Below, piece after piece: positions 1 through 64,000 of a DNA stretch of 64,000 nt; positions within the stretch are counted from its first letter, which is position 1; each line of letters opens with the position of its first letter. The notes below the pieces were generated by a model. That model was not told the origin of the DNA, ran no database searches, and saw nothing but the letters and a program-made list of their open reading frames with translations. A program made the translations under genes and the position numbers. The DNA is from Patescibacteria group bacterium (GTDB lineage: Bacteria; Patescibacteriota; Dojkabacteria; GCA-002793355). The DNA lies in NCBI GenBank assembly GCA_016860985.1, contig BOKM01000001.1, forward strand, positions 463,462 through 527,461, in the 5' to 3' direction.

Positions 1-1
1 A

Positions 2-697
2 GACCAACATTTGGAGCGTTTTAAAAGCAAGTCGGAGCTTGCGCAGGCTCTTTCAGAAGTTTTTAGTAACAGTAAACCTCAGTCAGTAAAATTCTGCGAC
101 AAGGAAACAATTAATTTAATTGCTCCCTATTATCCAGAAATAAAAGAGATTCGAGTGCCAGAACCACTTACAAACGCGAACATGGTATCACTCTCAGAAA
201 GTAACCAACATAACCTACGATACGCGGTTTCAATTGCAAAGGAACTCGGAGTGCCAGAGGATATACTACACTCTGCAGTACAGAACATAGAACTACCCGA
301 AAGACGGCAACAGATGACCAATCTGTTTGGATTTGAGGCCATAGACGACTCATATAACATTAGCTTTACAACGGCAACCGCAGGAATAAAGGCTGCAAAA
401 GAACTTGCACAACAAAAAAATAAAAAACTGTTAGTAATTACCGCAGGCATTCCAGAATTGGCAAAAAACGAAAAGGATAAGAACAAAGAACTTGGAGTAT
501 TACTCTCTTCACACGCCGACTTTACTATTATCCTTGCAAGTATGTTTGCACAAGAGATAGCAAAAGGGTTTTCGAAAATGGATCACTACGCCATTGTTTC
601 TACGTTGACCGAAACGATTCAATCGGTACTACCTACCTACAATAAAGACGAATGGGTACTTCTTTTGCAGCCAGAGTTGAATGACTTATATTACTAA
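2..697 (+). CDS. murF: UDP-N-acetylmuramoyl-tripeptide--D-alanyl-D-alanine ligase (MurF), C-terminal part; 5' end lies outside the window
   Basis: The frame is open to the window edge. It has a Mur-ligase C-terminal domain with the 'AIDDSYN' motif typical of MurF, and it sits next to ddl/murD/murC. Confidence 0.75.
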   Translation, partial: DQHLERFKSKSELAQALSEVFSNSKPQSVKFCDKETINLIAPYYPEIKEIRVPEPLTNANMVSLSESNQHNLRYAVSIAKELGVPEDILHSAVQNIELPERRQQMTNLFGFEAIDDSYNISFTTATAGIKAAKELAQQKNKKLLVITAGIPELAKNEKDKNKELGVLLSSHADFTIILASMFAQEIAKGFSKMDHYAIVSTLTETIQSVLPTYNKDEWVLLLQPELNDLYY

Positions 698-1842
698 CTG
701 CCTTTAATAAACTTTTCTACAATATCCGTTGTGTAGTCGATTTCGTAACTCCGTTTTGTTGCAGCATCTTTAATACTTTGCTCAATGGCATCGGTTATTT
801 GCTGCTTAAACTGAATTCCAGTTGCTTCCCACAAGTAAAAGGCAAGAGAGCCAGGAATTGGGTTAATTTCTGTTAGGTAGAGATTATCGTCTTCTGCTGC
901 CATAAAATCTATTCGAACCAAGCCTTTACATCGACATGCGACATATGCCTTTTTCGCAAAATTTTGTATGGTTGTTTTTAGTTGGTCGGAAATCTTTGCT
1001 GGCAGTTCTCTTGTCAAAGAGGCCATTCCACTTCCTCCAGTCTTTTTGGCGCCCTTTTTATATTTGTCCTCAAAGCTTAGGATTTCATCTTTTCCCATTG
1101 GCCTTTCAATTTCGCTAGTTTCAAGTACACCATTTTGCATTCGAACTGAGCAGTTATACTCTACGTATTTGGGTATGAAGGTTTCGATTACCAATTCTGA
1201 ATCAAGATATGACGCCTCAAGCAACATTCTTTTTAAATCGCCTTCGTTGTGAGCAACAGAAATACCAATACTTGAACCTAAATGAGCGGGTTTAATAATT
1301 AGCGGAAGTCCCAACAAAGCGACAGCTTCTTTAGCAATTTGAGCATATCTCTCTCGCAGCGTAAAGGTATCGACACATATTCCAGGAACAGTAGCAATTC
1401 CCGCTTCTTTTACTAACTGCTTGGTAAGTTGCTTGTTCATTGTGAGTACAGAACCTTCTACACCCGATGAGGTAAACGGAATACCGACACTTTCTAATAA
1501 TCCTTGTAAGGCACCACCTTCCCCCAATCCTCCGTGAAAAGCCAGAAAAGCTGCGATTGGATAGATCTTCTGACCAAAGATGCCGCTAAGTTGGATATAT
1601 CCTCCTTTTTCGTCTCTCCCGAACGTTGCATTCTCCCGCCTCTTTTTTAAAAAATCCTTCTTGCTTCCCAGTTCTCCAATAAAGTGGAATTCACCTTTTT
1701 TTGTTACGTAGAGCACTTGAGGAATATACTTTGATTTGTCGAGATGTTCTGCTATTTGTAAGCCAGAAATAATTGAGACTTCGTGCTCAGGAGCAATACC
1801 GCCAAACATAATAAGCACTGAATGCTTTTCTACAGACGCCAT
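694..1842 (-). CDS. ddl: D-alanine--D-alanine ligase
   Basis: 382 aa with an ATP-grasp layout. N-terminus 'FGGIAPEHEVSIISG', plus 'IIKPAHLGSSIGISV' and 'TEINPIPGS', in peptidoglycan gene context. Confidence 0.93.
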   Translation of the reverse strand: MASVEKHSVLIMFGGIAPEHEVSIISGLQIAEHLDKSKYIPQVLYVTKKGEFHFIGELGSKKDFLKKRRENATFGRDEKGGYIQLSGIFGQKIYPIAAFLAFHGGLGEGGALQGLLESVGIPFTSSGVEGSVLTMNKQLTKQLVKEAGIATVPGICVDTFTLRERYAQIAKEAVALLGLPLIIKPAHLGSSIGISVAHNEGDLKRMLLEASYLDSELVIETFIPKYVEYNCSVRMQNGVLETSEIERPMGKDEILSFEDKYKKGAKKTGGSGMASLTRELPAKISDQLKTTIQNFAKKAYVACRCKGLVRIDFMAAEDDNLYLTEINPIPGSLAFYLWEATGIQFKQQITDAIEQSIKDAATKRSYEIDYTTDIVEKFIKGS

Positions 1843-1948
1843 GGGGTGGAGATTTTAGCTTAGTATTCAAGTGTACCACACTGCACTATTTTTGAGTTCA
1901 GTACGATACATTGGGCGATTACAAGCTAATCCGCATATTTTTTCTGCA

Positions 1949-1957
1949 TGCTACAAT
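1949..1957 (+). promoter_or_regulatory. Extended -10 box TGcTACAAT, 6 nt upstream of the murD ATG (leaderless-type promoter candidate)
   Basis: TG at 1949-1950 and TACAAT at 1952-1957; the ATG is at 1964. No Shine-Dalgarno sequence lies between them. Confidence 0.4.
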
Positions 1958-1963
1958 CGAATA

Positions 1964-3355
1964 ATGAAACAATTTCCACAATATGAGGGCAAGAAAGTTC
2001 TAGTATTTGGGCTTGGCCTAAATGATGGAGGACTTGGAATGGTCGATTTTTTTGTAGAGCAAGGCGCAGAAGTAACGATAACCGATGGAAAAACCGAAGA
2101 ACAACTTGCCAGCACACTCGAAAAGCTCAAAGAAAAAGGAGGAACGCTAACCTTTCATCTTGGAGGGCATATTGAAAGTGATTTTACTGATAACGACATT
2201 ATTATTCGTAACCCGGCAATAAAACCAGACAACCCATATCTCAAAATTGCCAAAGAGGCAGGAAAAACGATAGAGATGGAAATGTCCCTCTTTTTTAAAC
2301 TCGCTCCCTGTAAAATCGTAGGAATATCCGGAACAAAGGGGAAGTCAACCACCACAACACTTACCTACCTTATGTTAAAAAAGAAATTCGGCGATTCAGT
2401 TGTACTCGCAGGAAATATAGGCAAGAGTGCGATACGGGAACTACCGAAACTGACAAAAGATAACCTTGTGGTTCTTGAAATGTCGAGTTTTCAGCTAGAT
2501 GCACTTCGTGATGCAAAACTATCTCCCCATGTTTCTCTACTTACAAATATCTACGAAGATCACTTGAATTGGCACAAAGATATGGCTGATTACATCGACT
2601 GCAAGCAGACGATGTTCACTTTTCAAAAAGCAGGCGATATTACCATTTTGAATAGTGATGACCCAAGAGTTCATAATATGGAAAACGCAGCAAAAAAAAC
2701 AGGAGCAAAAGTTGTCACTTTTTCGAGCCAAGAATCAGCCGATTACCAAAGAAAAGAAATGGTGGTTTTTGAACAAAGCAAAGAGCTACTCACACTTGAA
2801 GGAATGATCGTAAATGGCGAGCATAATTTTCAGAATGCACTTGGAGCAATTGCCCTAGCCCGACAGTTTGACGTGACTGTGCCACAAATTTTAGAGGTAC
2901 TTTCAGAATTCACCGGTGTTGACGGAAGAGAACAATTGGTACGAGAAGTAAACGGCATAAAGATTTATAATGATACCACCGCGACCGCGATGGAATCGAT
3001 GTTAGCTGCAATGAACCGCTTTGGGCCACAGTTTCCAAAAAAGATAATAATGATTGCAGGGGGAATGGATAAAGGTATGGATTATTCACAGGTTGCACCT
3101 GTATGGAATACCTACTTAAAAGCGTTAGTTTTATTGGAAGGGACAGCATCTGAAAAAATGGCAACCGTAATGGACTCGAGTACAGTTCCTGTTCACAAAT
3201 ATTTTGGAGTTTTCAAAGACGCAGTAGAAAAGGCCTACTCTCTTGCACAATCTGGGGATATGATTATCCTTTGCCCTGGAGGAACAAGTTTTAATATGTT
3301 TGCAAACGAATTTGACCGCGGCAGACAATTCAACGACTTAGTTAACGCACTCTAA
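1964..3355 (+). CDS. murD: UDP-N-acetylmuramoylalanine--D-glutamate ligase
   Basis: N-terminal Rossmann-like 'KVLVFGLGLNDGG', P-loop 'GISGTKGKSTTTTL', and Mur ligase middle and C-terminal domains. I took the start at the internal ATG 1964, not the ORF-track start at 1871. Confidence 0.88.
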   Translation: MKQFPQYEGKKVLVFGLGLNDGGLGMVDFFVEQGAEVTITDGKTEEQLASTLEKLKEKGGTLTFHLGGHIESDFTDNDIIIRNPAIKPDNPYLKIAKEAGKTIEMEMSLFFKLAPCKIVGISGTKGKSTTTTLTYLMLKKKFGDSVVLAGNIGKSAIRELPKLTKDNLVVLEMSSFQLDALRDAKLSPHVSLLTNIYEDHLNWHKDMADYIDCKQTMFTFQKAGDITILNSDDPRVHNMENAAKKTGAKVVTFSSQESADYQRKEMVVFEQSKELLTLEGMIVNGEHNFQNALGAIALARQFDVTVPQILEVLSEFTGVDGREQLVREVNGIKIYNDTTATAMESMLAAMNRFGPQFPKKIIMIAGGMDKGMDYSQVAPVWNTYLKALVLLEGTASEKMATVMDSSTVPVHKYFGVFKDAVEKAYSLAQSGDMIILCPGGTSFNMFANEFDRGRQFNDLVNAL

Positions 3356-3358
3356 ACC

Positions 3359-4726
3359 ATGCATCTAACTCAACAGCAACTATCTGATACATTTAGCAGC
3401 ATTAGAAAAGTCCACTTTATTGGGATTACATCTCCGTTCTGTAGCTTCTCGGCAAGTTACCTCCTTTCAAAAGGTATAACCGTTACCGCTTCGGAAGCGA
3501 ATCAGGATTCAGAGGCCGCACAAAAATGGATTGAAAAGGGGATACTCTTCAAAGGCGGTCATTCTGCCGAATATATTCATGAGGATATTGATTTGGTCGT
3601 TTTTCCAAATGGAATTATTCCTGGAAATCCAGAAGTTGAAAAAACGCAAGAGAGTGGACTTCCTTACGTGTTGGTACAAGAATTGCTCGGTATTATCAGT
3701 CAACAATACAAGACAATTGCAATTGCGGGAACACACGGAAAAACAACGACTACCGCACTCGTTATCTGGTTACTGCACAAAACGATAGGAACACCAAACT
3801 TTATAGTCGGAGATGCAAAAGATAAAATAGCAGAATTAGGAACGAACTGGGAATCTCACCCAGAAAGTGAATACTTAGTAATCGAAGCGTGTGAGTACAA
3901 AAAACAATTTCTTGCCAGAGCCCCCCGTCCATACATTTCGGTAATAACGCATATCGATTTGGATCATACTGATTTCTACCCTAATCAGAGCAGTTACAAT
4001 CAAGCCTTCACAGAGTTTCTATCACACACTACCAATACCATTATTATCGATGATGCAAAGAAAAACGAGAAGGAGGTACTCAGCAATCTTCCCAAGGATA
4101 TAGCGGTAGTATCAACTGCGAATTTGAAAAAAGAGCTCGGTACAATTGAGTCAACTCACTTATTTGGTCATCATAATCAAGAAAATCTTATACGGGCGGC
4201 TGGCGTGGCTAAGGTAATTGGAATCTCCAAGATAGAAGCACTCAAAGCACTTTCACAATTTCCTGGGATTTCTTCCCGTTTTGAATATAAGGGAACAACG
4301 AAACAAGGCACACTTGTTTACAAAGATTTTGCGCATAACCCGCAAAAGATAACGGCCTGTTTGCAAGGCGCCAAAGAGGCCTATCCTAACAAAAAACTTG
4401 TTGTCGTTTACCAACCGCATAACCATGAGCGAACCAAAACGTTTGAAACAGAACTTATCAATTCTCTAAAGCAAGCAGACGTTCTTATCGTCCCAAACAT
4501 TTATTCTTTACGCGAAAGCGCCGATGAACGGGCACTTATATCTGCATCTACATTTGTCCGAAACATTCAAAAAAAATATCCTAACAAAGAAGTATTTTTT
4601 ACTGATGAGTTAGGTGTTTACCCTAAAACGCTTCAAAAGCTAACCACATTCAGCAATCCAAATAATCTGATACTTATTGTAAGCGCAGGTGATGTCGACA
4701 AAATTATTCCGGATCTACTCGGCTGA
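3359..4726 (+). CDS. murC: UDP-N-acetylmuramate--L-alanine ligase (MurC-like Mur ligase)
   Basis: 'IAIAGTHGKTTTTALV' P-loop, 'DFAHNPQKI' and 'VYQPHNHERTK' resemble MurC motifs. It follows murD by 3 nt. Confidence 0.8.
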   Translation: MHLTQQQLSDTFSSIRKVHFIGITSPFCSFSASYLLSKGITVTASEANQDSEAAQKWIEKGILFKGGHSAEYIHEDIDLVVFPNGIIPGNPEVEKTQESGLPYVLVQELLGIISQQYKTIAIAGTHGKTTTTALVIWLLHKTIGTPNFIVGDAKDKIAELGTNWESHPESEYLVIEACEYKKQFLARAPRPYISVITHIDLDHTDFYPNQSSYNQAFTEFLSHTTNTIIIDDAKKNEKEVLSNLPKDIAVVSTANLKKELGTIESTHLFGHHNQENLIRAAGVAKVIGISKIEALKALSQFPGISSRFEYKGTTKQGTLVYKDFAHNPQKITACLQGAKEAYPNKKLVVVYQPHNHERTKTFETELINSLKQADVLIVPNIYSLRESADERALISASTFVRNIQKKYPNKEVFFTDELGVYPKTLQKLTTFSNPNNLILIVSAGDVDKIIPDLLG

Positions 4727-5776
4727 TTGGCGCTTAGGTAGTTCGGTTTTCGCTTTTGATTCTTTAGCCGTTGTGCTTTGTTTCTGATTTACCTCAACTT
4801 TCGTAGTTTTTGGTGCAACAGCAAGCCATATTCCTACTACAAACAATAGAAGTGCAACAACGCCTAAATACGAGCCTTGTTGAGCGATTGGAGAGCCAAG
4901 TGTTGTTTGAATAAGTTCGCTCATGGAACCTATCCCCTTACCAAAACCCAGTAAGAGTAAACTCGCAAGCCCAATCGTGCCACCTGTTGCAAAAAAAGCT
5001 GCTACACGTGGGGTAAAGAGAAGCAGAAGTAACATTATAGAGACTACAATTGCGAGCCAAACCATAAGGATTCCTTTATCTAAAAAGGACTTGAGCGAAA
5101 GAAAACGCTGCCTATCCATTTCTGTTGCATTAGAATCGGAGGTTATTCCCTTTACTAGTACTTCGTTGATTTGCGGAAGCTTCATGTACTCTTTGGCTGC
5201 TGCCTCATATGTTGCACGAGATGGAGTTCCAAATGCACAAGGGACTTCCAAAAAATCTTGGGGAGAAATTTTACCAAGCTCTTTGATTTGTGCCGGAGTA
5301 CACGCTTCCAGTGCATCGTACCGAAGTTTGAGGACTGAAACTGCGAGATCTAATTGTTCGGCTGGTGTTCCGCCTGGTTTATACTTCCAAACGAGGGTTG
5401 GAGATTCACCATCTAGCCATGTATAGAAACCCGCCGCATTTGTTTTAAGGTTTTCACCGACAGACTCGGGAGAAAGAATCTTTCTGACGGTTATTCCGAG
5501 GGGAGAACTTTTATTGGCAGCTAACTGCAACGCCTCTTTTAACATGGGGTCGTCAATCGCTGTCGAAGACGAAGCACTTTCAAGTAATCCATTTACAAAG
5601 GCTTCGACTGAGTCTTTATCAGAAGCAAACGCATTAATCCATGCAAGTCCACTCTCTTTTTTGAAGAGTTCTTGCCCTGCAATCGAAAGTGGAATCGTCA
5701 CCACTACCGCGACAATTAAGGACATTCCCAGAAACAAACCTAACAACCAACGCATAATTGCAAAAAGTGTATTCAT
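4715..5776 (-). CDS. Hypothetical integral membrane protein
   Basis: 353-aa ORF with hydrophobic segments at the N-terminus and in the C-terminal third, and a Lys-rich tail. A TGtTACACT -10 box lies 5 nt upstream of the ATG. Confidence 0.6.
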   Translation of the reverse strand: MNTLFAIMRWLLGLFLGMSLIVAVVVTIPLSIAGQELFKKESGLAWINAFASDKDSVEAFVNGLLESASSSTAIDDPMLKEALQLAANKSSPLGITVRKILSPESVGENLKTNAAGFYTWLDGESPTLVWKYKPGGTPAEQLDLAVSVLKLRYDALEACTPAQIKELGKISPQDFLEVPCAFGTPSRATYEAAAKEYMKLPQINEVLVKGITSDSNATEMDRQRFLSLKSFLDKGILMVWLAIVVSIMLLLLLFTPRVAAFFATGGTIGLASLLLLGFGKGIGSMSELIQTTLGSPIAQQGSYLGVVALLLFVVGIWLAVAPKTTKVEVNQKQSTTAKESKAKTELPKRQSAE

Positions 5777-5827
5777 GTATCAGTGTAACAAATAATCAAA
5801 AACCTGCAAATTTGTTACAATTGCAAA

Positions 5828-6559
5828 GTGGCTAAACCTCTTATCACAATAGTTACCTGCACAAAGAATCAAGGGAAATATTTACCAGAGTTATTACAAT
5901 CGCTTACCACACAGCAAAAAAAGAACTTTGAGCATGTGATCATCGACGGTTTCAGCTCAGACGATACTGTTTCCCTACTAAATAAGTATAAAAAAGAAAA
6001 CGAAACTGCTTTTCCGATACATATCCATCAATTTCCTCCGTTAGGTATTGCTGATGCTATGAACAAAGGTATTCTTCACTCACACGGCGACTGGATAATC
6101 ATAATTCACGGAGATGACTATCTTATCAGCGAGAAAGCGACTGATGTAATAGAAAAAGCAGTAAAAATGAACACTCAATCAGAATGGATTGTTGCTAATA
6201 CGACTCGAAAGTTGTGGGGAATTCGATACACGACCAAAACATTTTTACTAAAGCCAATCTTATTTCGATTGCTCCCCGTCTACAACTTTTTAAACCATCA
6301 GAACATGATTATGAGGCGTGATTTATTCCTAAAATATGGTGGATTTCGAACCGATTTCAAAATCAATATGGATTATGAGTACTACCTACGCCTTTTGCAC
6401 CACGGAGTGATGCCTGCTGCTTTTGACGGGGAGTTTTCAGTCTTTCGAAGGCATGAATCGAGTGCCTCAGCAATGCGAGAAAATCAAGCAACCGTTGTTG
6501 AAGAATTCATAAAACTAAAGCGACAGTACAAGAATACAGTGAAATGGGGCAAAAGATGA
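5828..6559 (+). CDS. Glycosyltransferase family 2
   Basis: 'ITIVTCTKNQGKYLPELLQSL...HVIIDGFSSDDT' and 'IIIHGDDY' (DxD-like) are typical of the GT2 fold. GTG start with TGtTACAAT 6 nt upstream. Confidence 0.8.
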   Translation: MAKPLITIVTCTKNQGKYLPELLQSLTTQQKKNFEHVIIDGFSSDDTVSLLNKYKKENETAFPIHIHQFPPLGIADAMNKGILHSHGDWIIIIHGDDYLISEKATDVIEKAVKMNTQSEWIVANTTRKLWGIRYTTKTFLLKPILFRLLPVYNFLNHQNMIMRRDLFLKYGGFRTDFKINMDYEYYLRLLHHGVMPAAFDGEFSVFRRHESSASAMRENQATVVEEFIKLKRQYKNTVKWGKR

Positions 6560-6572
6560 TAAGATACCGAAC

Positions 6573-7517
6573 ATGACTCACCTTTCAGGAGAAACTGTCG
6601 CTACTCCACGAGCAACTTCTCAAGAAACAATCAGCAAACGACATGCACTTCCAGATGTTGCGGCACAATTTGCCGACCTAGAAGTTTCTTACGTGCACAC
6701 TCAAAACCGCAATACGTTTGTGCAGTATCGACTTGCCGAGAGTAACCCAGCAACAGCAGAAAACGTAGTACTCGCATTAAACGGAGGTGGAAATAATCCA
6801 TTGCACAACTTTGCACCTTTCGCAAAAAATATCTTGCAATCCGATGCGAACGTCACACGCTTTGTAGCGATGTATTATCCATTACACTACGAAGAACGTA
6901 ACGACGGTAGTGTTTTTGATATTCCAAAAACCATGGAGGATTTAGCTCAAGCGCGCGAACTACTCAATTTACCGCCAAAAGCGCGTATTCATCTTACTGG
7001 TTTAAGCCTGAGTGCCGATCAACTTATTGCCAGCATTGTCGGAGGACAATTACCACAAGAACAGTTTGCCTCCGTAACGCTACTCAGCCCTCTTGCAATC
7101 TTCCCAGAAGGAGAAAAGCATACAAAAGAACTACTCGCTCACTTTGTAGGTGAATCAATGGCGGCAAGAATGCGTGACCGAATAATTGCTACTATCGATG
7201 ATGTTACAAGAGCTTTTGAACTGCCACCGAACATGAAATATTTAGCAGAAACAATAGAACAATTTTTTGAGCAAATGCATCATTACCTAGCAAACCCTAT
7301 TGAACCTGTGAGTAAGATCCCACGTATTACCATGAAATGGGCGACCAAACGGGAGATACTCACCCAAGAAAGGAGAATGCAACTCGCTGCTTTATTAACC
7401 CCATTCACAGATCAACTACAACTCTCTCAGGAATTAATCCCAGGTCGTCACGGTGCGTCTATGCAACCGAAATACTGGAACGATTATTCGAGAGCAGTTA
7501 TCGAAGGTATTAGTTGA
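6573..7517 (+). CDS. Hypothetical protein (weak alpha/beta-hydrolase-like features)
   Basis: 314-aa ORF. 'LNGGGNN' and 'HLTGLSLSA' weakly resemble an oxyanion-hole and nucleophile-elbow pattern. No firm family assignment. Confidence 0.5.
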   Translation: MTHLSGETVATPRATSQETISKRHALPDVAAQFADLEVSYVHTQNRNTFVQYRLAESNPATAENVVLALNGGGNNPLHNFAPFAKNILQSDANVTRFVAMYYPLHYEERNDGSVFDIPKTMEDLAQARELLNLPPKARIHLTGLSLSADQLIASIVGGQLPQEQFASVTLLSPLAIFPEGEKHTKELLAHFVGESMAARMRDRIIATIDDVTRAFELPPNMKYLAETIEQFFEQMHHYLANPIEPVSKIPRITMKWATKREILTQERRMQLAALLTPFTDQLQLSQELIPGRHGASMQPKYWNDYSRAVIEGIS

Positions 7518-8229
7518 TTTCGACTGGGTTTCCGGCGAAGTAGAGCTTCCCTTTTGTAATAACTAAAGCATCTTCGGGTCTAAGGGCAAAACCTTTTACC
7601 CCTTTTGGTAGAAGCTTTTCGACAGCCGGCAGCAGATTATCTTCAAAGTGAGGGTATACTTCAAAATTAACCAACCCTAATGGCTTAAAGTTCATTACCT
7701 GCGGATCACTCTCACCAATAAAGTTAGCTGCCCAATGCGTTGAAGTCGATACGCACATTGCGCCTGCGCTAAAGCCTACGAAGGGCTTACCTTTCTTAAC
7801 AATTTCTACTAAATTTTCCCGAATTCCTGCCTCATCAACTGCATGAAGTAACCTAGAAACAAGCCCTCCACTCATACATATCACATCGCACGTCTCCAAC
7901 GAGCGCAGCAGTATCTCTTTTGGCCACTTTTCTAAATCAAGTTGCTTGAGATACATGTTATTTATGGTCGTAAACTCTTGTAGGTACACATAACTCATGT
8001 CTGCACGTGCTTGATCCAGTCCACCATTCGGAATCAAGACGACTTTTTTATCATCAAGAGAACCACCAAGCATCTTCTCAAGCATTGGCTTCAAAGATTT
8101 AAATAGGTGTTCGGAAGGTAGAATCATATTGAGCGTTTCATCAGGATATGCTCCAATTTCCCTTACAGGCGAGTCTACCGAAAATACCTCTTTGAAGGCT
8201 GCTTTTCCTTTAAATTTGGAATACGACAT
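7510..8229 (-). CDS. Peptidase S51 / dipeptidase E-like (class I glutamine amidotransferase-like fold)
   Basis: 'PFVGFSAGAMCVS' matches the S51 nucleophile motif (GxSAG), and the length is about 240 aa. Confidence 0.7.
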   Translation of the reverse strand: MSYSKFKGKAAFKEVFSVDSPVREIGAYPDETLNMILPSEHLFKSLKPMLEKMLGGSLDDKKVVLIPNGGLDQARADMSYVYLQEFTTINNMYLKQLDLEKWPKEILLRSLETCDVICMSGGLVSRLLHAVDEAGIRENLVEIVKKGKPFVGFSAGAMCVSTSTHWAANFIGESDPQVMNFKPLGLVNFEVYPHFEDNLLPAVEKLLPKGVKGFALRPEDALVITKGKLYFAGNPVEIN

Positions 8230-8250
8230 ACACGAAGTATAGCATCACAA

Positions 8251-8811
8251 TTACCTATTTTCCCCAAAGCTCAATCGTTCGCTCGCATTCATATCAATAC
8301 CTTTTGCAGCATATAATTTTGCAATATCGTAATCACCAACATCTTTTCCTTGCAAACCAAGTAACGCTAACCCTTCGTTTACTTTCTCTTTAGAGTTACT
8401 TTCTATCTCTAAGTACGTTTCAAGTTTTGGCCAGGTGCACAGACTAAACTCAATGTCGTTATAGTGAAAAATATGTATTTTCTTCTCTTGATACATAGAA
8501 CGATAAAAGAAGCCAAGTTTTTCGAGAATCTCGGTCGTTTTTTTGAAATCGGAGACTTCTACTTCGATTTCTGTTGTACTTCCAACGGATTCATCATCTG
8601 CCGGTTTATATTTGTAGGTCATTTTGGTAACACCGTTTTCTTGGCGAACTCGAACCCATTTCGTGCCTTCGGTTTTCATATCAAAAAGCATTCGGTATTC
8701 TAAATATTCTGGAGTCTCCTGTGCATTAAGCTCACGCAACTTTGCAATAATTTCGGAAGGATTGATATCGAGAACTTTTGTTTCATATTCGATGTGATTC
8801 ATAATTAGCAT
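8251..8811 (-). CDS. CYTH-domain protein (triphosphatase / class IV adenylyl cyclase family)
   Basis: N-terminal 'IEYETK' matches the ExExK signature. Alternating acidic/basic beta-strand pattern ('EIEVEV') and ~186 aa. Its start overlaps the upstream stop as TAATG. Confidence 0.75.
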   Translation of the reverse strand: MLIMNHIEYETKVLDINPSEIIAKLRELNAQETPEYLEYRMLFDMKTEGTKWVRVRQENGVTKMTYKYKPADDESVGSTTEIEVEVSDFKKTTEILEKLGFFYRSMYQEKKIHIFHYNDIEFSLCTWPKLETYLEIESNSKEKVNEGLALLGLQGKDVGDYDIAKLYAAKGIDMNASERLSFGENR

Positions 8812-9164
8812 TATGATTTGTTCTTGATTTTCATCAGCGGGTGATTAGCCGCCTCTTTCATTGCCGAGAAATGTGACTCTTCGAGATCAATATCGTAATG
8901 TCGTGCAATTCGAACAAGCATTAGAAAAATATCGGAAAGTTCATCACCAATTTTACTTTTTGTTGCGTTAAACTCTTTGACTGTATCTCTTCCCGCCATA
9001 TAGTACCCTTCGGCAGCTAGGATCATTTTGCTTAATTCTCCAACCTGCTTCATAAGTTCGAGTGTCGCGCCCTCAGCTCCCCACGGTCGTTTTTCCACTT
9101 TTTCAAATGCATCTATCAACACATGTGATGCAGAAATAACCTCTTGAAATGTTTTTGATTGCAT
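8811..9164 (-). CDS. MazG-like nucleotide pyrophosphohydrolase
   Basis: 'ELMKQVGELSKMI...IGDELSDIFLMLVRIARHYDIDLEE' is a MazG/NTP-PPase helix pattern. I chose the start at ATG 9164, which has TACAAT 5 nt upstream; the ORF track extends to 9236. Confidence 0.7.
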   Translation of the reverse strand: MQSKTFQEVISASHVLIDAFEKVEKRPWGAEGATLELMKQVGELSKMILAAEGYYMAGRDTVKEFNATKSKIGDELSDIFLMLVRIARHYDIDLEESHFSAMKEAANHPLMKIKNKS

Positions 9165-9232
9165 AAAGGATTGTACTACAAACCATGAATGCAACACGAT
9201 ATTCCAACAATACCAAGTCACCGACATCAGCT

Positions 9233-10273
9233 TCAAGCCAAGCTTGGAAGTGGAATCAAATGTTTAAGTAATTTCCCTTTCTTAAATACCAATTTTCCGC
9301 TAGATGATACTACTCGATCAAAGAATGTGAATAACTCTTGAGGGAGTTTGACAGTACAGAATGGGTTTTCAATTAACACGTACTCCCTATTCCACGGTGA
9401 ATCAGGACCGATATCTTTGAAAAACAATACGGCACTAACTCGTGTTCCCTTTGACGCTGTAAAAATTGGGTCCAAACCAAAAGTCCTCTCACCAAACAGA
9501 GTTATCTTTGCTTCCATTGGCAATTCAACAGCCCAGTCCTCTAGATTAACTGCAATTATAAATGGAGCTTCGATGCTGTATGCGGAAGCTTTTGTCCGAA
9601 TGGTCTTCTGAAATCGAATAAACGGATCATTTCCTATCCAATTCGTTTCTACACCTGTCGAACAAACGAACCTTGTTCTTTTTGGTTCCGTCTTCTTTAG
9701 AAACTTGATTTCAATTTTCCAATCGTCTTGGGTGTACATTATCTGTTCGCTTCCGACATCCATAGCAGTAATACATTGTTTTCTCACTTCAGACACTTTA
9801 ATTGGTGTACTCCCTTTGTTTTGTGTTTCTAACCATCCAAAGAACAGAGTATCTTGCAATGTATTGTTGAGGTAATCAACAAGCTCGTTGAATAATTTAT
9901 CGGATAATTTTTCAGTAGAACTATCGACTGACGAGGTTGCGCACTCGATGTACACCTTTGATTTTCCTCTTGTTGCACAGAAATCAGGAGTTTGACCACT
10001 ACCGACAGAGGGTTCAACTTCAACTGCAAAACCTGTACTAATCAATAATTCTCGAACAAAGAGCTCGAAAAATGCTGGCTTCATATGAGTACGAAATTGA
10101 GAAATGAACCTCTTCTTCAAAGGTTCCGGGTATGTTGAAAACCATTTTTCGAATAGTAGTCTTCTTTGCTCAACCTCAACTCTCGATGATTGATTGTAAA
10201 ACGTGAAGAGATCTTCGGTATACTTCATTGGCCCAGTACGGATTCTAGGAATTTGATCAAAAAGGGTTGGCAT
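9233..10273 (-). CDS. Hypothetical protein (possible PD-(D/E)xK-like nuclease core, weak)
   Basis: Long ORF with no clear family. 'VEVEP...TPDF...VYIECAT' loosely resembles a restriction-endonuclease-like core. An alternative TTG start at 10291 lies 2 nt from the tmRNA 3' end. Confidence 0.55.
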   Translation of the reverse strand: MPTLFDQIPRIRTGPMKYTEDLFTFYNQSSRVEVEQRRLLFEKWFSTYPEPLKKRFISQFRTHMKPAFFELFVRELLISTGFAVEVEPSVGSGQTPDFCATRGKSKVYIECATSSVDSSTEKLSDKLFNELVDYLNNTLQDTLFFGWLETQNKGSTPIKVSEVRKQCITAMDVGSEQIMYTQDDWKIEIKFLKKTEPKRTRFVCSTGVETNWIGNDPFIRFQKTIRTKASAYSIEAPFIIAVNLEDWAVELPMEAKITLFGERTFGLDPIFTASKGTRVSAVLFFKDIGPDSPWNREYVLIENPFCTVKLPQELFTFFDRVVSSSGKLVFKKGKLLKHLIPLPSLA

Positions 10274-10293
10274 ATTGGACCAATTGTTCAAAG

Positions 10294-10699
10294 TGGAGGT
10301 GAGGGGAATCGAACCCCTGTTCAGCTATTCTAAAAAAGAAGTTTCTCCCAAAACAGTCTGAGTTGTTTACGAGATTATGCCTAAAAATCAGACAAAAAAG
10401 CATAACCCGCCCACACAAATACGATTCTGGCAACTCAGCGGAACTAGCGGCCAGTCGGCATGAACTTTCTTACTCCTGGCTCTCCGCTTGTCATGCGAAG
10501 GAGGAAAAGCCAGTTACGTCGAAATTAGACGTATGAGAATTGCATTGCTGGAGAAACAGCTTTGAGGGCTGAGTTCACGAACGATGCGATTTTCTCAGAA
10601 AGGGTTTGTTTGGCACTTTATGTGCTTTGATAGTTTAACGGGATATCAGCCCGTTTGGCTACTTCTTTCAACGAACAACCGTCTAAACCGATCACCCCC
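10294..10699 (-). ncRNA. ssrA: tmRNA (SsrA), one-piece
   Basis: The minus-strand RNA begins GGGGGUGAUCGGUUUAGACGG and ends GGGGUUCGAUUCCCCUCACCUCCA. The acceptor stem GGGGGUG/CACCUCC contains a G3:U70 pair followed by discriminator A, and CCA is not encoded. A PK1-like hairpin (ACGGG/CCCGU) is present. A TGaTATAAT box (hexamer at 10716-10721) lies upstream. Confidence 0.9.
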
Positions 10700-10772
10700 G
10701 GTTACGGAATAATGAATTATATCATTTTTCTGGGGTAAAATGCTATAATACCCATTATTTGACAACTATTAC

Positions 10773-11513
10773 ATGTCACCCTTTTGGCAAGCATTGTCGG
10801 GCATTCTCATCATCAGTTTTATACCTGTAGTTGGTGTTATAAGTCTGTGGCTCTCAAAAAAAACGCTGTCCCGTTATACGCATTTATTAGTGAGTTTTGC
10901 TGTAGGTGCACTTTTAGGAAATGCAATTATTCATCTACTCCCCGAAGTGTTTACAGAAGCAGAGAGAACCGAGATTGTACCCTTTCTCGTTATTGCTGGC
11001 ATACTTCTTTTCTATCTTTTGGAACAATTCCTGCGTTGGCACCATAGTCACGAACAACCCGAAACAGCAAAAGCACAATCAATCGCGACGATGAGCATTT
11101 TTGGCGATTCTGTTCATAACTTTCTTGATGGGCTTCTTATTGCCGGAAGTTTTATTGTTGATCCTCGTTTAGGGTGGTCTACCGTATTGGCAGTAATTCT
11201 TCACGAAATCCCACAGGAAATCGCGGACATAGGCATTCTTTTCTATGCAAAATGGCCTACTAAAAAAATACTCATTGCAAATATACTTTCAGGATTAATC
11301 GCTGGAGCCGGTGTTTTGGTCGGATTCATCGCAAATAATACATTTGAGGCGTTTGCGCCGTACTCGCTTGCTCTTACTGCAGGAGGGTTTATTTATATCG
11401 CGTGTACCGATCTTATTCCAGACCTTCACCAACACGGGGCAGAATCAACAAAAGAACGGCTAATCCAATTCTGTATGCTTCTTCTTGGATTAGGGCTTTT
11501 TGCGATACTCTAG
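10773..11513 (+). CDS. ZIP-family divalent metal (zinc) transporter
   Basis: Multi-TM protein with 'HNFLDG' and 'HEIPQEIADIGIL' ZIP signatures. TGcTATAAT at 10741-10749. Confidence 0.85.
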   Translation: MSPFWQALSGILIISFIPVVGVISLWLSKKTLSRYTHLLVSFAVGALLGNAIIHLLPEVFTEAERTEIVPFLVIAGILLFYLLEQFLRWHHSHEQPETAKAQSIATMSIFGDSVHNFLDGLLIAGSFIVDPRLGWSTVLAVILHEIPQEIADIGILFYAKWPTKKILIANILSGLIAGAGVLVGFIANNTFEAFAPYSLALTAGGFIYIACTDLIPDLHQHGAESTKERLIQFCMLLLGLGLFAIL

Positions 11514-11522
11514 CCGACAAAC

Positions 11523-14498
11523 TTATTCAGTGAGTCGGACAATCACATCTTCATTCCGTACAATGGTCTTGACCCACTTATCACCTTCCAACACAAATTC
11601 CTGCTCCCGAAGAAGCTGCTCAGAAATGAGTGAGTTATTTGCTCTCGTCACTATAACTCTAACTACTTCTGGTTCGTACCCAGATTGTTTAAAAAGCGAG
11701 AGTTGCTGTGGAATTGTAGTCATTGTGAATTCCAGAGTAACGGGCTTTGTTTCCTGAATTGCGATAACGGTTTCGCCAAGCAAATAGGGCACCTCTTTTG
11801 AGGTTTTATAAAACATTGGCTGCTTTGTATAACCTGAAGATTGCAAATAACTGAACTCTTGCGGCACATATACCCTTTGCACATTCACGTATTTACCCTC
11901 TGGATATCCCTCGCTTTTACTTTCGTTTGTATAAAGCATTGTCATTGTGGCCTTTTTGGTAACTTCATTCACAATAATATCTGTTGAGCGCTTTATATAT
12001 CGGTTAGCTTTGTTTCCTCCCCAATTCCAATCTACAGCGAACAGTGCACGCTGCTCCGGCAGAATTTTTCTGTATGTGTCGTAATAATCAAGCACGCGAG
12101 AACGAACTTCGTTGTTTGTGGAGTACACCATTATCGAACGTTGAGCGATTGCGTTCAGTAGAACTGTGATAATCTGCTGCTTTTGAGCTGCAGGAGCATT
12201 TGCCATTTTTTCCAAGAATTTTGGCATAAAGGTTGCAACTGCCTTTGTTTTTTCTTGCGATCCAGGCACAAATTCGGAATGTAAAACCCCGACCTTATCG
12301 TAAAGATTCGCTGCGTTTACCTCGCCAAGATTCTCTATCTCCACTCCTCCAATTACAGACAGAATATTTTTAACTACCTGAAAGGTCAATGAGATTGTAA
12401 CGTCATTCGCGTTTGAGACGCTCGCTTGCTTCATTAATTCGGTAACTTGAGAAGATACTTCGGACATTTCTGGACTCCAGTTACTTAGTGATGCTTTAAC
12501 TGTTTTGACACCTAGAGCTTTTTGCATATCAATCGGTGCAGGAACTCCAGAAATCAAGCCATCTACGTTATAAATGTCGTTGACGATAAGTTGTCGAACT
12601 TGCCCATTTTCGATTCCGAGCAAAGCATAGTTAGTAAACCACCCTCCAGTCGAGCGCAATTCTGTTTCGTTTTGAATCATGAGAAAGTAATTTCTTCTTT
12701 CTTTGTATCCAAGTAGGTATGGAATAAGATCGTAGGATTTTGCTACTTCTTCGATTGCAGCTGTATAGCCTGCTGATAACTCTTTAATTTTGTACACGTA
12801 ATTGCGAACAGGAGATGGAAAATCTAAAGGATTGAGGCGCTGAATTCTTGAGTTCCCAATTTTTGCATCTTGTACAGCCTGAGTAACGGCTGTTTGTTTT
12901 GCCATAATTTGGTCAATCTCTGTAAAGTAGTCGCGCGACACTGTACCAGCAGGGTTATTAGGAGAAACCTCGCTAAAGCCCTTTAAAATTGCAATCGCAG
13001 GGGCAAGAGAGTCAAGTGTGGTAGCACCACTTTCAACAAGAGATTTTGCACCATACAAGGCATTAGCGCCATTTTCGTAGAGTGCAGCTGAAGCTGGAAT
13101 ATATTTATAGTAACCAACAGCTTTATAGTCAGAAATCAAGCCATCCATCAAATCGGGTAACTCTGATGCATAGTTCTTAAGATTTTGCGATTCAAGAGAG
13201 GCAACATCTCGAGAGAGTACACTCGCGATTCTTCCCATCTTATAAATAGTCACACCAGCATGCACATATGGTGTTGCCACAAAAAATACAAGAATAAAGA
13301 CGACAAGTGCAATAATTTGCTTTGCTTTTGCATCTTTTTGAACCTGAGACTTTTTCTTTGTACGAGGTTTTGTAAACGAAAGCACAAAGAGTACAGGTTC
13401 TAATACTAATTTTTTGTAGAGCAAGGCAAAGAGACTTTCAGAAGTATTACCAAAACTCTTCGAAACGGGCTGCTGTTTTTCAGTTGCTGGCGGCTGGGGT
13501 GCTACTCCCGCTACTGGCTTCCAAGGAACATTAAGTTGCGTTGCCATTGCATCAACTGTTTCTGCTAGTGCTTGTTCTAACGGAATTTGAGGTTCCCACC
13601 CAAGGCTCAATACAGAAGGAGCTAAACAAATTTCTTTAAGATGAGCAACCTTATCATGATCAGGCAATACTTCGTTGAAAACCACTTGCTTCTCTTCTGA
13701 GGTAAGCTCGAGTAATTGGTAGGCCAAACTTAGTGAAGTAAAGGGGTGATTATACGCAGCAAGGTAAGTTTTCCCTTTTGCCTCGGGCGAAAAAGCAGCT
13801 TTCAACACGGCATATACGGCATCTTCGGTATGAACCAAAAAGTTCTGCTGCATTCCATCGCCAAAAACGTTGATTTTGCTTCGCACAAGTACTTCTCGAA
13901 CTAAGCGGGCGGTATAGGTTGGCGATGCTAAATCAGAATCGTGACCAATAAGTTCACCAATTCTAACGATTCTAGCATTTACATTGTTTCTTTCGACATA
14001 TTCTTGGACCAACGATTCTGCATATTTTTGAATTTGTATATTCGACTCAGGAATTGCCTCCAAGAACTGACTAATATATCCAGAAGTAATGAGTGTAAAC
14101 GTTGCTTCAAAAGAAACCGTTAACTTCATGTACGCATCAATTCGGTTGGACTCCCTAATAAATTCTTTATGATCAATTTTGTCGATTTCCATACTTTCTG
14201 CAAGAACTTCAGGGTACGAGCTACCAGCAGAAAGTTGGGCAAGAAAATAATAGACGTAGTCAATCTTTTTGAACTTACCAATATTCTTAAAGGTACTTTC
14301 AGAATCCATAAATAAACAATCAGACCGGTTCAACAAGTCGCCGAGTAGCTGTCGTTTTCCTGGATTCAGTTTATCGATCAACAATAGACGGCTTCCCTGT
14401 TCCAATAGAATTCGTGCCAGTTTTATTGCAACTGGGTTCGCAATATTGACCAGTACGGTAATCGGTGCAGATGATTTTGTAAATTGGTCGATTGTCAT
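11523..14498 (-). CDS. Fusion protein: degenerate NAD-epimerase/dehydratase-like domain, TM segment, DUF4012-like extracytoplasmic domain
   Basis: The N-terminal ~330 aa have an SDR/epimerase-like layout, but 'VLVNIANPVAIKLA' replaces the GxxGxxG motif. There is one TM segment ('IIALVVFILVFFVATPYV'). The C-terminal part contains 'YFLMIQNETELRSTGGW', which resembles the DUF4012 core. Confidence 0.7.
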   Translation of the reverse strand: MTIDQFTKSSAPITVLVNIANPVAIKLARILLEQGSRLLLIDKLNPGKRQLLGDLLNRSDCLFMDSESTFKNIGKFKKIDYVYYFLAQLSAGSSYPEVLAESMEIDKIDHKEFIRESNRIDAYMKLTVSFEATFTLITSGYISQFLEAIPESNIQIQKYAESLVQEYVERNNVNARIVRIGELIGHDSDLASPTYTARLVREVLVRSKINVFGDGMQQNFLVHTEDAVYAVLKAAFSPEAKGKTYLAAYNHPFTSLSLAYQLLELTSEEKQVVFNEVLPDHDKVAHLKEICLAPSVLSLGWEPQIPLEQALAETVDAMATQLNVPWKPVAGVAPQPPATEKQQPVSKSFGNTSESLFALLYKKLVLEPVLFVLSFTKPRTKKKSQVQKDAKAKQIIALVVFILVFFVATPYVHAGVTIYKMGRIASVLSRDVASLESQNLKNYASELPDLMDGLISDYKAVGYYKYIPASAALYENGANALYGAKSLVESGATTLDSLAPAIAILKGFSEVSPNNPAGTVSRDYFTEIDQIMAKQTAVTQAVQDAKIGNSRIQRLNPLDFPSPVRNYVYKIKELSAGYTAAIEEVAKSYDLIPYLLGYKERRNYFLMIQNETELRSTGGWFTNYALLGIENGQVRQLIVNDIYNVDGLISGVPAPIDMQKALGVKTVKASLSNWSPEMSEVSSQVTELMKQASVSNANDVTISLTFQVVKNILSVIGGVEIENLGEVNAANLYDKVGVLHSEFVPGSQEKTKAVATFMPKFLEKMANAPAAQKQQIITVLLNAIAQRSIMVYSTNNEVRSRVLDYYDTYRKILPEQRALFAVDWNWGGNKANRYIKRSTDIIVNEVTKKATMTMLYTNESKSEGYPEGKYVNVQRVYVPQEFSYLQSSGYTKQPMFYKTSKEVPYLLGETVIAIQETKPVTLEFTMTTIPQQLSLFKQSGYEPEVVRVIVTRANNSLISEQLLREQEFVLEGDKWVKTIVRNEDVIVRLTE

Positions 14499-15265
14499 TA
14501 TTTTTCGAGATTCAGTTGATATTGATACAATTTTGATTCGATTGTAATTAATTTGTCGTCTACGACTGTAATATCAAGGAGCACCGGTTTATAGCCCACC
14601 TTTTCAAGAAGAAGTTGGTGTACTCCGGCAGGGATATTTTCGTTTATATACGGCGTCGTTCCAACTTGCTTTCCATCTACAGATACAGATACGCCCTGTG
14701 GCAATGCTTTTACAATTAACTGAGCATCTTCGGGTGACCTGTCTTGTGCAGAAATAATTGTATAACTAAAAAGGCTTGAGTCAGGAGCAATGTTCGTTTT
14801 TATAATTGTTGTATTTCCTGGAAATATTTCAAAGCCAAGCGATTGCTCTTTAAAATAATTATTCACGTTATCAACCGCTTGGATAGTAAGCGTGTGCTTA
14901 CCTGCTGGAATATTCTCTCCAGTGAAGGGGGTCTGTCCAAGTGTTTTGCCATCTAGTTGCAGCTGCGTACGAACATATTCAGAAGACACAATCAGCGTGC
15001 CATTCCCTTCTTGAATGGGTGCGAATAATTTTCGTACCGGATCAAGCACGCCACTCACACTAACTAAAACGACGAGCGCAAAAGCAAGAAGAGCAACCTT
15101 TAAACCATATTGTACGAACTTGATACCTTTTCTTGATGCAACACGCGTGGGATAAAGCCCAGCTTCGATTGATTCTGTTACCTGCTTTTGTTGCTGAACT
15201 TTGTAGGTCATTACTCGCTGTTCAGGGACTGATTCTTTTTTTTTGCGTGAACGAAAGAGAGGCAT
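14498..15265 (-). CDS. PEGA-domain membrane-anchored protein
   Basis: One TM segment followed by two PEGA-like repeats ('LDGKTLGQTPFTGENIPAGKHTLTI' and 'VDGKQVGTTPYINENIPAGVHQLLLEKVGYKP'). Confidence 0.8.
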   Translation of the reverse strand: MPLFRSRKKKESVPEQRVMTYKVQQQKQVTESIEAGLYPTRVASRKGIKFVQYGLKVALLAFALVVLVSVSGVLDPVRKLFAPIQEGNGTLIVSSEYVRTQLQLDGKTLGQTPFTGENIPAGKHTLTIQAVDNVNNYFKEQSLGFEIFPGNTTIIKTNIAPDSSLFSYTIISAQDRSPEDAQLIVKALPQGVSVSVDGKQVGTTPYINENIPAGVHQLLLEKVGYKPVLLDITVVDDKLITIESKLYQYQLNLEK

Positions 15266-15357
15266 GAGTCAGTATAGCATTATATTGGGCAAAATATAAA
15301 GAAATCCTCTTTATAGTATAGTTGCGATTGGCCACATGTGTGCTTTGAAATGGGGAG

Positions 15358-16689
15358 TTATTTTTTAATCTGTGCACGAAAATCCTGTTCCATCACTTTC
15401 TTTCGATATTTGTTGGCAAAACGATGGGCTTCATCTCTAAGTTCACGCAAATGGAGGTAGCCAATATTTGATTTTTCAACTTTTGTGACTCGCCACTTAC
15501 CCTCGACCTTTTTTAGAAAAAAGTCATTTGGTTTAAAGATTCCTACGATAGGGACATTCTCAAATGGAGTACCTTTGACGGCATCAATAACAGCACCTAC
15601 TTGCCCCTTTCCACCATCGATCAGAAGCAAATCGGGTAATCGCCAGGCTCGCTTGATTCTTCGGCCTAGAATTTCTTTCATCATCCAAAAGTCCGAAATA
15701 CCTGTTGTATATTTAATTCTGAATTTTCGGTACTGATCTTTAGCTAGCTTTCCGCCCTCGCTCACAACCATAGAGCCTACAGTCCATTTTTCCATGATAT
15801 TTGAGATATCGTAGCATTCTATTCGTTCGGCGGAAGGAAGTTCCAAAAATTGCGCTATATCGTCAGCCCGCCGTTTGTACACATCCACCAAGAGGTTCGG
15901 GTTATCAACATACTGGTCAGGAAGAATACTCGCGGTTTCCAATTGATGTAACTTCGAAAGTGTATCTCTAATTTCTTTTGCTTTCTCGTAATCCTCGGTT
16001 TGCGCAAGCATCCTCATCTCTTTCTCTAGCTCCTCGATTGCGGTGGAATATCCTTTTTTTAGAAACATTTCTAAACCAAGAATATTCTTTCTATTTTCCT
16101 GATATTTAGCGATATCTCCACAGGCGCCGGTGCACAAACCAATATGCGCGTACATACAAGCTCGGTGCTGTTTTAATGATTGAGTAAGCTTGGTTTTAGG
16201 ATATTCACAATGAGGGTAAATTCGTCTTAAATGCTTTAGTACTTGGATGACGAGCGAACCATCAGGAAAAGGACCGTAAAAACGAGTCCTTTTCAAACTC
16301 CTTCCATGAACACCAAAAATTTTTGAAAATGTGTATTTCTTACCTTCGAATAAAACATCAAAATCTTGCACCGCAATATATTTATATGACTTATCGTCTT
16401 TTAACGAGATATTATAGTGTGGTTTATACCGTTTAATGAGCTCTGCTTCAAGTAAGAAGGCCTCGATTTCGGAGCGGACTTGAATAATATCGAGGTCAAC
16501 AATCTGCGACACAAGCGCTTCGGTTTTGGGACCTTTGTATGTATCTACGAAATAACTTGAAACACGATTTTTTAAGTTTTTTGCTTTACCAACATAAATA
16601 ATTTTCCGCTTTTCGTTGTAGTAAAGGTAACACCCTGCGGTGGTTGGAAGGTTGGCTAATTTTTTTTGGAGTTTTATTGAGAGTACCAC
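15358..16689 (-). CDS. uvrC: Excinuclease ABC subunit C, short form lacking the C-terminal (HhH)2 domain
   Basis: GIY-YIG ('GCYLYYNEKRKIIYVGKAKNLKNRVSSYF'), a UVR motif region, and a C-terminal endonuclease domain ('ECYDISN...DGGKGQ...RDEAHRFA'). The protein stops at 443 aa. GTG start with TATAAT 5 nt upstream. Confidence 0.88.
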   Translation of the reverse strand: MVLSIKLQKKLANLPTTAGCYLYYNEKRKIIYVGKAKNLKNRVSSYFVDTYKGPKTEALVSQIVDLDIIQVRSEIEAFLLEAELIKRYKPHYNISLKDDKSYKYIAVQDFDVLFEGKKYTFSKIFGVHGRSLKRTRFYGPFPDGSLVIQVLKHLRRIYPHCEYPKTKLTQSLKQHRACMYAHIGLCTGACGDIAKYQENRKNILGLEMFLKKGYSTAIEELEKEMRMLAQTEDYEKAKEIRDTLSKLHQLETASILPDQYVDNPNLLVDVYKRRADDIAQFLELPSAERIECYDISNIMEKWTVGSMVVSEGGKLAKDQYRKFRIKYTTGISDFWMMKEILGRRIKRAWRLPDLLLIDGGKGQVGAVIDAVKGTPFENVPIVGIFKPNDFFLKKVEGKWRVTKVEKSNIGYLHLRELRDEAHRFANKYRKKVMEQDFRAQIKK

Positions 16690-16715
16690 AGAGAATTATA
16701 CTATTTCTCAATTGT

Positions 16716-16994
16716 TTACGAATCTTCGAGTTCTTGCTTGGCTGCTTCCCAATCCATGTTTGGAGTGACTGTGATTTGCAGACTCGTTCCATCGGCATTC
16801 AGTTGCCTTACATCAGTGACAACTTTACAAATTCTGTGTGCAAACTGACAACCCACACATCCCTGATCAGCAAGCACTTTATCTATTGCTGCTGCTTCAT
16901 CGGGAAGAAAGGGTGGTTCTCCTATTCCGACTCGATGAGTATTTTCTTCATTCTCACACGGCATTTTTTCTAAAATTTCCCATTCAGTAGCCAT
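16716..16994 (-). CDS. Small acidic Cys-containing hypothetical protein
   Basis: 92-aa ORF that fills the uvrA-uvrC gap exactly on the same strand (3 nt after the uvrA stop). It contains 'GCVGC' plus two further Cys residues. No family recognised. Confidence 0.5.
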   Translation of the reverse strand: MATEWEILEKMPCENEENTHRVGIGEPPFLPDEAAAIDKVLADQGCVGCQFAHRICKVVTDVRQLNADGTSLQITVTPNMDWEAAKQELEDS

Positions 16995-16997
16995 GTT

Positions 16998-19900
16998 TTA
17001 CTCCGCAATATCTAACTCTTTAAGCATCTTACCCGTCCAACTCCTTGGATTTCGTCTAATGTCACCTATTGTGCCTGTCGCTACGATTTCTCCACCACCA
17101 GTTCCACCTTCGGGACCTAAATCGATGAGATAGTCAGCTTCCGCGATAAAGTCGAGGTTATGTTCAATTACAAAAACACTATTCCCTGTCGCAACTAAGG
17201 TTTTTAATACTGCTACCAGTTTCTCAATATCTGCAAAATGCAGACCAGTAGTTGGTTCATCAAGGATGTAGATTGTTTTACCTGTCGAACGCCTTCCAAG
17301 TTCTGCTGATAACTTCACTCTTTGTGCCTCTCCACCCGACAACATTGGGGCTGGCTCTCCAAGCTTCAAATAGCCAAGCCCTACTTGCTGAAGCATTTCG
17401 AATTTTTCTCGAATCATCGAGATTTCTGAAAAGAAAGCAGCAGCTTCATCTACCGACATATCCAACACATCTGCAATATTCTTTCCTTTGTACAACACTT
17501 CTAGAACCTCAGACACATATCGCTTACCGTGACAAACATCACAGTCAATATACACATCGGGCATAAACTGCATTTCGATCTTTATCTTACCCTCTCCTTT
17601 ACAGGCTTCACAACGACCACCTTTCAGGTTGAAACTAAAGCGACTTGCGGTGTAACCTCGCACTTTGGAATCCTTTGTTTGAGCAAAAAGTTCTCGAATA
17701 TCGTCGAAAACCTTTGTGTATGTTGCAGGATTACTTCTTGGTGTTCTACCAATTGGCGACTGATCAATGTAAAGGAGCTTGTCAATAACATCCGATACGT
17801 ATAGGTTTCTGTATTCTGTGTCGGGGCTATCTGTTCTCAGACCAAGAGTCTTTTTGATAGCAGGCAACAAGGTTTCCACCACAAGGGAGCTCTTTCCTGA
17901 ACCTGAAACACCAGTTATTGCAACAAATTTTCCGAGCGGAAACTTAACCGTTACATCTTTTAGATTGTGTGTTTTTGCCCCAGAAAGCTCTAAATACCGG
18001 TCAGCTACGCGCATTCGGGCATGTGACGCAAGAGCATCGTTTAATTTTTTGTTCTTACCAAGCCCTAACTTCACGAGTTTTTCGACTTCTTTTGCAATTG
18101 TTTTCTTACCAGCTAAGTACGGGCCAGTTACAGATTCGGGGTTGTCCATAATCTCTTTTGGCGTACCCATAGCAACGATTTTTCCTCCACGATCTCCTGC
18201 ACCCTTACCAAAATCAAGTACAAGATCTGCATTCATCATGGTATCTCTGTCGTGCTCAACAACGATCACAGTATTTCCCAAATCACGAAGATGCTTTAAT
18301 GTCGCGATTAATCGATGTTGATCTCGTGCATGCAGCCCAATCGAAGGTTCATCTAGTACGTAAATTACCCCCGAAAGGCCTGTTCCAATCTGACTCGCAA
18401 GGCGAATTCGCTGTGCTTCTCCACCAGAAAGCGTAGTTGCAGTTCTACTCACGGTTAAGTATTCAAGCCCCACGTCTAATAGAAATTGCGAACGAAGGAG
18501 GATTTCTCGAATTACTGGTTGTGCAATTGTCTGAGCTTTTGAATCAAATTCTTTAATAAATCCCTTGGTCTCATCTGTAAACTCTTTGATGGTTAAATCG
18601 CAAAGCTGGGAGATATTTAGATTATTAATGGTTACCGCAAGCACAATATCTTTAAGCCTTGTTCCTTTACAAGTTGGGCACGTAACCGTACTCATAAACT
18701 TCTCAATTTCGGTTCGAATAAAATCTGAATTTGTTTCTTTATACCTGCGCTCTAAGTTCGGAATTATCCCCTCGTATTTGGCATGAAGCGAGCGTTCTGT
18801 TCCGTCTTGGCTCGAAAAGTACGTTACTTTGTACTTTTGATCTCCCGTTCCGTAAAGAATCAGGTGTAATTTACCCTCAGTAAGCATACTCACTGGCGTA
18901 TGAATCGAAATAGTGTGTGCATCACAGACTAGTTCAAGCAACCTTCTAAAGTAAGAATCTCTCTCAAGCATTTTTGCGTACGGCATGATGCCACCTGCAA
19001 GTATCGAACGCTTTCCGTCGATAATTCCCTCTGTTGATATCTTCTTTATAACGCCAAGTCCATCACATTCAGGGCAGGCACCGTGTGGGGAATTAAAGGA
19101 AAAATCTCTAGGTTCAAGATCAGGAACAGAAATACCGCATTTTTTACAACTTTTGGTAACGCTATAATCGTGGGAAAGTACTGAGGTTGGACGAGCAGGT
19201 ATTCCCGGTTGTGGATCTCTTATTTCTAAAATTCGAACAAAGGTTGGTTGAATTTTAAGTGCGGCCTCAACTGATTGAAATATTCTTGAGCGCATTTCTT
19301 TTAGCGCTTCTTCTGAATCAAAGAGCGTTTTGCTCACACTTAAGGTGTCGACTACTACTTCTATTTCGTGTTGCTTGTACTTGTCGAGCTGTGGCAACAT
19401 TAATTTCAAGTCAATATATTCACCATCAACTCGAACAACATTCCACCCCTGTTTTCGCAAGTTCATAAATACCTGCTCATATTCACCTTTTCTTCCAGAA
19501 ATTGGAACTGCGGTAATCATAAAGCGGAACCCAAATTTTTGAGTATTTTTATCGTTTTCGTATTCGCGTTTTATCTTCTGCAATAAACCATCTACTACCT
19601 GGTCAATTGTTTGGGAGGTAAGTACCGCCCCACATTGTGGACAATGCGCAACACCGACTCTCGCGTACAACAATCGTAGGTAATCATAGATCTCGGTGAT
19701 TGTACCAACAGTCGAACGAGGATTATGTGATACCGTTTTCTGGTCAATAGCTATAGAGGGTGACAATCCTTCAATTTTATCGACATCTGGCTTACGTAGT
19801 TCACCCAAGAATTGCCTTGCATATGCAGATAAGCTCTCCACATATTTTCGCTGGCCTTCGGCATAAATGGTATCCATTGCAAGTGAGCTCTTGCCAGACC

Positions 19901-20000
19901 CCGACAAGCCAGTAAAAACAATCAACTTGTTTTTTGGGATATCGACGTCAATATTCTTGAGATTGTTCTCGCGCGCACCGCGAATCGAGAGAAAGTCCAT
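16998..20000 (-). CDS. uvrA: Excinuclease ABC subunit A
   Basis: 1000 aa. '[55 protein letters not shown]', two ABC modules and zinc-finger CxxC pairs. Confidence 0.97.
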   Translation of the reverse strand: [1000 protein letters not shown]

Positions 20001-20045
20001 GAAGAGTATTATACAGGATTGTTCGAAAAAATGGAACTTATAACC

Positions 20046-20666
20046 TTATTGGACTCCGGCCTTCTTTAGCTTTGTAATCACAAAATATGTTAATGGTGTT
20101 GCCACTACTTCATATACTACTTTTACGACCCATTGAGTAAGAACCATCGTTACGATTTGTGCCGATGCTAATAGTCCTCCAAATGCGATCCCCAGAAATA
20201 AGATTGTATCTACACCTTCACCGAGCACCGTTGAGGAGATAGTTCTCAACCACAAAAACCTGCCCTTGGTCAATTCCTTGATTTTGTGCATGCTCCAAGC
20301 GTTTAAAAGAGAGCCTCCCAAATAGCCGGAAAATGAAGCAACGAGGATTCTCGGTGCTACACCTAAAATAGCATCAAAGCTGAGCTGTAAATCCCAAAAA
20401 GGAGCAGCAGGCAAGGCTTGGGCAGCAGCGATGGCAAGCACCACAATAAAGTTTGCAACAAAACCAAGTAGAATTGCGAATTTTGCTTTCTGAAATCCAA
20501 ATATCTCCGTCATTACATCTCCAATGATGTAACTTAATGGGAAAACTACTATACCAGCAGGAAGAAAAACGCCACCAAGTCCCACAATTTTTACAGCAAT
20601 TATATTGGCAGCAATCAGACAGGCAATAAATAAAGAGGTCAACCCAACAAAATAACCTGAATACAT
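20046..20666 (-). CDS. yhhQ: YhhQ/VUT-family queuosine-precursor (7-deazaguanine) transporter
   Basis: Polytopic membrane protein with 'YIIGDVMTEIFGFQKAK' and 'TVLGEGVDTILF', characteristic of DUF165/YhhQ. I chose ATG 20666; an upstream TTG at 20675 is also possible. Confidence 0.8.
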   Translation of the reverse strand: MYSGYFVGLTSLFIACLIAANIIAVKIVGLGGVFLPAGIVVFPLSYIIGDVMTEIFGFQKAKFAILLGFVANFIVVLAIAAAQALPAAPFWDLQLSFDAILGVAPRILVASFSGYLGGSLLNAWSMHKIKELTKGRFLWLRTISSTVLGEGVDTILFLGIAFGGLLASAQIVTMVLTQWVVKVVYEVVATPLTYFVITKLKKAGVQ

Positions 20667-20762
20667 AATTTGCAATCAAATTTATCTTTCTACCGATGAT
20701 ACATTAAGTTAGGCCCCCCCTCAATAGCTTGACTATGGGACCGCACTTCTTTAAAATAACGC

Positions 20763-21545
20763 ATGCGCCTTGCGATTATTGCACCAAATGCATATCTGCA
20801 GGATTTTTCAGCTTTTCATAACAACTCATACCATCTTGTTCTTGCACATCGATTCAACTCCGAGCCCGAATACCGTAGTTTTTACATTGAGCAAAGAAAG
20901 AAGACTCACAGTTTTATAATTCTTGATAACGGAGCTTGCGAACTCGGAGAGTCGATTAACAATGGCACACTACTAGAAACTGCCAGTGTCCTTCGTCCTG
21001 ACGTACTTGTTCTTCCCGACGTCTTGCATCAAAGTCAAGCAACAATTGCCAGAACAGAGAAATTCATTGAGTCCTATAAACACCAGAACAAAATAAAGTG
21101 CAAATTGATGGCAGTTGTACAGGGCAAAACAAGAAAGGAGTGGCTCTCAACATTATCTTCCTTTACCTCTAATCCATATATCGATATGATTGGGATTTCG
21201 AGTACAAACGCCGTATACCCGAAGACAAAAAACTACTATACCAGAATCAAAACACTTAGGTATTTGCATCAAAGACAACTTATAGGGAAGAAAAAAATTC
21301 ATATGCTCGGGTTAGATGACTCTGGACACTTCGAATTACGTCATTTCTCAAAATATTCCTTCATCGAAGGAGCAGATTCTAGCGCTCCAGTAGTTCATGG
21401 AGCAAAAGGGATAAAAATTTACAAGAACAAGCGTTACGAAAAGATTCGAACGTATCTACCAAGCGATGCAATCCTCACGAAGGAGCAGGTATTAGCAGTA
21501 AAAGCTAATCTGCAAGTATTTTTTGACATGGCTTCACATGAATAG
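20763..21545 (+). CDS. Minimal tRNA-guanine-transglycosylase (TGT/DpdA) superfamily-like protein
   Basis: 260 aa. Its ordered motifs 'ILDNGACE', 'AVVQGKT', 'MIGISS', 'HMLGLDD' and 'GADSSAPV' parallel the TGT motifs DSGGFQ, GIVQGG, GYAIGG, LMGVGKPDD and FDCVLPT. No C-terminal zinc subdomain is present. Confidence 0.6.
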   Translation: MRLAIIAPNAYLQDFSAFHNNSYHLVLAHRFNSEPEYRSFYIEQRKKTHSFIILDNGACELGESINNGTLLETASVLRPDVLVLPDVLHQSQATIARTEKFIESYKHQNKIKCKLMAVVQGKTRKEWLSTLSSFTSNPYIDMIGISSTNAVYPKTKNYYTRIKTLRYLHQRQLIGKKKIHMLGLDDSGHFELRHFSKYSFIEGADSSAPVVHGAKGIKIYKNKRYEKIRTYLPSDAILTKEQVLAVKANLQVFFDMASHE

Positions 21546-23292
21546 AAAAATATTTGTATCGGGCGAAGGTGCTCGAGGAGCAGGAAAAACCTCTACGTTA
21601 AATGTTCTACTGCAAGAATCTACGACTCCCACTGCTGTTAACAGGGTAGCCCCAAACATACCTACAGAGCACCTTCTTCTGATTGACACTCATAAAGCGA
21701 CAAGCCCGTTTCACAAGAGAGCGCTCGAAATACATAAACAGTGGGAAGAAGCCGTCAAAACCCCAGGTGAAGGTGCAGAGCGATTATCATGGAAAAAGTT
21801 TGAGCTCGGAATACTACAGCTACGGTATGAATCCGACAGCTATCACGACGCAACTAGCAAAGCGGAGCAAATTTTTCTCGATAGAGATATTGATACAGCT
21901 GTCGTATACTCTGCAGCAGAGATTATTTTATCCAATCCTCACAAATACGATTCGGTACGTTCGCATATTGCGCTACTACACAATCTATGGCAGAAAGTAT
22001 ATTCAGTATGCCAGACAAACGACTGGGACGTGAGCACTTTTCCACACCTTGATACCGAAGATGATGTCTTATCATTAGTTGATTTTTTAAAACAACAACC
22101 CTTAAGGGATATACCCACTAATACCTTTTACTTCTTTACAAAAGATAAGACTGAATCACTAAAAAGGAGCCACACTTTACGTATAGACACTGCACTCGAA
22201 TACAATCTCACCGTAGTACAGCAAGCAACACAAGATATTATCCAACCATTGTACCTCTATTCCTTTCTCATCCGAAAACAATTATTCCCTGAGGCGCAAG
22301 TTCATTATCTCTCTTCAGATGCGCACAACATCAAAGAGCTCGCGAATTTGGTAAAACTACATGTTAATACGACGACGCTTGAGGTTCCAGGCGCAGACCA
22401 TATCCCCGTTAAGCTACGAATACCTTTTAACAAAGACCACTCCCTACCCTCATCCATTGAGACGCTTAGCCAAGTAATATTCGAAAGCACTGTTGGATCA
22501 ACCTTCCCAAGCAAACGAGAAGTACACATTAATGGAGAATCAAATTGTGTTTACAACAATAAGGCACTGTACGAATACGCATCATTACTAGGACTTGGCC
22601 ACATTGAATTCGTCCAAATTCAACGAGAGACATTCTCTGAAACTTGTCCTGTCCACTGGGCGTGTATTGAGTGGCTTACTCCCCAAAGAGATACTGCACG
22701 AATAATTGATCTGACACCTTTTAGAATTAAGCCCTACATTTCCCAACCTTGTAAAGTTACACACAATGGGGATACATACCAACTGACCTCGCTCACACAA
22801 CAGCCTATTGAATTTACTCAAGTAAAGAAAGAAACGTCATTAATTCCAGAAAGAGCCATGGAATTCGCCTATAACGTTGAATATACTTTCCAGGAAGAAT
22901 CGTTACAAGCATTAACACGTGAGGGATATGAATTGTTAGGCCAATCAAACAACGAATCGCAGAATATATTTTTAACTATTAGGTTAGGAAGATTGTTGCA
23001 GAAACAGGAACGCATCCAAGAGGCAGTCGAATTGCTTGAGCGAGCAGTGACCACTTTCCCGCAAAATCTTATACTTGCCAGGGAAGTTGCAAAGTATGTC
23101 ATTGATGGGTACATTAAATTCGTACCACCGTATTTTTATACTTACCTCAGTAACGCAAACCAGATTCTTGAACGAACTACCCAAACAATGCGAGAACATG
23201 ATATTGATGAAACTGAAATCAATGCGTATTATGAGTATAGGAAATTTATTCCACATGCACTTAAGTTAATCACCGAAGAACATGAAAGTTGA
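21538..23292 (+). CDS. Multidomain protein: TMPK/dNK-like P-loop, transglutaminase-like Cys-His-Asp core, TPR-like tail
   Basis: 'IFVSGEGARGAGKTST' and 'LDRDIDTAVVYS' resemble thymidylate kinase motifs. 'NCVYNN..LLGLG..HWACIEWL..IIDLT' resembles a transglutaminase-like core. The C-terminus is helical-repeat-like. ATG 21538 overlaps the upstream TAG by 8 nt. Confidence 0.55.
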   Translation: MNRKIFVSGEGARGAGKTSTLNVLLQESTTPTAVNRVAPNIPTEHLLLIDTHKATSPFHKRALEIHKQWEEAVKTPGEGAERLSWKKFELGILQLRYESDSYHDATSKAEQIFLDRDIDTAVVYSAAEIILSNPHKYDSVRSHIALLHNLWQKVYSVCQTNDWDVSTFPHLDTEDDVLSLVDFLKQQPLRDIPTNTFYFFTKDKTESLKRSHTLRIDTALEYNLTVVQQATQDIIQPLYLYSFLIRKQLFPEAQVHYLSSDAHNIKELANLVKLHVNTTTLEVPGADHIPVKLRIPFNKDHSLPSSIETLSQVIFESTVGSTFPSKREVHINGESNCVYNNKALYEYASLLGLGHIEFVQIQRETFSETCPVHWACIEWLTPQRDTARIIDLTPFRIKPYISQPCKVTHNGDTYQLTSLTQQPIEFTQVKKETSLIPERAMEFAYNVEYTFQEESLQALTREGYELLGQSNNESQNIFLTIRLGRLLQKQERIQEAVELLERAVTTFPQNLILAREVAKYVIDGYIKFVPPYFYTYLSNANQILERTTQTMREHDIDETEINAYYEYRKFIPHALKLITEEHES

Positions 23293-23794
23293 TCAAGCAA
23301 AACTTGGAGTAGGTACAATCTGTTACCTACACTCAAACGACTCTTACTTACTAGGCGAAAAAAAGTACGGTGGCGCACAAGGTAAAGTTAATGGGTTTGG
23401 TGGCAAGATCGAAACGACAGACCAATCAATCTATGATGCAGTTAAGAGGGAATTTCGTGAAGAAACATCAATCCAACTCAACGCACCCAAGTATTGTGGC
23501 ATTATCGAAATTTTTAAGAACGAGACGAGAAAAGCAATTTTTTATCTGTTTAAAGCAGATGACTTTATCGGCCAACCTCAAGAATCTGAGGAGATGAAAG
23601 TGTACTGGGTGAAAAATACTGAGGTCCCTTTCGAAAAAATGTGGGCATCAGATGCATTATGGCTTCCACTCTTTCTTAAAAATGACAATATACGTGTAAA
23701 ACTTTATTTTCAGGAAGGCAATGACAAAGCAGATCGAATGGAAGTAACCTTTAATGCGACTCTAGATGAAACATATCACGAAAACTTTATCTAA
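23282..23794 (+). CDS. Nudix hydrolase, MTH1/NUDT1-like
   Basis: Nudix box 'GFGGKIETTDQSIYDAVKREFREETSI'. 'NGFGGK', 'ESEEMKVYW', 'PFEKMWASDALWLPLFL' and the rest of the length align with human MTH1. It overlaps the upstream gene by 11 nt. Confidence 0.8.
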   Translation: MKVDQAKLGVGTICYLHSNDSYLLGEKKYGGAQGKVNGFGGKIETTDQSIYDAVKREFREETSIQLNAPKYCGIIEIFKNETRKAIFYLFKADDFIGQPQESEEMKVYWVKNTEVPFEKMWASDALWLPLFLKNDNIRVKLYFQEGNDKADRMEVTFNATLDETYHENFI

Positions 23795-24668
23795 GGTTCC
23801 ATCCTATTTGATAGAAACTATTGAGAAGGAATCTATTCCCTACCTCGAGCAAGTTCGTGTAAAGGAATATTCTAAACGTCTTCCACCACTTGAAGGGCAA
23901 AGAGTTGCAGTAATCCCTTGGAGTGGTGGGTTAGACTCAACAACCAGTCTTATCATGGCGATAGAAGCAGGCATCTCAATCAGGACCATATTTCTGAATT
24001 ACGGACAACCTTACATAAAGAAAGAATTGCTCGCAACCAATAAGTTAGAAAAACTGATACGCGCAAAATATCCGGAAGCAGATTGGACCGAGCATTACAT
24101 AGTCGATGTGAGCTTCATAGACCAGCTTGTGAAATCGAAATTCAACGGAGAATGGGGACATATTTTCCCAATGCGTAACTTTCTCATCCTTGAAGAATCA
24201 GCCGCGATAGCACAACCAAATAGATACACAGAAGTTTGGTTTAGCAGTGTGCAAGGAGAAATGCCTTATTCAGGAGGAGACAAGAGTGTGGTATTTCTCA
24301 CCTATATGAAAGAAATTTTTGGAAAACGGAATATTAATTTAACCACGCCGCTCGTCGGCCTCACAAAGGCAGATATGGTTCAATGGGCTATTGCCCAACT
24401 AGATAGGTTCCGTATTATTCGACATACGATATCCTGCTTCAACGGAGAAGGAGATTCCCACTGTGGTGAATGTCAAGCTTGTTTCAATCGTGCAGTAGCA
24501 TTTTTCGCTGCAAATCAACTCCCACTTAGCGGAGTCCCTTACCACAAAAACGCATTGCAAAATTTTGGAGAAAATTATATTCGTAAACTTGCTAAAGAAA
24601 GTTATTACTCCCCAACAAGAAGAAGCCAGTTACAGCAGTTCATAAACTTTATAAGCCAACAAACATGA
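23766..24668 (+). CDS. QueC-like PP-loop ATPase (7-cyano-7-deazaguanine synthase family)
   Basis: 'VAVIPWSGGLDSTTS' PP-loop, 'NYGQ', 'TTPLVGLTKADM' and the zinc motif 'SCFNG...HCGECQACFNR' parallel E. coli QueC. It carries about 45 extra N-terminal residues. It overlaps the upstream gene by 29 nt. Confidence 0.8.
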   Translation: MKHITKTLSKVPSYLIETIEKESIPYLEQVRVKEYSKRLPPLEGQRVAVIPWSGGLDSTTSLIMAIEAGISIRTIFLNYGQPYIKKELLATNKLEKLIRAKYPEADWTEHYIVDVSFIDQLVKSKFNGEWGHIFPMRNFLILEESAAIAQPNRYTEVWFSSVQGEMPYSGGDKSVVFLTYMKEIFGKRNINLTTPLVGLTKADMVQWAIAQLDRFRIIRHTISCFNGEGDSHCGECQACFNRAVAFFAANQLPLSGVPYHKNALQNFGENYIRKLAKESYYSPTRRSQLQQFINFISQQT

Positions 24669-25534
24669 TTAGCTTTGTTATACCCTCTTATCAGCGAGCA
24701 GACGGTGCAATCTTTATGATACTTAATTTGTTGCACCAAACAGTTTTCACAAAATATCCAACAGAACTAATACTGTCTATTGATGAAACTGATACCCAAA
24801 AAGAATTGTATGCAAACTACATCATTCAAGCAAAAAAAATTGCGCAAGAAATCGTACCTGCATGTAACATATCACTCCTGGTTAATCAGACAAAAGGCTT
24901 AGTCGCAGCAAAGAATAACGCTGTGCGAGCTTCTAAATACGAGTTCATCATGATGCTCGATGATGATCTTGCTGCAGTAGATAATTACGTTGAAGCCTTG
25001 TTAGCCGACATGAAGGCTGCCCCTTCAGTAGGTGCTATTTCAGGATTTATAGTTTCATACCTTTCTGCTATATCTCACACTCAACCCTCCGATTTCATTG
25101 AAGAGGTACCTAAGGAATCGCATCTACAGACACTAAAACTGGACTCCAACAATGGTGCTTGGAGAACATTTTTCGGCAAGAAAGAGCAGGTCATGGATTG
25201 GAGTAGAATCAATAAGAATATTCCTTCTACGGTTCGCTATACCATGGACTATTTTGTCAATTCGTATCTCTTTAGAAGAAGCGCATACAACAAAATAGGT
25301 GGATACTCAAATGATTTAAATTCTAAGACATCTGCCCACGAGGAGGTCGATTTCACTTATAGAATGAGAAAAGCTGGCTACCAACTTCTTTTTAATCCAT
25401 TTGTCCAGATGTGGCATATTACCGTCGGCCACGGAGGTATCTACAAAGGAGCAGATTACAATGAGAGTAAAGAAATCTTAGAAAAAGAGTATAAAGAAAG
25501 TATACCTCTATTTGTTCAGTCGATTTCCAGGTAG
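24665..25534 (+). CDS. Glycosyltransferase family 2
   Basis: 'SFVIPSYQRADG' and 'IMMLDDDL' (DxD) match a GT2 fold. The start overlaps the upstream stop as ATGA. Confidence 0.75.
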   Translation: MISFVIPSYQRADGAIFMILNLLHQTVFTKYPTELILSIDETDTQKELYANYIIQAKKIAQEIVPACNISLLVNQTKGLVAAKNNAVRASKYEFIMMLDDDLAAVDNYVEALLADMKAAPSVGAISGFIVSYLSAISHTQPSDFIEEVPKESHLQTLKLDSNNGAWRTFFGKKEQVMDWSRINKNIPSTVRYTMDYFVNSYLFRRSAYNKIGGYSNDLNSKTSAHEEVDFTYRMRKAGYQLLFNPFVQMWHITVGHGGIYKGADYNESKEILEKEYKESIPLFVQSISR

Positions 25535-25577
25535 AATCCTTGCCCTCAAGCTGTTTCCGTGTTAAACTCGCGCAAAG

Positions 25578-26372
25578 ATGAAATCCCCGTATGTTCAGGG
25601 TTTGAAACAGGGGTTCGCCGAACTTTCAGTCTACTCTCTCGATTTCCTGTTTGGGTTATTCCAAGCAGTTGCGCTTGTCGGCTTTGAAATACTCCTGTGG
25701 ACTTTTGTCCTCCCTGCTGATAACCAAACTGCCCTATTTGAACGCACCTCTTATTTTTTGCTAGCCAATGGCATTGCCTTGGTAATCGGAGGTGCCCGAT
25801 ATCGCTTTGCCAGAGATTTATCACTCGTCATCAAAGAGGGAACGTTGTCGCACTACCTTCTTAAACCGATTAATCCTGTACTTTACATCTATTCAGAACA
25901 TGTTGGAGGAAAAGGACCAGATTTTATGATCGGATTAATTTTTATAATCATGGGAACTTTGTGGATACCGACCTTTACGCTCGTTAAGCTACCATTGTTG
26001 TTGATAACGCTGGCTGCAGCTCTCATAAATACAATCTCACTAAACGTTATCGCAGGGGCTGTAGCCTTTTGGACAACCGAGGCAAACGGTATTAAGAATG
26101 CCTTTGCGCAAACAACGCGATTATTTAACGGACAGCAAGTTCCCATCAATCTTTTCATGGAAATGATCAGTCCTTTTTGGGCGCAATTCTTGTATATTCT
26201 CCCCTTCGCAAGTGTTGCATATACGCCAACGCACATAGTTATTGCCAAAACATTCGACGCAATAGATTTTAGATTTATCATCGCTTCGATTATCTGGGCG
26301 TTCATTCTCCCGTTACTCGCAACACTAATTTGGAATAGAGGACTCAAACGATATGAGGGGACTGGTCTCTAA
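25578..26372 (+). CDS. ABC-2 type transporter permease
   Basis: 264 aa with about 6 TM segments, in an ABC-2 (DUF990-like) permease pair followed by an ATPase. TGtTAAACT box at 25560-25568. Confidence 0.65.
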   Translation: MKSPYVQGLKQGFAELSVYSLDFLFGLFQAVALVGFEILLWTFVLPADNQTALFERTSYFLLANGIALVIGGARYRFARDLSLVIKEGTLSHYLLKPINPVLYIYSEHVGGKGPDFMIGLIFIIMGTLWIPTFTLVKLPLLLITLAAALINTISLNVIAGAVAFWTTEANGIKNAFAQTTRLFNGQQVPINLFMEMISPFWAQFLYILPFASVAYTPTHIVIAKTFDAIDFRFIIASIIWAFILPLLATLIWNRGLKRYEGTGL

Positions 26373-27171
26373 CCTACGATTCTACTTTCGAGTACTTGCA
26401 AAAAAGATTTTGTTTGCCTGGCAGATAGAAACGGCTTACGCAGGGAACACGATAGGTGAGCTTTTTTCAACCATTTTTTACAACATTACCTTTATTATTT
26501 TTATCGATATTGTACTGCGAAAATATAAGCTGCTCGCTGGCTACTCTTTCAACGATATGCTGGTACTTGTTTTTGTGACACAGATTGTATTCTATACAGG
26601 ACTAACTATTACTTACGATAGCATGTCAAAATTCGTACAATCTGTAAGAGATGGTATTTTTGATACGTACCTTCTCAAACCGATGTCTGTTTTCTTTCAA
26701 GTGATGACCTTAAGCATCAGGCCGTTTTCTGGGCTGTTCTTTTCTGTTCCACCATTGCTAATTTATGTAGTGCTCATCATTAAAAATCAAGCATTTCATC
26801 CCGAACCTTTTGGGCTAACGGTTGGCTTACTTGGAATGTTGGTTGGGATTCTCTACCTTCATTTTTATCGATTTACGTTTGCGATGTTCGTGTTTAAAAC
26901 AAAACAGGTAAAAAACCTACTCAAAACACTTGACCTACTTGGGGATGCTGGATCTTTTCCCTACGAGGCTTATGTTGAACCGTTTAGAACAATTGTCTTT
27001 TTTATTGCGCCATTTCTTGCTGCGGCTGCCATTCCTGCAACCTACTTCTTAAACAAAACGACTTCTCTTTGGCCATTTGTTATTCAGATTGGACTCATGC
27101 TATTTTTTATGACTACTGCACTACTTTTATGGAGAAAAGGATTAAAAGAATATGAATCAATTTCATCTTAA
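26353..27171 (+). CDS. ABC-2 type transporter permease
   Basis: 272-aa polytopic paralogue-like partner. It overlaps the upstream permease gene by 20 nt. Confidence 0.65.
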   Translation: MRGLVSNLRFYFRVLAKKILFAWQIETAYAGNTIGELFSTIFYNITFIIFIDIVLRKYKLLAGYSFNDMLVLVFVTQIVFYTGLTITYDSMSKFVQSVRDGIFDTYLLKPMSVFFQVMTLSIRPFSGLFFSVPPLLIYVVLIIKNQAFHPEPFGLTVGLLGMLVGILYLHFYRFTFAMFVFKTKQVKNLLKTLDLLGDAGSFPYEAYVEPFRTIVFFIAPFLAAAAIPATYFLNKTTSLWPFVIQIGLMLFFMTTALLLWRKGLKEYESISS

Positions 27172-27186
27172 TTATTCACCCCTATT

Positions 27187-28170
27187 ATGAAACCAGTTAT
27201 CACTACACAAAACCTCAAAAAGGATTTTCTTGTTCCTGCACGACAGTCATTTTGGCAAAGACTGTTTACTCCAAAATACGAAGAAGTCACGGCTGTCGAC
27301 AACATTTCTTTTCACATTATGGAAGGCGAATCTGTTGCACTTCTTGGACCGAATGGCGCGGGCAAAACAACAACCATGAAAATGATGACCGGCATACTTT
27401 ATCCAACAGCCGGAAGTTGCAATGTGCTTGGATACAACCCTAATAAACGCAACCCTGCGATGCTTAAAAACATTGGCTTTGTAATGGGCAATAAAAGCAC
27501 GCTTTCTATGGACCTTTCCCCTATGCAAAACTACGAGCTTAACAGAGTTATTTACGATATTGATGCCACAAGATTTTATAACACGATAGACGAACTTGGG
27601 GAACTTCTTGAGGTAAAAGATCATTTATATAAACAAACACGAAAACTCTCGCTTGGACAAAGAATGAAAGCGGAAATGATAAACTCGATACTACACAGAC
27701 CGAAGATTCTCTTTCTAGACGAACCGACCATTGGACTAGACATCTCCTCTCAGAACAATATTCGCACATTTCTTAAAAAAGTTAACAAAGAGCTAGGAAC
27801 GACGATTATCCTTACGAGCCACAATATGGAAGATATTTCACAAGTTTCTGAAAGAGTACTTATAATCAATCAAGGCAAACTCGTTTACGACAACTCTCTC
27901 GAAATGCTGAAGCGGACTTTTTCAACAAAAAAATACATCAAGGTTATTGTTACAACAAAAGGAAACTCCCGCTCCTTTGAGAAAAAGTTTAAGCCATTTG
28001 GTGACATTGTCAGCTCTGGTAAAGATTTCGTGACGCTCGAAATTGATAAAAACAGACAGGCACCCATTATTGCAGCAATACTCAACATGGAGCACGTTCA
28101 TGATATCGATATTGAGGGGGTACCACTCACAAAAATCATAGAATCGATTTTCAAGAAAAAACTTGATTAG
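27187..28170 (+). CDS. ABC transporter ATP-binding protein
   Basis: Walker A 'GPNGAGKTTT', signature 'LSLGQRMK' and Walker B 'ILFLDEPTIGLD'. Confidence 0.92.
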   Translation: MKPVITTQNLKKDFLVPARQSFWQRLFTPKYEEVTAVDNISFHIMEGESVALLGPNGAGKTTTMKMMTGILYPTAGSCNVLGYNPNKRNPAMLKNIGFVMGNKSTLSMDLSPMQNYELNRVIYDIDATRFYNTIDELGELLEVKDHLYKQTRKLSLGQRMKAEMINSILHRPKILFLDEPTIGLDISSQNNIRTFLKKVNKELGTTIILTSHNMEDISQVSERVLIINQGKLVYDNSLEMLKRTFSTKKYIKVIVTTKGNSRSFEKKFKPFGDIVSSGKDFVTLEIDKNRQAPIIAAILNMEHVHDIDIEGVPLTKIIESIFKKKLD

Positions 28171-28178
28171 GTTACGTA

Positions 28179-29060
28179 TTACTTTGTTACTTGCAGTGTT
28201 TTCATAACCGAATCACAAATGGCGATGTACGACGCATCGATTGAACAATACGCACTAAACCAAATGTCCTTATTGTAGGTTAAGGCGGGTGAAGCACAAG
28301 GCGATGTAGTCGCATCAGAAATAACAGGTTCTGTGCACTCTTTCCCACTCGAGAGAGAAGAAGGCGTCACATACGCAACAGCAAAGCTGTAGCTACCCGA
28401 ATTACCAAATACCTTTTTAGAACGAACTCTTTTTAAATCCTTAATTGATGAACTCACATTGGTTAGTGATGAGTAACCCTGAATTTCATACAACTCATAA
28501 GGGAGGTTAAACGCCATAAAGGCCTTCGTTCCCTTTCGTAAGAGAATGCCATTCCAGGTCCCAATTTTTGTTTCTGATACCGTCACATCTGCCGGCAATT
28601 TCATAGTAAAAGTGAGTGTAAAACTACCCTCCCACTCTTTAATTTTGGCCGTCTTTGTTACTGTAGATGCGGTGGCAGTCGGGGTTGGCGTTGAGGTTGC
28701 AGAAGGTGTTGGAGATTCTGTTGGTGTATCAGAAACCGAAGGAGTCACACTCTCGGTTGGGGTAGGTGTGACGGTCACAGTAGGAGTTGGAGTCAATGGT
28801 GTTGGTGTTTTTTGTTTGCCGGCATAAAAGCCCAAAGCGGAGGCGAGTGCAATAAGCGCGACTACTAGGCCAATTATCAATCCTTTTGATAATGACTGCG
28901 ATTGCACTTGAGGCTCAATCTGCGGCTGGCTATCTAACTGAACGCCTTCTGCATTTGCTTCAGGCATATTTGTTGGCTGTGAAATTTCCATAATGAAGAG
29001 TAGCGCGAATTTTCGAATCTGTAAAATGAAATGCCTCTGGCGAAAATTCGCGCAAAACAT
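28179..29060 (-). CDS. Membrane-anchored surface protein with Thr/Pro-rich linker
   Basis: TM segment 'LIIGLVVALIALASALGFYAG', then 'TPTPLTPTPTVTVTPTPTESVTPS...STPTPTATAS', then a ~150-aa globular C-terminal domain. An alternative start is ATG 28991. Confidence 0.65.
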   Translation of the reverse strand: MFCANFRQRHFILQIRKFALLFIMEISQPTNMPEANAEGVQLDSQPQIEPQVQSQSLSKGLIIGLVVALIALASALGFYAGKQKTPTPLTPTPTVTVTPTPTESVTPSVSDTPTESPTPSATSTPTPTATASTVTKTAKIKEWEGSFTLTFTMKLPADVTVSETKIGTWNGILLRKGTKAFMAFNLPYELYEIQGYSSLTNVSSSIKDLKRVRSKKVFGNSGSYSFAVAYVTPSSLSSGKECTEPVISDATTSPCASPALTYNKDIWFSAYCSIDASYIAICDSVMKTLQVTK

Positions 29061-29072
29061 GTATAATCTACC

Positions 29073-30425
29073 ATGTCAAACTTATCAGTAGACGAGCGAA
29101 TTGCTCTCATAAAATCCATCACCGAAAATGGTGGAGAGTTCATCGGCGAAGATGAACTAGAAAAGGTCCTTACCTCTGGAGAGCAACTCTATACGTACGA
29201 TGGGTTCGAACCCTCTGGCCAAATGCATATTGCACAAGGAATTATCCGCGCAATTAACGTTAATAAGATGATTGACGCTGGCTTCACTTTTAGAATGTGG
29301 GTAGCTGACTGGTTCGGTTATTTGAATAACAAAATGGGCGGCGATTTAGAGAAAATAAAAACTGTTGGTCGCTATTTTGTTGAGATTTGGAAAGCAAGCG
29401 GCATGAATCTTGATAAAACAGAATTCCTTTGGACCTCAGATTTTGTTGGCCAGCGATGGTACTGGGAATTGGTTATGAAGATAGCCAAGGCAGTTACCCT
29501 CAAACGTGCGCTTAGAACAACTGCAATTATGGGGCGGACCGAAAGTGACGATCTTTCCGCTGGTCAAATCTTTTATCCGTGCATGCAAATTGCTGACATA
29601 TTCGGTGTTATGAATGCGCAAGTTACACAACTTGGGCTTGATCAGCAAAAAGTAAACGTTCTTGCTCGAGAAATAGGAGAAGAATTAGGTTACTGGAAAC
29701 CCGTAATTGTGAGCCATGGTATGTTGCAAGGATTGCAAAAGCCAGAAGACAAAAAACGAACAGTTATCTCAACCAACAATTTTATGGCTCAAGAACTGAT
29801 TTACAAAGGGAGTAAAGCTTCTATTGTAGTTCAAGGAAGAGAAGAAAACTGCATAACCCTCAGTTTTGTTAATACAAAACAAGACGTACTACGAACCGAA
29901 GATGTGTCCACAGAAAAAAGTATAAAGTACTTCGATTTGCAGATTACATTACACACCAATGGCGAGCTCGAAATACTCGAGAATACTCCAGAAAGAATGA
30001 TATCCATGAAGATGAGTAAATCAAAACCAGACACCGCCATCTTTATGACCGACACCTCAGAAGAAGTTCAGCGCAAAATTATGAAGGCATACTGTCCAGA
30101 AGGAATAATCGACGACAATCCCGTACTTGATTATTGCAAACAAATCATTTTTAACGCTCACTATCTAAAACGCGAAAATCCACTTCTGAAAGACGGGGTG
30201 TTCGAGATTAAGCGAAAACCAGAGTTCGGTGGAGATATCACCTTTGCATCGTATCAGGTACTTGAAAAAGCATATGCAGATAAACAAGTGTACCCACTTG
30301 ATCTAAAGAATACCGTTATTGAGTACTTGAATGCATTATTGCAACCAGTACGAGATCATTTTGAAAACAATGCCGAGGCAAAAGCACTTCTTGAACAGGT
30401 GCGTAGCTTTCAAGTATCACGCTAA
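29073..30425 (+). CDS. tyrS: Tyrosyl-tRNA synthetase, archaeal/eukaryotic type, with ~90-aa insertion before KMSKS
   Basis: It aligns by eye with M. jannaschii TyrRS: 'YDGFEPSGQMHIAQG', 'IFYPCMQIADIF', 'KMSKSKP', 'KAYCPEG..DNPVL' and 'KRKPEFGGD'. TATAAT lies 5 nt upstream of the ATG. Confidence 0.9.
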   Translation: MSNLSVDERIALIKSITENGGEFIGEDELEKVLTSGEQLYTYDGFEPSGQMHIAQGIIRAINVNKMIDAGFTFRMWVADWFGYLNNKMGGDLEKIKTVGRYFVEIWKASGMNLDKTEFLWTSDFVGQRWYWELVMKIAKAVTLKRALRTTAIMGRTESDDLSAGQIFYPCMQIADIFGVMNAQVTQLGLDQQKVNVLAREIGEELGYWKPVIVSHGMLQGLQKPEDKKRTVISTNNFMAQELIYKGSKASIVVQGREENCITLSFVNTKQDVLRTEDVSTEKSIKYFDLQITLHTNGELEILENTPERMISMKMSKSKPDTAIFMTDTSEEVQRKIMKAYCPEGIIDDNPVLDYCKQIIFNAHYLKRENPLLKDGVFEIKRKPEFGGDITFASYQVLEKAYADKQVYPLDLKNTVIEYLNALLQPVRDHFENNAEAKALLEQVRSFQVSR

Positions 30426-31180
30426 TCCTGTGGATAGATGCATTCGAGTATCGTTGCAAAAAGTACTTTGGTCATGGGACTGTGCAATAAGGGAAGTACG
30501 TCTTCTAACCTGCCATTTCCAACAATAGGGCCATTATCCTCGCATAATCGGGGGTAAAGTATTTCGCACCGTTGCATTGCTGCAACTTCATCTTGCGCCA
30601 CATCTTTTTGATCGTACGCGGAGAATAGCTCCATCACATTTGATGTGCGCAAAAGATTATTAAGTCCAACTGCGAATTTGTCTCCCTGCTTTGCTTTCTC
30701 ACGTACTTCCTGTTGCAACGACTGCTGAACGAACATCGCCCGCGAACTAACAGAATCTCTTAGAGCAATCATTAATAATTTACCTTTTTTTTCGTCTACA
30801 AATCTTTTTGGGTGTTCGGGTAGAAACAACTGCCCCGCAAGTTTGTCGATATAAGCCAGAGGAGCTCCCATTATTCGTAGCTCATCTTTTAGGTTGGAAT
30901 TCCATGATTTAGGCAATAACAAGACAATATCAAACAACACTCCTACTCGTCCTCGGGTTCTTAGGAGTTTATCTAGTTCATACTTAACTCCCCAACTCAA
31001 TTTCTTCTTTTGTGTTTCCTGGCTGAAAATTCTTTGAAAACTCGTTAAGGTAGGCACAGAATCCCATTTTGTAAGTACGCCCTTTGTATCCATTTCCGCC
31101 GCAATGGTTTGAATATCACTTAAGGCGCCACAATCCGAGGCATATCCTCTTGCGCGCTCGTCTCGGTAATAATGAAACAT
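30422..31180 (-). CDS. Hypothetical protein
   Basis: 252-aa ORF filling the tyrS-uvrB gap. No recognisable motif. Confidence 0.5.
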   Translation of the reverse strand: MFHYYRDERARGYASDCGALSDIQTIAAEMDTKGVLTKWDSVPTLTSFQRIFSQETQKKKLSWGVKYELDKLLRTRGRVGVLFDIVLLLPKSWNSNLKDELRIMGAPLAYIDKLAGQLFLPEHPKRFVDEKKGKLLMIALRDSVSSRAMFVQQSLQQEVREKAKQGDKFAVGLNNLLRTSNVMELFSAYDQKDVAQDEVAAMQRCEILYPRLCEDNGPIVGNGRLEDVLPLLHSPMTKVLFATILECIYPQD

Positions 31181-31202
31181 TACACAATTATACTATAAGC
31201 CA

Positions 31203-33257
31203 CTAGCTTTTAAGATTTTTTATAAGTTCACGTAGTTCAATTGCTTTTTCAAAATTCAGGGACATCGCTTCTTTCTTCATCTCTTTTGTTAACCAATCAA
31301 TTGTGGATTTTTGCTCTTTTTTGGGCATAGTGCGGTACGAAGCAGTCATAATTTCGATATCTTTCCCAAGCATTGTATGGATCTTCTTCTCGCGTGCTAC
31401 ATCTGTTTCTTCTTCAATTTTTGGCAATATACGTTCTCTGATTGCTTTGTGGATAGATTGTGGAGTAATTCCCATCTTCTGGTTATACTCTAACTGTGCC
31501 TTTCGGCGTCTTTCTACTTCAAAGAGCGCTTCTTGCATACTGTGAGTTGTATGGTTCGCGTACAAAATGACTCGTCCTTCTACGTGCCTTGCTGCTCTCC
31601 CCATTGTTTGGATTAAACTTGTTCTGGAGCGCAAAAAACCTTCTTTATCCGCATCAAGAATTGCAACCAACGAAACTTCCGGCAAGTCCAAGCCTTCACG
31701 CAACAGGTTAATTCCTACCAAAACATCGTAATTACCTGCTCTTAGGTCAGAAAGAATATCAGTTCTGTCCATCGTATCGATATCAGAGTGCAAGTAGGTC
31801 ACCCTTACTCCACCTTCTTTTAGATACTCAGACAAGTCTTCTGCCATCCGTTTTGTCATTGTGGTAACCAGTACGCGTTCTTTTTTGGCAATTGTCGTTT
31901 TAATTTCAGTTACCAAATCCTGGATCTGATTTTCGGCAGGACGTACCTCAACAACCGGATCAACGATGCCTGTAGGTCTAATGAGTTGCTCTGCAACGTT
32001 CTCTTTTCCTGCTTTTTCCATTTCATATTCTTCCGGTGTTGCCGAGAGAAACACTGTATACCCCATTCGGTCTTCGAATTCAGGAAACCGCAAGGGTCTG
32101 TTCTCTTTTGCCGAAGGAAGGCGAAAGCCATAGTCTATAAGATTTTGCTTTCTTGCTTGGTCACCATTGTACATGCCTCTGATCTGAGGAACAGTCATAT
32201 GTGATTCATCAATAACCAGCAAGTAGTCTTTTGGAAAATAGTCCATTAGTGAATATGGCGGGTCACCAAGCTGTCGGCCATCAAAGTAATAGGAGTAGTT
32301 TTCAATGCCTTTGCAATATCCAATTTCGCGAATCATTTCTAAATCATATTGAACCTTTTGCTTTAATCGGTGAGCTTCTATCAATTTTCCTTGAGATTCG
32401 AACTCTTTAACTCGTTTTGCCGTATCTTGTTGTATCCTTTCTATTGCTTGCTGCTGAAGTGCCTCGTCCATTACATAGTGCTTCGCGGGGTACAAGACTA
32501 CTTTTTTAATCGCTTCGCCTTCTGTTTCTAGCAACATGTCGATATAGTACGAATAGTCTGTGATAACTGCTCCATCTATTGGGTTAAATAGCTCTAAAGA
32601 AGAAACCTCGTCACCCAAGTATGTGACTCGAACACCAATATCTGCATATGAAATGTAAATATCAACAGAATTACCCCTAATTCGAAAGGTTCCTCTTTTA
32701 AAGTCGATATCGTTTCGTTCATAATACAAGTTGACTAACTGTGCTTGCAGCTTTTGTGGACCATTTCCTTTTCCAACTTCAACCAGTGCCATCGCATTTT
32801 TATACGTTTTTGGTGAACCAAGGTTGTAAATTGCCGATACTGACGCGATAACAATTGCATCCTCTCTTGTCATTAATGCAGTAGTTGCAGCCAGTCGGAG
32901 TTTATCAATTTCTTCATTAATATCCGAGTCTTTTTCAATATACAAGTCACGCTGAGGAATATACGCCTCTGGTTGATAGTAGTCGTAGTAACTAACGAAG
33001 TAATGAACAGCATTTTTAGGAAAAAACTCTTTAAACTCTTGGTACAACTGCGCCGCGAGTGTCTTGTTGTGAGAAATAATCAGGGTCGGTTTTTGAACAC
33101 GCTGAATAAGATTTGCCACTGTAAAGGTTTTTCCGCTACCAGTCACTCCGAGTAATACTTGTGAATGTTGACCGTTACCGACTCCTGCAACTAGTTTTTC
33201 TATTGCCGTAGGCTGGTCACCCATCGGACTATATTGTGCAGAGAGTTGGAACTTCAT
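31203..33257 (-). CDS. uvrB: Excinuclease ABC subunit B
   Basis: 'GDQPTAIEKL', 'LLGVTGSGKTFT', helicase motifs and a C-terminal UVR motif. 684 aa. Confidence 0.97.
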   Translation of the reverse strand: MKFQLSAQYSPMGDQPTAIEKLVAGVGNGQHSQVLLGVTGSGKTFTVANLIQRVQKPTLIISHNKTLAAQLYQEFKEFFPKNAVHYFVSYYDYYQPEAYIPQRDLYIEKDSDINEEIDKLRLAATTALMTREDAIVIASVSAIYNLGSPKTYKNAMALVEVGKGNGPQKLQAQLVNLYYERNDIDFKRGTFRIRGNSVDIYISYADIGVRVTYLGDEVSSLELFNPIDGAVITDYSYYIDMLLETEGEAIKKVVLYPAKHYVMDEALQQQAIERIQQDTAKRVKEFESQGKLIEAHRLKQKVQYDLEMIREIGYCKGIENYSYYFDGRQLGDPPYSLMDYFPKDYLLVIDESHMTVPQIRGMYNGDQARKQNLIDYGFRLPSAKENRPLRFPEFEDRMGYTVFLSATPEEYEMEKAGKENVAEQLIRPTGIVDPVVEVRPAENQIQDLVTEIKTTIAKKERVLVTTMTKRMAEDLSEYLKEGGVRVTYLHSDIDTMDRTDILSDLRAGNYDVLVGINLLREGLDLPEVSLVAILDADKEGFLRSRTSLIQTMGRAARHVEGRVILYANHTTHSMQEALFEVERRRKAQLEYNQKMGITPQSIHKAIRERILPKIEEETDVAREKKIHTMLGKDIEIMTASYRTMPKKEQKSTIDWLTKEMKKEAMSLNFEKAIELRELIKNLKS

Positions 33258-33288
33258 ACTGAATTATAGCGCAAAAGTGGGAATTTCC

Positions 33289-34050
33289 CTATTTTTTGCC
33301 CGTGTACTTTACTATCTTTCCTGTTCTCCACGCTTCTTCGAGATCCTTTGCACCAGTCATGCCACTACCTATATGTGCCATCTCTTGAGCTTCTCTGTAT
33401 CCTTGACGAGCTACGAGCCCAACTGCCAATCCACCTACAATACCCAATGGATTTAAACCAGTAGCCAACCCTCCGATGATTCCAGATAACATGACAAAGT
33501 CAGTGTCTGCACGCAATTTATCATGCTGAAATAGTGTTAATACCACCACACCAAACCTCTCCACTCCTGATTCAATCCGTTCCTTAATCGTTGGACGTGG
33601 CGCACTTTTCTGGATCCGACCTGTTTTTAGTGCTCTTGCGAGCATTGTAATTCCTGAAACATTAATATCTCTATCGTCTGGCCGAGTTATTTCGCGAACA
33701 GCGTTACCAACAAGAGGAGACACAAGAATCCCAAGCGCCGCCCCAGTTATTGGATTCGACGAAATAAGCCCAAGTGCCACTGCGGAAGCGAGATCTTCAT
33801 GAACATTCCGATTCGTAAGCATAGTCAAAAAAACGGCACCCGCTTTTTCTAATTGGTCAACAATGGCTTTTCCAACTTTGGTGGAGTCTAGTTTTTTAAC
33901 CAATGGGTCCGCAAGTTCCGTCACCTTTCTCTCAAAAGCACCCATTTTCGGCTGTTTCTTGACCGGACGAGCTGCATAATGCTCGACATATTGAAATGTC
34001 CTCCCGTTCGGTGCAACCCTAACTGGTTCTTTTGAAGGTTCAGTTGCCAT
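33289..34050 (-). CDS. Hypothetical protein with internal duplication and glycine-zipper hydrophobic segments
   Basis: Two ~80-aa halves share the pattern LT(M/L)..., G-rich 'GxxxG' stretches and a terminal 'L...TG(R/K)I.K'. No family recognised. Confidence 0.5.
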   Translation of the reverse strand: MATEPSKEPVRVAPNGRTFQYVEHYAARPVKKQPKMGAFERKVTELADPLVKKLDSTKVGKAIVDQLEKAGAVFLTMLTNRNVHEDLASAVALGLISSNPITGAALGILVSPLVGNAVREITRPDDRDINVSGITMLARALKTGRIQKSAPRPTIKERIESGVERFGVVVLTLFQHDKLRADTDFVMLSGIIGGLATGLNPLGIVGGLAVGLVARQGYREAQEMAHIGSGMTGAKDLEEAWRTGKIVKYTGKK

Positions 34051-34055
34051 ATTTA

Positions 34056-34403
34056 CTATTCTTCTTTTAATGCAAGATAAATTTCATGTCCCTTTTTTAC
34101 TAACTCTTCTTCAAGTGCTTGGGCATAGGAAACCTGCTCTTCTGCAGTGAGTGTCTTGAACTTTTGTGCAAAGACCTCAGCTACTAAGGAAGTTTGTTTA
34201 TCAGTATCTTTTGTTTGTTCAAGAATCTTTTCAACTAGTTGATATTCCTGAGGTGTGTTAAAAAGCATTTTTTCTGCATAAACAAACAGATGCATAATCA
34301 AGCGCTTTGTAATTTCTTCATATTCTTCAGGAAGTAAATCAGGCAAAAGCTTTTCTAAGGCCTGTCGGATTACTTCTGCAGAAATAACAGAGGTAGTTTC
34401 CAT
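34056..34403 (-). CDS. Small acidic helical hypothetical protein
   Basis: 115-aa ORF on the same strand, 5 nt from its neighbour. No motif recognised. Confidence 0.45.
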   Translation of the reverse strand: METTSVISAEVIRQALEKLLPDLLPEEYEEITKRLIMHLFVYAEKMLFNTPQEYQLVEKILEQTKDTDKQTSLVAEVFAQKFKTLTAEEQVSYAQALEEELVKKGHEIYLALKEE

Positions 34404-34438
34404 CTGTAATTATACACCTTTAAGAGACATCGTGTCGA

Positions 34439-35812
34439 TTACCCAGCCTTCTTTGGCCTTCGAGCAACATTTACATATCGCGCTCCAACAAAAGCGAATA
34501 CTCCAATAGCATACAGCGTACCCCCAATGTATAGCAGCACATCGTCAGCAAAACCGGTTTCACTTGGAGTGTGAGTAACAGAAGGAGTTCTTGTGCCAGT
34601 TGTTGTTGGAGGTACCGTAGTTGTTGGAGGAGGGGGGAAGTTGCATGTGTAACTAGTATTGGTACAATCGTCACTTGTGTACTGACACCCAGAAGGAAGT
34701 GGAACCCTTGTACACTGAGGAGTTATCGAAGGGGTTGTTGTTCCAGTACTTGAGACTGTTGGCGTTGAGGTTGGAGTTGGGGAACCGGTGTTTGTTGGTG
34801 TCGGTGTCCTCGATGTTGTCGGAGTAGGAGTTCTTGTTGCCGTTGGACTTGGAGTACGTGTCGCTGTTGGTGAGGGAGTTCGAGTTGCTGTCGGAGTAGG
34901 AGTTCTTGTTGCGGTGGGGGTAGGGGTAACAGTATTTGTTGTTGCATCACAGTAAAAACTGCCACTCGTGCCCTTAACAACTGCTCCAGGAGCACAACAA
35001 TCTTTGATAACATCTGTAGAGGAAGCATTCAAACATTTTCTCCCAATGGCGTTAGCAACCCACTCATTTCTACAATCAAGTCCCGTCCCAAAATTTGCAC
35101 AAGAGGTATTTGAGCAAGTGTTTTTTGGATGCGAACCATAATCATTGCAATACGCCTTTGTTGGGGTTGGGACTGGGGTTGTTGGACCAATGATCACACA
35201 TGCGGTTCCGGCGCTGTTAATCACCTGCCCTGAGGGGCAACAATCAAATATTTGATCATATGTCGACCTACTTACACATTTTACATTCGATGCTCCTGAT
35301 AAAGATTTCGATGCACAATAACGGCCACTTGGGCACGTTGCATTTGTACATGAATTTTTGGCGTGATTTCCATAGCTACTGCAATACCCAGAACTTGGTG
35401 TAGGGGTGGGGGTAGGAGTTCGAGTTGGTGTTGGCGTAGCAGTTGGTGTTGTACCGGGGCAAACTCCAGAAGCAGATGGTGCTCCGTTGCGACAGCAGTC
35501 GACTATCTGATCCTGTTCTCCTATTATTCTACATTTTGTTACATACCCAGTCCCACTCAATGCACGTGATGCACATTTGTTCCCAAGATTTCCCGTTCCA
35601 AGTGCTGTAGTACACGATGTGTTATTACATGTACCTGAAGAATATGTTCCATAATTATTACAAAAGCCCGCCGCTTCCGAACCTGGCTCCCACAATTTTC
35701 TTCCTGGATCGGAAAGTAAAAAACCTGTCACGCCCAATACAATTAACCCAGCGATTGCAAAAATGATAGTTGGCAACTGTTTCATCCGATTCTTGGAGGC
35801 AAGTTTTTTCAT
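34439..35812 (-). CDS. Cys-rich repeat surface protein with Thr/Pro linkers and C-terminal membrane anchor
   Basis: N-terminal signal/TM segment, three ~65-aa modules each with 8 Cys (including a CC pair), 'TATRTPTPT' tandem repeats, a 4-Cys motif and a C-terminal TM segment 'VLLYIGGTLYAIGVFAFVG'. Confidence 0.7.
   Translation of the reverse strand: MKKLASKNRMKQLPTIIFAIAGLIVLGVTGFLLSDPGRKLWEPGSEAAGFCNNYGTYSSGTCNNTSCTTALGTGNLGNKCASRALSGTGYVTKCRIIGEQDQIVDCCRNGAPSASGVCPGTTPTATPTPTRTPTPTPTPSSGYCSSYGNHAKNSCTNATCPSGRYCASKSLSGASNVKCVSRSTYDQIFDCCPSGQVINSAGTACVIIGPTTPVPTPTKAYCNDYGSHPKNTCSNTSCANFGTGLDCRNEWVANAIGRKCLNASSTDVIKDCCAPGAVVKGTSGSFYCDATTNTVTPTPTATRTPTPTATRTPSPTATRTPSPTATRTPTPTTSRTPTPTNTGSPTPTSTPTVSSTGTTTPSITPQCTRVPLPSGCQYTSDDCTNTSYTCNFPPPPTTTVPPTTTGTRTPSVTHTPSETGFADDVLLYIGGTLYAIGVFAFVGARYVNVARRPKKAG
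34793..34925. repeat. Imperfect 24-nt coding tandem repeat (about 5 units) encoding (T/S)ATRTP(T/S)P
   Basis: The exact 24-mer tgtcggagtaggagttcttgttgc occurs at 34817-34840 and again at 34889-34912. Diverged 24-nt units lie between and flanking these copies. Confidence 0.8.
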
Positions 35813-35849
35813 ATCTACATTCTATCCCAATCGTTTTAAGACGTCAAAA

Positions 35850-37025
35850 TCATGTGCCTACCAAAATCAACTCCTCCTCCGCTCTTGTGACGCCAGTATA
35901 TAACCAGCGCCTCCATTCGTCATCGCTCATTTTAGCGAAACGTTCTTCAAAGAGAACAACACGTTTTGCTTGGCTTCCTTGGGCTTTATGCACGGTAAGC
36001 GCATAACCATAATCAAAAAGATCAAATTGTCGAGTAATAGATCGGTCTTTCGTAAAATTCATCGCTGCTGGGGCGTGAAATTGAGCTGCTAATACGTCCC
36101 CTCGGAATGGGTAATCTTCTCCGTCTAGCCGAGCTTCGATAAAATAATTACCATCGTCTCGCATATCGACTGTTTCTACAGTACCCAACATCCCATTATA
36201 AATCTGAGCAGTGTGATTATTCCGTAAACAGATGACTCTATCGCGAGGCTTTGGAATATCAGTTTCATAACCCCGCTGTTTTCGAATATATTTATTCAAA
36301 TCGACGCGCGTTTTGTTGTAACCGCAAAGAAGCATTGTTTCTGCGTTATAACTTTCAAGAATGGTACCAATTTGCTCTCTAGCCTCTGGATCATACCTAT
36401 TCACCTTCTTGACGCGTTCTCCATATTTGCCGATTGGAATATTCCCTTCTGTTCGTGCCATAAGCGAAACCATAATAATTGGATTCCCTTCATTTTGCCT
36501 ATGAATCTTTTCAAGTTTAATTTGTGGTTCTTGCATTAAGTTGAAATTTCCACGAACTGGAGGAAGTTGCCCATGGTCTCCGACTGCCACGATAGGAATA
36601 CCGTAAGATTGAATATCAAACCAAATATTTTCATCGACCATAGAGGCCTCATCTATAACGATTAAGTCGGCCTTTATCTCCTTTCTCCTTTCCCATCCTA
36701 TAATTTCTTCTGTTTTTGTGTCAGTTACGGGTGAATACATTAGGGAATGGATTGTTCCGACAGAATCGATAATTTTCAGCGCATTATGAATTTTTAACCG
36801 TTGCTGCAAAACTCTAGCTGCTTTTCCGGTGTAACTACAAAAAGCAACTTTTGTTAAGTCAGAAAGTTTTGAGAGTTCTTTTCTAAATTCTGCTAGTACA
36901 GTTGTTTTTCCTGTTCCGGCATAACCACCTACCGTAATGTAAGGTGCCCTTTGAACAGAGGTATTCCAATCTAACAAAGCCTCAAGGACTTTTCTTTGAT
37001 CTTCGGATAACTGGAATTCTGCCAT
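35850..37025 (-). CDS. RecD/Dda-like SF1 DNA helicase (short form)
   Basis: 'GGYAGTGKTTV' (Walker A), 'LIVIDEASMV', 'VGDHGQLPPV' and 'YALTVHKAQGSQAKRVVL'. I chose the start at ATG 37025, which has TATACT 5 nt upstream; the ORF track uses GTG 37064. Confidence 0.8.
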   Translation of the reverse strand: MAEFQLSEDQRKVLEALLDWNTSVQRAPYITVGGYAGTGKTTVLAEFRKELSKLSDLTKVAFCSYTGKAARVLQQRLKIHNALKIIDSVGTIHSLMYSPVTDTKTEEIIGWERRKEIKADLIVIDEASMVDENIWFDIQSYGIPIVAVGDHGQLPPVRGNFNLMQEPQIKLEKIHRQNEGNPIIMVSLMARTEGNIPIGKYGERVKKVNRYDPEAREQIGTILESYNAETMLLCGYNKTRVDLNKYIRKQRGYETDIPKPRDRVICLRNNHTAQIYNGMLGTVETVDMRDDGNYFIEARLDGEDYPFRGDVLAAQFHAPAAMNFTKDRSITRQFDLFDYGYALTVHKAQGSQAKRVVLFEERFAKMSDDEWRRWLYTGVTRAEEELILVGT

Positions 37026-37097
37026 GTGCGAGTATAGCAAGGTCGTAAAGGTATTTGGTTTCACGGACTCTCACAATATAAGCTATAATTTGCCATC

Positions 37098-38060
37098 ATG
37101 TTAACAGTTGGTAACCTCCTCAAAAAAGCTAGAGAGCACTCAGGCAAGCACATTGAAGAGATTGCACAGATTATAAAAATCAAACCCGAGTATCTTAATA
37201 AGATTGAACAGAACGACTTTTCTTCGTTTAACTCGTCAACTTTTGTAAAAGGTTTCATCAGAAGTTACGCCGCCTTTCTTGGACTTGATGCAGAGAATAT
37301 CGTGGCACTGTTTCGCAGGCAAATTGGGGAAGAAGATGTTCCTTTAAAAGCAAAAAAAACGCTAATAAAGCAGCAAAGCATCGTTATTTCTCCGACTTCA
37401 ATTATGTCGGTTGCAATTATTTTATTCTTTGTTGCAGTATTTGGATTTTTAATCAGTCAATTCTATCGATTACAACAGCCACCAGTATTAAAAATAGTAC
37501 AGCCAAGCACAGAGATCACAACATCTGACTCACCAAACTTTGAAATTAAAGGTCTCACAGAAGAAAACACTATAGTTACGGTAAATGAAACGCAACTACA
37601 ACTTCGCGAAGATAATACTTTTTCACTCGCCGTAGAATTAAAAGAAGGTGACAATACGTTTACATTCAATGCGTGGAAGAAAAATATTGAAGGCAAGCAT
37701 GCGACGCAAATTGTTACCATTCTCTATAATCCAAGGGGTAATTCATCCCCATCAGTTACACCAACTGAAGGAGCATCGACAAGTAATAACAATGGACAGG
37801 ACCTTCAAGTAGAGTTTACGCTTAGTGACCAAGCTTGGATTCAAATCGTAAGCGACGATACACAAAAGGCTGTTGGCGTAAAAAACAAAGGATATGTTCT
37901 GAACTTTACCGCAAAAAAGATGATTGAAATAACGACAGGAAAGCCAGCAGTATCTGCAATCAAACTAAACGGAAAACCAACCTCCTGGAGACTAAAGAAT
38001 GGCGTTGGCTCGCTTGTTTGCGCGTACAGTACAGAAATCAACGACTGGAAGTGTAATTAA
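37098..38060 (+). CDS. rodZ: RodZ-like cytoskeleton protein (HTH + TM + DUF4115-like domain)
   Basis: N-terminal HTH 'VGNLLKKAREHSGKHIEEIAQIIKIKPEYLNKIEQ', one TM segment, and a C-terminal 'WIQIVSDD...KLNGK' beta domain. Confidence 0.75.
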   Translation: MLTVGNLLKKAREHSGKHIEEIAQIIKIKPEYLNKIEQNDFSSFNSSTFVKGFIRSYAAFLGLDAENIVALFRRQIGEEDVPLKAKKTLIKQQSIVISPTSIMSVAIILFFVAVFGFLISQFYRLQQPPVLKIVQPSTEITTSDSPNFEIKGLTEENTIVTVNETQLQLREDNTFSLAVELKEGDNTFTFNAWKKNIEGKHATQIVTILYNPRGNSSPSVTPTEGASTSNNNGQDLQVEFTLSDQAWIQIVSDDTQKAVGVKNKGYVLNFTAKKMIEITTGKPAVSAIKLNGKPTSWRLKNGVGSLVCAYSTEINDWKCN

Positions 38061-38066
38061 CCAACG

Positions 38067-39866
38067 CTATACTGCAAAGTTTCCAACTTCTGCCTCTGTT
38101 ACTTCTGCAAGATCTTCTCCTTTCATGGTAATTGAACATGTCTGCATACCTGCGTTAAACGACACCTGTTCGAGTTGCGCAATAGCGCTATCCATGTACA
38201 CTTTCATGCCCAAAAGATTGCCAAAAGGAGGGACTCCCCCAACTTTAATACCATAGGTCGCGAGAATGTTCTCTGGCTTCTCAAACTCTGCTTTTTCTCC
38301 AATGGCGGCAGTTACTGCTTCAAAGGATATTTTTTTATCGCCTGGAATAACTACCATAACCGGAGTATTGGTCTTTTTTCCAGAAAGAATAAGCGCCTTT
38401 GCTCCATTAGAGAGAGATGTTCCTCGAAGCGCTGCGGCCTCTTCACTTGTTCGCACAGCTTCGTGTTCAGAAAATTCGTATGCAACTGCACGGCTATCAA
38501 GTATTTTTTTAATTTTTGCCACAACTTCCTTATCAGAACCAAGCTTTTCCTTGATTCTATTTGCACCTGCGATTCTCTTGAGATCAGAAGGGAATAAGGT
38601 TGCCTCTCGGATATTTTGCAAGTTGAACAACTTCATGGTTAATCGCTCAAGTCCAAAAGAAAATCCTGCCTCTGAAGGCATTCCGTATTTAAAGGCTTGG
38701 AAATAGTGCTCGTAATACGCTTCAGACAAGCCTTGCTCTTTAAATCTTTCGAAAAGCTTTTCGTATTCGTGGATACGATGGGTACCTGAAAGCATTTCAA
38801 GACCTCTAAACTCAAGGTCAAAGCTAAGAGATTCCGAAGCTTCTTCTGGGTTATCCCATGTATAAAAGTTTTTGTTGCTTTTAAAGTTTACAACCCACAG
38901 AAAATCTGAACCTTTTTCCTCTAATGCCCACTTGCTAATCTCACGCTCGTCTTCCGGATCGAGGTCTAACTCCTCTCGTTCTGCTGACTTTCCGATTCTT
39001 CTTTCTATAATCTCCAAAGCTTCTCGAACTTTTATTTTCGGAAATCGACCATTTGGTAATTTGGGAAGCTCAACCCCATACAAGGCGAACACATCTTTTG
39101 AGGTCTCCACTACACCATCAACAATATGTCGAATAACATTTTCAGCAATCTGCATGGCCTCGTCGTAATTATCAATAAAGCCCATCTCCGCATCCATTTG
39201 CGTGAGTTCCATTATGTGGCGGGTAGTATTATGCTTCTCTGCTCGAAAAACGGGACCGACACAGAAAGCGCGTTCAAAGGCTGTAACCATAATTTGCTTA
39301 TAAACCTGTGGCGACTGCGCCAAATATGCTTTTCCTTCAAAGTAGTTCACTTCAAAAACACTTGCACCACTTTCAGACGGAGCACTCATAATTACCGGTG
39401 ACTTAAATTCGGTAAAACCTTGAGAGCGTAGAGATTCCGCAAACTTTTGTAAAATAACCGCTTGTACTTTAAAAATTGCTTGTTTTTTAAGATTTCTTAG
39501 CACCAAAGGTCTGTAATCCAACTCTGTGTCGATATTGACATCAATTGATTTTTTGTTGTACGAAACCGGTGGAACTTCCTTAATTGGGACCTTTATTTCG
39601 ACCGTAGGGTTAACTACTTCAACACCAATATCTGTTGAGTCAGTTTTTTTTACCGTTCCCACAACACGAACAACACTTCCGGGTTGCAACGACGCTAATT
39701 CTTTTAACGTATCTTTATTATCAACAACTACCTGAACTAAGCCACCTCGATCACGAACAATCAAGAAACCGAGTTTGCCTAACTCACGAAAGTTATGAAG
39801 CCACCCATCAAGGCGTACTTCTTTGCTCTCATATCCAGAGAGCTCTGTTGAAATAATACGTTCCAT
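38067..39866 (-). CDS. aspS: Aspartyl-tRNA synthetase (archaeal-type class IIb) fused to a C-terminal YbaK/ProX-like aminoacyl-tRNA editing domain
   Basis: OB-fold N-terminus, 'FRAEKHNTTRHIMELTQMDAEM', 'GFSFGLERL' and the core ending 'REATLFPSDLKR'. An extra ~155 aa then follow, with 'KALIL', 'VVIPGDKKISF' and 'GIKVGGVPPFG' of the tRNA_edit family. Confidence 0.85.
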   Translation of the reverse strand: MERIISTELSGYESKEVRLDGWLHNFRELGKLGFLIVRDRGGLVQVVVDNKDTLKELASLQPGSVVRVVGTVKKTDSTDIGVEVVNPTVEIKVPIKEVPPVSYNKKSIDVNIDTELDYRPLVLRNLKKQAIFKVQAVILQKFAESLRSQGFTEFKSPVIMSAPSESGASVFEVNYFEGKAYLAQSPQVYKQIMVTAFERAFCVGPVFRAEKHNTTRHIMELTQMDAEMGFIDNYDEAMQIAENVIRHIVDGVVETSKDVFALYGVELPKLPNGRFPKIKVREALEIIERRIGKSAEREELDLDPEDEREISKWALEEKGSDFLWVVNFKSNKNFYTWDNPEEASESLSFDLEFRGLEMLSGTHRIHEYEKLFERFKEQGLSEAYYEHYFQAFKYGMPSEAGFSFGLERLTMKLFNLQNIREATLFPSDLKRIAGANRIKEKLGSDKEVVAKIKKILDSRAVAYEFSEHEAVRTSEEAAALRGTSLSNGAKALILSGKKTNTPVMVVIPGDKKISFEAVTAAIGEKAEFEKPENILATYGIKVGGVPPFGNLLGMKVYMDSAIAQLEQVSFNAGMQTCSITMKGEDLAEVTEAEVGNFAV

Positions 39867-40057
39867 GGGGAATTATAACGCAACACAATCGAGAATGAAA
39901 TAAACGTTGACCTGCCCACTGCCGCACGAAGTCGTATAATACGAGTATGGTTTATCATTCAGCAACAAAAGAGAATTGCGAACTCGTACTCCCTCCCTTA
40001 TCACTTAACTAAAAACCTTTTCAGTTGAATCAGCCAAAATTCGGTGCAAAATATAGT

Positions 40058-40765
40058 ATGGAGACAATTAAACTACACTATTTTCAAAAAGAGTTATTAA
40101 AGAAACTCACACTTTCTGCCAAAGGACTTCGGTTCAACGAACTACTGATCGAAGGACTGGAAAGTGAGCACATGAATTACCATCTACAAAAACTTATTGA
40201 GTTCGAGCTGGTACAGAAACAAGAGCAATACTATCAACTAACAGATGAAGGAAAAGACTACTCGAATCAGCTTGATGACAATGTCGACGTTGTCGAAAAA
40301 CAGCCAAAGACATCGGTTCTGCTGGTAGTTGTTCGATACAACAAAGAAAAGAAAGAGGAAGAATACCTTGTGAATAAACGACTACGCCAACCATATTACG
40401 GAAAGGTAGGATTACTCACAGGGAAAGTCCGTTTCGGTGAATCTTTGGAACAAGCAGTCAAGAGAGAACTCTACGAAGAATCAGGGCTTTCTGCCGGGTT
40501 AGTAAAACTACTCAGCATTTATCACAAAATACGAACAAAAGGTGTGGAAACCGTTCAAGATGTAATCTTTTACAGGCATTTAGTCACAGAAATTTCTGGA
40601 GACCTCATCACTAAAACTGCGTTTCAAGAAAATTTTTGGGCAACTGCAAAAGAGCTGCAACAAAGAGACGATCGATACGATACCTTTCAGTTGAAATCAA
40701 CCGAGGCATACTTACAAGATATGCTCACGTACACAGAGGACATAGGAGTTGCAAAAGATTTTTAA
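40058..40765 (+). CDS. Winged-helix (ArsR/MarR-like) N-terminal domain fused to a Nudix hydrolase domain
   Basis: 'FQKELLKKLTLSAKGLRFNELL...NYHLQKLIEFELV' is wHTH-like. The Nudix box is 'GKVRFGESLEQAVKRELYEESGL'. An alternative TTG start is at 40025. Confidence 0.7.
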   Translation: METIKLHYFQKELLKKLTLSAKGLRFNELLIEGLESEHMNYHLQKLIEFELVQKQEQYYQLTDEGKDYSNQLDDNVDVVEKQPKTSVLLVVVRYNKEKKEEEYLVNKRLRQPYYGKVGLLTGKVRFGESLEQAVKRELYEESGLSAGLVKLLSIYHKIRTKGVETVQDVIFYRHLVTEISGDLITKTAFQENFWATAKELQQRDDRYDTFQLKSTEAYLQDMLTYTEDIGVAKDF

Positions 40766-41541
40766 ATAGCTAGATCAACAAGCAATGCTTTGTGGTCACT
40801 AATTGGAACTTTGAACATTCGCTTCCGTACGATTTTCATTCCTTCTGGGATAAGTATATGATCAAGTTGCTGGTGAAATGGGTAATTGGTCGTTTTAAGG
40901 TGTGCAAAGGGATTTTGTAGGTGATAGTCTTTCACGATTTTGTTTACTTCTTTTCGCTCATCATAAAAGTAATCACCCAATGTGTAACCACATGCCCATC
41001 CGGCAATTATTTTAAACATCATGTCGCTTACAATGTTGAAATCACCACAAAAGATAGTCCTTCCGTCGGCAAAGCGCTGAAGCATCTTAGTTAACTGACT
41101 TATTCTAACTCGTGGACCGCAGGCAGTAGAAAGATGTAGGTTAACTACTCTGTATTTCTCGCCATTTCGACGAAATGTGGTCACAAGGCCCTCGTGCCGC
41201 TCGCGTAATTTTGCAACTTTTTGATAGATAAATGCCCACGGCACAGCTATAGGTGAATCATAGTATCGTGCCTTCTCAACAGAGATAATACTCTGAGCAC
41301 TTCTCACGCCGGTTGTGACAAAACCCGTTTGCCCTCCGATATGTTGATAGTCAGCAACTTGTCCAGTCTTGTATCCAAGCTTGGTAAGATGATCAATTCT
41401 TGACTGCAAAACCTCTTGCAGACAGACAATATCGGGCAATCTTCGGTGAGTCATACGTAAGGCAAGCTTCCCAAACGGATTTTTTCTTCCGACATTCAGA
41501 CTTACAATTCGTAACGGTTTTTGTTCCATAGCAATAGACAC
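40762..41541 (-). CDS. Endonuclease/exonuclease/phosphatase (EEP) family protein
   Basis: 'LRIVSLNVG', 'DIVCLQEV', 'GDFN' and 'ISDHKALLVDL' are EEP motifs. Confidence 0.8.
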   Translation of the reverse strand: MSIAMEQKPLRIVSLNVGRKNPFGKLALRMTHRRLPDIVCLQEVLQSRIDHLTKLGYKTGQVADYQHIGGQTGFVTTGVRSAQSIISVEKARYYDSPIAVPWAFIYQKVAKLRERHEGLVTTFRRNGEKYRVVNLHLSTACGPRVRISQLTKMLQRFADGRTIFCGDFNIVSDMMFKIIAGWACGYTLGDYFYDERKEVNKIVKDYHLQNPFAHLKTTNYPFHQQLDHILIPEGMKIVRKRMFKVPISDHKALLVDLAI

Positions 41542-41546
41542 CGATT

Positions 41547-42341
41547 TTACCGTGGCTGAAAGAGATTTTCCAGCTTGTTAACAAAAGACGCAGCGTTTTT
41601 TGCAGAAAAACCAAAGCGCAGCCAGATACCTATTGAAAATACGAATACCGCAAAAAGGAACTCAACCCTGCCGTACGTCCAAAGAAGAGAGATAAAGGCA
41701 AGGAACAAAAAAAAGTTCCCAAAAACGCTTAAGCCCCTAGATGAGTAATTGCCAATCAAAAAAGTACGCTTCCTCCCTCCTTGTAGTTTTCCCAACTGTT
41801 TTTCTGCATGTAAAAAGCATGCAACAAAATACATCAGCGACAAAAAAGGAAGATAAGGGAGAAGTGTTGTAATTGCAACCCCACACAAAGAAAGTGCGGT
41901 AAGGTACTTAATAGGATGAGTGAAAGAAATAAACAGCAACTCAAGATACGGAACACCTTTCATTGCCCAAGAGTAAAATATATTAATTCCAAGAAGGAGC
42001 AGCATGTATCCAAGCATTTGCAAGGAAAACCACCCAACATACCCTAATGTAACCGCAATTAATACAACTGCTGCAAACGTTGCTGTTTTTCGGTTTAATC
42101 TATTAGAAGCAATCAATCTAGACTTGTTATGGTAATCTCTTCGATCTCCTTTGTAATCGGCTATGTCATTCAGCAAATACACTGCCCCATAAAAAAGTAG
42201 ATAGGCGAAAACTGCAACCGTATGCTTCCAATCAAATTGTGAATGACTCCAAAACAGGGCGAGTCCAATAAAAAAACTGGGATGAGAAGTAAATATTCGT
42301 TCTGGCTTTAAGGCAGGAAGTAACAAACCTACTTGCGTCAT
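41547..42341 (-). CDS. UbiA-family prenyltransferase, divergent paralogue
   Basis: Polytopic protein with 'YLLNDIADYKGDRRDYHNKSRLIAS' (NDxxDxxxD). I chose the start at ATG 42341; the ORF track uses TTG 42359. Confidence 0.7.
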   Translation of the reverse strand: MTQVGLLLPALKPERIFTSHPSFFIGLALFWSHSQFDWKHTVAVFAYLLFYGAVYLLNDIADYKGDRRDYHNKSRLIASNRLNRKTATFAAVVLIAVTLGYVGWFSLQMLGYMLLLLGINIFYSWAMKGVPYLELLFISFTHPIKYLTALSLCGVAITTLLPYLPFLSLMYFVACFLHAEKQLGKLQGGRKRTFLIGNYSSRGLSVFGNFFLFLAFISLLWTYGRVEFLFAVFVFSIGIWLRFGFSAKNAASFVNKLENLFQPR

Positions 42342-42377
42342 ATTCGAACGATAACACAACCGCTATAATACGTACAT

Positions 42378-43025
42378 ATGCAAAAGGTTACCATCTACGA
42401 GCTCTACGATATTCTGGAACGCGCGACCAAAGGGTTTCCAGAACCACTTGCCGAACACGTATTTCATTGGACAAAATCACCCTTTTTCACCCTTGTATCC
42501 ACAGTACTTTCAGCTCGAACAAAAGATAGCCTTACAATTACAAAACTCCCCGATTTATGGAGCACTGCGAAAACTCCGCTCGAGTTTTCGCAGCTCACCA
42601 CAGAACGACTCGAGCCAATGCTCCGCCCCATCGGTTTTTACAAAACGAAGGCACATCATTTAATCGACCTCGGAGCGATTGTTCACCAGCAATACAACGA
42701 TGTCGTCCCTTCTAATATGGAAGATTTACTTAAACTTCCAGGAGTTGGAAGAAAAACGGCGAATTTGCAGCTTTCTGTTGTTAATAATATTCCTGCAATT
42801 TGTGTTGATACTCATGTTCACCGCATCATGAATCACATTGGGTACGTTAAAACCAATACTCCTGAACAAACGGAATTTGCGCTACGAAAAAAACTTCCTA
42901 TGGATTTATGGAACAAAACTAACTACCTTCTTGTACTCACTGGGCAAAATCTAGCAAATCACATTCAGATTAAAGATCCCAACAACATACTAAACACCTA
43001 CGAGCTTATCGAGCGAGTCCGCTAA
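42378..43025 (+). CDS. nth: Endonuclease III-like HhH-GPD DNA glycosylase lacking the Fe-S cluster motif
   Basis: 'LSARTKD', 'LPGVGRKTANL' (HhH plus catalytic Lys) and 'VDTHVHRI' (Asp). There is no C-terminal Cx6Cx2Cx5C. TATAAT lies 8 nt upstream of the ATG. Confidence 0.8.
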   Translation: MQKVTIYELYDILERATKGFPEPLAEHVFHWTKSPFFTLVSTVLSARTKDSLTITKLPDLWSTAKTPLEFSQLTTERLEPMLRPIGFYKTKAHHLIDLGAIVHQQYNDVVPSNMEDLLKLPGVGRKTANLQLSVVNNIPAICVDTHVHRIMNHIGYVKTNTPEQTEFALRKKLPMDLWNKTNYLLVLTGQNLANHIQIKDPNNILNTYELIERVR

Positions 43026-43893
43026 AAAGCGCGACTCCTGCCACCAACAACGATAACAAGAGCAAGAGAAAGAGCACAAGACCTAGCCGGTGATGCAAAA
43101 AGAAAGCAAACCCATCTTCGGCAATATCCTTTCTGTTTTCTGCAAAGCACATATATTCATGCACTACTAACAAAACGAGAAAGTACAGGACATCCGTATA
43201 GACCAAAGGCAACGCGACCACCGACATTGCAAGAAAATAAAATATTACGGATACCATCATAAAAAAAGTCATGAGAAATTTCAGTGCACGAGGTGAGTAT
43301 TTCTTAATTACAGGTCGAGCCGCAACATTATTAACCGCGACTTCGGCAAGTCGTTGAACGGTAAGTATAAAAAGGAATAGTGCCATAACCGCACCAACCA
43401 AAAACCAATTCACTGCGACTCCAAGAAGAAAAAAACCGGAAGCGGCACGAATCCCCGCAAATAATGCGACAAAAACAATATCAACATACGGAATATGCTT
43501 TATGTAGTAGGTGTAAAGCAAGTTTAACAACACATACCCAAACAAAAGAGCCGTAAATTGGACATTTGCAAGTAACCCCACTAAAACAAGAACCAAACCT
43601 GAAAGTAGTACCATAAGGCTCGCGACCTCAAAAGGAGTAAGTACACCAGAAGCGAGTGGTCGCAACTTTTTTACAGGGTGTTGTCTATCGCGTTCTATAT
43701 CGCCAAGGTCGTTAATGATGTAAACTATACTACTCGACAATGCAAACGCGATTGCTCCTGCAAGAACTAAACTAAAAGAACCTACCGATTGATGTTGCAG
43801 AAAAAGGAGAACAGAAAAGACAAGAAGGGCCTTATACCACTGATGCCAGCGAAGTTGCCTAAGAATATCGTACGTTTTTACGAAAAGTTGCAT
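43006..43893 (-). CDS. UbiA-family prenyltransferase, decaprenyl-phosphate phosphoribosyltransferase-like
   Basis: 'YIINDLGDIERDRQHPVKKLRPLASG' closely resembles the Rv3806c-type motif. Polytopic. I chose the start at ATG 43893; the ORF track extends to 43938. Confidence 0.75.
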   Translation of the reverse strand: MQLFVKTYDILRQLRWHQWYKALLVFSVLLFLQHQSVGSFSLVLAGAIAFALSSSIVYIINDLGDIERDRQHPVKKLRPLASGVLTPFEVASLMVLLSGLVLVLVGLLANVQFTALLFGYVLLNLLYTYYIKHIPYVDIVFVALFAGIRAASGFFLLGVAVNWFLVGAVMALFLFILTVQRLAEVAVNNVAARPVIKKYSPRALKFLMTFFMMVSVIFYFLAMSVVALPLVYTDVLYFLVLLVVHEYMCFAENRKDIAEDGFAFFLHHRLGLVLFLLLLLSLLVAGVALFSGLAR

Positions 43894-44385
43894 TTTATTG
43901 ATATAAAATATACTACTCTCGTTTTCACGACAGTACAAAAGTATACCTTTCTTCGCATAGCGAGTAAAGTTATTGCCGAAATCTCCAATGGGCCAGCACT
44001 TCCCTTGTTTTTAATTCTCTATTGGTTATACGGTAATCCATCTGCATTTACGTTCTCTGCGTACATAATTTTTTGGGTTCTATACCACGAATTCGGAGTA
44101 AAAGAGCTCTTTCAGCGAAGTCGCCCAGATACAGCCGGGCAGCAAAAAGGGTTTTCCTTTCCCTCTTCCCACTCTTTCGCCTCTGGATTAATACTCACCA
44201 GTTGTATCTTCTTTTCACTTCCCTACGAACCAATAATAATGGCTTTTGCGGTACTCAACGCGATTAATCGACCTGCGATTGGCGTACATTATATCGCTGA
44301 TGTAGTTGCAGGCCTCTCACTTGGGGTAATCGCGGGCTTAGGCTGGCCGTTTATCCTAGAAATTGCAAGGGTAGCTCTACCGTAA
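43843..44385 (+). CDS. PAP2-family (phosphatidic acid phosphatase type 2) membrane phosphatase
   Basis: PAP2 motifs 'FQRSRPD', 'FPSSHS' and 'GVHYIADVVAG'. The start is uncertain (ORF-track ATG 43789, ATG 43843, TTG 43888). The 5' end overlaps the divergent UbiA gene. Confidence 0.7.
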   Translation: MPAKLPKNIVRFYEKLHFIDIKYTTLVFTTVQKYTFLRIASKVIAEISNGPALPLFLILYWLYGNPSAFTFSAYIIFWVLYHEFGVKELFQRSRPDTAGQQKGFSFPSSHSFASGLILTSCIFFSLPYEPIIMAFAVLNAINRPAIGVHYIADVVAGLSLGVIAGLGWPFILEIARVALP

Positions 44386-45856
44386 TTACCTGTTTTCCAG
44401 ACTCCACTACGACTTCGTCTGCTTTGTAAGCCATAGACATCCCGACTGGATCAAAGAAAGGCATAAAAAGAACAACCGTATCCTTTGCAGATGATTCTGC
44501 GAATTTCTCAATTGTGGAAGCCAGACGTCGAGGGTCTTTCGGTTTAGCAAATAACACCCCAAAGGTTATGTCACCGCGCTCAAACACAATATCGACCTTA
44601 TGACCTGAATAATTCTGCCAATAGGTAATTTGGGGCACGTGTGCCAAAAGACTAAAGCCAGAGAGCATCGTACTTAACAGCCATGTTCCAACAATTCTTG
44701 AATAGGTATCTGGCCTGAGCATCTCTTGCATCGACGTCACATACGATAAATTGTTCAGAATTCCGGAATCAAGATAGTACATCACCACACTTTTAGTTGC
44801 ATCTTCATCCCCCCCACTTGTTAAGGGATATACCTTTTTGATCAAATAAGTGTTTTCGAGCAAATCGAGATATTTGTACAAACTTGGACGAGAAATACCA
44901 ACATCCTTGCTCACTTGATTGATATTAAGCGTAGAACCGTTTTGCTGCGCAAAAGACTGCAAACTGAGCCCAAACAATTCCAAATCAAGGTTACGGGCTA
45001 ACGTCCCAATTTCTTTTTCCATATACACGTCAATATAGTTTTTGATCATTCGAACACGTTCCTCAATAGTACTCGTAATTACGCGCGGAAGCCCACCATA
45101 AAAAAGCGTTTCGACCACACTGGCAGTTGCTTCTCTCACTATTGGTGCCAATTGTCGGTGATATTCAGGAAATTTTTGTTCGAAGTATTGCTTTATTTCA
45201 GAAAAGATTTCTTCTTTTGACTTACTCGCCGAGAGTTGCGAGAGTATTGAATCCGCAGAAGAATCAGCTGCTTCCCCACCTGAAATCGAGTCAACTTTCT
45301 GTATAAGGTCAAGAAAGAAGTGTTGCCGAACGCCTGTTTTTGCCTGCAACAACTCGCTATACACAAAGGGATAAACGTTAATATACTCCACTCTACCGGC
45401 AAGAGTTTCACTTGCAACAGAGGTAATTGATATTGCAGAAGACCCAGAGAGTACAAATTTTACATGCTCACTATTTGCATCAAAAATCTGCTTAATCCAG
45501 TCAAAAAGGGAAGGCATTTTTTGCACTTCATCTATAAAAATGAAAACTCGTTGCTCTGTCTTTTCGAGCGTTTCTCCCAACGATAATTCGATATCTTTTT
45601 GAATAAAGCGAATATCTTTTTTTAGTGCGCTTCGTAGCTGCAAATCATCCAAAATATAGGTAAAAACATTTCTGGCAAGAACAATTCCACCGGCCTCTTT
45701 GTTTTTCTCCTGCTCTTGAAGCTCAACTTTTGCCTGTGCTTGTTGCATTAAAGTCGTCTTTCCCACCTGTCGTGGACCAATTACCATTGTTATCAAGCCT
45801 GAAGAAATTGACTTTTCTAACCGTTCTTCTACAAATCGTGTGATATAACCTTTCAT
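44351..45856 (-). CDS. AAA-type ATPase (AAA_14 + DUF4143-like architecture)
   Basis: Walker A 'VIGPRQVGKTTL' and Walker B 'IFIDEVQK', with a C-terminal region resembling DUF4143. Start ATG 45856 has TGtTACATT 6 nt upstream. Confidence 0.7.
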   Translation of the reverse strand: MKGYITRFVEERLEKSISSGLITMVIGPRQVGKTTLMQQAQAKVELQEQEKNKEAGGIVLARNVFTYILDDLQLRSALKKDIRFIQKDIELSLGETLEKTEQRVFIFIDEVQKMPSLFDWIKQIFDANSEHVKFVLSGSSAISITSVASETLAGRVEYINVYPFVYSELLQAKTGVRQHFFLDLIQKVDSISGGEAADSSADSILSQLSASKSKEEIFSEIKQYFEQKFPEYHRQLAPIVREATASVVETLFYGGLPRVITSTIEERVRMIKNYIDVYMEKEIGTLARNLDLELFGLSLQSFAQQNGSTLNINQVSKDVGISRPSLYKYLDLLENTYLIKKVYPLTSGGDEDATKSVVMYYLDSGILNNLSYVTSMQEMLRPDTYSRIVGTWLLSTMLSGFSLLAHVPQITYWQNYSGHKVDIVFERGDITFGVLFAKPKDPRRLASTIEKFAESSAKDTVVLFMPFFDPVGMSMAYKADEVVVESGKQVITVELPLQFLG

Positions 45857-45899
45857 ACAAAGAATGTAACAGGTGTTTACAAATTTAGCAAGAACTTTG

Positions 45900-46382
45900 C
45901 TAGTAACCAGTACAAGGAATCTGAACACTCCGGCTTACGGTTCCACCTGCAGCAACCGCGCTACTTGCCCCAATACCCTTAGAATTTCCAACTTTTTTAC
46001 CATATGCATCGTAGGCTGTTACGGTTTGAATTGCCATTGCTCGCCCTTTGTACGTTGTTTTTAACTGGTGAGTAAAGCTACTCGGAACGGCAGTCTTTTT
46101 GAATGAGGTTGTGGAGGAACCCCATTGAACGGATGTACTATCGGCATTAACCCATTTTGAATACACGGTGTAGGAAGCTATTTTCGAATTGCATCCAGTT
46201 TTGTTCAGGGTAGGTTTAACTTGCACATTATAGTAATACGTTGTTGCAGCCTCTGGTTCTACCTCAAATAAAGGATTTTGCACCACATACACTAGTCCAA
46301 ACATAGCGACAACCGACACAAATACGCCAAGAAACAACTTCAAGCTATTTTTCTTTGTAAAAGTGAATGTTTTTGCTTTCAT
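45900..46382 (-). CDS. Small secreted/anchored hypothetical protein
   Basis: 160 aa with an N-terminal hydrophobic segment 'LKLFLGVFVSVVAMFGLVYVV' followed by a beta-rich domain. Confidence 0.55.
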   Translation of the reverse strand: MKAKTFTFTKKNSLKLFLGVFVSVVAMFGLVYVVQNPLFEVEPEAATTYYYNVQVKPTLNKTGCNSKIASYTVYSKWVNADSTSVQWGSSTTSFKKTAVPSSFTHQLKTTYKGRAMAIQTVTAYDAYGKKVGNSKGIGASSAVAAGGTVSRSVQIPCTGY

Positions 46383-46436
46383 ATATCATTATACACTTCT
46401 CTTTTAATCTCCCGTTTTTTGCATTACAATGGGCAT

Positions 46437-47972
46437 ATGAAACAGTCCCGAGCAAAAATTTTGCTCTTTTTATTACTCTCCGCAATTGCGATTCCGCTCA
46501 CAATAGTCGCATTACAACGCTTTAACATCTTTAATCCAAACGCAGCGGGTGCAACACCAGAACTTGTAATCATTTCGAACCTTACCGATGTCACTGCCTC
46601 AATTTCCTGGACTTCTGGAGAATCCGCAACACTCACAAACCTCCATTGGGGAGAGTCCACCTTACTGGGTAATGTTGAATCTGATTTGCGCGATAAACGT
46701 GACAAAACGACCAAATTGCGCACCACTCATTACGTGCAACTCACAGGATTACAGCCCAATACAACCTATTACTATCGAATAATTTCGGGCGAAACGACAT
46801 ACCCCGCAGAAGACCAGCCTCCTGCTACCTTTAAAACACTGGCTAGATCGTCAGCTACCCAACCGCTTTCGCTTACCGCCTACGGAGATATTGAAACACA
46901 AGAAGAAGACGTCGTTGTTATCGCCTATATTCCAGGAAAAACCGCCTATGCCGGAATTATTCCCCTCTCCACGGTACTCAACGACGATGGTACATGGCTA
47001 CTCAATGTTGCCTCCGCACGGAATACCGACGGAACTTATGTAGATCCAGCCGAGAATGGAGAGATTGCCCTACTTACCATTGGAGCCCAAGGAAAAGGCT
47101 CAATAAAAACATATTCAATTGCAGACAGCCCGCTCTCTTTAAACGCAACTGCAACACTAACACAAAGCGGACTAGACTCCATACTTCTTTCTGCGCCTAT
47201 CACCACGACTCCTACACCTACCAATACTCCAACCACCACGACCAAACCACGACAAGACGTTCCCCTCAGACCTCCAGGCTCAACAGTAACAGTTACACCC
47301 ACGACCTCAGGTACTGTGACTCCAACACCGACGACCACCATTCCACAATCAAATATTTCAAAGAGCCAACTCCTGGCATCTTTTGCCTCGCCTTCAGTAT
47401 CAAACGTGACCGACAGCTCACTTAGTATCATGTTTCTTACCACCACAAAAATTGTTGGAACTTTAAACTGGGGCACGAGTTCAACTTCGCTCACATCAAA
47501 CCGCCTTGATGACCGAGATACCTCGGCAGCAACCGCTCGATACATCCACCACTACACACTAACGGGACTTACAGCCAACAAACAGTACTTCTTTAAACCA
47601 ACCGCCGACCCAACAACTCGTACCTTTACAACTCCAGCCAAAATCGCGACGCCTTCGGGGCAAACCATTATTACCGGTAGTCTTACAAATGGGTCGGGAG
47701 AATGCTTAGTAAGAACTCAAATCCAGCGAAATTCGGTCTATTCTTCTGTAATAACGACCTTACCAAACTCGCTCAACTCATGGGCAGTAAATGTAATGCC
47801 TGTTCGAACTGCTGCACTTGATACCTTTATGATACCAGTCGCAACCGACACAGTACTTACAAACGCGTTTTGCTTTGAATCTAATGGCGATGTGTACTAC
47901 CAAGCAGATGCCACAACGGTACAACAAGCTGTAACAAGCGGGATTTCAATGACTTTGGTTAAACTTCAGTAG
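46437..47972 (+). CDS. Secreted protein with two fibronectin type III-like domains and a Thr/Pro linker
   Basis: Signal/TM segment 'ILLFLLLSAIAIPLTIVAL'. 'TDVTASISWTS...HYVQLTGLQPNTTYYYRI' and 'TDSSLSIMFLT...HHYTLTGLTANKQYFFKP' are FN3-like. TACAAT lies 6 nt upstream of the ATG. Confidence 0.7.
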   Translation: MKQSRAKILLFLLLSAIAIPLTIVALQRFNIFNPNAAGATPELVIISNLTDVTASISWTSGESATLTNLHWGESTLLGNVESDLRDKRDKTTKLRTTHYVQLTGLQPNTTYYYRIISGETTYPAEDQPPATFKTLARSSATQPLSLTAYGDIETQEEDVVVIAYIPGKTAYAGIIPLSTVLNDDGTWLLNVASARNTDGTYVDPAENGEIALLTIGAQGKGSIKTYSIADSPLSLNATATLTQSGLDSILLSAPITTTPTPTNTPTTTTKPRQDVPLRPPGSTVTVTPTTSGTVTPTPTTTIPQSNISKSQLLASFASPSVSNVTDSSLSIMFLTTTKIVGTLNWGTSSTSLTSNRLDDRDTSAATARYIHHYTLTGLTANKQYFFKPTADPTTRTFTTPAKIATPSGQTIITGSLTNGSGECLVRTQIQRNSVYSSVITTLPNSLNSWAVNVMPVRTAALDTFMIPVATDTVLTNAFCFESNGDVYYQADATTVQQAVTSGISMTLVKLQ

Positions 47973-48666
47973 TGGCAACAACACGCTGCTCATACTGTTT
48001 TCGAGGATAGAGATACCATCCGATACCTGCAATAACAACCGCAACACCTACAATAATTCGAGGATCAACGCCAAGATTATCTGGTGGTTTTGGAGTCGGA
48101 GTCGCAATACTGTTTACGACAGAATAAGCCCCATCTTGAGGTGCAGTCATAATAAAGGTTGGAGGGCTGTTTGAGTCTTTAATACCAGACATACCATCTG
48201 CTTCGCGACCATTAAACATAAACGAAAGATCGGCAGTACCAGTTTTTTTTGCTTTAAATGTAACACGCGCAAACATGTTTCCCGCCGTTGTGATTTCTGG
48301 GTATGGACATGAGGTTTCTCCGGTAGAAATGCCGGTAATCATCAACTGCCCTTCTTCGTTATCGGCTATGTAGTTATCTTCGTCTGTTGGGTAGTTACAA
48401 AATAGACTTCCTGCCTCTACAGCTTGCGGAATTTCGAGCATAGTTGGATCAAAAACCAGGATTGCGCGTGCGTAGCTGATTTGCTTATTCGCCGTTGCTT
48501 TAAGATTGATTACCACATCAAACGACGTGTTTTTTACGACTGTTTTTGTCTTTGGAGATAACGCAAACGTAACCGTTGCACTTTGCGCAGCCACAGGGAG
48601 TATCCCCAAAGAAGCCACATAAAGTACAAACATTAAAATTGAGAAAAATCGTATGCACCAGTTCAT
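47959..48666 (-). CDS. Cohesin-like domain surface protein with C-terminal membrane anchor
   Basis: Signal peptide, then 'VTFALSPKTKTVVKNTSFDVVINLKA...ILVFDPTMLEI' (cohesin-like beta sandwich), then a C-terminal TM segment 'IIVGVAVVIAGIGWYLY'. Confidence 0.55.
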   Translation of the reverse strand: MNWCIRFFSILMFVLYVASLGILPVAAQSATVTFALSPKTKTVVKNTSFDVVINLKATANKQISYARAILVFDPTMLEIPQAVEAGSLFCNYPTDEDNYIADNEEGQLMITGISTGETSCPYPEITTAGNMFARVTFKAKKTGTADLSFMFNGREADGMSGIKDSNSPPTFIMTAPQDGAYSVVNSIATPTPKPPDNLGVDPRIIVGVAVVIAGIGWYLYPRKQYEQRVVATTEV

Positions 48667-48713
48667 ATCTGCATTATAGTAGCACGACCACGCAATACAT
48701 GCTACATTCAGTC

Positions 48714-49565
48714 ATGCCATTTCAAATGAAGAAACAATTTGGCCAACATTTTTTGCGGCAAGTTCCCAAGGAAGTTCTTTTTCCACTTGATGTGCTCGAA
48801 CAGCGCCAGTCTCTGCAAAAGAATACCTCCATCACTATTTATGAAATTGGACCTGGAAGCGGCGTGGTCACTCAAGCCGTTGTGCAGCAACTTCTCCCCT
48901 TCTCACACCTTTCGATAACCTACGAAGTCGTTGATATCGACCTTGAAGCAATACAAACTACCAAAGAACTTATCGCCGGCATGGCTCTACCAAAACGTTT
49001 CAAATTCATTTATACCCACAAAGACGTGCTAAAGCACTCGCCAACCGCGGTTGACAAAGCAGAATTTATCTACATATTTGGTTCACTGCCTTACAATATT
49101 TCCAAGAAAATTGTAAACGCTACCAAACATTTTTCTATAAAACTCTCTCAAAAAAGTGTACTGCTGCCTTCTCGCTTTATTATTCAAAAAGAGGTTGCAG
49201 AAGATTATGTTTCGGCGCCACCGAGCGCAGCTTTTTTGGGCGCCGACCTCTCTCTTTTTGCGGATTATCGGAAAATCACAAAGAAATTACCTCCAGGAGC
49301 TTTTTTTCCACCTCCAAAGGTCGAAAGTGCCGTGCTTGAGATAGGGTGGAAGTCTCTAAAAAATACCGAAGGTGATAAAGCTCTGGAGTTAGCCAAAGTG
49401 ATTCGCCAAGGATTTATCGCAAAAAGAAAGGTTATTGGTTCTGTATTTAAAAATCGGATTAGCGAAAAAAAGAAGACGCCGACGCTTGAACATCTCATGC
49501 ACCTTCGTGCTCACGAGGTGTCTCTTGCCGAATGGGAGTTGATTTTTCACTCACTTGGTAAATAG
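48714..49565 (+). CDS. rsmA: 16S rRNA (adenine1518/1519-N6)-dimethyltransferase
   Basis: 'KKQFGQHFL' and 'IYEIGPGSGVVT' (SAM motif), with a KsgA-like C-terminus. Start ATG 48714 has TGcTACATT 5 nt upstream. Confidence 0.85.
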   Translation: MPFQMKKQFGQHFLRQVPKEVLFPLDVLEQRQSLQKNTSITIYEIGPGSGVVTQAVVQQLLPFSHLSITYEVVDIDLEAIQTTKELIAGMALPKRFKFIYTHKDVLKHSPTAVDKAEFIYIFGSLPYNISKKIVNATKHFSIKLSQKSVLLPSRFIIQKEVAEDYVSAPPSAAFLGADLSLFADYRKITKKLPPGAFFPPPKVESAVLEIGWKSLKNTEGDKALELAKVIRQGFIAKRKVIGSVFKNRISEKKKTPTLEHLMHLRAHEVSLAEWELIFHSLGK

Positions 49566-49575
49566 CCGGGATTCA

Positions 49576-50004
49576 TTATGCAATAAATTTCTTCATCACC
49601 ACGAGTGCAGCGTACACAATCTGTTCATTGTCACCATAAACCTGTAATCCTTCATGCACAACTTCGTTACGCATATGGTGAAATTGCTTAAGAACTCTGA
49701 ATTGGTCGTATGTGAGAGTGTTTCTTTCAAGGGCGGAACGCAATTGTTGCTTCACACTTGAATCTTTTAGTCCGTAATTCCACAGAATTTGAGAAAGCAC
49801 TCGGTCTGCAGAGATGGTTAACTTATGAAGTCGAAGACGTTTTTTCTCTAAATCCTTTTCGGTATGAGCAATAAAATACTCGTCGATCAAACCTTTTACT
49901 GCTACTTCAAGGTACTTTGTATTGGGGTTAAGCCTTTTGGGAATAACGACCGCTGCAAGATAAATAAACAAAAGTAACAACGCAGCAAGAATATAGTAGA
50001 ACAT
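49576..50004 (-). CDS. Hypothetical protein with N-terminal TM segment
   Basis: 142-aa ORF with TM segment 'YYILAALLLLFIYLAAVVI'. No family recognised. Confidence 0.45.
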   Translation of the reverse strand: MFYYILAALLLLFIYLAAVVIPKRLNPNTKYLEVAVKGLIDEYFIAHTEKDLEKKRLRLHKLTISADRVLSQILWNYGLKDSSVKQQLRSALERNTLTYDQFRVLKQFHHMRNEVVHEGLQVYGDNEQIVYAALVVMKKFIA

Positions 50005-50046
50005 GATTTTATTATAGCCGTCTATCCGATGTTTGTCACAAAGAGT

Positions 50047-50769
50047 CTAGCTCCCGCCAAAGCGTCGCTGCCTTTCGTAATATTCACCCACAACTTCCTT
50101 TAATTTTTGCTTCGTAAGATCTGGAAAGTTTATCGGAAGAAAACAAAGCTCTGCGTATCCCGATTGATAGGCCATAAACCCAGAAGTTCGTTGTTCTCCG
50201 GAGGTTCTGATAATAAAGTCTGGATTAGGAACTCCCTTTGTATCGAGGTATTCGGAGAACATATCTGTTGTAATGTCATCCGGCTGCAATTTACCAGCCT
50301 GAACATCCTCGATGATTTGTTTTGTTGCCCTTACCACTTCGTCTTGCCCACCGTAATCAAGCCCGACAATGTAGTGCCACTCTGTAAAATGCGCGGTGTC
50401 TTTTTCTAGCTGGGTTAAACCTTCAAGCAAATCAGGTGCGAGTCGATCCTTTCTACCAATGTGGCGAAAGTTAATCTTGTATTTGATAATGTCATCGCGT
50501 TTTTTCTTTATAAAATCTCGAAAAAGATTCATTAATTGCTCGACTTCTTCTGGACCGCGCTTCCAATTTTCCGTTGAAAATCCCCACATTGAAAGGTAGG
50601 GAATTCCGAGTTCTTGGCATGCTTCAAGTATTCCTTGGATATTTTCGGCTCCTCTGCGATGCCCCTCCCATGTTGGAAGCCCTTTCGCACGTGCCCAGCG
50701 TCTATCGCCATCGGGCATAATAACAAGGTGCTTTAAAGGAATCACCTGTTCTTCTTTATTTTCAAGCAT
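50047..50769 (-). CDS. uppS: Isoprenyl transferase (undecaprenyl diphosphate synthase)
   Basis: 'HLVIMPDGDRRWA', 'LSMWGFSTENWKR' and 'IIRTSGEQRTSGF'. The start could be ATG 50769 or 50817. Confidence 0.92.
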   Translation of the reverse strand: MLENKEEQVIPLKHLVIMPDGDRRWARAKGLPTWEGHRRGAENIQGILEACQELGIPYLSMWGFSTENWKRGPEEVEQLMNLFRDFIKKKRDDIIKYKINFRHIGRKDRLAPDLLEGLTQLEKDTAHFTEWHYIVGLDYGGQDEVVRATKQIIEDVQAGKLQPDDITTDMFSEYLDTKGVPNPDFIIRTSGEQRTSGFMAYQSGYAELCFLPINFPDLTKQKLKEVVGEYYERQRRFGGS

Positions 50770-50852
50770 GACATTTTTTGTAGATTTATACTGGATGCCA
50801 GTCAAGTAGAGTACCATATAAACGCGAAAAAGGCACCATTACCAACAGTAAG

Positions 50853-52673
50853 CTAGATTCCTTTTAACTCATCGACGGTTGTTGCCTGTTCCGCCTTCTT
50901 TTCCCTGAATTTTTTAAACCTTGGAAAGCGAAGTGCATAACCTGAAGAATGAAGGGGGCTTTTGGTTATTTCGTCTGCTTCGACTTCTACTACAAGCGAG
51001 GGCAATAAATAAACATCTGGAGTGAGCGACTTAGGAATAACTACATTATCCAGTTTTCTATCGGTCTTTACCTCGTCACAGGCTGCTTTAATGATTTTCC
51101 ATTGCTCGTGTGTAACCCCCGTGCCTATTTTTGTTACGGTTAGGTACTCATCTGTCTCTCGGTTATAAACAGCAGCAAGCAGTGCACCGATACCAAATTG
51201 GGCGAGTTTTCCTTCTCCGCGATAATAACCTACCAAAACGATATCAACCGTATCTGCGAGTTCTTTTTTCATCGCTTTTTTATATTTTAACCAATCAAAG
51301 TTACGCGTTCCTGGAGTATAAATAGATGACGTATCCTTAAAAATGACTCCCTCTAAACCCTCTGCCACATATTCAAGGAAAAGTTTTTCCGCCTCAGCAA
51401 CATCTTTTGGATAATGAATTGGAGTTTTAACAATTGTACGTTGAACCTCCTGATTTTCGTCGAGAAAAGTTAAGAGTTCTTTTCGAACTGAAAGTGATTT
51501 GTCCATCAAATTTTCATTATTTACCAAAAGAATATCAAAAGAGAAGACTTTAACAGGAACTTCGTTTGCTGCACCTTCTACCCCGTGTTTCCGCTTGCGA
51601 GTCATTGTTTGTTGGAAAGGAAGATACTCCTGAACGATATCATTGTAACCGATGACTTCACCATCGAGCACAATGGATTCAACAGAGACACCGTGCTTTT
51701 TTTCATACTGCAGTGGAAGCTTCTTTGCTGCTTCTACGACTTCGGGGAACATTTCGGTCATATTTTCGAGATTGCGGGAAAAAAGCATAACTGAGTAATC
51801 CTCTTTTTCATTCTGTTCTGGTTGAGAAAAAAGGCTAAGATTCGCTTCTTTTGACTTATCTTCGTGTGAAAAGTATGGTTGCCAAACTCTTTCTGCATAG
51901 ACGTTTTCAAGAACCTTTTCTTTGAATACGTGGAGTTGTATTCGCAAACCGTCATATTTTGGCTCTTCAATTGGCTCTGGAATTCTTTTGTAGATAGACT
52001 CGATTGAATCTTCACGTTCAACCAGCTTTGCTGAGACAGGAATTCCTGGTGAAAATACTGATCGTTCCGGGGCTGCTTCGCCATACTTTAGAGAGAGATA
52101 CACTGTATGCCCAATATCTGAACAATTCGCAAACAGCTTTTTTAGCTCGTCATTTTTTGTCCCCTGTAATGCGCCGAGTGCCTCAAGTATGGTTCTTTCG
52201 CTTGCTCCAAGCCGAAGTTTGCTGTTCACAATTCGCAGTGTATACTTGCCCGCTAGAGGTGAGCATCTTTTTAGCAGATTAATTAGTAATTCTTGTTTCT
52301 TTGCCTGTGAGCCTGTCCCTTTGGTTTTTGCAACATCCCACAAGAGAGAGTAGTAGTCGAGTAGGGTAAGGTCAGTCTCTTGTTTTGGTGCGTAGGCCTC
52401 CCATACTGAACCGATATCACCATATGTGGTTAAATCTTGCACAACATCTTTACCCAAGAGTGTTTCGACAACAGTTCGCAACGTTTTATCAGACAATTGA
52501 AACTCAACCGCAATAAATTCAGGGACAATTCTTCCTATTATCAAATATGCCGTAATTGCACCTTCTTCAGGGGTTGCCTGACGGAAATAATCAGTTAAAA
52601 GGGCCTGCATTTCGAGTCTTTTTGGTGTTTTCTCAATTGCCGAAAATAATTCCATTACTGTTGTCAGTTGCAT
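50853..52673 (-). CDS. lig: ATP-dependent DNA ligase (archaeal/eukaryotic Lig1-like, with N-terminal DNA-binding domain)
   Basis: Adenylation motif I 'EPKYDGLRIQ', 'MLFSRNLE', 'LDGEVI' and an OB domain 'VDIVLVGYYRGEGK'. Start ATG 52673 has TGgTACAAT 5 nt upstream. Confidence 0.88.
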   Translation of the reverse strand: MQLTTVMELFSAIEKTPKRLEMQALLTDYFRQATPEEGAITAYLIIGRIVPEFIAVEFQLSDKTLRTVVETLLGKDVVQDLTTYGDIGSVWEAYAPKQETDLTLLDYYSLLWDVAKTKGTGSQAKKQELLINLLKRCSPLAGKYTLRIVNSKLRLGASERTILEALGALQGTKNDELKKLFANCSDIGHTVYLSLKYGEAAPERSVFSPGIPVSAKLVEREDSIESIYKRIPEPIEEPKYDGLRIQLHVFKEKVLENVYAERVWQPYFSHEDKSKEANLSLFSQPEQNEKEDYSVMLFSRNLENMTEMFPEVVEAAKKLPLQYEKKHGVSVESIVLDGEVIGYNDIVQEYLPFQQTMTRKRKHGVEGAANEVPVKVFSFDILLVNNENLMDKSLSVRKELLTFLDENQEVQRTIVKTPIHYPKDVAEAEKLFLEYVAEGLEGVIFKDTSSIYTPGTRNFDWLKYKKAMKKELADTVDIVLVGYYRGEGKLAQFGIGALLAAVYNRETDEYLTVTKIGTGVTHEQWKIIKAACDEVKTDRKLDNVVIPKSLTPDVYLLPSLVVEVEADEITKSPLHSSGYALRFPRFKKFREKKAEQATTVDELKGI

Positions 52674-52712
52674 ACAGGATTGTACCACTAGCAGCCGAAA
52701 TTGCCGTAGTAT

Positions 52713-52741
52713 TTTACTTACACACTGCCACGTTATATAAT
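52713..52741 (+). promoter_or_regulatory. Candidate promoter for the ileS leader (-35 TTTACT, 17-nt spacer, -10 TATAAT)
   Basis: TTTACT at 52713-52718 and TATAAT at 52736-52741. It lies upstream of the T-box leader. Confidence 0.35.
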
Positions 52742-52747
52742 TACTCA

Positions 52748-52946
52748 GTACGCATTGACCCAGCAATCACTGGTGAGCGTCAGGAAGAAATGCACATTAG
52801 CATTGTAGAACCTGTCGGCGACCTCCGAACCAACTGGTTAAGCCATTTAGGCTAAGGGATACAAAAACGTATCTGAACGAGGGTGGTACCGTGAGCTAAA
52901 TCACTCACCCCTCTATAGGGATTTGCATTAATTTACTATAGAGGCC
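52748..52946 (+). promoter_or_regulatory. T-box leader (translational type) controlling ileS
   Basis: Canonical T-box core GAGGG-UGGUACC-GUGAG...CUCAC-CCCUC at 52879-52913. Stem III-like hairpin at 52857-52874. An alternative 9-bp helix (52910-52918 with 52936-52944) ends 2 nt before the AUG and has no U-tract. A candidate AUC-A specifier is at 52766-52769. Confidence 0.8.
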
Positions 52947-55883
52947 ATGGCACACAACGAATTTACACTCCCGAATGTCCGCAATTTTTACACTGACGTC
53001 GAACAACCTATTCTATCGTTTTGGAAAGAGAACAAAATCTTCGAAAAATCAGTAGATCAGCGCAGTGACAAGGATCGATTTGTATTCTACGACGGTCCTC
53101 CCTTTGTTACTGGTTTACCCCATTATGGGCACTTGCTTGCGAGCGTACTCAAAGACATCGTCCCTCGTTACCAAACAATGAAAGGCAAGAAAGTCGAGAG
53201 ACTCTGGGGTTGGGATTGTCACGGCATTCCAATTGAAGAGATGGTCGAAAGAAAATACAAAACAAAGAACCGAAGAGAAATCGAATCACGGGTTGGCATC
53301 AAAGAGTTTATAGAAGCCTGTGCGTCATATGTCACCGATGTTTCGGGAGAATGGGAGTGGTATATCGACAGAATCGCGCGCTGGGTCGATATGAAAAAAC
53401 CATACAGAACAATGGACCTTTCCTACATGGAAACAGTGATGTGGGTGTTTAAGCAATTCTACGAAAAAGGGTTAGTCTATAAAGGAAAACGCGTTTCTTT
53501 GTACTGCACCCGCTGTGGTACGCCTCTCTCAAACTTTGAAATCGCTATGGACAACTCGTACCGAGACCTTGAAGATCCTTCAGTATTTGTGAAATTCCCC
53601 GTCAAAGATGAAAAGAATACCTACATACTCGCATGGACAACAACACCATGGACTCTTCCGGCAAACAGTGCGTTGGTAGTTAATCAAGAGGCAGATTATG
53701 TAAAAGTAAAATCCGGCACCGATTCTATGTACCTTGCAAAAGCTCTCGTAGAAAAAGTCTTTAAAGATTTAGAATACACGGTAGAAGACGAAGTAAAAGG
53801 AGCAGCATTGATTGGGCTACATTACGAACCATTATTCAACTACTTTACTGCAGGGGAGCATGATTATCAGGTTTATCACGCAGATTTTGTCAGCATGGAA
53901 GAAGGTACAGGAATAATCCACATGGCTCCTGGATTTGGTGAGGACGACACTGCGCTCGGAAAGCAAATCGGGTTATCCATGCACGAAACAATCGACGACG
54001 AAGGAAGGCTTATACCCGAAGTTACTGATTATGCAGGCAAGTACTTTAAAGAAGCCGATCCATTTATCTCCGAAGACTTAACAAAGCGAGGTCTTATGCT
54101 AAAAGCGGAGCGAATCGTTCACAGTTATCCTATCTGTCACCGATGCAAAACACCTCTTGTTTATAAAGCACAGGACTCTTGGTATGTGAATATCCAGCAA
54201 ATTAAGGACCAACTCTACAAAAACAACGAAAATATCAACTGGATTCCAGAACATATCAAACACGGAAGATTTGAAGATGCGATTAAAACCTTCCCAGATT
54301 GGGGTATTTCAAGAACTCGTTATTGGGCAACTCCGATGCCAATTTGGGAATGTGACTCCTGTGACCACCAGGAAGTGTTAGGCTCAGTAGCAGAAATTGA
54401 AGAGCGATCAGGCAAAAAAGTTACAGACCTTCATCGTCCATACATAGATGAGCATACGTACGCTTGTAAAAAGTGTGAGAAAGGAACAATGAAGCGTGTC
54501 GCAGAGGTTGTTGATAGCTGGTTGGAATCAGCCTCCATGCCGTTTGCGCAATTCCACTATCCCTTTGAAAACAAAGAAAAGTTTGAAGCCAACTTCCCCG
54601 GTGATTTTATTACCGAATACGTGGGGCAAACGAGAGCTTGGTTTAACGTGATGCACGTGGTTTCAACTATACTTTTCGGTACAAATGCCTTCAACAATGT
54701 AATCTGCACAGGCGTTATCAAAGGAACCGATGGCCAAAAAATGAGTAAAAGCCTTGGCAACTACCCAGACCCTCGAGGTGTTATCGAAAAATACGGTGGC
54801 GACGCATTCAGACTCTATATTGCAGGAAGCGTATTACCATTAGGTGAGGACTTGAACGTTTCTGAAGAATCAATATCTGCCCCCGGAAAAGAGATTCTCA
54901 TGCCACTAATGAATACATACAAGTACTTTGCGTTATACGCCAATCAACATACCTTTGCTTTTGACCAAAATGCAAAATCGGAGCATGTACTCGATAGGTG
55001 GATTCTTGCACGTGTTAATTCTGTTGTTAGAACAATAGATTCAATGATTGCCGGATATACACTTCCAAAGGCAATTGCAGAGATTAAGCCCCTTGTAGAC
55101 GACATTTCCACTTGGTACATCCGAAGATCCCGAGATCGTTTTGTTGAGGGTGATAACAATGCATTGCAAACGTTATATCAAGTACTTCTTCTTGTGGTTA
55201 CCGCAATAGCACCAATCTCACCGTTTATAGCAGAGTATCTTTACCAAGAGTTAAAACGTGCGTTACCTACAGACCTTCAACAGGAATCAGTGCACCTACT
55301 CCTTTTCCCGTCACTTGCAGAGCAAACTGCAGAAGAACAATCAGTCCTAGCAACAATGGAACTTGCACGAAAGGCTGCATCGCTTGGGCAAAGTATTCGA
55401 GTAGAAAAAGCAATTGCACTCAAACAACCGCTTAGCCAAATGTTAGTTAATACAAAGGAGAAGCTCACAGCAGAATACCTAGACCTTTTATCAGAAGAGC
55501 TTAATGTTCAGGAGACACTCGCCGTGACCGAATTAACAGAAAAAGAGTTTTTGGCGGTTAAGAAAGATCAAGGAATAGAAGTCGGCTTAAATCTCGAAAT
55601 TACACCAGAACTTGCAGAAAAAGGGTTACTTCGCGAAGTGACAAGAGCGATCCAAGCCTCAAGAAAGAATGCTTCTCTCCAAATCGGGCAACATGCAAAG
55701 GTGCGAATTTTCACAGAAAGTACCGCAATCAAGGAACTTGTTGCAAAATACGGCACAGAGCTAAAGCAGGGAACACTCCTCGAAAGCATCGATACCGTTC
55801 AGCAACCACTTGGTGAAAACGCATTTACAGCAGCTGTAGGGCCACAGAAAGAGCAATTATCCATTGAAGTCACGCCACTTTAG
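52947..55883 (+). CDS. ileS: Isoleucyl-tRNA synthetase (type 2, eukaryote-like)
   Basis: 'PPFVTGLPHYGHLL' (HIGH), 'GQKMSKSLGN' (KMSKS) and a CP1 editing region. 978 aa. Confidence 0.96.
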   Translation: MAHNEFTLPNVRNFYTDVEQPILSFWKENKIFEKSVDQRSDKDRFVFYDGPPFVTGLPHYGHLLASVLKDIVPRYQTMKGKKVERLWGWDCHGIPIEEMVERKYKTKNRREIESRVGIKEFIEACASYVTDVSGEWEWYIDRIARWVDMKKPYRTMDLSYMETVMWVFKQFYEKGLVYKGKRVSLYCTRCGTPLSNFEIAMDNSYRDLEDPSVFVKFPVKDEKNTYILAWTTTPWTLPANSALVVNQEADYVKVKSGTDSMYLAKALVEKVFKDLEYTVEDEVKGAALIGLHYEPLFNYFTAGEHDYQVYHADFVSMEEGTGIIHMAPGFGEDDTALGKQIGLSMHETIDDEGRLIPEVTDYAGKYFKEADPFISEDLTKRGLMLKAERIVHSYPICHRCKTPLVYKAQDSWYVNIQQIKDQLYKNNENINWIPEHIKHGRFEDAIKTFPDWGISRTRYWATPMPIWECDSCDHQEVLGSVAEIEERSGKKVTDLHRPYIDEHTYACKKCEKGTMKRVAEVVDSWLESASMPFAQFHYPFENKEKFEANFPGDFITEYVGQTRAWFNVMHVVSTILFGTNAFNNVICTGVIKGTDGQKMSKSLGNYPDPRGVIEKYGGDAFRLYIAGSVLPLGEDLNVSEESISAPGKEILMPLMNTYKYFALYANQHTFAFDQNAKSEHVLDRWILARVNSVVRTIDSMIAGYTLPKAIAEIKPLVDDISTWYIRRSRDRFVEGDNNALQTLYQVLLLVVTAIAPISPFIAEYLYQELKRALPTDLQQESVHLLLFPSLAEQTAEEQSVLATMELARKAASLGQSIRVEKAIALKQPLSQMLVNTKEKLTAEYLDLLSEELNVQETLAVTELTEKEFLAVKKDQGIEVGLNLEITPELAEKGLLREVTRAIQASRKNASLQIGQHAKVRIFTESTAIKELVAKYGTELKQGTLLESIDTVQQPLGENAFTAAVGPQKEQLSIEVTPL

Positions 55884-56700
55884 CGAAAGAGAACCGAAAA
55901 AGGGGTACTGAAGCTAAAAATAAGCGAACCGACTGATCTTTTGACAACGTATCAAGCATTACGGTTGTTGTTGCTCCGGTTGTAATTACATCATCTACGA
56001 CAATCACTACCTCTGGAGCGAGTGAGATGAGGTTGGGGACTTGAAAAGCATTGAGGGAATATTCACTGTTTAGCGTTAACAACCGCTGTTGTCGGGTTTT
56101 TTTTGCTTGCGCTATGCTGCCTTCACGTTTTTTCAGAATTTCTTGCGAAATATAACAATTACATGCAAAGTTATCGCGAAGATATCTTCCGAGCAGAATC
56201 GCTAATTCTCGCGCGGGCGAAAAACCTCGTTCAGTATATTTATTGCGTGACATAGGGACCGGAAGGAGCAGTATTCTCAAGTCTTTCCATTTTTCGAAGC
56301 ATGAAACAATGTAATTAAACGGATCTAGCCGAAAGTACGACTGAATCATCAAGGCAATCTCATTAAAAAGATGATAACAACCCTTGTATTTATAGGTGGA
56401 GAGAAGATATTTTACAGTTTTTGCATACTCAAAGCAAGAAATCGTCTGGGCATAAGTTAATCGTTTTGTCTGACATATCGAATGAAGCAACCCTTTTTCC
56501 GAGAATTGATTGCATTCAGCACAGGAGGGAGTGGAAAAAAGAAATTGCTCTGCGCATGTACAACAAAGAGGGTACACTTCGTGGTTACAAGCAGCACAAG
56601 TAAAAAGCCCACAGTTTCGTGAAACAAAATACGATATTCGAGAAAAAAGATTTTCTGTGTACAAATTGTATTCAGACAGCAGGGCAAAATCTTTTCTCAC
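55870..56700 (-). CDS. comF: ComF-family protein (phosphoribosyltransferase domain with N-terminal Cys-rich region)
   Basis: N-terminal CxxC pairs ('CAACNHEV', 'CAECNQ') and a C-terminal PRTase motif 'VVIVVDDVITTGATT'. Confidence 0.8.
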   Translation of the reverse strand: MRKDFALLSEYNLYTENLFSRISYFVSRNCGLFTCAACNHEVYPLCCTCAEQFLFSTPSCAECNQFSEKGLLHSICQTKRLTYAQTISCFEYAKTVKYLLSTYKYKGCYHLFNEIALMIQSYFRLDPFNYIVSCFEKWKDLRILLLPVPMSRNKYTERGFSPARELAILLGRYLRDNFACNCYISQEILKKREGSIAQAKKTRQQRLLTLNSEYSLNAFQVPNLISLAPEVVIVVDDVITTGATTTVMLDTLSKDQSVRLFLASVPLFRFSFAKVA

Positions 56701-56727
56701 ACAAAGAATATATAGCCCAAATTATGA

Positions 56728-57408
56728 CTATGTTCTCTTTTTTAGCAAAAAATACTGAAAACTCCTCCCTTTTCGAATCCATTTTTGGTGAAAATGCGTG
56801 ATAGGGAGCCCAAACTTGGGCGCTTCATACACACCATCCTCGACAGAGTATTTCGTGGTGACTTCATTCGCCTGACTGGCTATAAACTTGCTGTAATCGT
56901 CCCAATCTGTGGCAATAAGTATTTCACCATTTGATTTGAGATAGGGATATACTTTTTCAAAAAATTCTTTGGTAATTGGTCTTCGTTTGGCATGCTTTTT
57001 CTTGTGCCAAGGGTCGGGAAAGAGAATCACAATTCGAGAAATTGAATCCGGAGCATAATGCAAATCGAGTGACTCGTATCCGCTTCCTTTATAGACAAAA
57101 ACGTCAGAGCGTTTACGAATTTTACGTTTTGTAAGCAAGTAAAAACGTGCCTTAATTTCATACCCGACAGTAACGGACCTTGCAGAATCATTTGCTAAAA
57201 GCACCTCTCCGTGTCCTGAGCCAATTTCAACTTGCAGTGACCTCCCTTGAGCTATTGCACTCCAGTTTACTGGCGAAGGAAGTTTTTGATACTCAATATT
57301 CTTAAGTTTTTCAACAGTTGGTCTAAAGAAAAAGCTTTGAATTCTCTTGGTGATACGTTTAAACACATCTCTACTTGTTTTTTTGAGTAACCACCAATTT
57401 CTTTTCAC
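56728..57408 (-). CDS. trmB: tRNA (guanine46-N7)-methyltransferase
   Basis: 'VEIGSGHGEVLL' and 'ILFPDPWHKKKHAKRR' are TrmB signatures. GTG start. Confidence 0.9.
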   Translation of the reverse strand: MKRNWWLLKKTSRDVFKRITKRIQSFFFRPTVEKLKNIEYQKLPSPVNWSAIAQGRSLQVEIGSGHGEVLLANDSARSVTVGYEIKARFYLLTKRKIRKRSDVFVYKGSGYESLDLHYAPDSISRIVILFPDPWHKKKHAKRRPITKEFFEKVYPYLKSNGEILIATDWDDYSKFIASQANEVTTKYSVEDGVYEAPKFGLPITHFHQKWIRKGRSFQYFLLKKRT

Positions 57409-57459
57409 AATATCGTGCTATAATTGAATTGTTAGATTATATCGCATTATTGGGCAACA

Positions 57460-58665
57460 ATGAATAACCGACGCGAAGATTTTCCCTTACTAAAACGGCA
57501 CCTTAATGGTTTTCCACTTATTTACTTTGATAATGCTGCGACCTCACTAAAACCAAAACAAGTGATTTCTGCGATAAGCTCCCATTACGAAACACTTGGC
57601 GGAAATCCAGGCAGAGGAACACACGAGCTGGCATTTGAAACTTCGAAAAAAATAGCGCAAACCAGGCAACTCATTCTCCGCTTCCTAAATGCAGATGACT
57701 CTTATACGGTACTTTTTACAAAAAACGCGACAGAAGGGTTTAACCTTGTCGCACAATCTATAGGCAAAGATCCTGCGATTAATGCTGTAATCACGACCGA
57801 ACTTGAGCACCATTCTAACCTCGTTCCTTGGCTGCAATATGTAAAAGACAAAAAGATAGTTGTGGTTCCCATAAGTTCCGATGGACTCCTGAAAGAAGAA
57901 ATTATTGAACAAACACTTAAAAATGAAAAAGGTAGCGACCTGCTTGCAATAACACTCGCCTCCAACGTAACTGGTCAAACGATCTCATTCGACAAAATCC
58001 TTCCCATGGCACGTGCAAAAAACGATGTCGTCCTTGTTGACGCAACACAGGCTATTGGGCATAAGAAAATTAGCTTAAACGATACCCCTTTCGATTTTCT
58101 TGTTGCTTCAGGTCATAAAATGTTTGGACCAGAGGGGATTGGTTTTGTGGTTCTAAAAAAACTGCATCTCCCCCGTATGATTCCGCTTTTATATGGTGGA
58201 GGAGCAATTAAAACAGTGTCTACTCAAAGCTTTAAACTCCTCGAGGACTTAGAGAAATTTGAAGCAGGGACTCCCCACTCAGCGGGTATAAGCGGACTTC
58301 ATGCTGCCATTACCTACATTCAAGAGATTGGGATAGACGCTATATATGCCTACGAATCTGAACTAAAAGAATACCTTATCCAAAAGCTTACAAAGCTTCC
58401 GAGTTGTCGCGTTTTAGGAGAAAACGTACCACATGGAAGCCCAATATGTAGCTTTGTTCACGAAACACTCCACCCACACGATATTGCAGAATATCTGAAT
58501 GAACACGGCGTTGCTGTAAGGGCAGGGCTACACTGTGCAGAACCATTACATAAAGCACTCAAGGTGCAGGGAAGTACCAGATTAAGTCTTTCTATCGCAA
58601 ATACAAAAGAAGAAATTGATTATGTTATTTCATTGTTAACAGCATGCTTTCAGAAATACGCATAA
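57460..58665 (+). CDS. sufS: Cysteine desulfurase (class V aminotransferase, SufS-like)
   Basis: 'IYFDNAATSLKP', PLP-Lys 'SGHKMFGPEGIG' and catalytic Cys 'RAGLHCAEP'. Confidence 0.88.
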   Translation: MNNRREDFPLLKRHLNGFPLIYFDNAATSLKPKQVISAISSHYETLGGNPGRGTHELAFETSKKIAQTRQLILRFLNADDSYTVLFTKNATEGFNLVAQSIGKDPAINAVITTELEHHSNLVPWLQYVKDKKIVVVPISSDGLLKEEIIEQTLKNEKGSDLLAITLASNVTGQTISFDKILPMARAKNDVVLVDATQAIGHKKISLNDTPFDFLVASGHKMFGPEGIGFVVLKKLHLPRMIPLLYGGGAIKTVSTQSFKLLEDLEKFEAGTPHSAGISGLHAAITYIQEIGIDAIYAYESELKEYLIQKLTKLPSCRVLGENVPHGSPICSFVHETLHPHDIAEYLNEHGVAVRAGLHCAEPLHKALKVQGSTRLSLSIANTKEEIDYVISLLTACFQKYA

Positions 58666-59267
58666 AACCACGCCTCCCGAGGATGATAACAAAATCAATT
58701 AAAGAGGTAATTGGTTTAATCGTCCTTTTTATAATTGGTAGTATATTGCTACTCCAGCTTCCTACCCAACAGCCTGCACCTTACGAGGATACCTACAAAT
58801 ATTTAAGCAGTACAGGCCAACTATACCAAGATGTCGCGATTGCAAAGGAAAAGAACTTAGAAAAAGTGTATGTAGAAGAAATTACAGACGGAGACACTAT
58901 AAAAGTTACTCGAGCAGATGGTTCCAAAGCAATAATCAGATATATCGGCATTGATACCCCAGAGATTAAACACAGAGAAGGTGAAATAAATGAGAAGTAC
59001 GGGCAAGAAGCAACTAGTGTCAATGCGTGGTTGGTATATAACAAAGAAGTATATCTGCAAAAGGATGCTGCAGAAACGGACAAATATGGAAGACTACTTC
59101 GTTATGTTTACCTTGAAGACGGCACTATGGTTAACTACGTGTTAATTCGTTTGGGCTATGCAACTATCATGACCATTCCACCGAATGTTGCTTTTCAGCA
59201 ACAATTTTATGCAGCACAGGAGCTTGCAAAAACGGAAGGGCGCAACCTTTTCGCACCAACAGAATAA
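58644..59267 (+). CDS. Membrane-anchored thermonuclease (staphylococcal nuclease/SNase-like)
   Basis: TM segment 'VIGLIVLFIIGSILLL'. 'DGDTIKV', 'IRYIGIDTPE', 'YGQEAT' and 'DKYGRLLRYVY' are SNase motifs. An alternative start is ATG 58683. Confidence 0.82.
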   Translation: MLSEIRIKPRLPRMITKSIKEVIGLIVLFIIGSILLLQLPTQQPAPYEDTYKYLSSTGQLYQDVAIAKEKNLEKVYVEEITDGDTIKVTRADGSKAIIRYIGIDTPEIKHREGEINEKYGQEATSVNAWLVYNKEVYLQKDAAETDKYGRLLRYVYLEDGTMVNYVLIRLGYATIMTIPPNVAFQQQFYAAQELAKTEGRNLFAPTE

Positions 59268-59289
59268 CCAGCTGAGTCGATGAAAATAG

Positions 59290-59298
59290 TGTTATAAT
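59290..59298 (+). promoter_or_regulatory. Extended -10 box TGtTATAAT, 8 nt upstream of the small ORF preceding murJ
   Basis: TG at 59290-59291 and TATAAT at 59293-59298; the ATG is at 59307. Confidence 0.4.
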
Positions 59299-59306
59299 GA
59301 TTCAAA

Positions 59307-59453
59307 ATGCTCGGATTTTTGAGAAAAAATGATGTATTGCTCTTCTGGACTGCGTTTGTGATACTTTCATTCATTTGTTACGGAGGGTTCACTTACATGT
59401 TTAGCAGGTATTCACCTCCAACCGAAGCGGAACTTATTTTGAAAATCAAATAA
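59307..59453 (+). CDS. Small hydrophobic protein (48 aa) translationally coupled to murJ
   Basis: This ORF is too short for the ORF track. It encodes MLGFLRKNDVLLFWTAFVILSFICYGGFTYMFSRYSPPTEAELILKIK with one predicted TM segment. Its stop overlaps the murJ start as TAATG. Confidence 0.4.
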   Translation: MLGFLRKNDVLLFWTAFVILSFICYGGFTYMFSRYSPPTEAELILKIK

Positions 59454-61225
59454 TGACTATCGCCTCACTTAAAGAGAAAATATCACACTTTGAATCCAAG
59501 CTGATTTCAATTTCTATTTTGATCGGGAGCTTGTCAATTATTAGTAAACTCCTTGGTTTCTTTAAAGTTCACCTTATTGCCCGACTTTTTGGTACAAGCA
59601 AAGAGAGTGACATTTTCTATGCCGCCTTTGCTCTCCCTGATCTTGTTTTTGCATTGCTTGTTGTTGGAACAGTTAACGCAGCGCTTGTGCCGATTTTCAT
59701 CAAAATTATTAAAAAGAAAGAAGATAAAACGTTACATACAACCCTAAATACCGTTATTACACTGCTTTTTGTAACAATGTTGGTGCTTTTGGGGACGCTT
59801 TATTTTCTAATGCCCTCGATAACTTCTTGGATATTTTCCAGCAAAGAAGTATTAAAAGCTTTTGACCTAAGCTTAGATCTTCCTAGAGGGAGCAACGAGT
59901 ACTATCAAAACCTATTTGTTAACCTTTCACGATTAATGTTGGTTTCGCCCTTACTCCTTTCGGTAAGCAGTGTATTTGGGGCATATTTGCAAGCCCATAA
60001 ACGCTTTATTTCCACCGCGATAGCCCCTTTAATGTATAACATTGGAATTGTTATCGGCATTGCCTTTTTCGTGAAGTTCGCGCCACAGTATGGAGTATAT
60101 GCGTTAAGTTATTCAGTTCTTATCGGCACAATGCTGCACTTTATTACGCAGTTAATCGGAGTATTAAACCTGCACGATAACGATTTTTCCTGGTCTTTTT
60201 CAGTCAATTCCTACGTCAAAGATATTGCGAAACTTTCTCTTCCTAGAATTTTTGGCTTAGCAGTCGAGCAAACTGCTATTATGTTCAACACCTTTTGGGG
60301 TTTTACTCTTGGAACTGGGGCGCTTTCTGTGTTCAAATTTGCAAGTACCCTTTATCTAGTACCGGTAGACCTGTTGTCTGGTACCTTTTTGCAATTGGTT
60401 TTTCCACGATTAAACGAGCGAGCGCACGAAGATGACAATTACCGCTCGCTTAACAAGCTCTACTGGAGGACTCTTATATTGTTAGTGCTTATTGCACTGC
60501 CAATTATTATTCTTTTTATTGTACTTCGACTCCCTATTGTACGTCTTGTGCTTGGGGCAGGTCGTTTTACATGGACCGCAACACTCGTAACTAGTTTTAC
60601 ACTCGCGTTCTTTACACCGGCAATTCTTTTACAAGCGTTAGCTGCCCTAAACATTAGGACTTTTTATGCAATTAACAACACTAAAACACCGCTTGTCATC
60701 AGTATTGTTGGAGTAGTATTAAATATTCTTTTTAGCATTGGCTTTACAAACTTCTTCTCGCATTCAACTCAGATAAAAGCTCTTTCTTTAGGGAATCTTG
60801 TAAACCTTCAATCCATTGAACAGTTGTTAAGCTGGTTTACCACAAGAGGCGACTCGTTTGGTGCAGTTGCAGGTTTAGCTTTTGGTATTTCTGTGGGCCT
60901 GTTTGTTGAGGTTGCAGTGAGTTTTTGGCTCCTTTCTCGTAAAACAAAATTGTGGCAACACGCAAAAGCAGAACAAAAGCCAATTACTTCGATTAAGACG
61001 ATGGTATTTGCATCGATTGTGACGCTGCTTATTACCTACGGAATGTATAAGATTGCAGATATTGGCATTGACACAAGTAGAGCGCTGGGCGTCTTAACCG
61101 TCGGTGCCTTTACCAGTATTCCTTGTTTAATTGTCTATGGCTACCTTACACGCTATGTGTGGAATGATTATGTGCACATATCAAAGATAAAAGAAAAGGT
61201 TTCGAAAATTTTCAAGAGAAAATAA
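59453..61225 (+). CDS. murJ: Lipid II flippase MurJ (MviN family)
   Basis: 'SKLLGFFKVHLIARLFGTSKESDIFYAAFALPD' and a 14-TM-like topology. 590 aa. Confidence 0.9.
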   Translation: MTIASLKEKISHFESKLISISILIGSLSIISKLLGFFKVHLIARLFGTSKESDIFYAAFALPDLVFALLVVGTVNAALVPIFIKIIKKKEDKTLHTTLNTVITLLFVTMLVLLGTLYFLMPSITSWIFSSKEVLKAFDLSLDLPRGSNEYYQNLFVNLSRLMLVSPLLLSVSSVFGAYLQAHKRFISTAIAPLMYNIGIVIGIAFFVKFAPQYGVYALSYSVLIGTMLHFITQLIGVLNLHDNDFSWSFSVNSYVKDIAKLSLPRIFGLAVEQTAIMFNTFWGFTLGTGALSVFKFASTLYLVPVDLLSGTFLQLVFPRLNERAHEDDNYRSLNKLYWRTLILLVLIALPIIILFIVLRLPIVRLVLGAGRFTWTATLVTSFTLAFFTPAILLQALAALNIRTFYAINNTKTPLVISIVGVVLNILFSIGFTNFFSHSTQIKALSLGNLVNLQSIEQLLSWFTTRGDSFGAVAGLAFGISVGLFVEVAVSFWLLSRKTKLWQHAKAEQKPITSIKTMVFASIVTLLITYGMYKIADIGIDTSRALGVLTVGAFTSIPCLIVYGYLTRYVWNDYVHISKIKEKVSKIFKRK

Positions 61226-61258
61226 ACTGATCACTGAACGGCACACTCTTTTGGTAAC

Positions 61259-62413
61259 TTAGAAACAATCCGAGTAAATCGCCCTCATCTGTTCTTCGTT
61301 CAGTGGAATTTCTCCCATTGGGTCACGATTAACGGCCTTTTCCACAAGCTTCGCAACCTCAGTAGAGGAGATTCCCCATTCAGAAAAGGTCATTTTGACA
61401 CCCAAACTCTCAAAAAATTCACTTGTCTTGTTTATGGCTTGTTGCGCTACTTCCTCGTTTGTACCTGACAATCCCCATACACGACGCCCATATTGTGCCA
61501 TTTTAGCGAGTTTTTGAGTCAACCCAATATGCTTCATCCACCGTGGCGTAATTACCGCTAAACCAGCTGCATGGGGAATATCATAAAAGCCACTAACAAC
61601 ATGCTCTAATTCGTGCGTAGCCCAGTCTTGGCCAACACCAGAGCCGATCAGATTATTAAGCGCCATTGAAGCAGCAAACGCAATATTCGCACGTGCGGAA
61701 TAGGAGGTAGGTTCTTTCAGCACTACTGGCCCCCATTCGATTAGGGTTAACATGAGCCCTTCTGCGAACCTGTCCTGCACTGTTGCATGTTCAGTTTGAT
61801 TAATATATTGCTCCAATATATGTGAAAACGTATCAATTACCCCATATGCAGATTGATCGACAGGCAGAGAATACTGAAACTCAGGATTCACAATTGAAAA
61901 GACGGGATTGACCTTTACAGTGGAAAAATAGTCTTTCTCGTTTGTTTCCCATTTTGTAATAACCGAACCGCCGTTTACCTCAGAAGCCGTTGCAGAAATC
62001 GTAAGTACTGTTGCCAAAGGAATAATTTTTGCTGCAATTTTTTCGCCTTTTGTCGCGATTACATCCCATGCGTCACCATCATAATAGGTAGCTGCAGCAA
62101 TAAGTTTAGAGCCATCTATCGTACTTCCTCCACCAACAGCAAGAATAATATCTGGCTGAAATTCTTTTGCTTGGGCGATAGCTTTTCGCAAGGTCTCAAC
62201 ACGTGGATTTGGCTCAATTCCGCCAAACTCTTGTACGTCAAAATCAGTGAGTTGCTGCATCACTTTGTCGTAGATACCATTCTTTTTAATACTTCCACCA
62301 CCGTAGGTTACAAAAACTTTTTTGCCAATCTTTGCTGTCTCGCTTGCTAATGAGTCGAGTGCGTTTTTACCAAAAATGTAATTTGTTGGATTATAAAATG
62401 AGAAATCTTCCAT
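61259..62413 (-). CDS. Iron-containing (group III) alcohol dehydrogenase, YqhD/butanol dehydrogenase-like
   Basis: 'ILAVGGGSTIDGSK' and histidine-rich metal site motifs ('DTFSHILEQ', 'ATHELEH'). 384 aa. Confidence 0.88.
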   Translation of the reverse strand: MEDFSFYNPTNYIFGKNALDSLASETAKIGKKVFVTYGGGSIKKNGIYDKVMQQLTDFDVQEFGGIEPNPRVETLRKAIAQAKEFQPDIILAVGGGSTIDGSKLIAAATYYDGDAWDVIATKGEKIAAKIIPLATVLTISATASEVNGGSVITKWETNEKDYFSTVKVNPVFSIVNPEFQYSLPVDQSAYGVIDTFSHILEQYINQTEHATVQDRFAEGLMLTLIEWGPVVLKEPTSYSARANIAFAASMALNNLIGSGVGQDWATHELEHVVSGFYDIPHAAGLAVITPRWMKHIGLTQKLAKMAQYGRRVWGLSGTNEEVAQQAINKTSEFFESLGVKMTFSEWGISSTEVAKLVEKAVNRDPMGEIPLNEEQMRAIYSDCF

Positions 62414-62434
62414 TATTCGTATGAATAAGTTTAT

Positions 62435-64000
62435 TTATGACTCATCAAAAGCATCGACTTCATCAATACTTGTAACGAGGACCTCTCGTGGTTTACTCCC
62501 ATTTGGACCACCCACGACTCCAATTTTTTCCATTAAGTCGATATAACGCGCAGCTCGATTAAAACCAATCTGCAAAAAACGCTGAATAGTTGAAGCAGAA
62601 CCTTTTTGTTGCTGAATTACGAGCTCAACCGCTCTTCTGAATAAAGGGTCGCTCTTTATCTCTGCGCCATAATCTCCGTCGCCTTGGCCACCCGCGCCGC
62701 CGCCTGCAGCATTAAAGTTCTCGATACCAGCGAGATACCATGTCTCTTGCCCTGGATCGAGTAATCTTGCTTGATCACGAATAGCTTTTGTAACCTTATT
62801 TACCTCATCTGTACCTACAAAAGCGCCTTGTAACCTTCGGATTTTTGCGTTATCAGGTGTTTTTACCAACATATCACCCTTTCCAATAAGTGTTTCTGCA
62901 CCTTGTTGGTCAATGATTACACGAGAATCAACCCCTTGTGATACAGCAAGAGAAATTCGTGCGGGAATGTTTGCCTTAATAAGTCCGGTAATAACATTTA
63001 CGCTTGGCCTTTGCGTTGCAAGAATCAAGTGAATTCCGGTCGCACGTGCAAGCTGGGCAAGTCGAACAATCTTGTTTTCTACCTCTTGCTTTTTGGTCAT
63101 CATAAGGTCAGCCATTTCATCTACCACAATAATTATGGTTGGAAGTTTATAACTCGCTTTTTCGTTGAACTCTTCTAGATTTCGCACAACATTATCCTTA
63201 AACAGCTGCAAACGCTTGGTCATTTCTGTAATTGCCCAGTCGAGAGCGTGAACAACGTTGTCCATTTCGTCGATTGCAGGGGTAAGTAAATGCGGGATTC
63301 CATTATATGGCGTCATTTCAACACGCTTTGGGTCAACAAGAATCAAGCGAAGCTCGTCTGGAGTGAACTTCATGAGTAAACCTACCAAAATGGTGTTAAT
63401 TGCTGCAGATTTACCTGTTCCTGTTGCACCCGCTACAAGCACGTGAGGCATACTATAGAGGTCGATAACTACCGATTCATTGCGAATATCGGCACCCAAC
63501 GCCAGTGGAATCTTTTTAGTTTTTCGGGACATTTCGGCAGATTGGATAATTTCGCTAGCTCGAACCATTCTGCCTTTTGTCTTTGGAACTTCAATACCAA
63601 CATACGATGTGTTTGCGATAGATTCAATACGAATATAGTCTGCGGACGCAGATTCTAAGGCAACACCAATATCTCTTGCTAAGCCCTTAACTTTCGAAAG
63701 TCTTGTTCCGGTGGCAAGATTTAACGCGTACTGAACAACCGAAGGACCAGGAAAGACTTTAACAACCCTTGCCTGTATATTGAAACTCGCAAGTGTTTGC
63801 TCGATTTTTTTACTCTTTTCAATCAAATCCGCCTTATCATCAGTACCCGCAACTGGTGGTTCTAAAAGGGAGAGTGGAGGGAGAGCCCAGTTTTCAAAAC
63901 GAGTTGGATACTTCGAGCGAAATTCTTGTTCCAAGTCAGATACCTGAACATTTCCTTCTTCGCCACTTTCAGGGTTACCTTGTAAATCTTTACCATAAGA
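62435..64000 (-). CDS. ftsK: DNA translocase FtsK/SpoIIIE, C-terminal motor and gamma domain; N-terminus lies outside the window
   Basis: 'LVAGATGTGKSA' (Walker A), 'IIVVDEMADLM', 'ATQRPSV' and a gamma winged helix 'ASTIQRFLQIGFNRAARYIDLME'. The frame stays open upstream of 63934 to the window end. Confidence 0.92.
   Translation of the reverse strand, partial: SYGKDLQGNPESGEEGNVQVSDLEQEFRSKYPTRFENWALPPLSLLEPPVAGTDDKADLIEKSKKIEQTLASFNIQARVVKVFPGPSVVQYALNLATGTRLSKVKGLARDIGVALESASADYIRIESIANTSYVGIEVPKTKGRMVRASEIIQSAEMSRKTKKIPLALGADIRNESVVIDLYSMPHVLVAGATGTGKSAAINTILVGLLMKFTPDELRLILVDPKRVEMTPYNGIPHLLTPAIDEMDNVVHALDWAITEMTKRLQLFKDNVVRNLEEFNEKASYKLPTIIIVVDEMADLMMTKKQEVENKIVRLAQLARATGIHLILATQRPSVNVITGLIKANIPARISLAVSQGVDSRVIIDQQGAETLIGKGDMLVKTPDNAKIRRLQGAFVGTDEVNKVTKAIRDQARLLDPGQETWYLAGIENFNAAGGGAGGQGDGDYGAEIKSDPLFRRAVELVIQQQKGSASTIQRFLQIGFNRAARYIDLMEKIGVVGGPNGSKPREVLVTSIDEVDAFDES

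Follow-up and report, generated by a model that had tools for sequence, protein, structure and literature searches.

Sigma-70-type -10 hexamers at start codons suggest mostly leaderless mRNAs in a Dojkabacteria-lineage genome segment

In a 64-kb window of the genome of an uncultured, ultrasmall Patescibacteria member (the window being the whole stretch of DNA under study, from a CPR lineage of about 41% GC), most transcription units begin with a TAnnnT hexamer 5-9 nt before the start codon. The identity of this motif, its position, enrichment, limitation to unit heads and conservation in relatives, together with the absence of Shine-Dalgarno (SD) sequences, were established directly from the DNA. 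The hexamers are very probably housekeeping sigma-70-type -10 elements placed at the start codon; with a -10 box this close, most head mRNAs probably start there, without a leader or a ribosome-binding site.

Results

TAnnnT hexamers at transcription-unit heads

We analysed the window, 15.6 kb of flank from the same contig and about 45 kb from close relatives. A preliminary description of the window had paired 23 hexamers with start codons (11 on the plus strand and 12 on the minus strand); all 23 were verified as TAnnnT at their coordinates, with ATG following after 5-9 nt in 21 and GTG in 2. Seven further minus-strand heads are built in the same way and are marked as additional below. The claim that nearly every unit head carries the motif was too strong, as by our own classification of heads it holds for some three quarters of them (about 30 of about 40).

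Plus-strand heads
1952..1966, plus: TGcTACAAT, 6 nt, ATG 1964; MurD-like ligase
5816..5830, plus: TGtTACAAT, 6 nt, GTG 5828, the ORF's first start; family 2 glycosyltransferase
6560..6575, plus: TAAGAT (weaker hexamer), 7 nt, ATG 6573; 13 nt past the upstream gene
20752..20765, plus: TTGACT, 17 nt, TAAAAT, 5 nt, ATG 20763
25563..25580, plus: TGtTAAACT (weaker site), 9 nt, ATG 25578; ABC-2 permease
29062..29075, plus: TGTATAAT, 5 nt, ATG 29073; class Ib aminoacyl-tRNA synthetase
37084..37100, plus: TATAAT, 8 nt, ATG 37098; RodZ-like HTH protein; 10/12 in the two-hexamer scan
42364..42380, plus: TATAAT, 8 nt, ATG 42378; endonuclease III-like
46425..46439, plus: TACAAT, 6 nt, ATG 46437; purple-acid-phosphatase-like surface protein
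48703..48716, plus: TGcTACATT, 5 nt, ATG 48714; KsgA/RsmA
59293..59309, plus: TGtTATAAT, 8 nt, ATG 59307; conserved 48-aa ORF ahead of MurJ

Minus-strand heads
1840..1857, minus: TAAAAT (weaker site), 9 nt, ATG 1842; D-Ala-D-Ala ligase
5774..5787, minus: TGtTACACT, 5 nt, ATG 5776
8227..8241, minus: TGcTATACT, 6 nt, ATG 8229; peptidase S51
9162..9175, minus: TACAAT, 5 nt, ATG 9164; MazG-like NTP pyrophosphatase, 117 aa
15263..15276, minus: TGcTATACT, 5 nt, ATG 15265; PEGA-domain protein
16687..16700, minus: TATAAT, 5 nt, GTG 16689; UvrC
19998..20013, minus: TGTATAAT, 7 nt, ATG 20000; UvrA
33255..33268, minus: TATAAT, 5 nt, ATG 33257; UvrB
37023..37036, minus: TGcTATACT, 5 nt, ATG 37025; RecD/PIF1-like helicase
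39864..39877, minus: TATAAT, 5 nt, ATG 39866; AspRS with C-terminal editing domain
45854..45868, minus: TTGCTA, 17 nt, TGtTACATT, 6 nt, ATG 45856; AAA_14/DUF4143 ATPase
52671..52684, minus: TGgTACAAT, 5 nt, ATG 52673; ATP-dependent DNA ligase
31178..31192, minus, additional: TATAAT, 6 nt, ATG 31180
34401..34414, minus, additional: TCGACA, 18 nt, TGTATAAT, 5 nt, ATG 34403; 11/12 in the two-hexamer scan
35810..35824, minus, additional: TTGACG, 17 nt, TAGAAT, 6 nt, ATG 35812
46380..46393, minus, additional: TGTATAAT, 5 nt, ATG 46382
48664..48678, minus, additional: TATAAT, 6 nt, ATG 48666; cohesin-domain protein
50002..50016, minus, additional: TATAAT, 6 nt, ATG 50004
56698..56712, minus, additional: TATATT, 6 nt, GTG 56700

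Among the original 23 sites, TAAGAT (6560), TAAACT (25563) and TAAAAT (1852) are weaker, the last two standing 9 nt from their start codons; the D-Ala-D-Ala ligase head also has an alternative -10, TGgTACACT, 27 nt upstream. The 48-aa ORF at 59307 was called by an independent gene caller too.

Enrichment was measured on starts chosen mechanically as the longest ORF, with the motif playing no part in the choice. TAnnnT stood at a gap of 5-9 nt in 27 of 56 such starts in the 64-kb window, whereas 5000 shuffles of the 40 nt upstream of each gene (64% A+T), done gene by gene, gave 8.6±2.6 genes with the motif and never more than 19. Background rates for the same arrangement are 9.5% for ATGs in general and 8.2% for all positions, TAnnnT occurring 2161 times when both strands are counted. 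Moving the 5-nt window elsewhere in the upstream regions gave 6-11 genes, and the gap profile peaks at 5 nt (10 genes) and 6 nt (8 genes). Read in the reverse direction, TAYAAT followed after 5-9 nt by ATG opens an ORF of 100 codons or more in 15 of 20 cases, against 19% for all ATGs.

Promoter character of the hexamers

The hexamer positions left free by the search pattern converge on TA(T/C)AAT. Position 4 is A in 29 of 30 heads (background 27%; p=6e-16), the sole departure being the TAAGAT before ATG 6573. The extended -10 element TGn, which had been described as frequent, does precede 12 of the 30 hexamers (background 6.5%; p=2e-7), and 17 bp ahead of the hexamer there is a weak TTG. Counted downstream from the hexamer, the first base of the start codon (A or G) comes at 6-7 bp in 23 of 30 heads and at 8-10 bp in the remaining seven; transcription start sites normally cluster around 7 bp past the -10 (PMC12641261), and at the commonest gap, 5 nt, the A stands one base nearer to the -10 than the usual optimum. 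Of the 13 gap-5 heads, 12 have a pyrimidine just before the start codon, which fits Y(-1)R(+1) initiation. Divergent start codons are separated by only 12-72 bp (12 bp for ATG 29073 and start 29060, 51 bp for GTG 5828 on the plus strand and start 5776 on the minus strand), which leaves no room for leaders. Just outside the window, the same contig encodes an RpoD that has regions 1.1 to 4.

A generic two-hexamer promoter scan of the window showed no enrichment over shuffled sequence (38 found, 38.2 expected); the -35 is weak and the signal purely positional.

Operon-internal genes and Shine-Dalgarno sequences

TAnnnT is absent from all 12 genes that overlap or abut their upstream neighbour, versus 27 of the 44 others (Fisher p=9e-5), so that the motif marks transcription-unit heads and not translation starts generally; 16 of 28 divergent genes have it. 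SD complementarity is enriched nowhere in the window, operon-internal genes included. The statement that no SD sequence intervenes between hexamer and start codon carries no evidential weight, because SD sequences are absent throughout the window. Terminator-like sites showed no enrichment in the window and same-strand intergenic gaps are 13-45 nt, so many genes may also be read through from upstream and, thus, may be translated from internal positions as well.

Start-codon choices

Gene by gene, the evidence upheld the starts that had been chosen by the pattern for the MazG-like gene, the helicase, the ligase and the AAA ATPase. The MazG-like start at 9164 gives 117 aa, within the homologue lengths of 115-120 aa; Pfam domain AAA_30 begins at residue 5 of the helicase started at 37025; the DNA ligase started at 52673 has 606 aa, as in its orthologues and by the independent gene caller; and in-frame stops lie upstream of the proposed AAA ATPase start (45856) in the relative L002. 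For the MurD-like ligase, start 1964 gives 463 aa by the independent gene caller with the Pfam MurD N domain from about residue 10, and for KsgA, start 48714 puts the Pfam domain at residue 3. Overall, for 15 of the 23 listed starts the ORF offers no earlier one, and 8 differ from the longest-ORF start, which makes start choice a live issue; the gene caller picked different starts for two genes.

Held-out flank and relatives

In the held-out 15.6-kb flank the motif was present at 10 of 16 genes, with starts taken from another gene caller. It was also found in the relatives L002 (8/20) and L003 (11/19). At orthologous genes of relatives having 66-74% protein identity the hexamer position is kept though the intergenic DNA has diverged, and orthologue alignments start at residue 1-2 of the proposed proteins. 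The DNA ligase has TATAAT, 5 nt, ATG in L001, L002 and L003; the AAA_14/DUF4143 ATPase keeps both -35 and -10 in L002 and L003; KsgA/RsmA has TGcTACAGT in L002 and TGcTACATT in L003 at unchanged spacing; and the phosphatase-like surface protein has TATAAT, 8 nt, ATG in L002 and TAAAAT, 6 nt, ATG in L003. Also in L003, the endonuclease III-like gene and AspRS each have TATAAT, 6 nt, ATG, the gene at GTG 56700 has TACAGT, 6 nt, ATG, and the cohesin-domain gene has a conserved TACTAT. TAnnnT before starts was not enriched in unrelated loci of similar GC (L007, L010), and the pattern varies among the CPR loci sampled.

Leadered heads

The preliminary description had singled out ileS, with a T-box leader of about 200 nt, as an exception. 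The leader was confirmed by a match to the Rfam T-box (E=8e-7; its 37 bits fall short of the gathering score, 93), which points to a real but degenerate T-box; ileS is, however, not the only exception, since the -10 box stands 23-46 nt upstream at no fewer than five further heads, and three of these boxes are kept in both relatives.

52736..52949, plus: ileS leader; -10 TATAAT 52736-52741, T-box 52746-52915, sequestrator hairpin 52908-52944, ATG 52947
57406..57462: divergent pair GTG 57408 (minus) and ATG 57460 (plus); TATAAT 57436-57441 (minus) and 57419-57424 (plus)
43891..43945, minus: TATACT 43940-43945, 46 nt upstream of ATG 43893; UbiA-family prenyltransferase
10744..10775, plus: TATAAT 10744-10749, 23 nt upstream of ATG 10773; ZIP transporter

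The boxes of the divergent pair, 27 nt from GTG 57408 and 35 nt from ATG 57460, imply leaders of about 20-28 nt; both are kept in L002 and L003, as is the TATACT of the prenyltransferase.

Discussion

We propose that housekeeping sigma-70-type promoters with the consensus TGnTA(T/C)AAT and only a weak TTG at -35 drive these units, RpoD being the matching sigma factor. Given how far the start codon is from the hexamer, polymerase would initiate on that codon or 1-3 nt before it, producing mRNAs with a 5' UTR of 0-3 nt whose 5'-terminal AUG or GUG the ribosome would recognise directly, without SD pairing. Both the actual start sites and this mode of ribosome recruitment we infer from sequence; the earlier proposal that transcription starts at or near the start codon draws support from the -10 identity, the 6-7 bp spacing, the restriction to heads and the conservation at orthologues. 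Downstream operon genes, which overlap or abut and have no SD sequence, would probably be translated by coupling or reinitiation, or else by SD-independent initiation on A-rich, unstructured junctions.

Because SD sequences are absent throughout the window some other translation signal might be expected, and a non-SD motif is indeed present near starts in group B genomes (PMC6028130); the hexamer could thus be an A/T-rich translation signal on leadered mRNAs, such as an S1 site, and not a promoter. This is very unlikely: operon-internal genes should then have the signal too and none of 12 does, the unconstrained hexamer positions follow the sigma-70 -10 consensus, neither TGn nor a TTG at 17 bp has a role in ribosome binding, and the -35 of the AAA ATPase is conserved as well. 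That chance placed TAnnnT near starts in AT-rich intergenic DNA might be suggested by the abundance of the hexamer, its presence before nearly a tenth of all ATGs and the A+T content of the upstream regions, but the shuffles never reach 27, other 5-nt windows of the same regions score far lower, and L007 and L010 lack the enrichment; with the all-ATG background and the reverse test, this compositional artefact is effectively refuted.

Two further alternatives accept the -10 boxes as real. True starts might lie further downstream, in which case the assigned starts would be wrong and the mRNAs would carry ordinary leaders, as the 8 starts that are not longest-ORF starts and the two differing gene-caller choices might indicate. 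We consider this very unlikely, since 15 starts are the first possible in their ORF, orthologue alignments begin at residue 1-2 and Pfam domains 3-10 residues in, the MazG-like homologue lengths fit, and the sharp 5-6 nt spacing to the proposed ATG would be left unexplained. It is also unlikely, if somewhat easier to credit, that the promoters function while most transcripts arise by upstream read-through, making the leaderless form a minority of each gene's mRNA. Intrinsic terminators are not in excess, same-strand gaps are short, and internal genes are evidently translated without SD sequences, so that translation from internal positions is possible; yet roughly half the heads point away from their neighbour, which puts them beyond the reach of read-through, 16 of 28 divergent genes having the motif, and strong consensus hexamers kept in relatives argue for significant use. 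Leaderless initiation at most heads, which the sequence supports well, remains the reading we prefer.

Comparison with known systems

Leaderless expression is itself already known; for a Dojkabacteria-like lineage we found no description in the literature. The architecture appears to be the group C type known from Actinobacteria and Deinococcus, in this case in a Patescibacteria lineage. Group C genomes (M. tuberculosis, M. smegmatis, Corynebacterium, Streptomyces) have a Pribnow-type TAnnnT about 6-8 nt before first-in-operon starts, and in the GeneMarkS-2 classification their leaderless share is typically 25-50%, the remaining genes using SD sites (PMC6028130). The window shares the box just before first-in-operon starts, the ATG or GTG as predicted 5' end and the lack of an SD sequence between them. 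It differs in that its internal genes and leadered heads both lack SD enrichment, in a predicted leaderless share of about 75% of heads in this sample, and, from Actinobacteria, in its CPR host of about 41% GC. In Deinococcus deserti, as summarised in PMC6028130, 167 of 262 mapped transcripts are leaderless, a -10 box immediately preceding the start of each (de Groot et al. 2014), a likely similar majority and placement, although that case comes from RNA-seq and proteogenomics in an unrelated phylum and ours from sequence.

Haloarchaea and Sulfolobus (group D) have 60-80% leaderless units (PMC6028130), a comparably high fraction, but in archaea TBP/TFB recognise a box at about -26, whereas the window element appears to be a bacterial sigma-70 -10 at about -10. 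As in the Bacteroidetes-type group B, SD pairing is little used; group B, however, has one motif before all genes, internal ones too, on leadered mRNAs, whereas the window motif is confined to heads.

Actinobacterial ileS T-box riboswitches, reportedly the subject of work by Sherwood, Grundy and Henkin in 2015, are said to have a short Stem I and to act on translation. The ileS leader of the window resembles them in matching the T-box core with a drastically shortened Stem I and in ending in a hairpin that adjoins the start codon and has no U-tract; it differs in matching below the Rfam gathering score, its T-box being predicted from sequence and fold. In a host that makes essentially no use of SD sequences, what this hairpin would cover is the region of the start codon instead of a classical SD site.

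Enrichment of a -10 hexamer next to start codons

The preliminary description listed 23 sites in the window at which a TAnnnT hexamer, resembling a -10 box, lies shortly before a start codon. All 23 hexamers are found where they were reported, and the start codon that comes 5-9 nt later is ATG in 21 cases and GTG in 2. Circularity in the choice of starts was avoided by using all non-overlapping ORFs of 60 aa or more, each with the start that makes it longest. A hexamer with a gap (the nucleotides between hexamer and start codon) of 5-9 nt precedes 27 of these 56 starts, compared with 9.5% of all ATGs and 8.2% of all positions. The hexamer-to-start distance was also compared with shuffled controls on the window: shuffling each gene's own 40-nt upstream region (n=5000) gave 8.6±2.6 and a maximum of 19, and an interval of equal width moved elsewhere upstream of the starts scored 6-11. 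The gap profile over the 56 starts has its maxima at 5 and 6 nt. In the reverse direction, TAYAAT, 5-9 nt and ATG occurs 20 times over the two strands; 15 of these occurrences begin an ORF of 100 codons or more, as against 19% of all ATGs, and a sixteenth opens a conserved 48-aa gene. This hydrophobic 48-aa ORF (59307-59453, + strand) lies directly upstream of MurJ with its own leaderless-type promoter; it was called by an independent gene caller and occurs in both related loci L002 and L003, described below.

Seven further transcription-unit heads (first genes) with the same anatomy, all on the minus strand (46382, 48666, 50004, 56700, 31180, 34403 and 35812), bring the leaderless-type heads to 30, of which 27 start with ATG and 3 with GTG. 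Gaps of 5 to 9 nt occur in 13, 10, 2, 3 and 2 of them, respectively. Transcription usually starts about 7 bp downstream of the -10 hexamer (PMC12641261); the purine of the start codon lies 6-7 bp past the hexamer in 23/30 heads, and in the heads with gaps of 7-9 nt a purine 1-3 nt ahead of the ATG could serve as the start. The base before the start codon is a pyrimidine in 12 of the 13 gap-5 heads. Divergent start codons are spaced only 12, 47, 51, 54 and 72 bp apart, and so leave no room for leaders. The pattern is common, but its presence at "nearly every" unit, as first described, was too strong a statement. Classification of the window gives about 30 leaderless-type heads, a single borderline one (29060, gap 4), roughly 9 that are leadered or unclear, and some 16 internal genes, which puts the share at about three quarters.

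Promoter character of the hexamer

Across the 30 aligned heads the free positions of the hexamer show T in 17 and C in 8 (position 3), A in 29 (position 4) and A in 22 (position 5), giving the consensus TA(T/C)AAT; over the 2161 TAnnnT occurrences of the window, the background for A at position 4 is 27% (p=6e-16). TGn immediately precedes the hexamer in 12/30 heads (background 6.5%, p=2e-7), and a weak TTG appears ahead of it at a 17-bp spacer. Judged by sequence, these are the traits of predicted sigma-70 extended -10 promoters. The same contig encodes a full-length RpoD, about 10 kb upstream.

A motif this close to the start codon might instead be read as a translation signal, as in the group B genomes of the GeneMarkS-2 classification by upstream signal, where one motif precedes first and internal genes alike. 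Its distribution speaks against this. The motif precedes 16/28 divergent genes and 11/16 same-strand genes with an intergenic gap of at least 13 nt, and none of the 12 genes that overlap the upstream neighbour or lie within 5 nt of it (27/44 versus 0/12, Fisher p=9e-5). Confinement to operon-first genes is not the behaviour of a translation signal, and the absence of TAnnnT at gap 5-9 from all 12 internal genes makes a signal of the group B type improbable. A generic promoter scan of 28001-48000 had no discriminating power: it returned 38 promoter-like sites versus 38.2 expected and 16 terminator-like sites versus 17 expected, and only its three top hits fall on heads.

At the divergent pair at 29060-29075 the start codons are 12 bp apart, and one -10 hexamer, TATAAT at 29062-29067 (+), overlaps the other, TGgTAGATT at 29065-29070 (-, gap 4), on the opposite strand. 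These overlapping promoters may interfere with each other.

Conservation in relatives and variation among CPR lineages

The window has a GC content of about 41%, and by longest ORFs about 97% of it is coding. It carries the housekeeping genes ddl, murD, murC-like, uvrA, uvrB, uvrC, ileS, aspS and ksgA, together with an ATP-dependent DNA ligase gene and a tmRNA gene. By ligase protein the nearest loci are L001 (74%) and L002 (68%), both from MAGs labelled Saccharibacteria, and L003 (66%), the complete 'Candidatus Dojkabacteria' genome CP129470.1; the nearest named AspRS homologues are from Dojkabacteria, at up to 80% identity. These affinities place the host in CPR/Patescibacteria, with Dojkabacteria (WS6) the most probable group. 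Synteny of the window with L002 and L003 runs from position 38 kb to position 62 kb. Among the smaller genes, a cysteine-rich (CxxC) 91-aa ORF without a Pfam match (16719-16994, - strand) lies between uvrA and uvrC and begins 4 nt past the uvrA stop; the plus-strand ORF 16644-16973 was rejected in its favour. The tmRNA gene (10291-10699, - strand, 92 bits) was the sole Rfam match in the window at the gathering threshold. It is directly followed by a 346-aa ORF without a Pfam match (9233-10273), which may be co-transcribed with it, since the ORF begins no more than 20 nt from the 3' end of the tmRNA.

The pattern was replicated outside the window, which occupies positions 77945-141944 of a Logan contig of 148 kb (run DRR258781). 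Held-out flanks of 9.3 kb (upstream) and 6.3 kb (downstream) on this contig were used, their starts taken from an independent pipeline. The motif precedes 10/16 genes there; three of the six genes without it are overlapping internal genes, and rpoD and dnaG look leadered. It is also found in L002 (8/20, p=3e-4) and L003 (11/19, p=2e-7), and no enrichment is seen in unrelated loci, two of which have a similar GC content. Orthologues keep the distance from the -10 box to the start while flanking DNA diverges; this holds at aspS, nth, the AAA ATPase, a phosphatase-like gene, ksgA, the ligase, the 48-aa ORF and others. The AAA ATPase orthologues keep a TTGCnA -35 along with the -10, and the ligase has TATAAT, 5 nt and ATG in all three relatives.

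The preliminary description placed transcription starts at or near the start codons. Spacing, consensus, restriction to unit heads and conservation converge on this placement, in which we infer the 5' ends from the -10 spacing. From this indirect evidence it is probable that the hexamer-start pairs mark the heads of leaderless transcription units, whose mRNAs would start at or within a few nt of the start codon.

More distant loci were fetched around AspRS homologues, as small samples of about 20 genes each. The pattern is present in L016 (48% identity, 11/16) and L017 (45%, labelled Doudnabacteria, 9/18), and absent from L015 (60%, 4/21) and L018 (labelled Dojkabacteria, without the editing domain, 3/15), where TATAAT boxes lie 25-36 nt upstream of starts. 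The trait is therefore lineage-variable in CPR, being on in the window, L002, L003, L016 and L017 and off in L015 and L018. The AspRS of the window (38067-39866, - strand) has a C-terminal YbaK-like tRNA_edit domain, and its homologues are annotated under the name of the non-discriminating type, aspartate--tRNA(Asn) ligase. The fusion is common to the approximately 50 closest homologues and absent from more distant CPR homologues of about 440 aa.

Choice among alternative start codons

The -10-to-start spacing settles at least six ambiguous starts in the window, and homologue lengths and orthologue alignments concur. All four genes for which the preliminary description had proposed a start in this way bear it out. 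The MazG-like product from ATG 9164 is 117 aa, matching homologues of 115-120 aa and not the 138-141-aa alternatives. The ligase is 606 aa both from its orthologues and from an independent gene caller. In the helicase, as in KsgA and MurD (463 aa by gene caller), the Pfam domain begins 3-10 residues past the proposed start. For the AAA ATPase (ATG 45856) in-frame stops in L002 speak against an upstream reading; the apparent N-terminal extension seen by tblastn is really conserved promoter DNA. The gene at 40058 (+) has no canonical -10 at a convincing position.

The ligase (50853-52673, - strand) is of the archaeal/eukaryotic type. Leaving close CPR relatives aside, the homologues nearest to it (31-35% identity) come from Dehalococcoidales, Terriglobales, and DPANN or other archaea.

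Leadered exceptions

The leadered features of the window are as follows.

Predicted leader and leadered heads in the window
52736-52949, + strand: ileS leader, Rfam T-box RF00230 match, E=8e-7, below gathering score
57408, - strand: leadered head, -10 box 27 nt upstream, kept in L002 and L003
57460, + strand: leadered head, -10 box 35 nt upstream, kept in L002 and L003
43893, - strand: leadered head, -10 box 46 nt upstream, kept in L002 and L003
10773, + strand: leadered head, -10 box 23 nt upstream
50769, - strand: probable leadered head, -10 box further upstream

The gene ileS had been singled out as an exception with a T-box leader, and its upstream sequence supports this: TATAAT at 52736-52741 is followed by a T-box match at 52746-52915 and a hairpin at 52908-52944 ahead of the AUG. 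The match surfaced only at an E-value threshold (37 bits; gathering score 93). Within it AGGGUGGUACC is conserved, and Stem I is nearly deleted, with about 4 nt in its place. No intrinsic terminator was found in the leader; the hairpin is without a U-tract and stops 2 nt short of the AUG, which points to control of translation. Actinobacterial ileS T-boxes act at this level, and the comparison suggests that the ileS leader is likewise a degenerate T-box controlling translation. The ileS orthologues of L002 and L003 are without a T-box and look leaderless (TATAAT, 5 nt, ATG); TACTAT 7 nt before the ileS AUG of the window may be a remnant of such a promoter.

The 51-bp divergent intergenic region at 57406-57462 separates genes for a TrmB-like methyltransferase and a class V aminotransferase, both without a Shine-Dalgarno (SD) sequence. 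Its TATAAT boxes are conserved in L002 and L003, and the predicted transcripts overlap by a few nt at their 5' ends. Elsewhere, an inverted repeat, AACTAAAAACCTTTTCAGTT, at 40007-40026 is likely an operator, because it is conserved in L003 (at about 21330-21350) and a gene for a winged-HTH and NUDIX protein (possibly NrtR-like) follows about 30-50 nt downstream. Near this repeat, TATAAT, 6 nt and ATG 39947 open an ORF of merely 21 aa.

Shine-Dalgarno use

SD complementarity was scored in the 20 nt upstream of starts using a generic anti-SD tail, which may not be that of the host. As first described, no SD intervenes between promoter and start: the core 4-mer is found in 0/30 heads. With the same generic tail it occurs in 0/11 other heads and in 2/15 operon-internal genes (mean dG -1.2), versus 8.6% of random positions (-2.2). 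Since SD is un-enriched everywhere, its absence from the leaderless-type heads does not discriminate. SD cores are also rare in L015, L016, L017 and L018. Internal junctions in the window are overlaps or A-rich, and translation of internal genes would rely on coupling or on initiation where the junction is A-rich and unstructured. No rRNA genes were found in the window or the flanks examined. The anti-SD motif is kept in CPR except in a Parcubacteria subgroup, and the CPR ribosome is reduced, with bS1 shortened and uL30 and bL9 missing (PMC9297842).

Discussion

Tentatively, this Dojkabacteria-like CPR clade could translate almost wholly independently of SD, with about three quarters of its units leaderless, perhaps in connection with the reduced CPR ribosome. 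Our literature search, incomplete in coverage, found no report linking leaderless mRNAs or promoter architecture to CPR, Patescibacteria, Saccharibacteria or Dojkabacteria, so novelty is unproven; a preprint on the TM7x transcriptome is silent on promoters and UTRs.

In practice the result is of use for annotating gene starts and designing constructs in CPR. SD-based gene finders will place starts wrongly in metagenome-assembled genomes of CPR, and TGnTATAAT, 5-6 nt and ATG offers a construct rule for Patescibacteria, whose genetic manipulation is only just becoming feasible. Conceptually, the subject is SD-independent translation in bacteria with reduced ribosomes. The data suggest adding a low-GC lineage with reduced genome and ribosome, and SD use close to nil, to the bacteria that translate mainly leaderless mRNAs. 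At issue are whether leaderless initiation is an ancestral trait or arose repeatedly, and which ribosomal components it depends on; the variation among CPR lineages is an opening for a comparative test of its origin.

Among known systems, the group C genomes (Actinobacteria, Deinococcus-Thermus) have a Pribnow box about 10 nt from first-gene starts and use SD at internal genes (PMC6028130). The window resembles them in having a -10 box near the starts of operon-first genes, an ATG or GTG start and no intervening SD. It differs from group C in its CPR lineage, in the large share of leaderless units and in lacking SD at its other genes, and from group B in that the motif is missing from internal genes. 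A leaderless share of about three quarters is otherwise known from haloarchaea and Deinococcus.

Follow-up and report, generated by a model that had tools for sequence, protein, structure and literature searches.

Five genes lie divergent from a YhhQ-type transporter gene in the window (the whole 64-kb stretch of Patescibacteria DNA analysed here), and the question they raise is what their products make and in which molecule it ends up. The cassette fits none of the known clusters (queuosine, archaeosine, Dpd, CBASS-IV/Qat, deazapurine-antibiotic) and is undescribed; the preliminary description of this locus had already found no match to queuosine, archaeosine, Dpd and toyocamycin/tubercidin gene sets, and that claim held up. 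Our leading interpretation, to which we assign a probability of roughly 45%, is that the operon starts from a 7-deazaguanine base and makes a deoxyguanosine analogue, modified and probably glycosylated, which reaches DNA via the nucleotide pool. All of the chemistry in this proposal is inferred, only the family assignments being established.

The operon consists of five plus-strand open reading frames without any gap between genes (20763-25534; Table 1). All four junctions overlap, by 8, 11, 29 and 4 nt in order, confirming the layout described earlier, and the five genes form one translationally coupled operon. For the second gene, ATG 21538 is favoured over the upstream TTG 21523 because the start calls of orthologues agree with it. 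The promoter candidate ends 5 nt before ATG 20763 and scores 10/12, the joint top score in the region, shared among three sites. The region holds 18 promoter-like sites compared with 14.5 ± 4.1 expected from shuffles, that is, no enrichment, and the promoter is therefore plausible but not shown: the position of the TAAAAT box noticed previously stands, but it gains no statistical support. If used, this spacing would imply a leaderless or near-leaderless transcript, an inference from a consensus match alone.

Table 1. Features of the five-gene cassette and its divergent neighbour (window coordinates).
Feature	Coordinates	Strand	Length	Basis or remark
YhhQ/Vut_1-type 7-deazaguanine precursor transporter	20046-20675	-		divergent from operon; PF02592 E 1.9e-49
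Candidate sigma-70-like promoter, TTGACT-17-TAAAAT	20729-20757	+		consensus match only
ORF 1, DpdA3-like guanine transglycosylase	20763-21545	+	260 aa	minimal TGT/DpdA TIM barrel, no Zn subdomain
ORF 2, orphan protein	21538-23292	+	584 aa	counted from ATG 21538
ORF 2 N-terminus, thymidylate-kinase-family (TMPK) P-loop nucleotide kinase domain	21538-22182	+		residues 1-215
ORF 2 middle, candidate Cys-His-Asp catalytic domain	22405-22857	+		residues 290-440; fold unverified
ORF 2 C-terminus, TPR-like helical-repeat domain	22858-23292	+		
ORF 3, MTH1/NUDT1-type Nudix purine (d)NTP pyrophosphohydrolase	23282-23794	+	170 aa	PDB and conserved-residue comparison
ORF 4, non-canonical QueC-family ATP pyrophosphatase	23766-24668	+	300 aa	PF06508 E 6.8e-24
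ORF 5, soluble GT2 (GT-A, DDD motif) glycosyltransferase	24665-25534	+	289 aa	PF00535 E 1.5e-10

The same five genes occur in unchanged order in 11 independent Patescibacteria-type contigs, the first protein being 34-85% identical to that of the window. This recurrence exceeds chance, and a lack of conserved gene order, which would have refuted the preliminary description, is not what is seen. The cassette is limited to a few Patescibacteria lineages. Its neighbours are housekeeping genes (uvrA, uvrB, uvrC, tyrS) rather than a defence island, the first protein has no PADLOC match, and neither the orphan 584-aa protein nor the GT2 clade was found in IMG/VR.

The link to 7-deazaguanine comes from the supply genes and the QueC-family enzyme. 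The transporter scores 118.9 bits against TIGR00697, 'queuosine precursor transporter' (cut-off 50.95), in line with its earlier assignment as YhhQ-type. Its gene is divergent from and adjacent to the cassette in the window and in contigs L001, L002 and L069; overall, yhhQ stands ahead of the five genes in four contigs, and queD-queE take that place in two. The yhhQ gene is an accessory supply gene that is swapped for queD-queE in some lineages, and the label 'salvage-type' applies to the yhhQ-bearing version but not to the two lineages with queD-queE in its place. Since the same five genes follow yhhQ or queD-queE in these contigs and a QueC-family enzyme is present in all cassettes, the module is tied to 7-deazaguanine supply. 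In the 64-kb window, phmmer searches seeded with phage and CPR sequences yielded no FolE, QueD, QueE or QueF homologue, in agreement with the earlier statement on folE, queD and queE, and no canonical TGT motif is found in the window.

The link to DNA rests on the first protein, with proposed catalytic residues D55, D86 and D205. DpdA is its sole PDB profile match, and it is closer to DpdA than to TGT, while remaining below every threshold of the Pfam TGT/DpdA profiles. The TGT/DpdA fold is confirmed, and the original TGT-superfamily-like call can be refined to the phage DpdA3 subfamily. At 260 residues compared with 413 for DpdA, the protein is ~150 residues shorter and lacks the extra nucleic-acid-binding elements and the Zn subdomain of TGT and DpdA. 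Its nearest relatives are phage DpdA3 proteins, with which it shares 26-31% identity over about 80-90% of its length, the same length, the absence of a Zn subdomain and the invariant residues D55, H180, G183 and D205. Beyond the CPR versions, which form their own monophyletic clade, the only relatives are DpdA3-like and reside on phage genomes and on phage-like or short metagenomic contigs. On this grouping, the target is more likely DNA or deoxynucleotides than tRNA. DpdA3 received its name from work on phages in which deazaguanines replace 100% of G; its activity has never been shown, and its discoverers favour post-replicative insertion over a nucleotide route (PMC10516641). The phage systems and the cassette both have linked CDG/preQ0 supply genes. 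By comparison, the cassette is cellular, has no adjacent DNA polymerase (DNA polymerase A being the usual dpdA3 neighbour in 47 phage loci), and adds the MTH1-type Nudix, the non-canonical QueC, the GT2 and the orphan kinase/Cys-His-Asp/TPR protein. None of the finishing enzymes known from the phages (DpdL, DpdM, DpdN) came to notice within the cassette or next to it, although a search was made for DpdN alone and covered the window plus the first loci retrieved.

The link to free nucleotides comes from the second and third proteins. The 584-aa protein is an orphan confined to this cassette. Its N-terminal domain matches thymidylate kinases (profile E 1.7e-8), with P-loop, DR and LID-type motifs intact. 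The middle domain has no match in PDB or Pfam; N336-C337, H373-W374 and D391 are invariant in 13 orthologues, and a low-confidence structure model places the Cys at a helix N-terminus and the His and Asp on successive strands. The label 'transglutaminase-like' thus rests only on the invariant Cys/His/Asp and predicted secondary structure, and remains unverified. The Nudix protein matches zebrafish MTH1 (E 9.7e-24) and human MTH1 (about 8e-20), whereas bacterial MutT reaches only about 1e-6; the Nudix box and the counterparts of MTH1 N33, W117 and D120 are invariant, and D119 is substituted. The only known substrates of both the MTH1-type NTP pyrophosphohydrolase and TMPK families are free nucleotides, and the Nudix and TMPK-family domain, whose genes are coupled translationally to that of the transglycosylase, are found in every complete cassette seen, which supports a free-nucleotide step.

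The two remaining enzymes indicate base and side-chain chemistry. The QueC-like protein matches QueC 2pg3 (E 3.5e-12) but scores only 69 bits against TIGR00364 (cut-off 150). It retains the PP-loop and Zn site, has lost the YPDC substrate motif and carries conserved N- and C-terminal extensions and a remodelled substrate pocket; it is not a canonical preQ0 synthase. Conservation within the cassette is highest for the GT2 (mean column identity 66%). This protein matches TAGT, a family of DNA-base glycosyltransferases (PF20691), at 29.8 bits (gathering score 27.5), and 5 of 6 orthologues match that family; the similarity is marginal, and generic GT2 matches are stronger. This conservation and the TAGT match underlie the proposed glycosylation. 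The initial TMPK-like, MTH1-type (E 1e-23), QueC-like and GT2 calls are all borne out.

In the pathway we propose, the base would be imported by YhhQ in some lineages and synthesized by QueD/QueE in others, and the QueC-like enzyme would activate the 7-carboxyl group of CDG to give an amide, a nitrile or a link to another amine. The Nudix enzyme would produce the monophosphate from a purine (d)NTP, which is probably dGTP, and the DpdA3-type transglycosylase would swap guanine for the deazaguanine base, perhaps on dGMP or on DNA. The kinase domain would then rephosphorylate the modified monophosphate to a form that a polymerase accepts, and the Cys-His-Asp domain and GT2 may elaborate the side chain, the sugar coming from GT2. 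Phage T4 makes glucosyl-hydroxymethylcytosine with the dCTPase gp56, the dCMP hydroxymethylase gp42, the dNMP kinase gp1 and alpha/beta-glucosyltransferases. The cassette would follow a similar logic, co-encoding an NTP pyrophosphatase, a base-altering enzyme at the monophosphate level, a dedicated NMP kinase and a glycosyltransferase; the MazZ/PurZ route of Z-genomes is analogous to that of T4. The resemblance is an analogy from established knowledge: no enzyme is homologous, the base is guanine rather than cytosine or adenine, and the cassette would exchange the whole base through a TGT-fold enzyme. As in the cassette, a P-loop nucleotide kinase and an NTP phosphohydrolase lie beside dpdA3 in two phages, CP220 (an HD + AAA_33 protein and an AAA_28 kinase) and immuto (a MazG-like PRA-PH and an AAA_28 kinase), these enzymes being analogous but non-homologous to those of the cassette. 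Against the nucleotide route, most of the 47 phage loci have no kinase or NTPase near dpdA3, and we know of no TGT-fold enzyme that acts on a mononucleotide. For a cellular genome, replacing G wholesale would be an extreme case. Furthermore, no acceptor for the sugar is evident, CDG, ADG and preQ0 have no hydroxyl group, and the model leaves unexplained what the two domains fused to the kinase domain do.

A purely post-replicative system, in which the DpdA3-like enzyme acts on duplex DNA itself to replace G with deazaguanine, the QueC-like, Cys-His-Asp and GT2 activities finish the base in the DNA, and the Nudix and kinase sanitise or recycle turnover nucleotides, is the strongest competitor, although we consider it unlikely. 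In favour of this system, the DNA insertase DpdA gives the nearest match by structure and profile, sanitising the nucleotide pool is the classical role of MTH1-type enzymes, and a basic pI of 8.1-9.5 is seen in 7 of the 9 CPR-clade proteins. It leaves the invariant, translationally coupled dNMP-kinase-type domain unexplained, however; with one nucleotide as their shared substrate, a kinase and a pyrophosphatase would amount to a futile cycle, and the truncated enzyme lacks the elements with which DpdA and TGT bind nucleic acid. In the Dpd island (dpdA-dpdK), preQ0 is inserted by DpdA/DpdB and ADG is made by DpdC, whereas no dpdB, dpdC or helicase/nuclease gene (dpdD-K) lies within 10 kb of the cassette. 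Somewhat less probable is that the operon makes a glycosylated 7-deazapurine nucleoside or nucleotide that stays free, for instance as a metabolite, a signal or an envelope precursor, with the TGT-fold protein exchanging the base of a nucleotide, the kinase and Nudix setting its phosphorylation state and the GT2 glycosylating a small molecule. Nudix, kinase and glycosyltransferase enzymes are typical tailoring enzymes of deazapurine pathways, a Nudix serving in that of tubercidin. Precedents include a glycosyltransferase acting on a preQ0 derivative (huimycin) and QueC homologues serving as amide ligases (roseomycin; 10.64898/2026.04.15.718813), and QueC-like proteins have been linked to nucleoside 2-deoxyribosyltransferases and purine salvage (PMC13082051). 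Yet the toyocamycin/tubercidin, huimycin and roseomycin clusters belong to actinomycetes, use phosphoribosyltransferases instead of a TGT/DpdA-fold enzyme and carry GT1/GT4-type glycosyltransferases (PF13439) rather than a GT2; relatives of the first protein lie in phage DNA-replication modules, and secondary metabolism would be unusual at a genome size of about 1 Mb.

Modification of tRNA (or rRNA), with a salvaged deazaguanine inserted in RNA and glycosylated by the GT2 as a CPR-specific queuosine substitute, appears improbable. YhhQ is a known preQ0/preQ1 importer for tRNA queuosine salvage, vertebrate tRNA queuosine is galactosylated by the GT2-family enzyme B3GNTL1, and the lack of a canonical tgt is compatible with this idea as far as the window, not the whole genome, goes. 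The first protein is nevertheless nearer DpdA than TGT and misses the Zn subdomain and C-terminal tRNA-binding elements of TGTs, and no queA, queG or queF is present for building a glycosylatable side chain; its homologues come from phages with modified DNA, not tRNA (PMC10516641). Least credible of all is protein deazaguanylation as in type IV CBASS (Cap9/Cap10) or QatBC, which also co-encode a QueC-family enzyme with a TGT-fold protein; in such a system, CDG would be joined by the QueC-like enzyme to an amine on a protein, and the 584-aa protein would be the target or an effector. The cassette has no CD-NTase, effector, QatA, QatB or QatD, none of its five proteins starts with the M(G/S)G(G/S)GG or Gly2 conjugation site, Cap10 is outscored by DpdA and TGTs, and the housekeeping setting and missing PADLOC match described above also argue against it.

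If the nucleotide-pool reading is true, the cassette would represent a cellular pathway for 7-deazaguanine hypermodification of DNA, with steps in the nucleotide pool and T4-like logic, in a CPR bacterium with a tiny genome.

An open reading frame scan matched the gene map of the preliminary description exactly. The five plus-strand genes of the cassette overlap, in order, by 8, 11, 29 and 4 nt, and the divergent gene beside them passes the NCBIfam equivalog for 'queuosine precursor transporter'. The –10-like TAAAAT proposed 5 nt ahead of the first ATG is present as part of TTGACT-17-TAAAAT, an intergenic match whose score is the joint highest of the region, but matches of this kind show no enrichment over shuffled sequence. 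As this candidate –10 box lies so close to the start codon and no Shine–Dalgarno sequence is visible ahead of the first ATG (20729–20763), the predicted operon mRNA may be leaderless. The cassette proteins are deposited under 'Patescibacteria group bacterium' as MFZ6022071–75, with the NCBI names hypothetical, hypothetical, 8-oxo-dGTP diphosphatase, 7-cyano-7-deazaguanine synthase and GT2.

Features of the cassette and its surroundings (window numbering)
Feature	Position	Strand	Assignment
tmRNA gene	10291–10699	–	Rfam RF00023, 92 bits
Upstream DNA-repair genes	15358–20000		uvrC, uvrA
Transporter gene	20046–20675	–	Vut_1/YhhQ, PF02592 E 1.9e-49
Candidate promoter	20729–20757		TTGACT-17-TAAAAT
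Protein 1 gene	20763–21545	+	260 aa, ORF scan
Protein 2 gene	21538–23292	+	584 aa, ORF scan
Protein 3 gene	23282–23794	+	170 aa, ORF scan
Protein 4 gene	23766–24668	+	300 aa, ORF scan
Protein 5 gene	24665–25534	+	289 aa, ORF scan
ABC2-type transporter operon	25578–28170		
Thr/Pro-rich protein gene	28179–29060	–	293 aa
Downstream DNA-repair gene	31203–33257		uvrB

The window comes from the chromosome of a Patescibacteria (CPR) MAG, as indicated by its tmRNA gene, uvrA/B/C and the NCBI MAG annotation. DNA-repair genes flank the cassette both here and in L001, another contig fetched for comparison (uvrC and uvrA upstream, uvrB downstream), and mutL, uvrB and an OGG-type glycosylase gene lie near it in a further contig, L003. 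In a genome of 1 Mb such a neighbourhood might arise by chance, or it might reflect a functional connection to DNA. The ABC2-type transporter operon past the cassette is not kept beside it in other lineages. The protein encoded after that operon is predicted to have a single membrane anchor, contains a long repeat rich in Thr and Pro (TPTPTV...) and is probably a surface protein.

Conservation of the gene neighbourhood in relatives, which the preliminary description had left to be checked, was found. An unchanged order of the five genes is seen in 11 contigs (the window, a close relative, L001, L002, L003, L008, L009, the partial L067, L068, L069 and L070), of which L008 belongs to Candidatus Daviesbacteria and L009 to Candidatus Saccharimonadia. 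In four contigs yhhQ is divergent from and adjacent to the cassette, in two queD–queE lies co-directionally and directly upstream, and in another two neither is adjacent. This alternation of the upstream gene between import (yhhQ) and synthesis (queD–queE) is the strongest evidence that the cassette consumes a deazaguanine base. Since the queD–queE version ends at CDG, we infer that CDG may be the common input, acted on by the non-canonical QueC-like enzyme. No FolE, QueD, QueE or QueF homologue occurs in the 64 kb of the window, in agreement with the absence of folE, queD and queE noted earlier, and no canonical TGT motif was found there. Protein 2 and the GT2 clade are both missing from the 2.9 million viral contigs of an IMG/VR scan, and the cassette is thus cellular. 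Protein 2 had no match in JGI metagenomes either, and a second metagenome scan returned phage-type DpdA3 only.

Pfam, NCBIfam, PADLOC and direct PDB sequence comparisons gave no match for protein 1, which reaches no TGT/DpdA model threshold; it matches only PHROG families of unknown function (phrog_19058, E 1.5e-16) and is rare (18 clusters in 5.8 billion). Its AlphaFold model is very confident (pLDDT 95.4) and forms a (beta/alpha)8 barrel that superposes on TGT/DpdA and is nearer to these than to other TIM barrels. A profile of the 55-member family has a single PDB sequence match, DpdA (E 3.9e-4), in which 'iHlLGm' and 'SiDSsaPv' align with 'vHLLGi' and 'SIDSTTPL' of DpdA, respectively. Thus, the TGT-superfamily-like assignment made from motifs alone is supported by both the barrel and the profile. 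Residues D55, N56, E60, H180, G183 and D205 are invariant across the 55 sequences, and D205 meets the expectation for the catalytic Asp nucleophile of a C-terminal D-x-x-D/S-type motif. The segment 'ILDNGA', which contains D55 and N56, resembles the TGT base-recognition motif 'DSGG' in position and composition, without a residue-level structural alignment. The chain stops shortly past the barrel, and no conserved Cys cluster corresponding to the Zn-binding CxCxxC...H subdomain exists in the 55 sequences.

A tblastn comparison of protein 1 with phage genomes recovered gp056 of Campylobacter phage CP220 (E 2e-10, 90% of the protein covered) and, in Flavobacterium phage immuto_2-6A, a protein annotated as DpdA (E 6e-9). 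Both proteins were named DpdA3 by Cui et al. 2023 (PMC10516641), a subfamily that is associated with complete G replacement by dADG, dDG or fdPreQ1 and that has never been active in a heterologous test or in vitro. The CPR homologues of protein 1 (nine compared) form a monophyletic clade separate from the phage types, with identities of 32–60% among themselves and 18–33% to 46 phage-type proteins. By isoelectric point, compared as a proxy for DNA binding, they are mostly basic and the phage proteins mostly acidic, a difference confounded by proteome-wide composition.

All the more distant homologues of protein 1 belong to replication modules of phages, together with FolE, QueD, QueE and DNA polymerase A. 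In 28 of about 50 loci, as judged by phmmer, dpdA3 directly precedes the DNA polymerase A gene or is at most two genes away from it. In these loci (IMG/VR contigs L012–L058, e.g., L012:512-1297, L016, L021 and L030), dpdA3 is part of the replication module and often has a helicase/primase gene (~480 aa) and a GroES-like gene beside it, an arrangement that hints that DpdA3 works with a dedicated polymerase. The DpdA3 phages thus encode the enzyme beside replication and deazaguanine-synthesis genes, whereas the cassette described here resides in a Patescibacteria chromosome. In CP220 (L005:6814-9307), dpdA3 is flanked by an NTP phosphohydrolase (HD + AAA_33) and an AAA_28-type nucleotide kinase, and in immuto_2-6A (L006:7222-9945) by a MazG-like PRA-PH and a kinase of the same type; both kinases are annotated as 'thymidylate kinase'. 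These enzymes, placed there independently in two phages whose G is completely substituted, are non-homologous to the Nudix and kinase of the cassette, yet of the same two kinds. A kinase or NTPase is not a general companion of dpdA3, being found only in CP220, immuto_2-6A, one other kinase locus and five dUTPase_2 loci. Because most phage dpdA3 loci lack such enzymes and DNA polymerase A dominates, the argument from the triad rests on few cases.

Several further features of the deazaguanine phages were observed. Immuto_2-6A carries a small phosphoribosyltransferase gene among its que genes. In two other loci (L063:3889-6327 and L065:447-2903), the DNA polymerase A beside dpdA3 has an N-terminal uracil-DNA-glycosylase-family domain (PF03167), a base-excision fold fused to a replicative polymerase in phages with deazaguanine pathways. 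Phage-like loci in an Eubacteriales MAG (L010:7984-14419) and a Pirellulales MAG (L011) contain canonical queC, yhhQ, dpdA3, DNA polymerase A and SNF2 helicase genes, so that a mobile element apparently has its own deazaguanine importer.

Protein 2 is an orphan three-domain family confined to the cassette. When 1.84 billion cluster representatives were searched exhaustively with HMMER, 16 matches emerged, comprising 13 full-length orthologues and fragments, and no remote relatives; a word-index search with a six-sequence alignment returned only four proteins, none of them new. The N-terminal domain aligns with TMPK through its P-loop, DR(Y) motif and PDLTFY strand and matches it in fold, and the C-terminal domain is TPR-like, so both of these earlier calls stand. 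The N-terminal domain does not reach the gathering score of PF02223 (best orthologue 22.7 bits versus 27). Its 'AYQ' base-contact motif reads 'VYAAAE', which makes thymidylate an unlikely substrate of the predicted kinase. Orthology with the AAA_28 kinases beside phage dpdA3 was rejected, as hhalign aligns only the P-loop (probability 70%); the two appear at best analogous. In the middle domain, Asn–Cys, His–Trp and Asp are invariant and the predicted topology runs from helix to strands, as in papain-like enzymes. To this extent the earlier 'transglutaminase-like' label has a basis, but neither a PDB profile search nor a Pfam scan of 13 orthologues gave a consistent match, and there is no fold match. 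The label is therefore not accepted here and remains a guess.

Protein 3 matches animal MTH1/NUDT1 at E 9.7e-24 and bacterial MutT at only about 1e-6, and is thus much nearer the former, as its description as an MTH1-type Nudix implied; its Nudix box REFxEET, with the catalytic Glu residues, is invariant. The base pocket of human MTH1 comprises N33, W117, D119 and D120. Six orthologues of protein 3 all keep the equivalents of Asn33, Trp117 and Asp120, whereas the Asp119 position is Ser or Gly in all of them ('MWASD' versus 'MWADD'). This replacement makes altered purine specificity likely, and protein 3 is predicted to be a pyrophosphohydrolase of purine (d)NTPs whose base pocket is altered.

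Protein 4 falls in the QueC family (PF06508, E 6.8e-24, 85 bits versus a threshold of 22), with its PP-loop conserved, as had been proposed, and lies far below the cut-off of the canonical QueC equivalog (TIGR00364, 69.1 versus 150.3 bits). WSGGLDS and the zinc motif C224-x8-C233-x2-C236-x2-C239 are conserved in six of six orthologues. The substrate motifs of the canonical signature, which was refined by experiment, are YxQxHxxE, VPxRN and YPDC, plus Tyr189, and Tyr131 is essential (Libby et al. 2026, PMC13082051). By comparison, protein 4 keeps FPxRN at the VPxRN position but carries YGQPY..KE, with His changed to Tyr, has GGDK in place of the essential YPDC with loss of the Tyr131 equivalent, and has Phe at the Tyr189 position. 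Conserved extensions lengthen the protein at both ends, the N-terminal one by about 45 aa and the C-terminal one by about 55 aa; an apparent sharing of the former with the QueC of phage phiSM proved to be a tblastn run-on into the adjoining ParB gene. Judged by these motifs, protein 4 is not a standard preQ0 synthase.

Protein 5, the best-conserved protein of the cassette, is a soluble GT2 enzyme whose GT-A domain carries an invariant DDD motif and passes PF00535 (41.7 bits versus 23.3), as expected from the original assignment. Its putative membership of the TET-associated DNA glycosyltransferases (TAGT) is marginal, since the model is matched at 29.8 versus 27.5 bits, over the N-terminal half only, and in five of six orthologues.

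The cassette belongs to the broad kind of DpdA-family 7-deazaguanine modification clusters. As the preliminary description held, it fits none of the known clusters: the gene sets that define the queuosine and archaeosine pathways and the Dpd island are not matched, and neither are those of the actinomycete deazapurine antibiotic clusters, such as toyocamycin and tubercidin. Membership of a Dpd island is further excluded by the neighbours of the cassette (uvrA, uvrC, an ABC transporter, tyrS and uvrB), among which dpdB, dpdC and dpdD–K do not occur beside the protein 1 gene. The defining content of type IV CBASS and Qat is likewise not met, with no CD-NTase or QatA/B/D in the 11 loci.

The family or fold of each part, their coupling and their conservation are observed; all chemistry that follows is inferred. 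MTH1-type pyrophosphatases and TMPK-type kinases are known to act only on free nucleotides. Because two invariant members of the cassette come from these families, we propose a T4-type scheme, which would be the simplest pathway giving every cassette enzyme a job, and we put the probability of a DNA-directed deazaguanine pathway with nucleotide-level steps at roughly 45%. This figure, and the weight of the alternatives, also take into account that most phage dpdA3 loci lack companion enzymes and that Cui et al., who discovered DpdA3, favour post-replicative exchange (PMC10516641). Purely post-replicative modification of DNA seems to us unlikely. A free glycosylated nucleoside or nucleotide as the end product, which would also employ the Nudix, kinase and GT2 enzymes, is a weaker possibility, set against the kinship of protein 1 with the DNA-associated DpdA3 proteins. 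The same kinship speaks against RNA as the target, which we regard as improbable. Ligation of CDG to amines is known in QueC homologues such as Cap9, QatC and RoyL, and protein deazaguanylation can be imagined on this basis; the N-terminal Gly acceptor motif is absent from the cassette proteins, which begin with MRLA, MNRK, MKVD, MKHI and MISF, and we give this idea very little credence.

The nucleotide-level scheme has a bolder form, in which a Patescibacterium, free-living or epibiotic, would replace much or all of its chromosomal guanine with a glycosylated 7-deazaguanine before replication. Here, the MTH1-type Nudix would drain dGTP to dGMP, base exchange on the mononucleotide would fall to the minimal TGT-fold enzyme, and a TMPK-type kinase dedicated to this step would bring the product back into the dNTP pool. 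We consider this form improbable. If true, it would be the first case of a TGT-family enzyme with a mononucleotide substrate and of the wholesale replacement of a base in a cell's genome, and would settle the route of DpdA3 phages to 100% replacement.

No literature linking DpdA with Nudix, or describing such a cassette in Patescibacteria, was found in the searchable library, and there is a realistic chance that the cassette may reveal new chemistry. It predicts a new glycosylated deazaguanine base, and protein 4, without the canonical substrate motif, predicts a new reaction for a QueC-family enzyme. The literature on how DpdA3 phages replace every G is divided between a modified-dGTP route and post-replicative exchange; as the cassette joins a nucleotide kinase and an NTP pyrophosphatase to a DpdA3-type enzyme, four small soluble proteins allow a direct test of the nucleotide-pool hypothesis. 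The biology of CPR bacteria depends on host and phage contact, and to our knowledge their DNA chemistry is essentially unexplored. To the phages and the bacterial Dpd restriction island from which 7-deazaguanine DNA modification is known, this cassette of the ultra-small CPR bacteria would contribute a third setting, a cellular one.

Follow-up and report, generated by a model that had tools for sequence, protein, structure and literature searches.

A minimal DpdA3-type transglycosylase in a conserved chromosomal operon of Patescibacteria and its possible action on free nucleotides

Within the 64-kb stretch of Patescibacteria DNA analysed here (the window), an open reading frame codes for a 260-aa protein that almost certainly is a transglycosylase of the DpdA3 family and very probably uses a 7-deazaguanine base. 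This subfamily has hitherto been described in phages only, and its chromosomal, operon-borne setting in Patescibacteria is new. The gene stands first in a conserved order of five, followed by the genes of a Tmk-like kinase fusion (P589), an MTH1-type NUDIX hydrolase, a remodelled QueC and a family 2 glycosyltransferase (GT2). Concerning the reaction, we tentatively suggest that the base is exchanged on (d)GMP and that the product feeds a modified dNTP.

The 260-aa protein and its active site

The reading frame at 20763-21545 (plus strand) extends exactly from ATG to stop. The gene and the codons of its putative catalytic residues are:

20763-21545, plus strand: minimal transglycosylase with TGT fold, DpdA3 type, 260 aa, consisting of the (beta/alpha)8 barrel without zinc subdomain
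20925-20927, plus strand: codon of D55 (ILD55NGACE), putative equivalent of the general acid/base aspartate, pairing with the LDSGAF aspartate of DpdA1
21018-21020, plus strand: codon of D86 (VLPD86VL), putative equivalent of the base-recognizing aspartate, pairing with MIFDEC of E. coli Tgt and LDGIGDP of DpdA1
21375-21377, plus strand: codon of D205 (GAD205SSAPV), putative equivalent of the covalent nucleophile, pairing with MFD264CVMPT of E. coli Tgt and CDSSSW of DpdA1

Six motifs named in an initial annotation of this DNA are all present in the order given there, at coordinates which were correct to within ~4 nt: ILDNGACE (residues 53-60, nt 20919-20942), VLPDVL (residues 83-88), AVVQGKT (residues 117-123), MIGISS (residues 142-147), HMLGLDD (residues 180-186, nt 21300-21320), and GADSSAPV (residues 203-210, nt 21369-21392). 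In alignments of 157 and of 118 relatives D55, D86, D205, and N249 are 100% conserved, N56, G183, P85, and H180 at least 96%, G144 91%, and Q120 85%. As the six motifs coincide with the columns of strongest conservation in the family and are paired with those of DpdA1 by hhalign (see below), they are not a product of chance.

In DpdA the acid/base aspartate is D95, equivalent to D89 of E. coli Tgt, the base-recognizing aspartate is D130 (D143 in Tgt), and the nucleophile is D256 (D264 in Tgt), which lies within the motif FDCV(L/M)PTR (PMC10164549). The nucleophile had initially been placed in LMGVGKPDD and its counterpart HMLGLDD; its equivalent is instead D205 in GADSSAPV. In the alignments with E. 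coli Tgt, D143 pairs with D86 and D264 with D205. Judged from its sequence, the 260-aa protein is thus a member of the TGT/DpdA fold with intact active-site aspartates D55, D86, and D205.

The protein has two cysteines, and a CxCxxC motif was found in 0/157 relatives; therefore the zinc site is absent, as had been proposed. The C-terminal end follows the nucleophile motif after 50 aa and not after about 40. The protein is the barrel alone, lacking the zinc site as well as the nucleic-acid-binding insertions. It is basic (pI 9.5), and 4/5 proteins of the CPR clade have a pI of 8.8-9.5. As an indicator of the substrate the pI was rejected, since it does not discriminate between substrates.

Family placement

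The AF2 model of the protein has a pLDDT of 95.4. With Foldseek it is recognized as a (beta/alpha)8 barrel, the nearest structural relatives of which are TGT/DpdA enzymes, with DpdA the closest. When the family profile was compared with the profile of phage DpdA1, hhalign gave a probability of 94% and an E value of 1.2e-7 over 166 columns, and every motif was paired as expected from the parallel to the motif spacing of TGT that had been pointed out before. This result against the DpdA1 family profile is the only significant one with hhalign; against the single sequence of E. coli Tgt the E value was 0.53 with an 18-sequence profile (not significant) and 0.003 with a 157-sequence profile.

The initial annotation had suggested checking the assignment with PF01702 and a DpdA HMM. 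Both profiles miss the protein: PF01702 gave no match at E <= 0.1, with 1/118 relatives reaching E 0.11, and PF23859 did not match it either, with 3/118 relatives at E >= 0.022. Searches of Pfam, NCBIfam, and PADLOC with the protein yielded no match, and phmmer and hmmsearch against the PDB sequences were empty with 1, 18, and 118 sequences. Sub-threshold Pfam matches (DUF6610, DpdA or TGT) occur in only 13/118 relatives. PF01702 and PF23859 are blind to almost the whole family; the link to TGT/DpdA rests on the profile-profile and fold comparisons.

The membership in the DpdA3 family was seen more directly. In tblastn searches the 260-aa protein reached the phages vB_CjeM_WX1 (5e-12), CP220 (2e-10), and immuto, where the match is annotated as DNA guanine transglycosylase (6e-9), at 79-90% coverage, and among the PHROGs it matched phrog_19058 at E 1.5e-16. 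The DpdA3 proteins of CP220 and immuto are 44% identical to each other. A tblastn search from the immuto protein did not reach phiST, so phiST is placed in the same family by the statement of the authors who described it (PMC10516641). Under the Bacillus phage matches, the labels 'NadR' and 'polynucleotide kinase' are erroneous: the gene so labelled is the DpdA3-like gene. Together, the Foldseek, hhalign, tblastn, and PHROGs results bear out the earlier view that the protein belongs to the TGT superfamily and is nearer to DpdA than to tRNA TGT.

Compared with phage DpdA3 the homology spans the whole protein, at 27-31% identity and with E values of 5e-12 to 6e-9. The size of about 260 aa, the single domain, the invariant residues, and the lack of the zinc motif are common to both, and both occur together with genes for the synthesis or supply of 7-deazaguanine. 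The two differ in their location (a Patescibacteria chromosome here, a virus there), in the residue at the aromatic 'gate', which is Cys (GACE) in the CPR clade and Tyr (GAYE) in most members, and in the absence of an adjoining DNA polymerase gene from the operon. With bacterial DpdA (PDB 7UI4) the protein shares three equivalent active-site aspartates and presumably a double-displacement base exchange. However, it has 260 aa instead of 413 (224 residues aligned), Ins1, Ins2, Ins3, Ins8, and the CxCx2Cx22H zinc site conserved in DpdA are missing, PF23859 is unmatched, and there are no DpdB or DpdC partners. With Tgt (PF01702) it has in common the barrel, the motif order DSGGFQ / LDEC / IVQGG / AIGG / LMGVG / FDCV, and the three aspartates, whereas an N-terminal lid formed by a beta-sheet, the zinc subdomain, and the tRNA-binding surface are absent, the identity is about 10%, and PF01702 is unmatched.

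Organization of the operon

The further features of the locus are:

20046-20675, minus strand: divergent Vut_1/YhhQ-type queuosine-precursor transporter (PF02592 E 1.9e-49; TIGR00697 118.9 bits, cutoff 50.95)
20729-20757, plus strand: sigma-70-like promoter match TTGACT-17-TAAAAT, a consensus match only, ending 6 nt before the DpdA3-like ATG
21538-23292, plus strand: P589, a 584-aa fusion of an N-terminal Tmk-like (d)NMP kinase, an orphan middle domain, and C-terminal TPR-like helices
23282-23794, plus strand: MTH1/NUDT1-type NUDIX hydrolase, 170 aa (PF00293 E 2e-9)
23766-24668, plus strand: remodelled QueC-family ATP-pyrophosphatase, 300 aa (PF06508 E 6.8e-24; TIGR00364 69 bits, cutoff 150)
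24665-25534, plus strand: GT-A (family 2) glycosyltransferase, 289 aa, closing the operon (PF00535 E 1.5e-10)

The transporter, presumed to import the 7-deazaguanine base, adjoins the DpdA3-like gene in the window and in the loci L001, L002, L078, L005, and L006. In L079, L080, and L084 QueD-QueE genes are found directly upstream of the operon, and in L079 and L084 they replace the transporter. In the window an 87-bp divergent intergenic region separates the two genes. Promoter-like sites are no more frequent there than in shuffled sequence, and an Rfam search of 20500-20900 returned nothing at E <= 1, so that the region has no riboswitch match.

The first 8 nt of P589 are also the last 8 nt of the DpdA3-like gene; the mechanical reading frame begins at a TTG at 21523, and the database protein (P0167) has 584 aa. 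The kinase domain contains a P-loop, DRxxD, and PDxTFY, and in a profile search of the PDB nearly all matches were thymidylate kinases, with 3hjn as the best (E 8.9e-4). In the middle domain Cys337, His373, and Asp391 are invariant, and Pfam and PDB searches with this domain were empty. The spacing of these residues may resemble that in NAT or transglutaminase-like enzymes, but we claim no such relationship. Only 4 homologues of P589 were found among 5.8e9 clusters. With only 4 sequences in the alignment the predicted structure is poor (pLDDT 60), and with this model Foldseek returned TPR noise only. Homology to the kinases encoded beside phage DpdA3 was considered and rejected, as only the P-loop is in common.

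The NUDIX hydrolase matches zebrafish and human MTH1 in the PDB with E values of 1e-23 to 1e-19, compared with only ~1e-6 for bacterial MutT. The substrates of its MTH1-type relatives are modified purine (d)NTPs in free form, which are hydrolysed to (d)NMPs.

Canonical QueC is defined by SGGxDS, YxQxHxxE, VPxRN, YPDC, K165, and C(x)8CxxCxxC with Y189 (PMC13082051). The QueC-like protein of the operon does not carry this full signature. Relative to E. coli QueC it has kept SGGLDS, YGQ, R99/N100, D133, K165, and the four zinc cysteines, but H39 is changed to Y, YPDC to SG-GDK, and Y189 to F, and about 21 aa are deleted. In addition, it has conserved N- and C-terminal extensions and a weak match to QatC (2e-6). 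The GT2 protein is 47-62% identical across all operon copies and also exceeds the cutoff of PF20691 (TAGT; 29.8 bits against 27.5).

The Tmk-like kinase and the MTH1-type NUDIX hydrolase are present in every copy of the operon, and L084 has a histidine-phosphatase gene. The surroundings are cellular (UvrA, UvrB, UvrC, a tRNA synthetase, tmRNA), and an identical 260-aa protein is encoded on a Patescibacteria contig of 1.05 Mb. A constant association with DNA-repair genes was rejected, as these are found in the window, L001, and L079 and are missing from L003 and L004. Downstream of the operon the window contains an ABC-2 transporter, which is not kept in L001 or other copies. A metagenome scan with the CPR-clade profile returned distant relatives only and 0 further copies of the operon.

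DpdA3 in phages and uncultivated viruses

The described members of DpdA3 are CGPG_00065 of Cellulophaga phage phiST, gp056 of Campylobacter phage CP220, and gp206 of Flavobacterium phage vB_FspM_immuto (Cui et al. 2023, PMC10516641). They are linked to the complete replacement of G in the phage DNA, and the authors proposed a post-replicative insertion into DNA; however, when DpdA3 was expressed alone in E. coli the DNA was not modified (PMC10516641). In CP220-infected cells the ADG nucleoside was detected. Whether G is replaced before or after replication is unsettled (PMC6884629 versus PMC10516641).

In CP220 an HD phosphohydrolase gene lies immediately upstream of DpdA3 and an AAA_28 kinase gene immediately downstream; in immuto the gene of a PRA-PH/MazG enzyme lies upstream and that of an AAA_28 kinase downstream, each at a distance of two genes, and in phiST a dUTPase/MazG is found three genes away. 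By analogy, these kinases and phosphohydrolases of 100%-replacement phages may be regarded as non-homologous equivalents of the kinase and the NUDIX hydrolase of the operon. In viral loci FolE, QueD, QueE, and QueC genes adjoin the relatives of the 260-aa protein. Kinases or NTP-pyrophosphatases are a minority in uncultivated viral loci, with about 5 of 149 nearby ORFs (41 loci). The commonest viral neighbour is a UDG-PolA polymerase (41/55 loci), which fits an action at DNA equally well. Relatives of P589, the NUDIX hydrolase, the remodelled QueC, and GT2 were sought in the DpdA3 phages and none was found.

Discussion

The set of proteins encoded with the DpdA3-like enzyme might give a hint at the substrate, and we lean, tentatively, towards free nucleotides and not a polymer as the substrate of the exchange. 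According to this scheme, a 7-deazaguanine base, in the simplest case 7-carboxy-7-deazaguanine (CDG), would be imported or made, and the NUDIX hydrolase would turn (d)GTP into (d)GMP. The DpdA3-like enzyme would then swap the guanine of free (d)GMP for the deazaguanine via a covalent D205-(deoxy)ribosyl intermediate. The QueC-like enzyme would amidate the 7-carboxyl group in an ATP-dependent reaction, GT2 would glycosylate the product, and the Tmk-like domain would re-phosphorylate the modified nucleotide. The end user would most likely be a DNA polymerase, so that DNA would come to contain a hypermodified 7-deazaguanine. Which base is used (CDG or preQ0) and in which order the steps follow each other are guesses.

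For this reading speak the presence of the MTH1-type NUDIX hydrolase and the Tmk-like kinase throughout the operon copies, both with relatives that act on free nucleotides, the 8-nt overlap of the kinase gene with the DpdA3-like gene, and the phosphohydrolase and kinase genes that flank DpdA3 in 100%-replacement phages. The failure of DpdA3 alone in E. coli and the ADG nucleoside of CP220 infection point in the same direction. In addition, the protein lacks the zinc-pinned Ins8, the element with which DpdA contacts DNA (PMC10164549). The caution of the initial annotation that the substrate may be neither DNA nor tRNA agrees with this operon context. On the other side, the authors who defined DpdA3 proposed a post-replicative reaction, kinase and pyrophosphatase neighbours are scarce and UDG-PolA is frequent in viral loci, the pI of 9.5 is basic, and GT2 exceeds the threshold of the TAGT enzymes, which are DNA-base glycosyltransferases. 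All characterized enzymes of the TGT superfamily use macromolecules (tRNA, DNA, or protein in case of Cap10), and we know of none that acts on mononucleotides.

A similar logic is found in the phage dZ (2-aminoadenine) pathway, which consists of MazZ/DatZ, PurZ, and kinases: an NTP pyrophosphatase converts dGTP to dGMP, the base is remade on the monophosphate by a dedicated enzyme, and the kinases bring it back to the dNTP pool, from which the replacement becomes complete. The analogy is one of logic only. The enzymes are wholly different, and we infer a TGT-fold swap here as opposed to the PurA-like rebuilding there.

The main rival is an exchange of guanine in DNA itself after replication, which we consider possible but doubtful. 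P589 would then be a DpdB-like partner that handles or activates DNA, the QueC-like protein and GT2 would elaborate the base in DNA, and the NUDIX hydrolase would only sanitize the pool. That the closest structural relative is DpdA, which inserts preQ0 into DNA, is in favour of this mechanism, and it is the one proposed in the DpdA3 literature (PMC10516641). In the bacterial Dpd system the DpdC-type conversion of preQ0 to ADG also takes place on DNA (PMC10164549). The TAGT match of GT2, the frequent UDG-PolA neighbours, and the basic proteins of the CPR clade are counted on the same side. Nevertheless, the zinc site and Ins8 with the DNA contacts of DpdA are missing, a ParB-like DpdB was not found in the operon, and the Tmk-like kinase and the MTH1-type NUDIX hydrolase, both strictly conserved, are left without a role. 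The unmodified DNA after DpdA3 expression in E. coli likewise argues against it.

An improbable reading is that the operon makes a free 7-deazapurine metabolite, glycosylated and amidated like cadeguomycin or huimycin, or a signal or cofactor, with the base attached by exchange on GMP and nucleic acids left unmodified. The pathways of huimycin and roseomycin do tailor free 7-deazapurines with glycosyltransferases and QueC-like amide synthetases, and the kinase, the NUDIX hydrolase, and the histidine-phosphatase of L084 would suit a tailoring of nucleotides. The ABC-2 transporter following the operon in the window could be added, but such genes are missing from L001 and the other copies. Moreover, the characterized contexts of the DpdA3 family are all phage DNA modification, and the known deazapurine clusters use a phosphoribosyltransferase instead of a TGT-like enzyme. 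Patescibacteria genomes are very small, which makes a secondary metabolism less likely.

A modification of tRNA, in which the minimal enzyme would replace the canonical TGT and insert a salvaged queuosine precursor from which GT2 makes a glycosylated queuosine-like base, is very improbable. The YhhQ-type precursor transporter adjoins, no canonical tgt was found within the 64-kb window, and eukaryotic tRNA contains glycosyl-queuosines. However, the enzyme has neither the zinc subdomain nor the remaining parts with which TGT binds tRNA, the family is tied to phage DNA and stands beside polymerase genes, and the kinase and the NUDIX hydrolase have no role in tRNA insertion. Least probable of all is the conjugation of deazaguanine to a protein in defence, as in type IV CBASS (Cap9/Cap10) or QatABCD: the pairing of TGT-like and QueC-like proteins, the 7-deazaguanine, the literature on protein deazaguanylation, and the weak QatC match recall these systems, but CD-NTase, effector, QatA, QatB, and QatD are absent, PADLOC detects no system, the QueC-like protein is of another subfamily, Cap10 is outscored in the structural comparison by DpdA, the TGTs, and a number of generic barrels, and the flanking genes are housekeeping genes and not defence islands.

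DpdA3 is the least understood 7-deazaguanine transglycosylase, and its activity was never reconstituted. In the compact cellular system of the operon a nucleotide kinase always accompanies the DpdA3-type enzyme, as does a purine-NTP pyrophosphatase. These constant partners offer a concrete explanation, open to test, for the failure of DpdA3 alone in E. coli, and the operon supplies a defined set of five proteins for a reconstitution. It also contains three further uncharacterized components, namely the orphan Cys-His-Asp domain, the remodelled QueC subfamily, and GT2.

The exchange on (d)GMP can be extended to a bolder proposal, which we regard as unlikely at present: DpdA3 enzymes in general would not be DNA insertases but would convert dGMP and a 7-deazaguanine base to a modified dNMP and guanine, and some Patescibacteria would have domesticated a version that marks their own chromosome with a new, amidated and glycosylated 7-deazaguanine. 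If so, DpdA3 would stand between an NTP pyrophosphatase and a kinase and make a modified dNTP pool, which would account for the fact that in CP220, phiST, and immuto all G is replaced. Should the product of the operon reach DNA, the candidate phyla radiation would have its first DNA modification by 7-deazaguanine, probably one that is new and glycosylated. This would be relevant to the protection of DNA in these episymbionts and to the ease with which it can be sequenced.

Superfamily membership and active site

An ATG-initiated open reading frame lies at exactly 20763–21545 (+) and codes for 260 amino acids. The six motifs listed in the initial annotation were all found in its translation, in the same order:

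Residues 53–60: ILDNGACE
Residues 83–88: VLPDVL
Residues 117–123: AVVQGKT
Residues 142–147: MIGISS
Residues 180–186: HMLGLDD
Residues 203–210: GADSSAPV

After the last motif 50 residues follow, not about 40 as first estimated, and the zinc subdomain is indeed absent: the protein has two cysteines and lacks the CxCxxC...H motif, which was found in 0 of the 157 relatives examined.

Searches of Pfam (PF01702 included), NCBIfam and PADLOC returned no match, and runs of phmmer and hmmsearch over the complete set of PDB sequences were empty, also with profiles of 18 or 118 sequences. Three independent lines, structure, profile comparison and conservation, establish the relationship to the TGT superfamily. 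The AlphaFold2 model, built on 18 homologues (pLDDT 95.4, pTM 0.92), is a plain (beta/alpha)8 barrel. All of its top 18 Foldseek matches are TGT or DpdA; in the structural comparison unrelated TIM barrels begin at 14.6. The profile of the 157-sequence family aligns with the phage 9g-type DpdA1 profile over 166 columns (probability 94%, E 1.2e-7).

Paired motifs, family profile first and DpdA1 profile second
ILD55NGA, FLDSGAF
D86, LDGIGDP
IG144IS, TLGG
H180xLG, VHGFG
D205SSAPV, CDSSSW

Aligned with the E. coli Tgt sequence alone, the profile scores less well (E 0.003) but gives concordant pairs, MIFD143EC with D86, GIIQG with Q120 and MFD264CV with D205. Across the 157 relatives D55, D86, D205 and N249 are invariant, and conservation reaches 96% or more at N56, P85, R161, H180 and G183. 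The DpdA counterparts of D55, D86 and D205, namely D95 as acid/base, D130 for base recognition and D256 as nucleophile, do not vary among DpdA and TGTs, and the D95A and D256A variants are inactive (PMC10164549). The nucleophile, formerly assigned to the LMGVGKPDD motif, resides in the FDCV motif, and its equivalent here is therefore D205. Thus, the protein has a predicted TGT/DpdA-type fold with an intact catalytic triad; by analogy it would work like a TGT/DpdA base-exchange enzyme. It is a member of neither PF01702, whose HMM match and Zn site are both missing, nor the bacterial DpdA family PF23859, for which HMM match, Zn site, insertions and DpdB partner are all missing. It consists of the barrel alone, and the Zn-pinned, DNA-contacting insertion of DpdA is missing.

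A cellular member of the DpdA3 subfamily

An exhaustive profile search gave 5,093 representative clusters at E ≤ 0.001, and nearly all of the best 150 have a length of 245–280 aa. Along its whole length the protein aligns with phrog_19058 (E 1.5e-16), and tblastn matched it to phages CP220 (2e-10) and immuto (6e-9), the latter protein being annotated as DpdA. The same phage proteins were named DpdA3 by Cui et al. (2023), who detected them by HHpred as distant TGT/DpdA homologues in phiST, CP220-type phages and immuto, where they accompany 100% replacement of G by dDG, dADG or fdPreQ1 (PMC10516641). Expression of DpdA3 in E. coli failed and its activity was never demonstrated, and the ADG nucleoside was reported from infected cells (PMC10516641). 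Homology, size and pathway linkage show that the 260-aa protein belongs to DpdA3. Together with structure, profile and conservation, this homology supports the initial proposal that the zinc-less protein is closer to DpdA than to tRNA TGT.

The viral setting of DpdA3 is not shared. The window contains UvrA, UvrB, UvrC, a tRNA synthetase and a tmRNA, its GC content is even at ~41%, so that nothing marks the region as foreign, and an identical protein (MFZ6022075.1, "hypothetical protein") is encoded in a Patescibacteria MAG, on a contig of 1.05 Mb. The tmRNA (10291–10699, −) is a full-length match to Rfam RF00023 (92 bits, E 1.6e-34); ARAGORN reported neither tRNA nor tmRNA genes in the whole window.

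Among viral relatives, FolE, QueD, QueE and QueC adjoin the DpdA3-like genes (47 viral contigs). Within 4 kb in 14 viral loci, many of them without QueC, lies a GARS/PurD-like ATP-grasp protein (~435 aa; PF01071/PF02843; for example L015:10385–11689 (−) and L085:9687–11012 (−)), a possible alternative activator of the 7-carboxyl in 7-carboxy-7-deazaguanine (CDG). GenBank wrongly labels the DpdA3-like genes of BSP7/BSTP-type Bacillus phages (for example BSTP12, L082:4932–5720) as "NadR", "integrase/recombinase" or "polynucleotide kinase"; they have preQ0-pathway genes on one side and DNA polymerase I on the other.

The five-gene operon

The DpdA3-like gene is the first of an operon of overlapping or abutting genes:

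20763–21545 (+), DpdA3-like protein
21538–23292 (+), kinase-fusion protein P589; middle domain at 22405–22857
23282–23794 (+), MTH1/NUDT1-type NUDIX protein
followed by a QueC-family protein and a GT-A glycosyltransferase

Eight complete and two truncated copies were found, some of them in Ca. Daviesbacteria and Saccharimonadia MAGs; the genes on either side are unrelated housekeeping genes. In the window and three further loci (L001, L002, L078) a divergently transcribed gene codes for a TIGR00697-type queuosine-precursor transporter; in three others (L079, L080, L084) QueD and QueE take its position. Through this alternation the operon is firmly linked with a 7-deazaguanine base. Since both versions retain the QueC-like gene, CDG would be their simplest common intermediate.

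Downstream (25578–28170, +) lie three ORFs, two of which code for ABC-2-type membrane proteins. They are absent from this place in the syntenic L001 and the other copies and are therefore probably not part of the system. Further phosphate-handling enzymes adjoin the operon in two copies, a His_Phos_1 histidine phosphatase on the 3′ side (L084:6178–6789) and a metallophosphoesterase on the 5′ side (L087:72–746).

P589 (584 aa) has only four homologues among 5.8 billion clusters, and no phage relatives were found. At the N-terminus it has a domain resembling thymidylate kinases: the PDB profile matches are almost exclusively Tmk proteins, and the P-loop, DRxxD and PDxTFY motifs agree. The middle domain (residues ~296–432) is an orphan that matched no family among Pfam and PDB sequences. 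Nine orthologues share its signature G..FP...N-C-x3-N ... P-V-H-W ... R-x-x-D-x-T-P-F, with Cys337, His373 and Asp391 invariant; it may be a putative glutaminase-like domain that provides the QueC-like enzyme with ammonia, or a putative acyltransferase. Towards its C-terminus P589 is TPR-like, and its predicted structure is unreliable. A mechanical ORF call starts P589 at TTG 21523, the database protein at ATG 21538; the latter gives an 8-nt overlap with the end of the DpdA3-like gene, which suggests translational coupling.

The NUDIX protein resembles vertebrate MTH1/NUDT1 (E ~1e-23) far more closely than bacterial MutT (~1e-6), which is unusual for a bacterial gene. The QueC-family protein retains the ATP loop, R99/N100, D133, K165 and the Zn cysteines; H39 and the YPDC motif are gone, the Tyr of the latter being essential in E. 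coli QueC (PMC13082051), and the protein shows a ~21-residue deletion and conserved terminal extensions.

Possible substrates

Free nucleotides are the substrates of the families to which two of the conserved partners belong: MTH1-type enzymes hydrolyse purine (d)NTPs to (d)NMPs, and Tmk-type kinases phosphorylate (d)NMPs to (d)NDPs. The same functional trio recurs with non-homologous proteins in the complete-replacement phages:

CP220: DpdA3 directly flanked by an HD phosphohydrolase-kinase fusion (upstream) and an AAA_28 kinase (downstream)
immuto: each at a distance of two genes, a PRA-PH/MazG enzyme upstream and an AAA_28 kinase downstream
phiST: dUTPase/MazG three genes away

Given these partners, the overlap with the kinase gene, the phage trio, the bare barrel, the failure in E. 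coli and the ADG nucleoside, we tentatively favour exchange on free nucleotides. The NUDIX enzyme would hydrolyse (d)GTP to (d)GMP, on which the DpdA3-like enzyme would swap the base; the QueC-like enzyme would amidate the product and GT2 add a sugar, and the Tmk-like kinase would re-phosphorylate the modified nucleotide for use by a polymerase.

The main rival, only somewhat less likely, is direct guanine exchange on DNA, as proposed by the DpdA3 authors. Every characterised superfamily member acts on a macromolecule, GT2 scores above the Pfam threshold for TAGT enzymes, which are DNA-base glycosyltransferases, and only a minority of the neighbours in uncultivated viral loci are kinases or pyrophosphatases. 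There the commonest neighbour is a UDG-superfamily/family-A DNA polymerase fusion (41 of 55 loci, often abutting; for example L019:3674–6076, among viral loci L007–L053). This polymerase may be specialised for modified dNTPs or cooperate with DpdA3 on DNA. A free nucleoside metabolite as product appears unlikely, tRNA modification is very improbable, and Cap9/Cap10-like protein deazaguanylation is more improbable still.

A different cellular arrangement occurs on a Pirellulales MAG contig (L006:470–4452), with a Vut_1 transporter, a DpdA3-like protein, a 146-aa ORF, an ORF resembling HhH-GPD glycosylases, a SAM methyltransferase and a genuine thymidylate kinase (PF02223, E 5.8e-34). It is another pairing of DpdA3-like protein, transporter and Tmk.

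No paper found mentions DpdA together with Patescibacteria, none that discusses DpdA3 mentions kinase or Nudix partners, and the operon's subgroup is absent from a 2026 survey of the QueC family. Thus, the protein family is already known and named; what we regard as new is the five-gene system in a cellular genome and what it implies for the mechanism.
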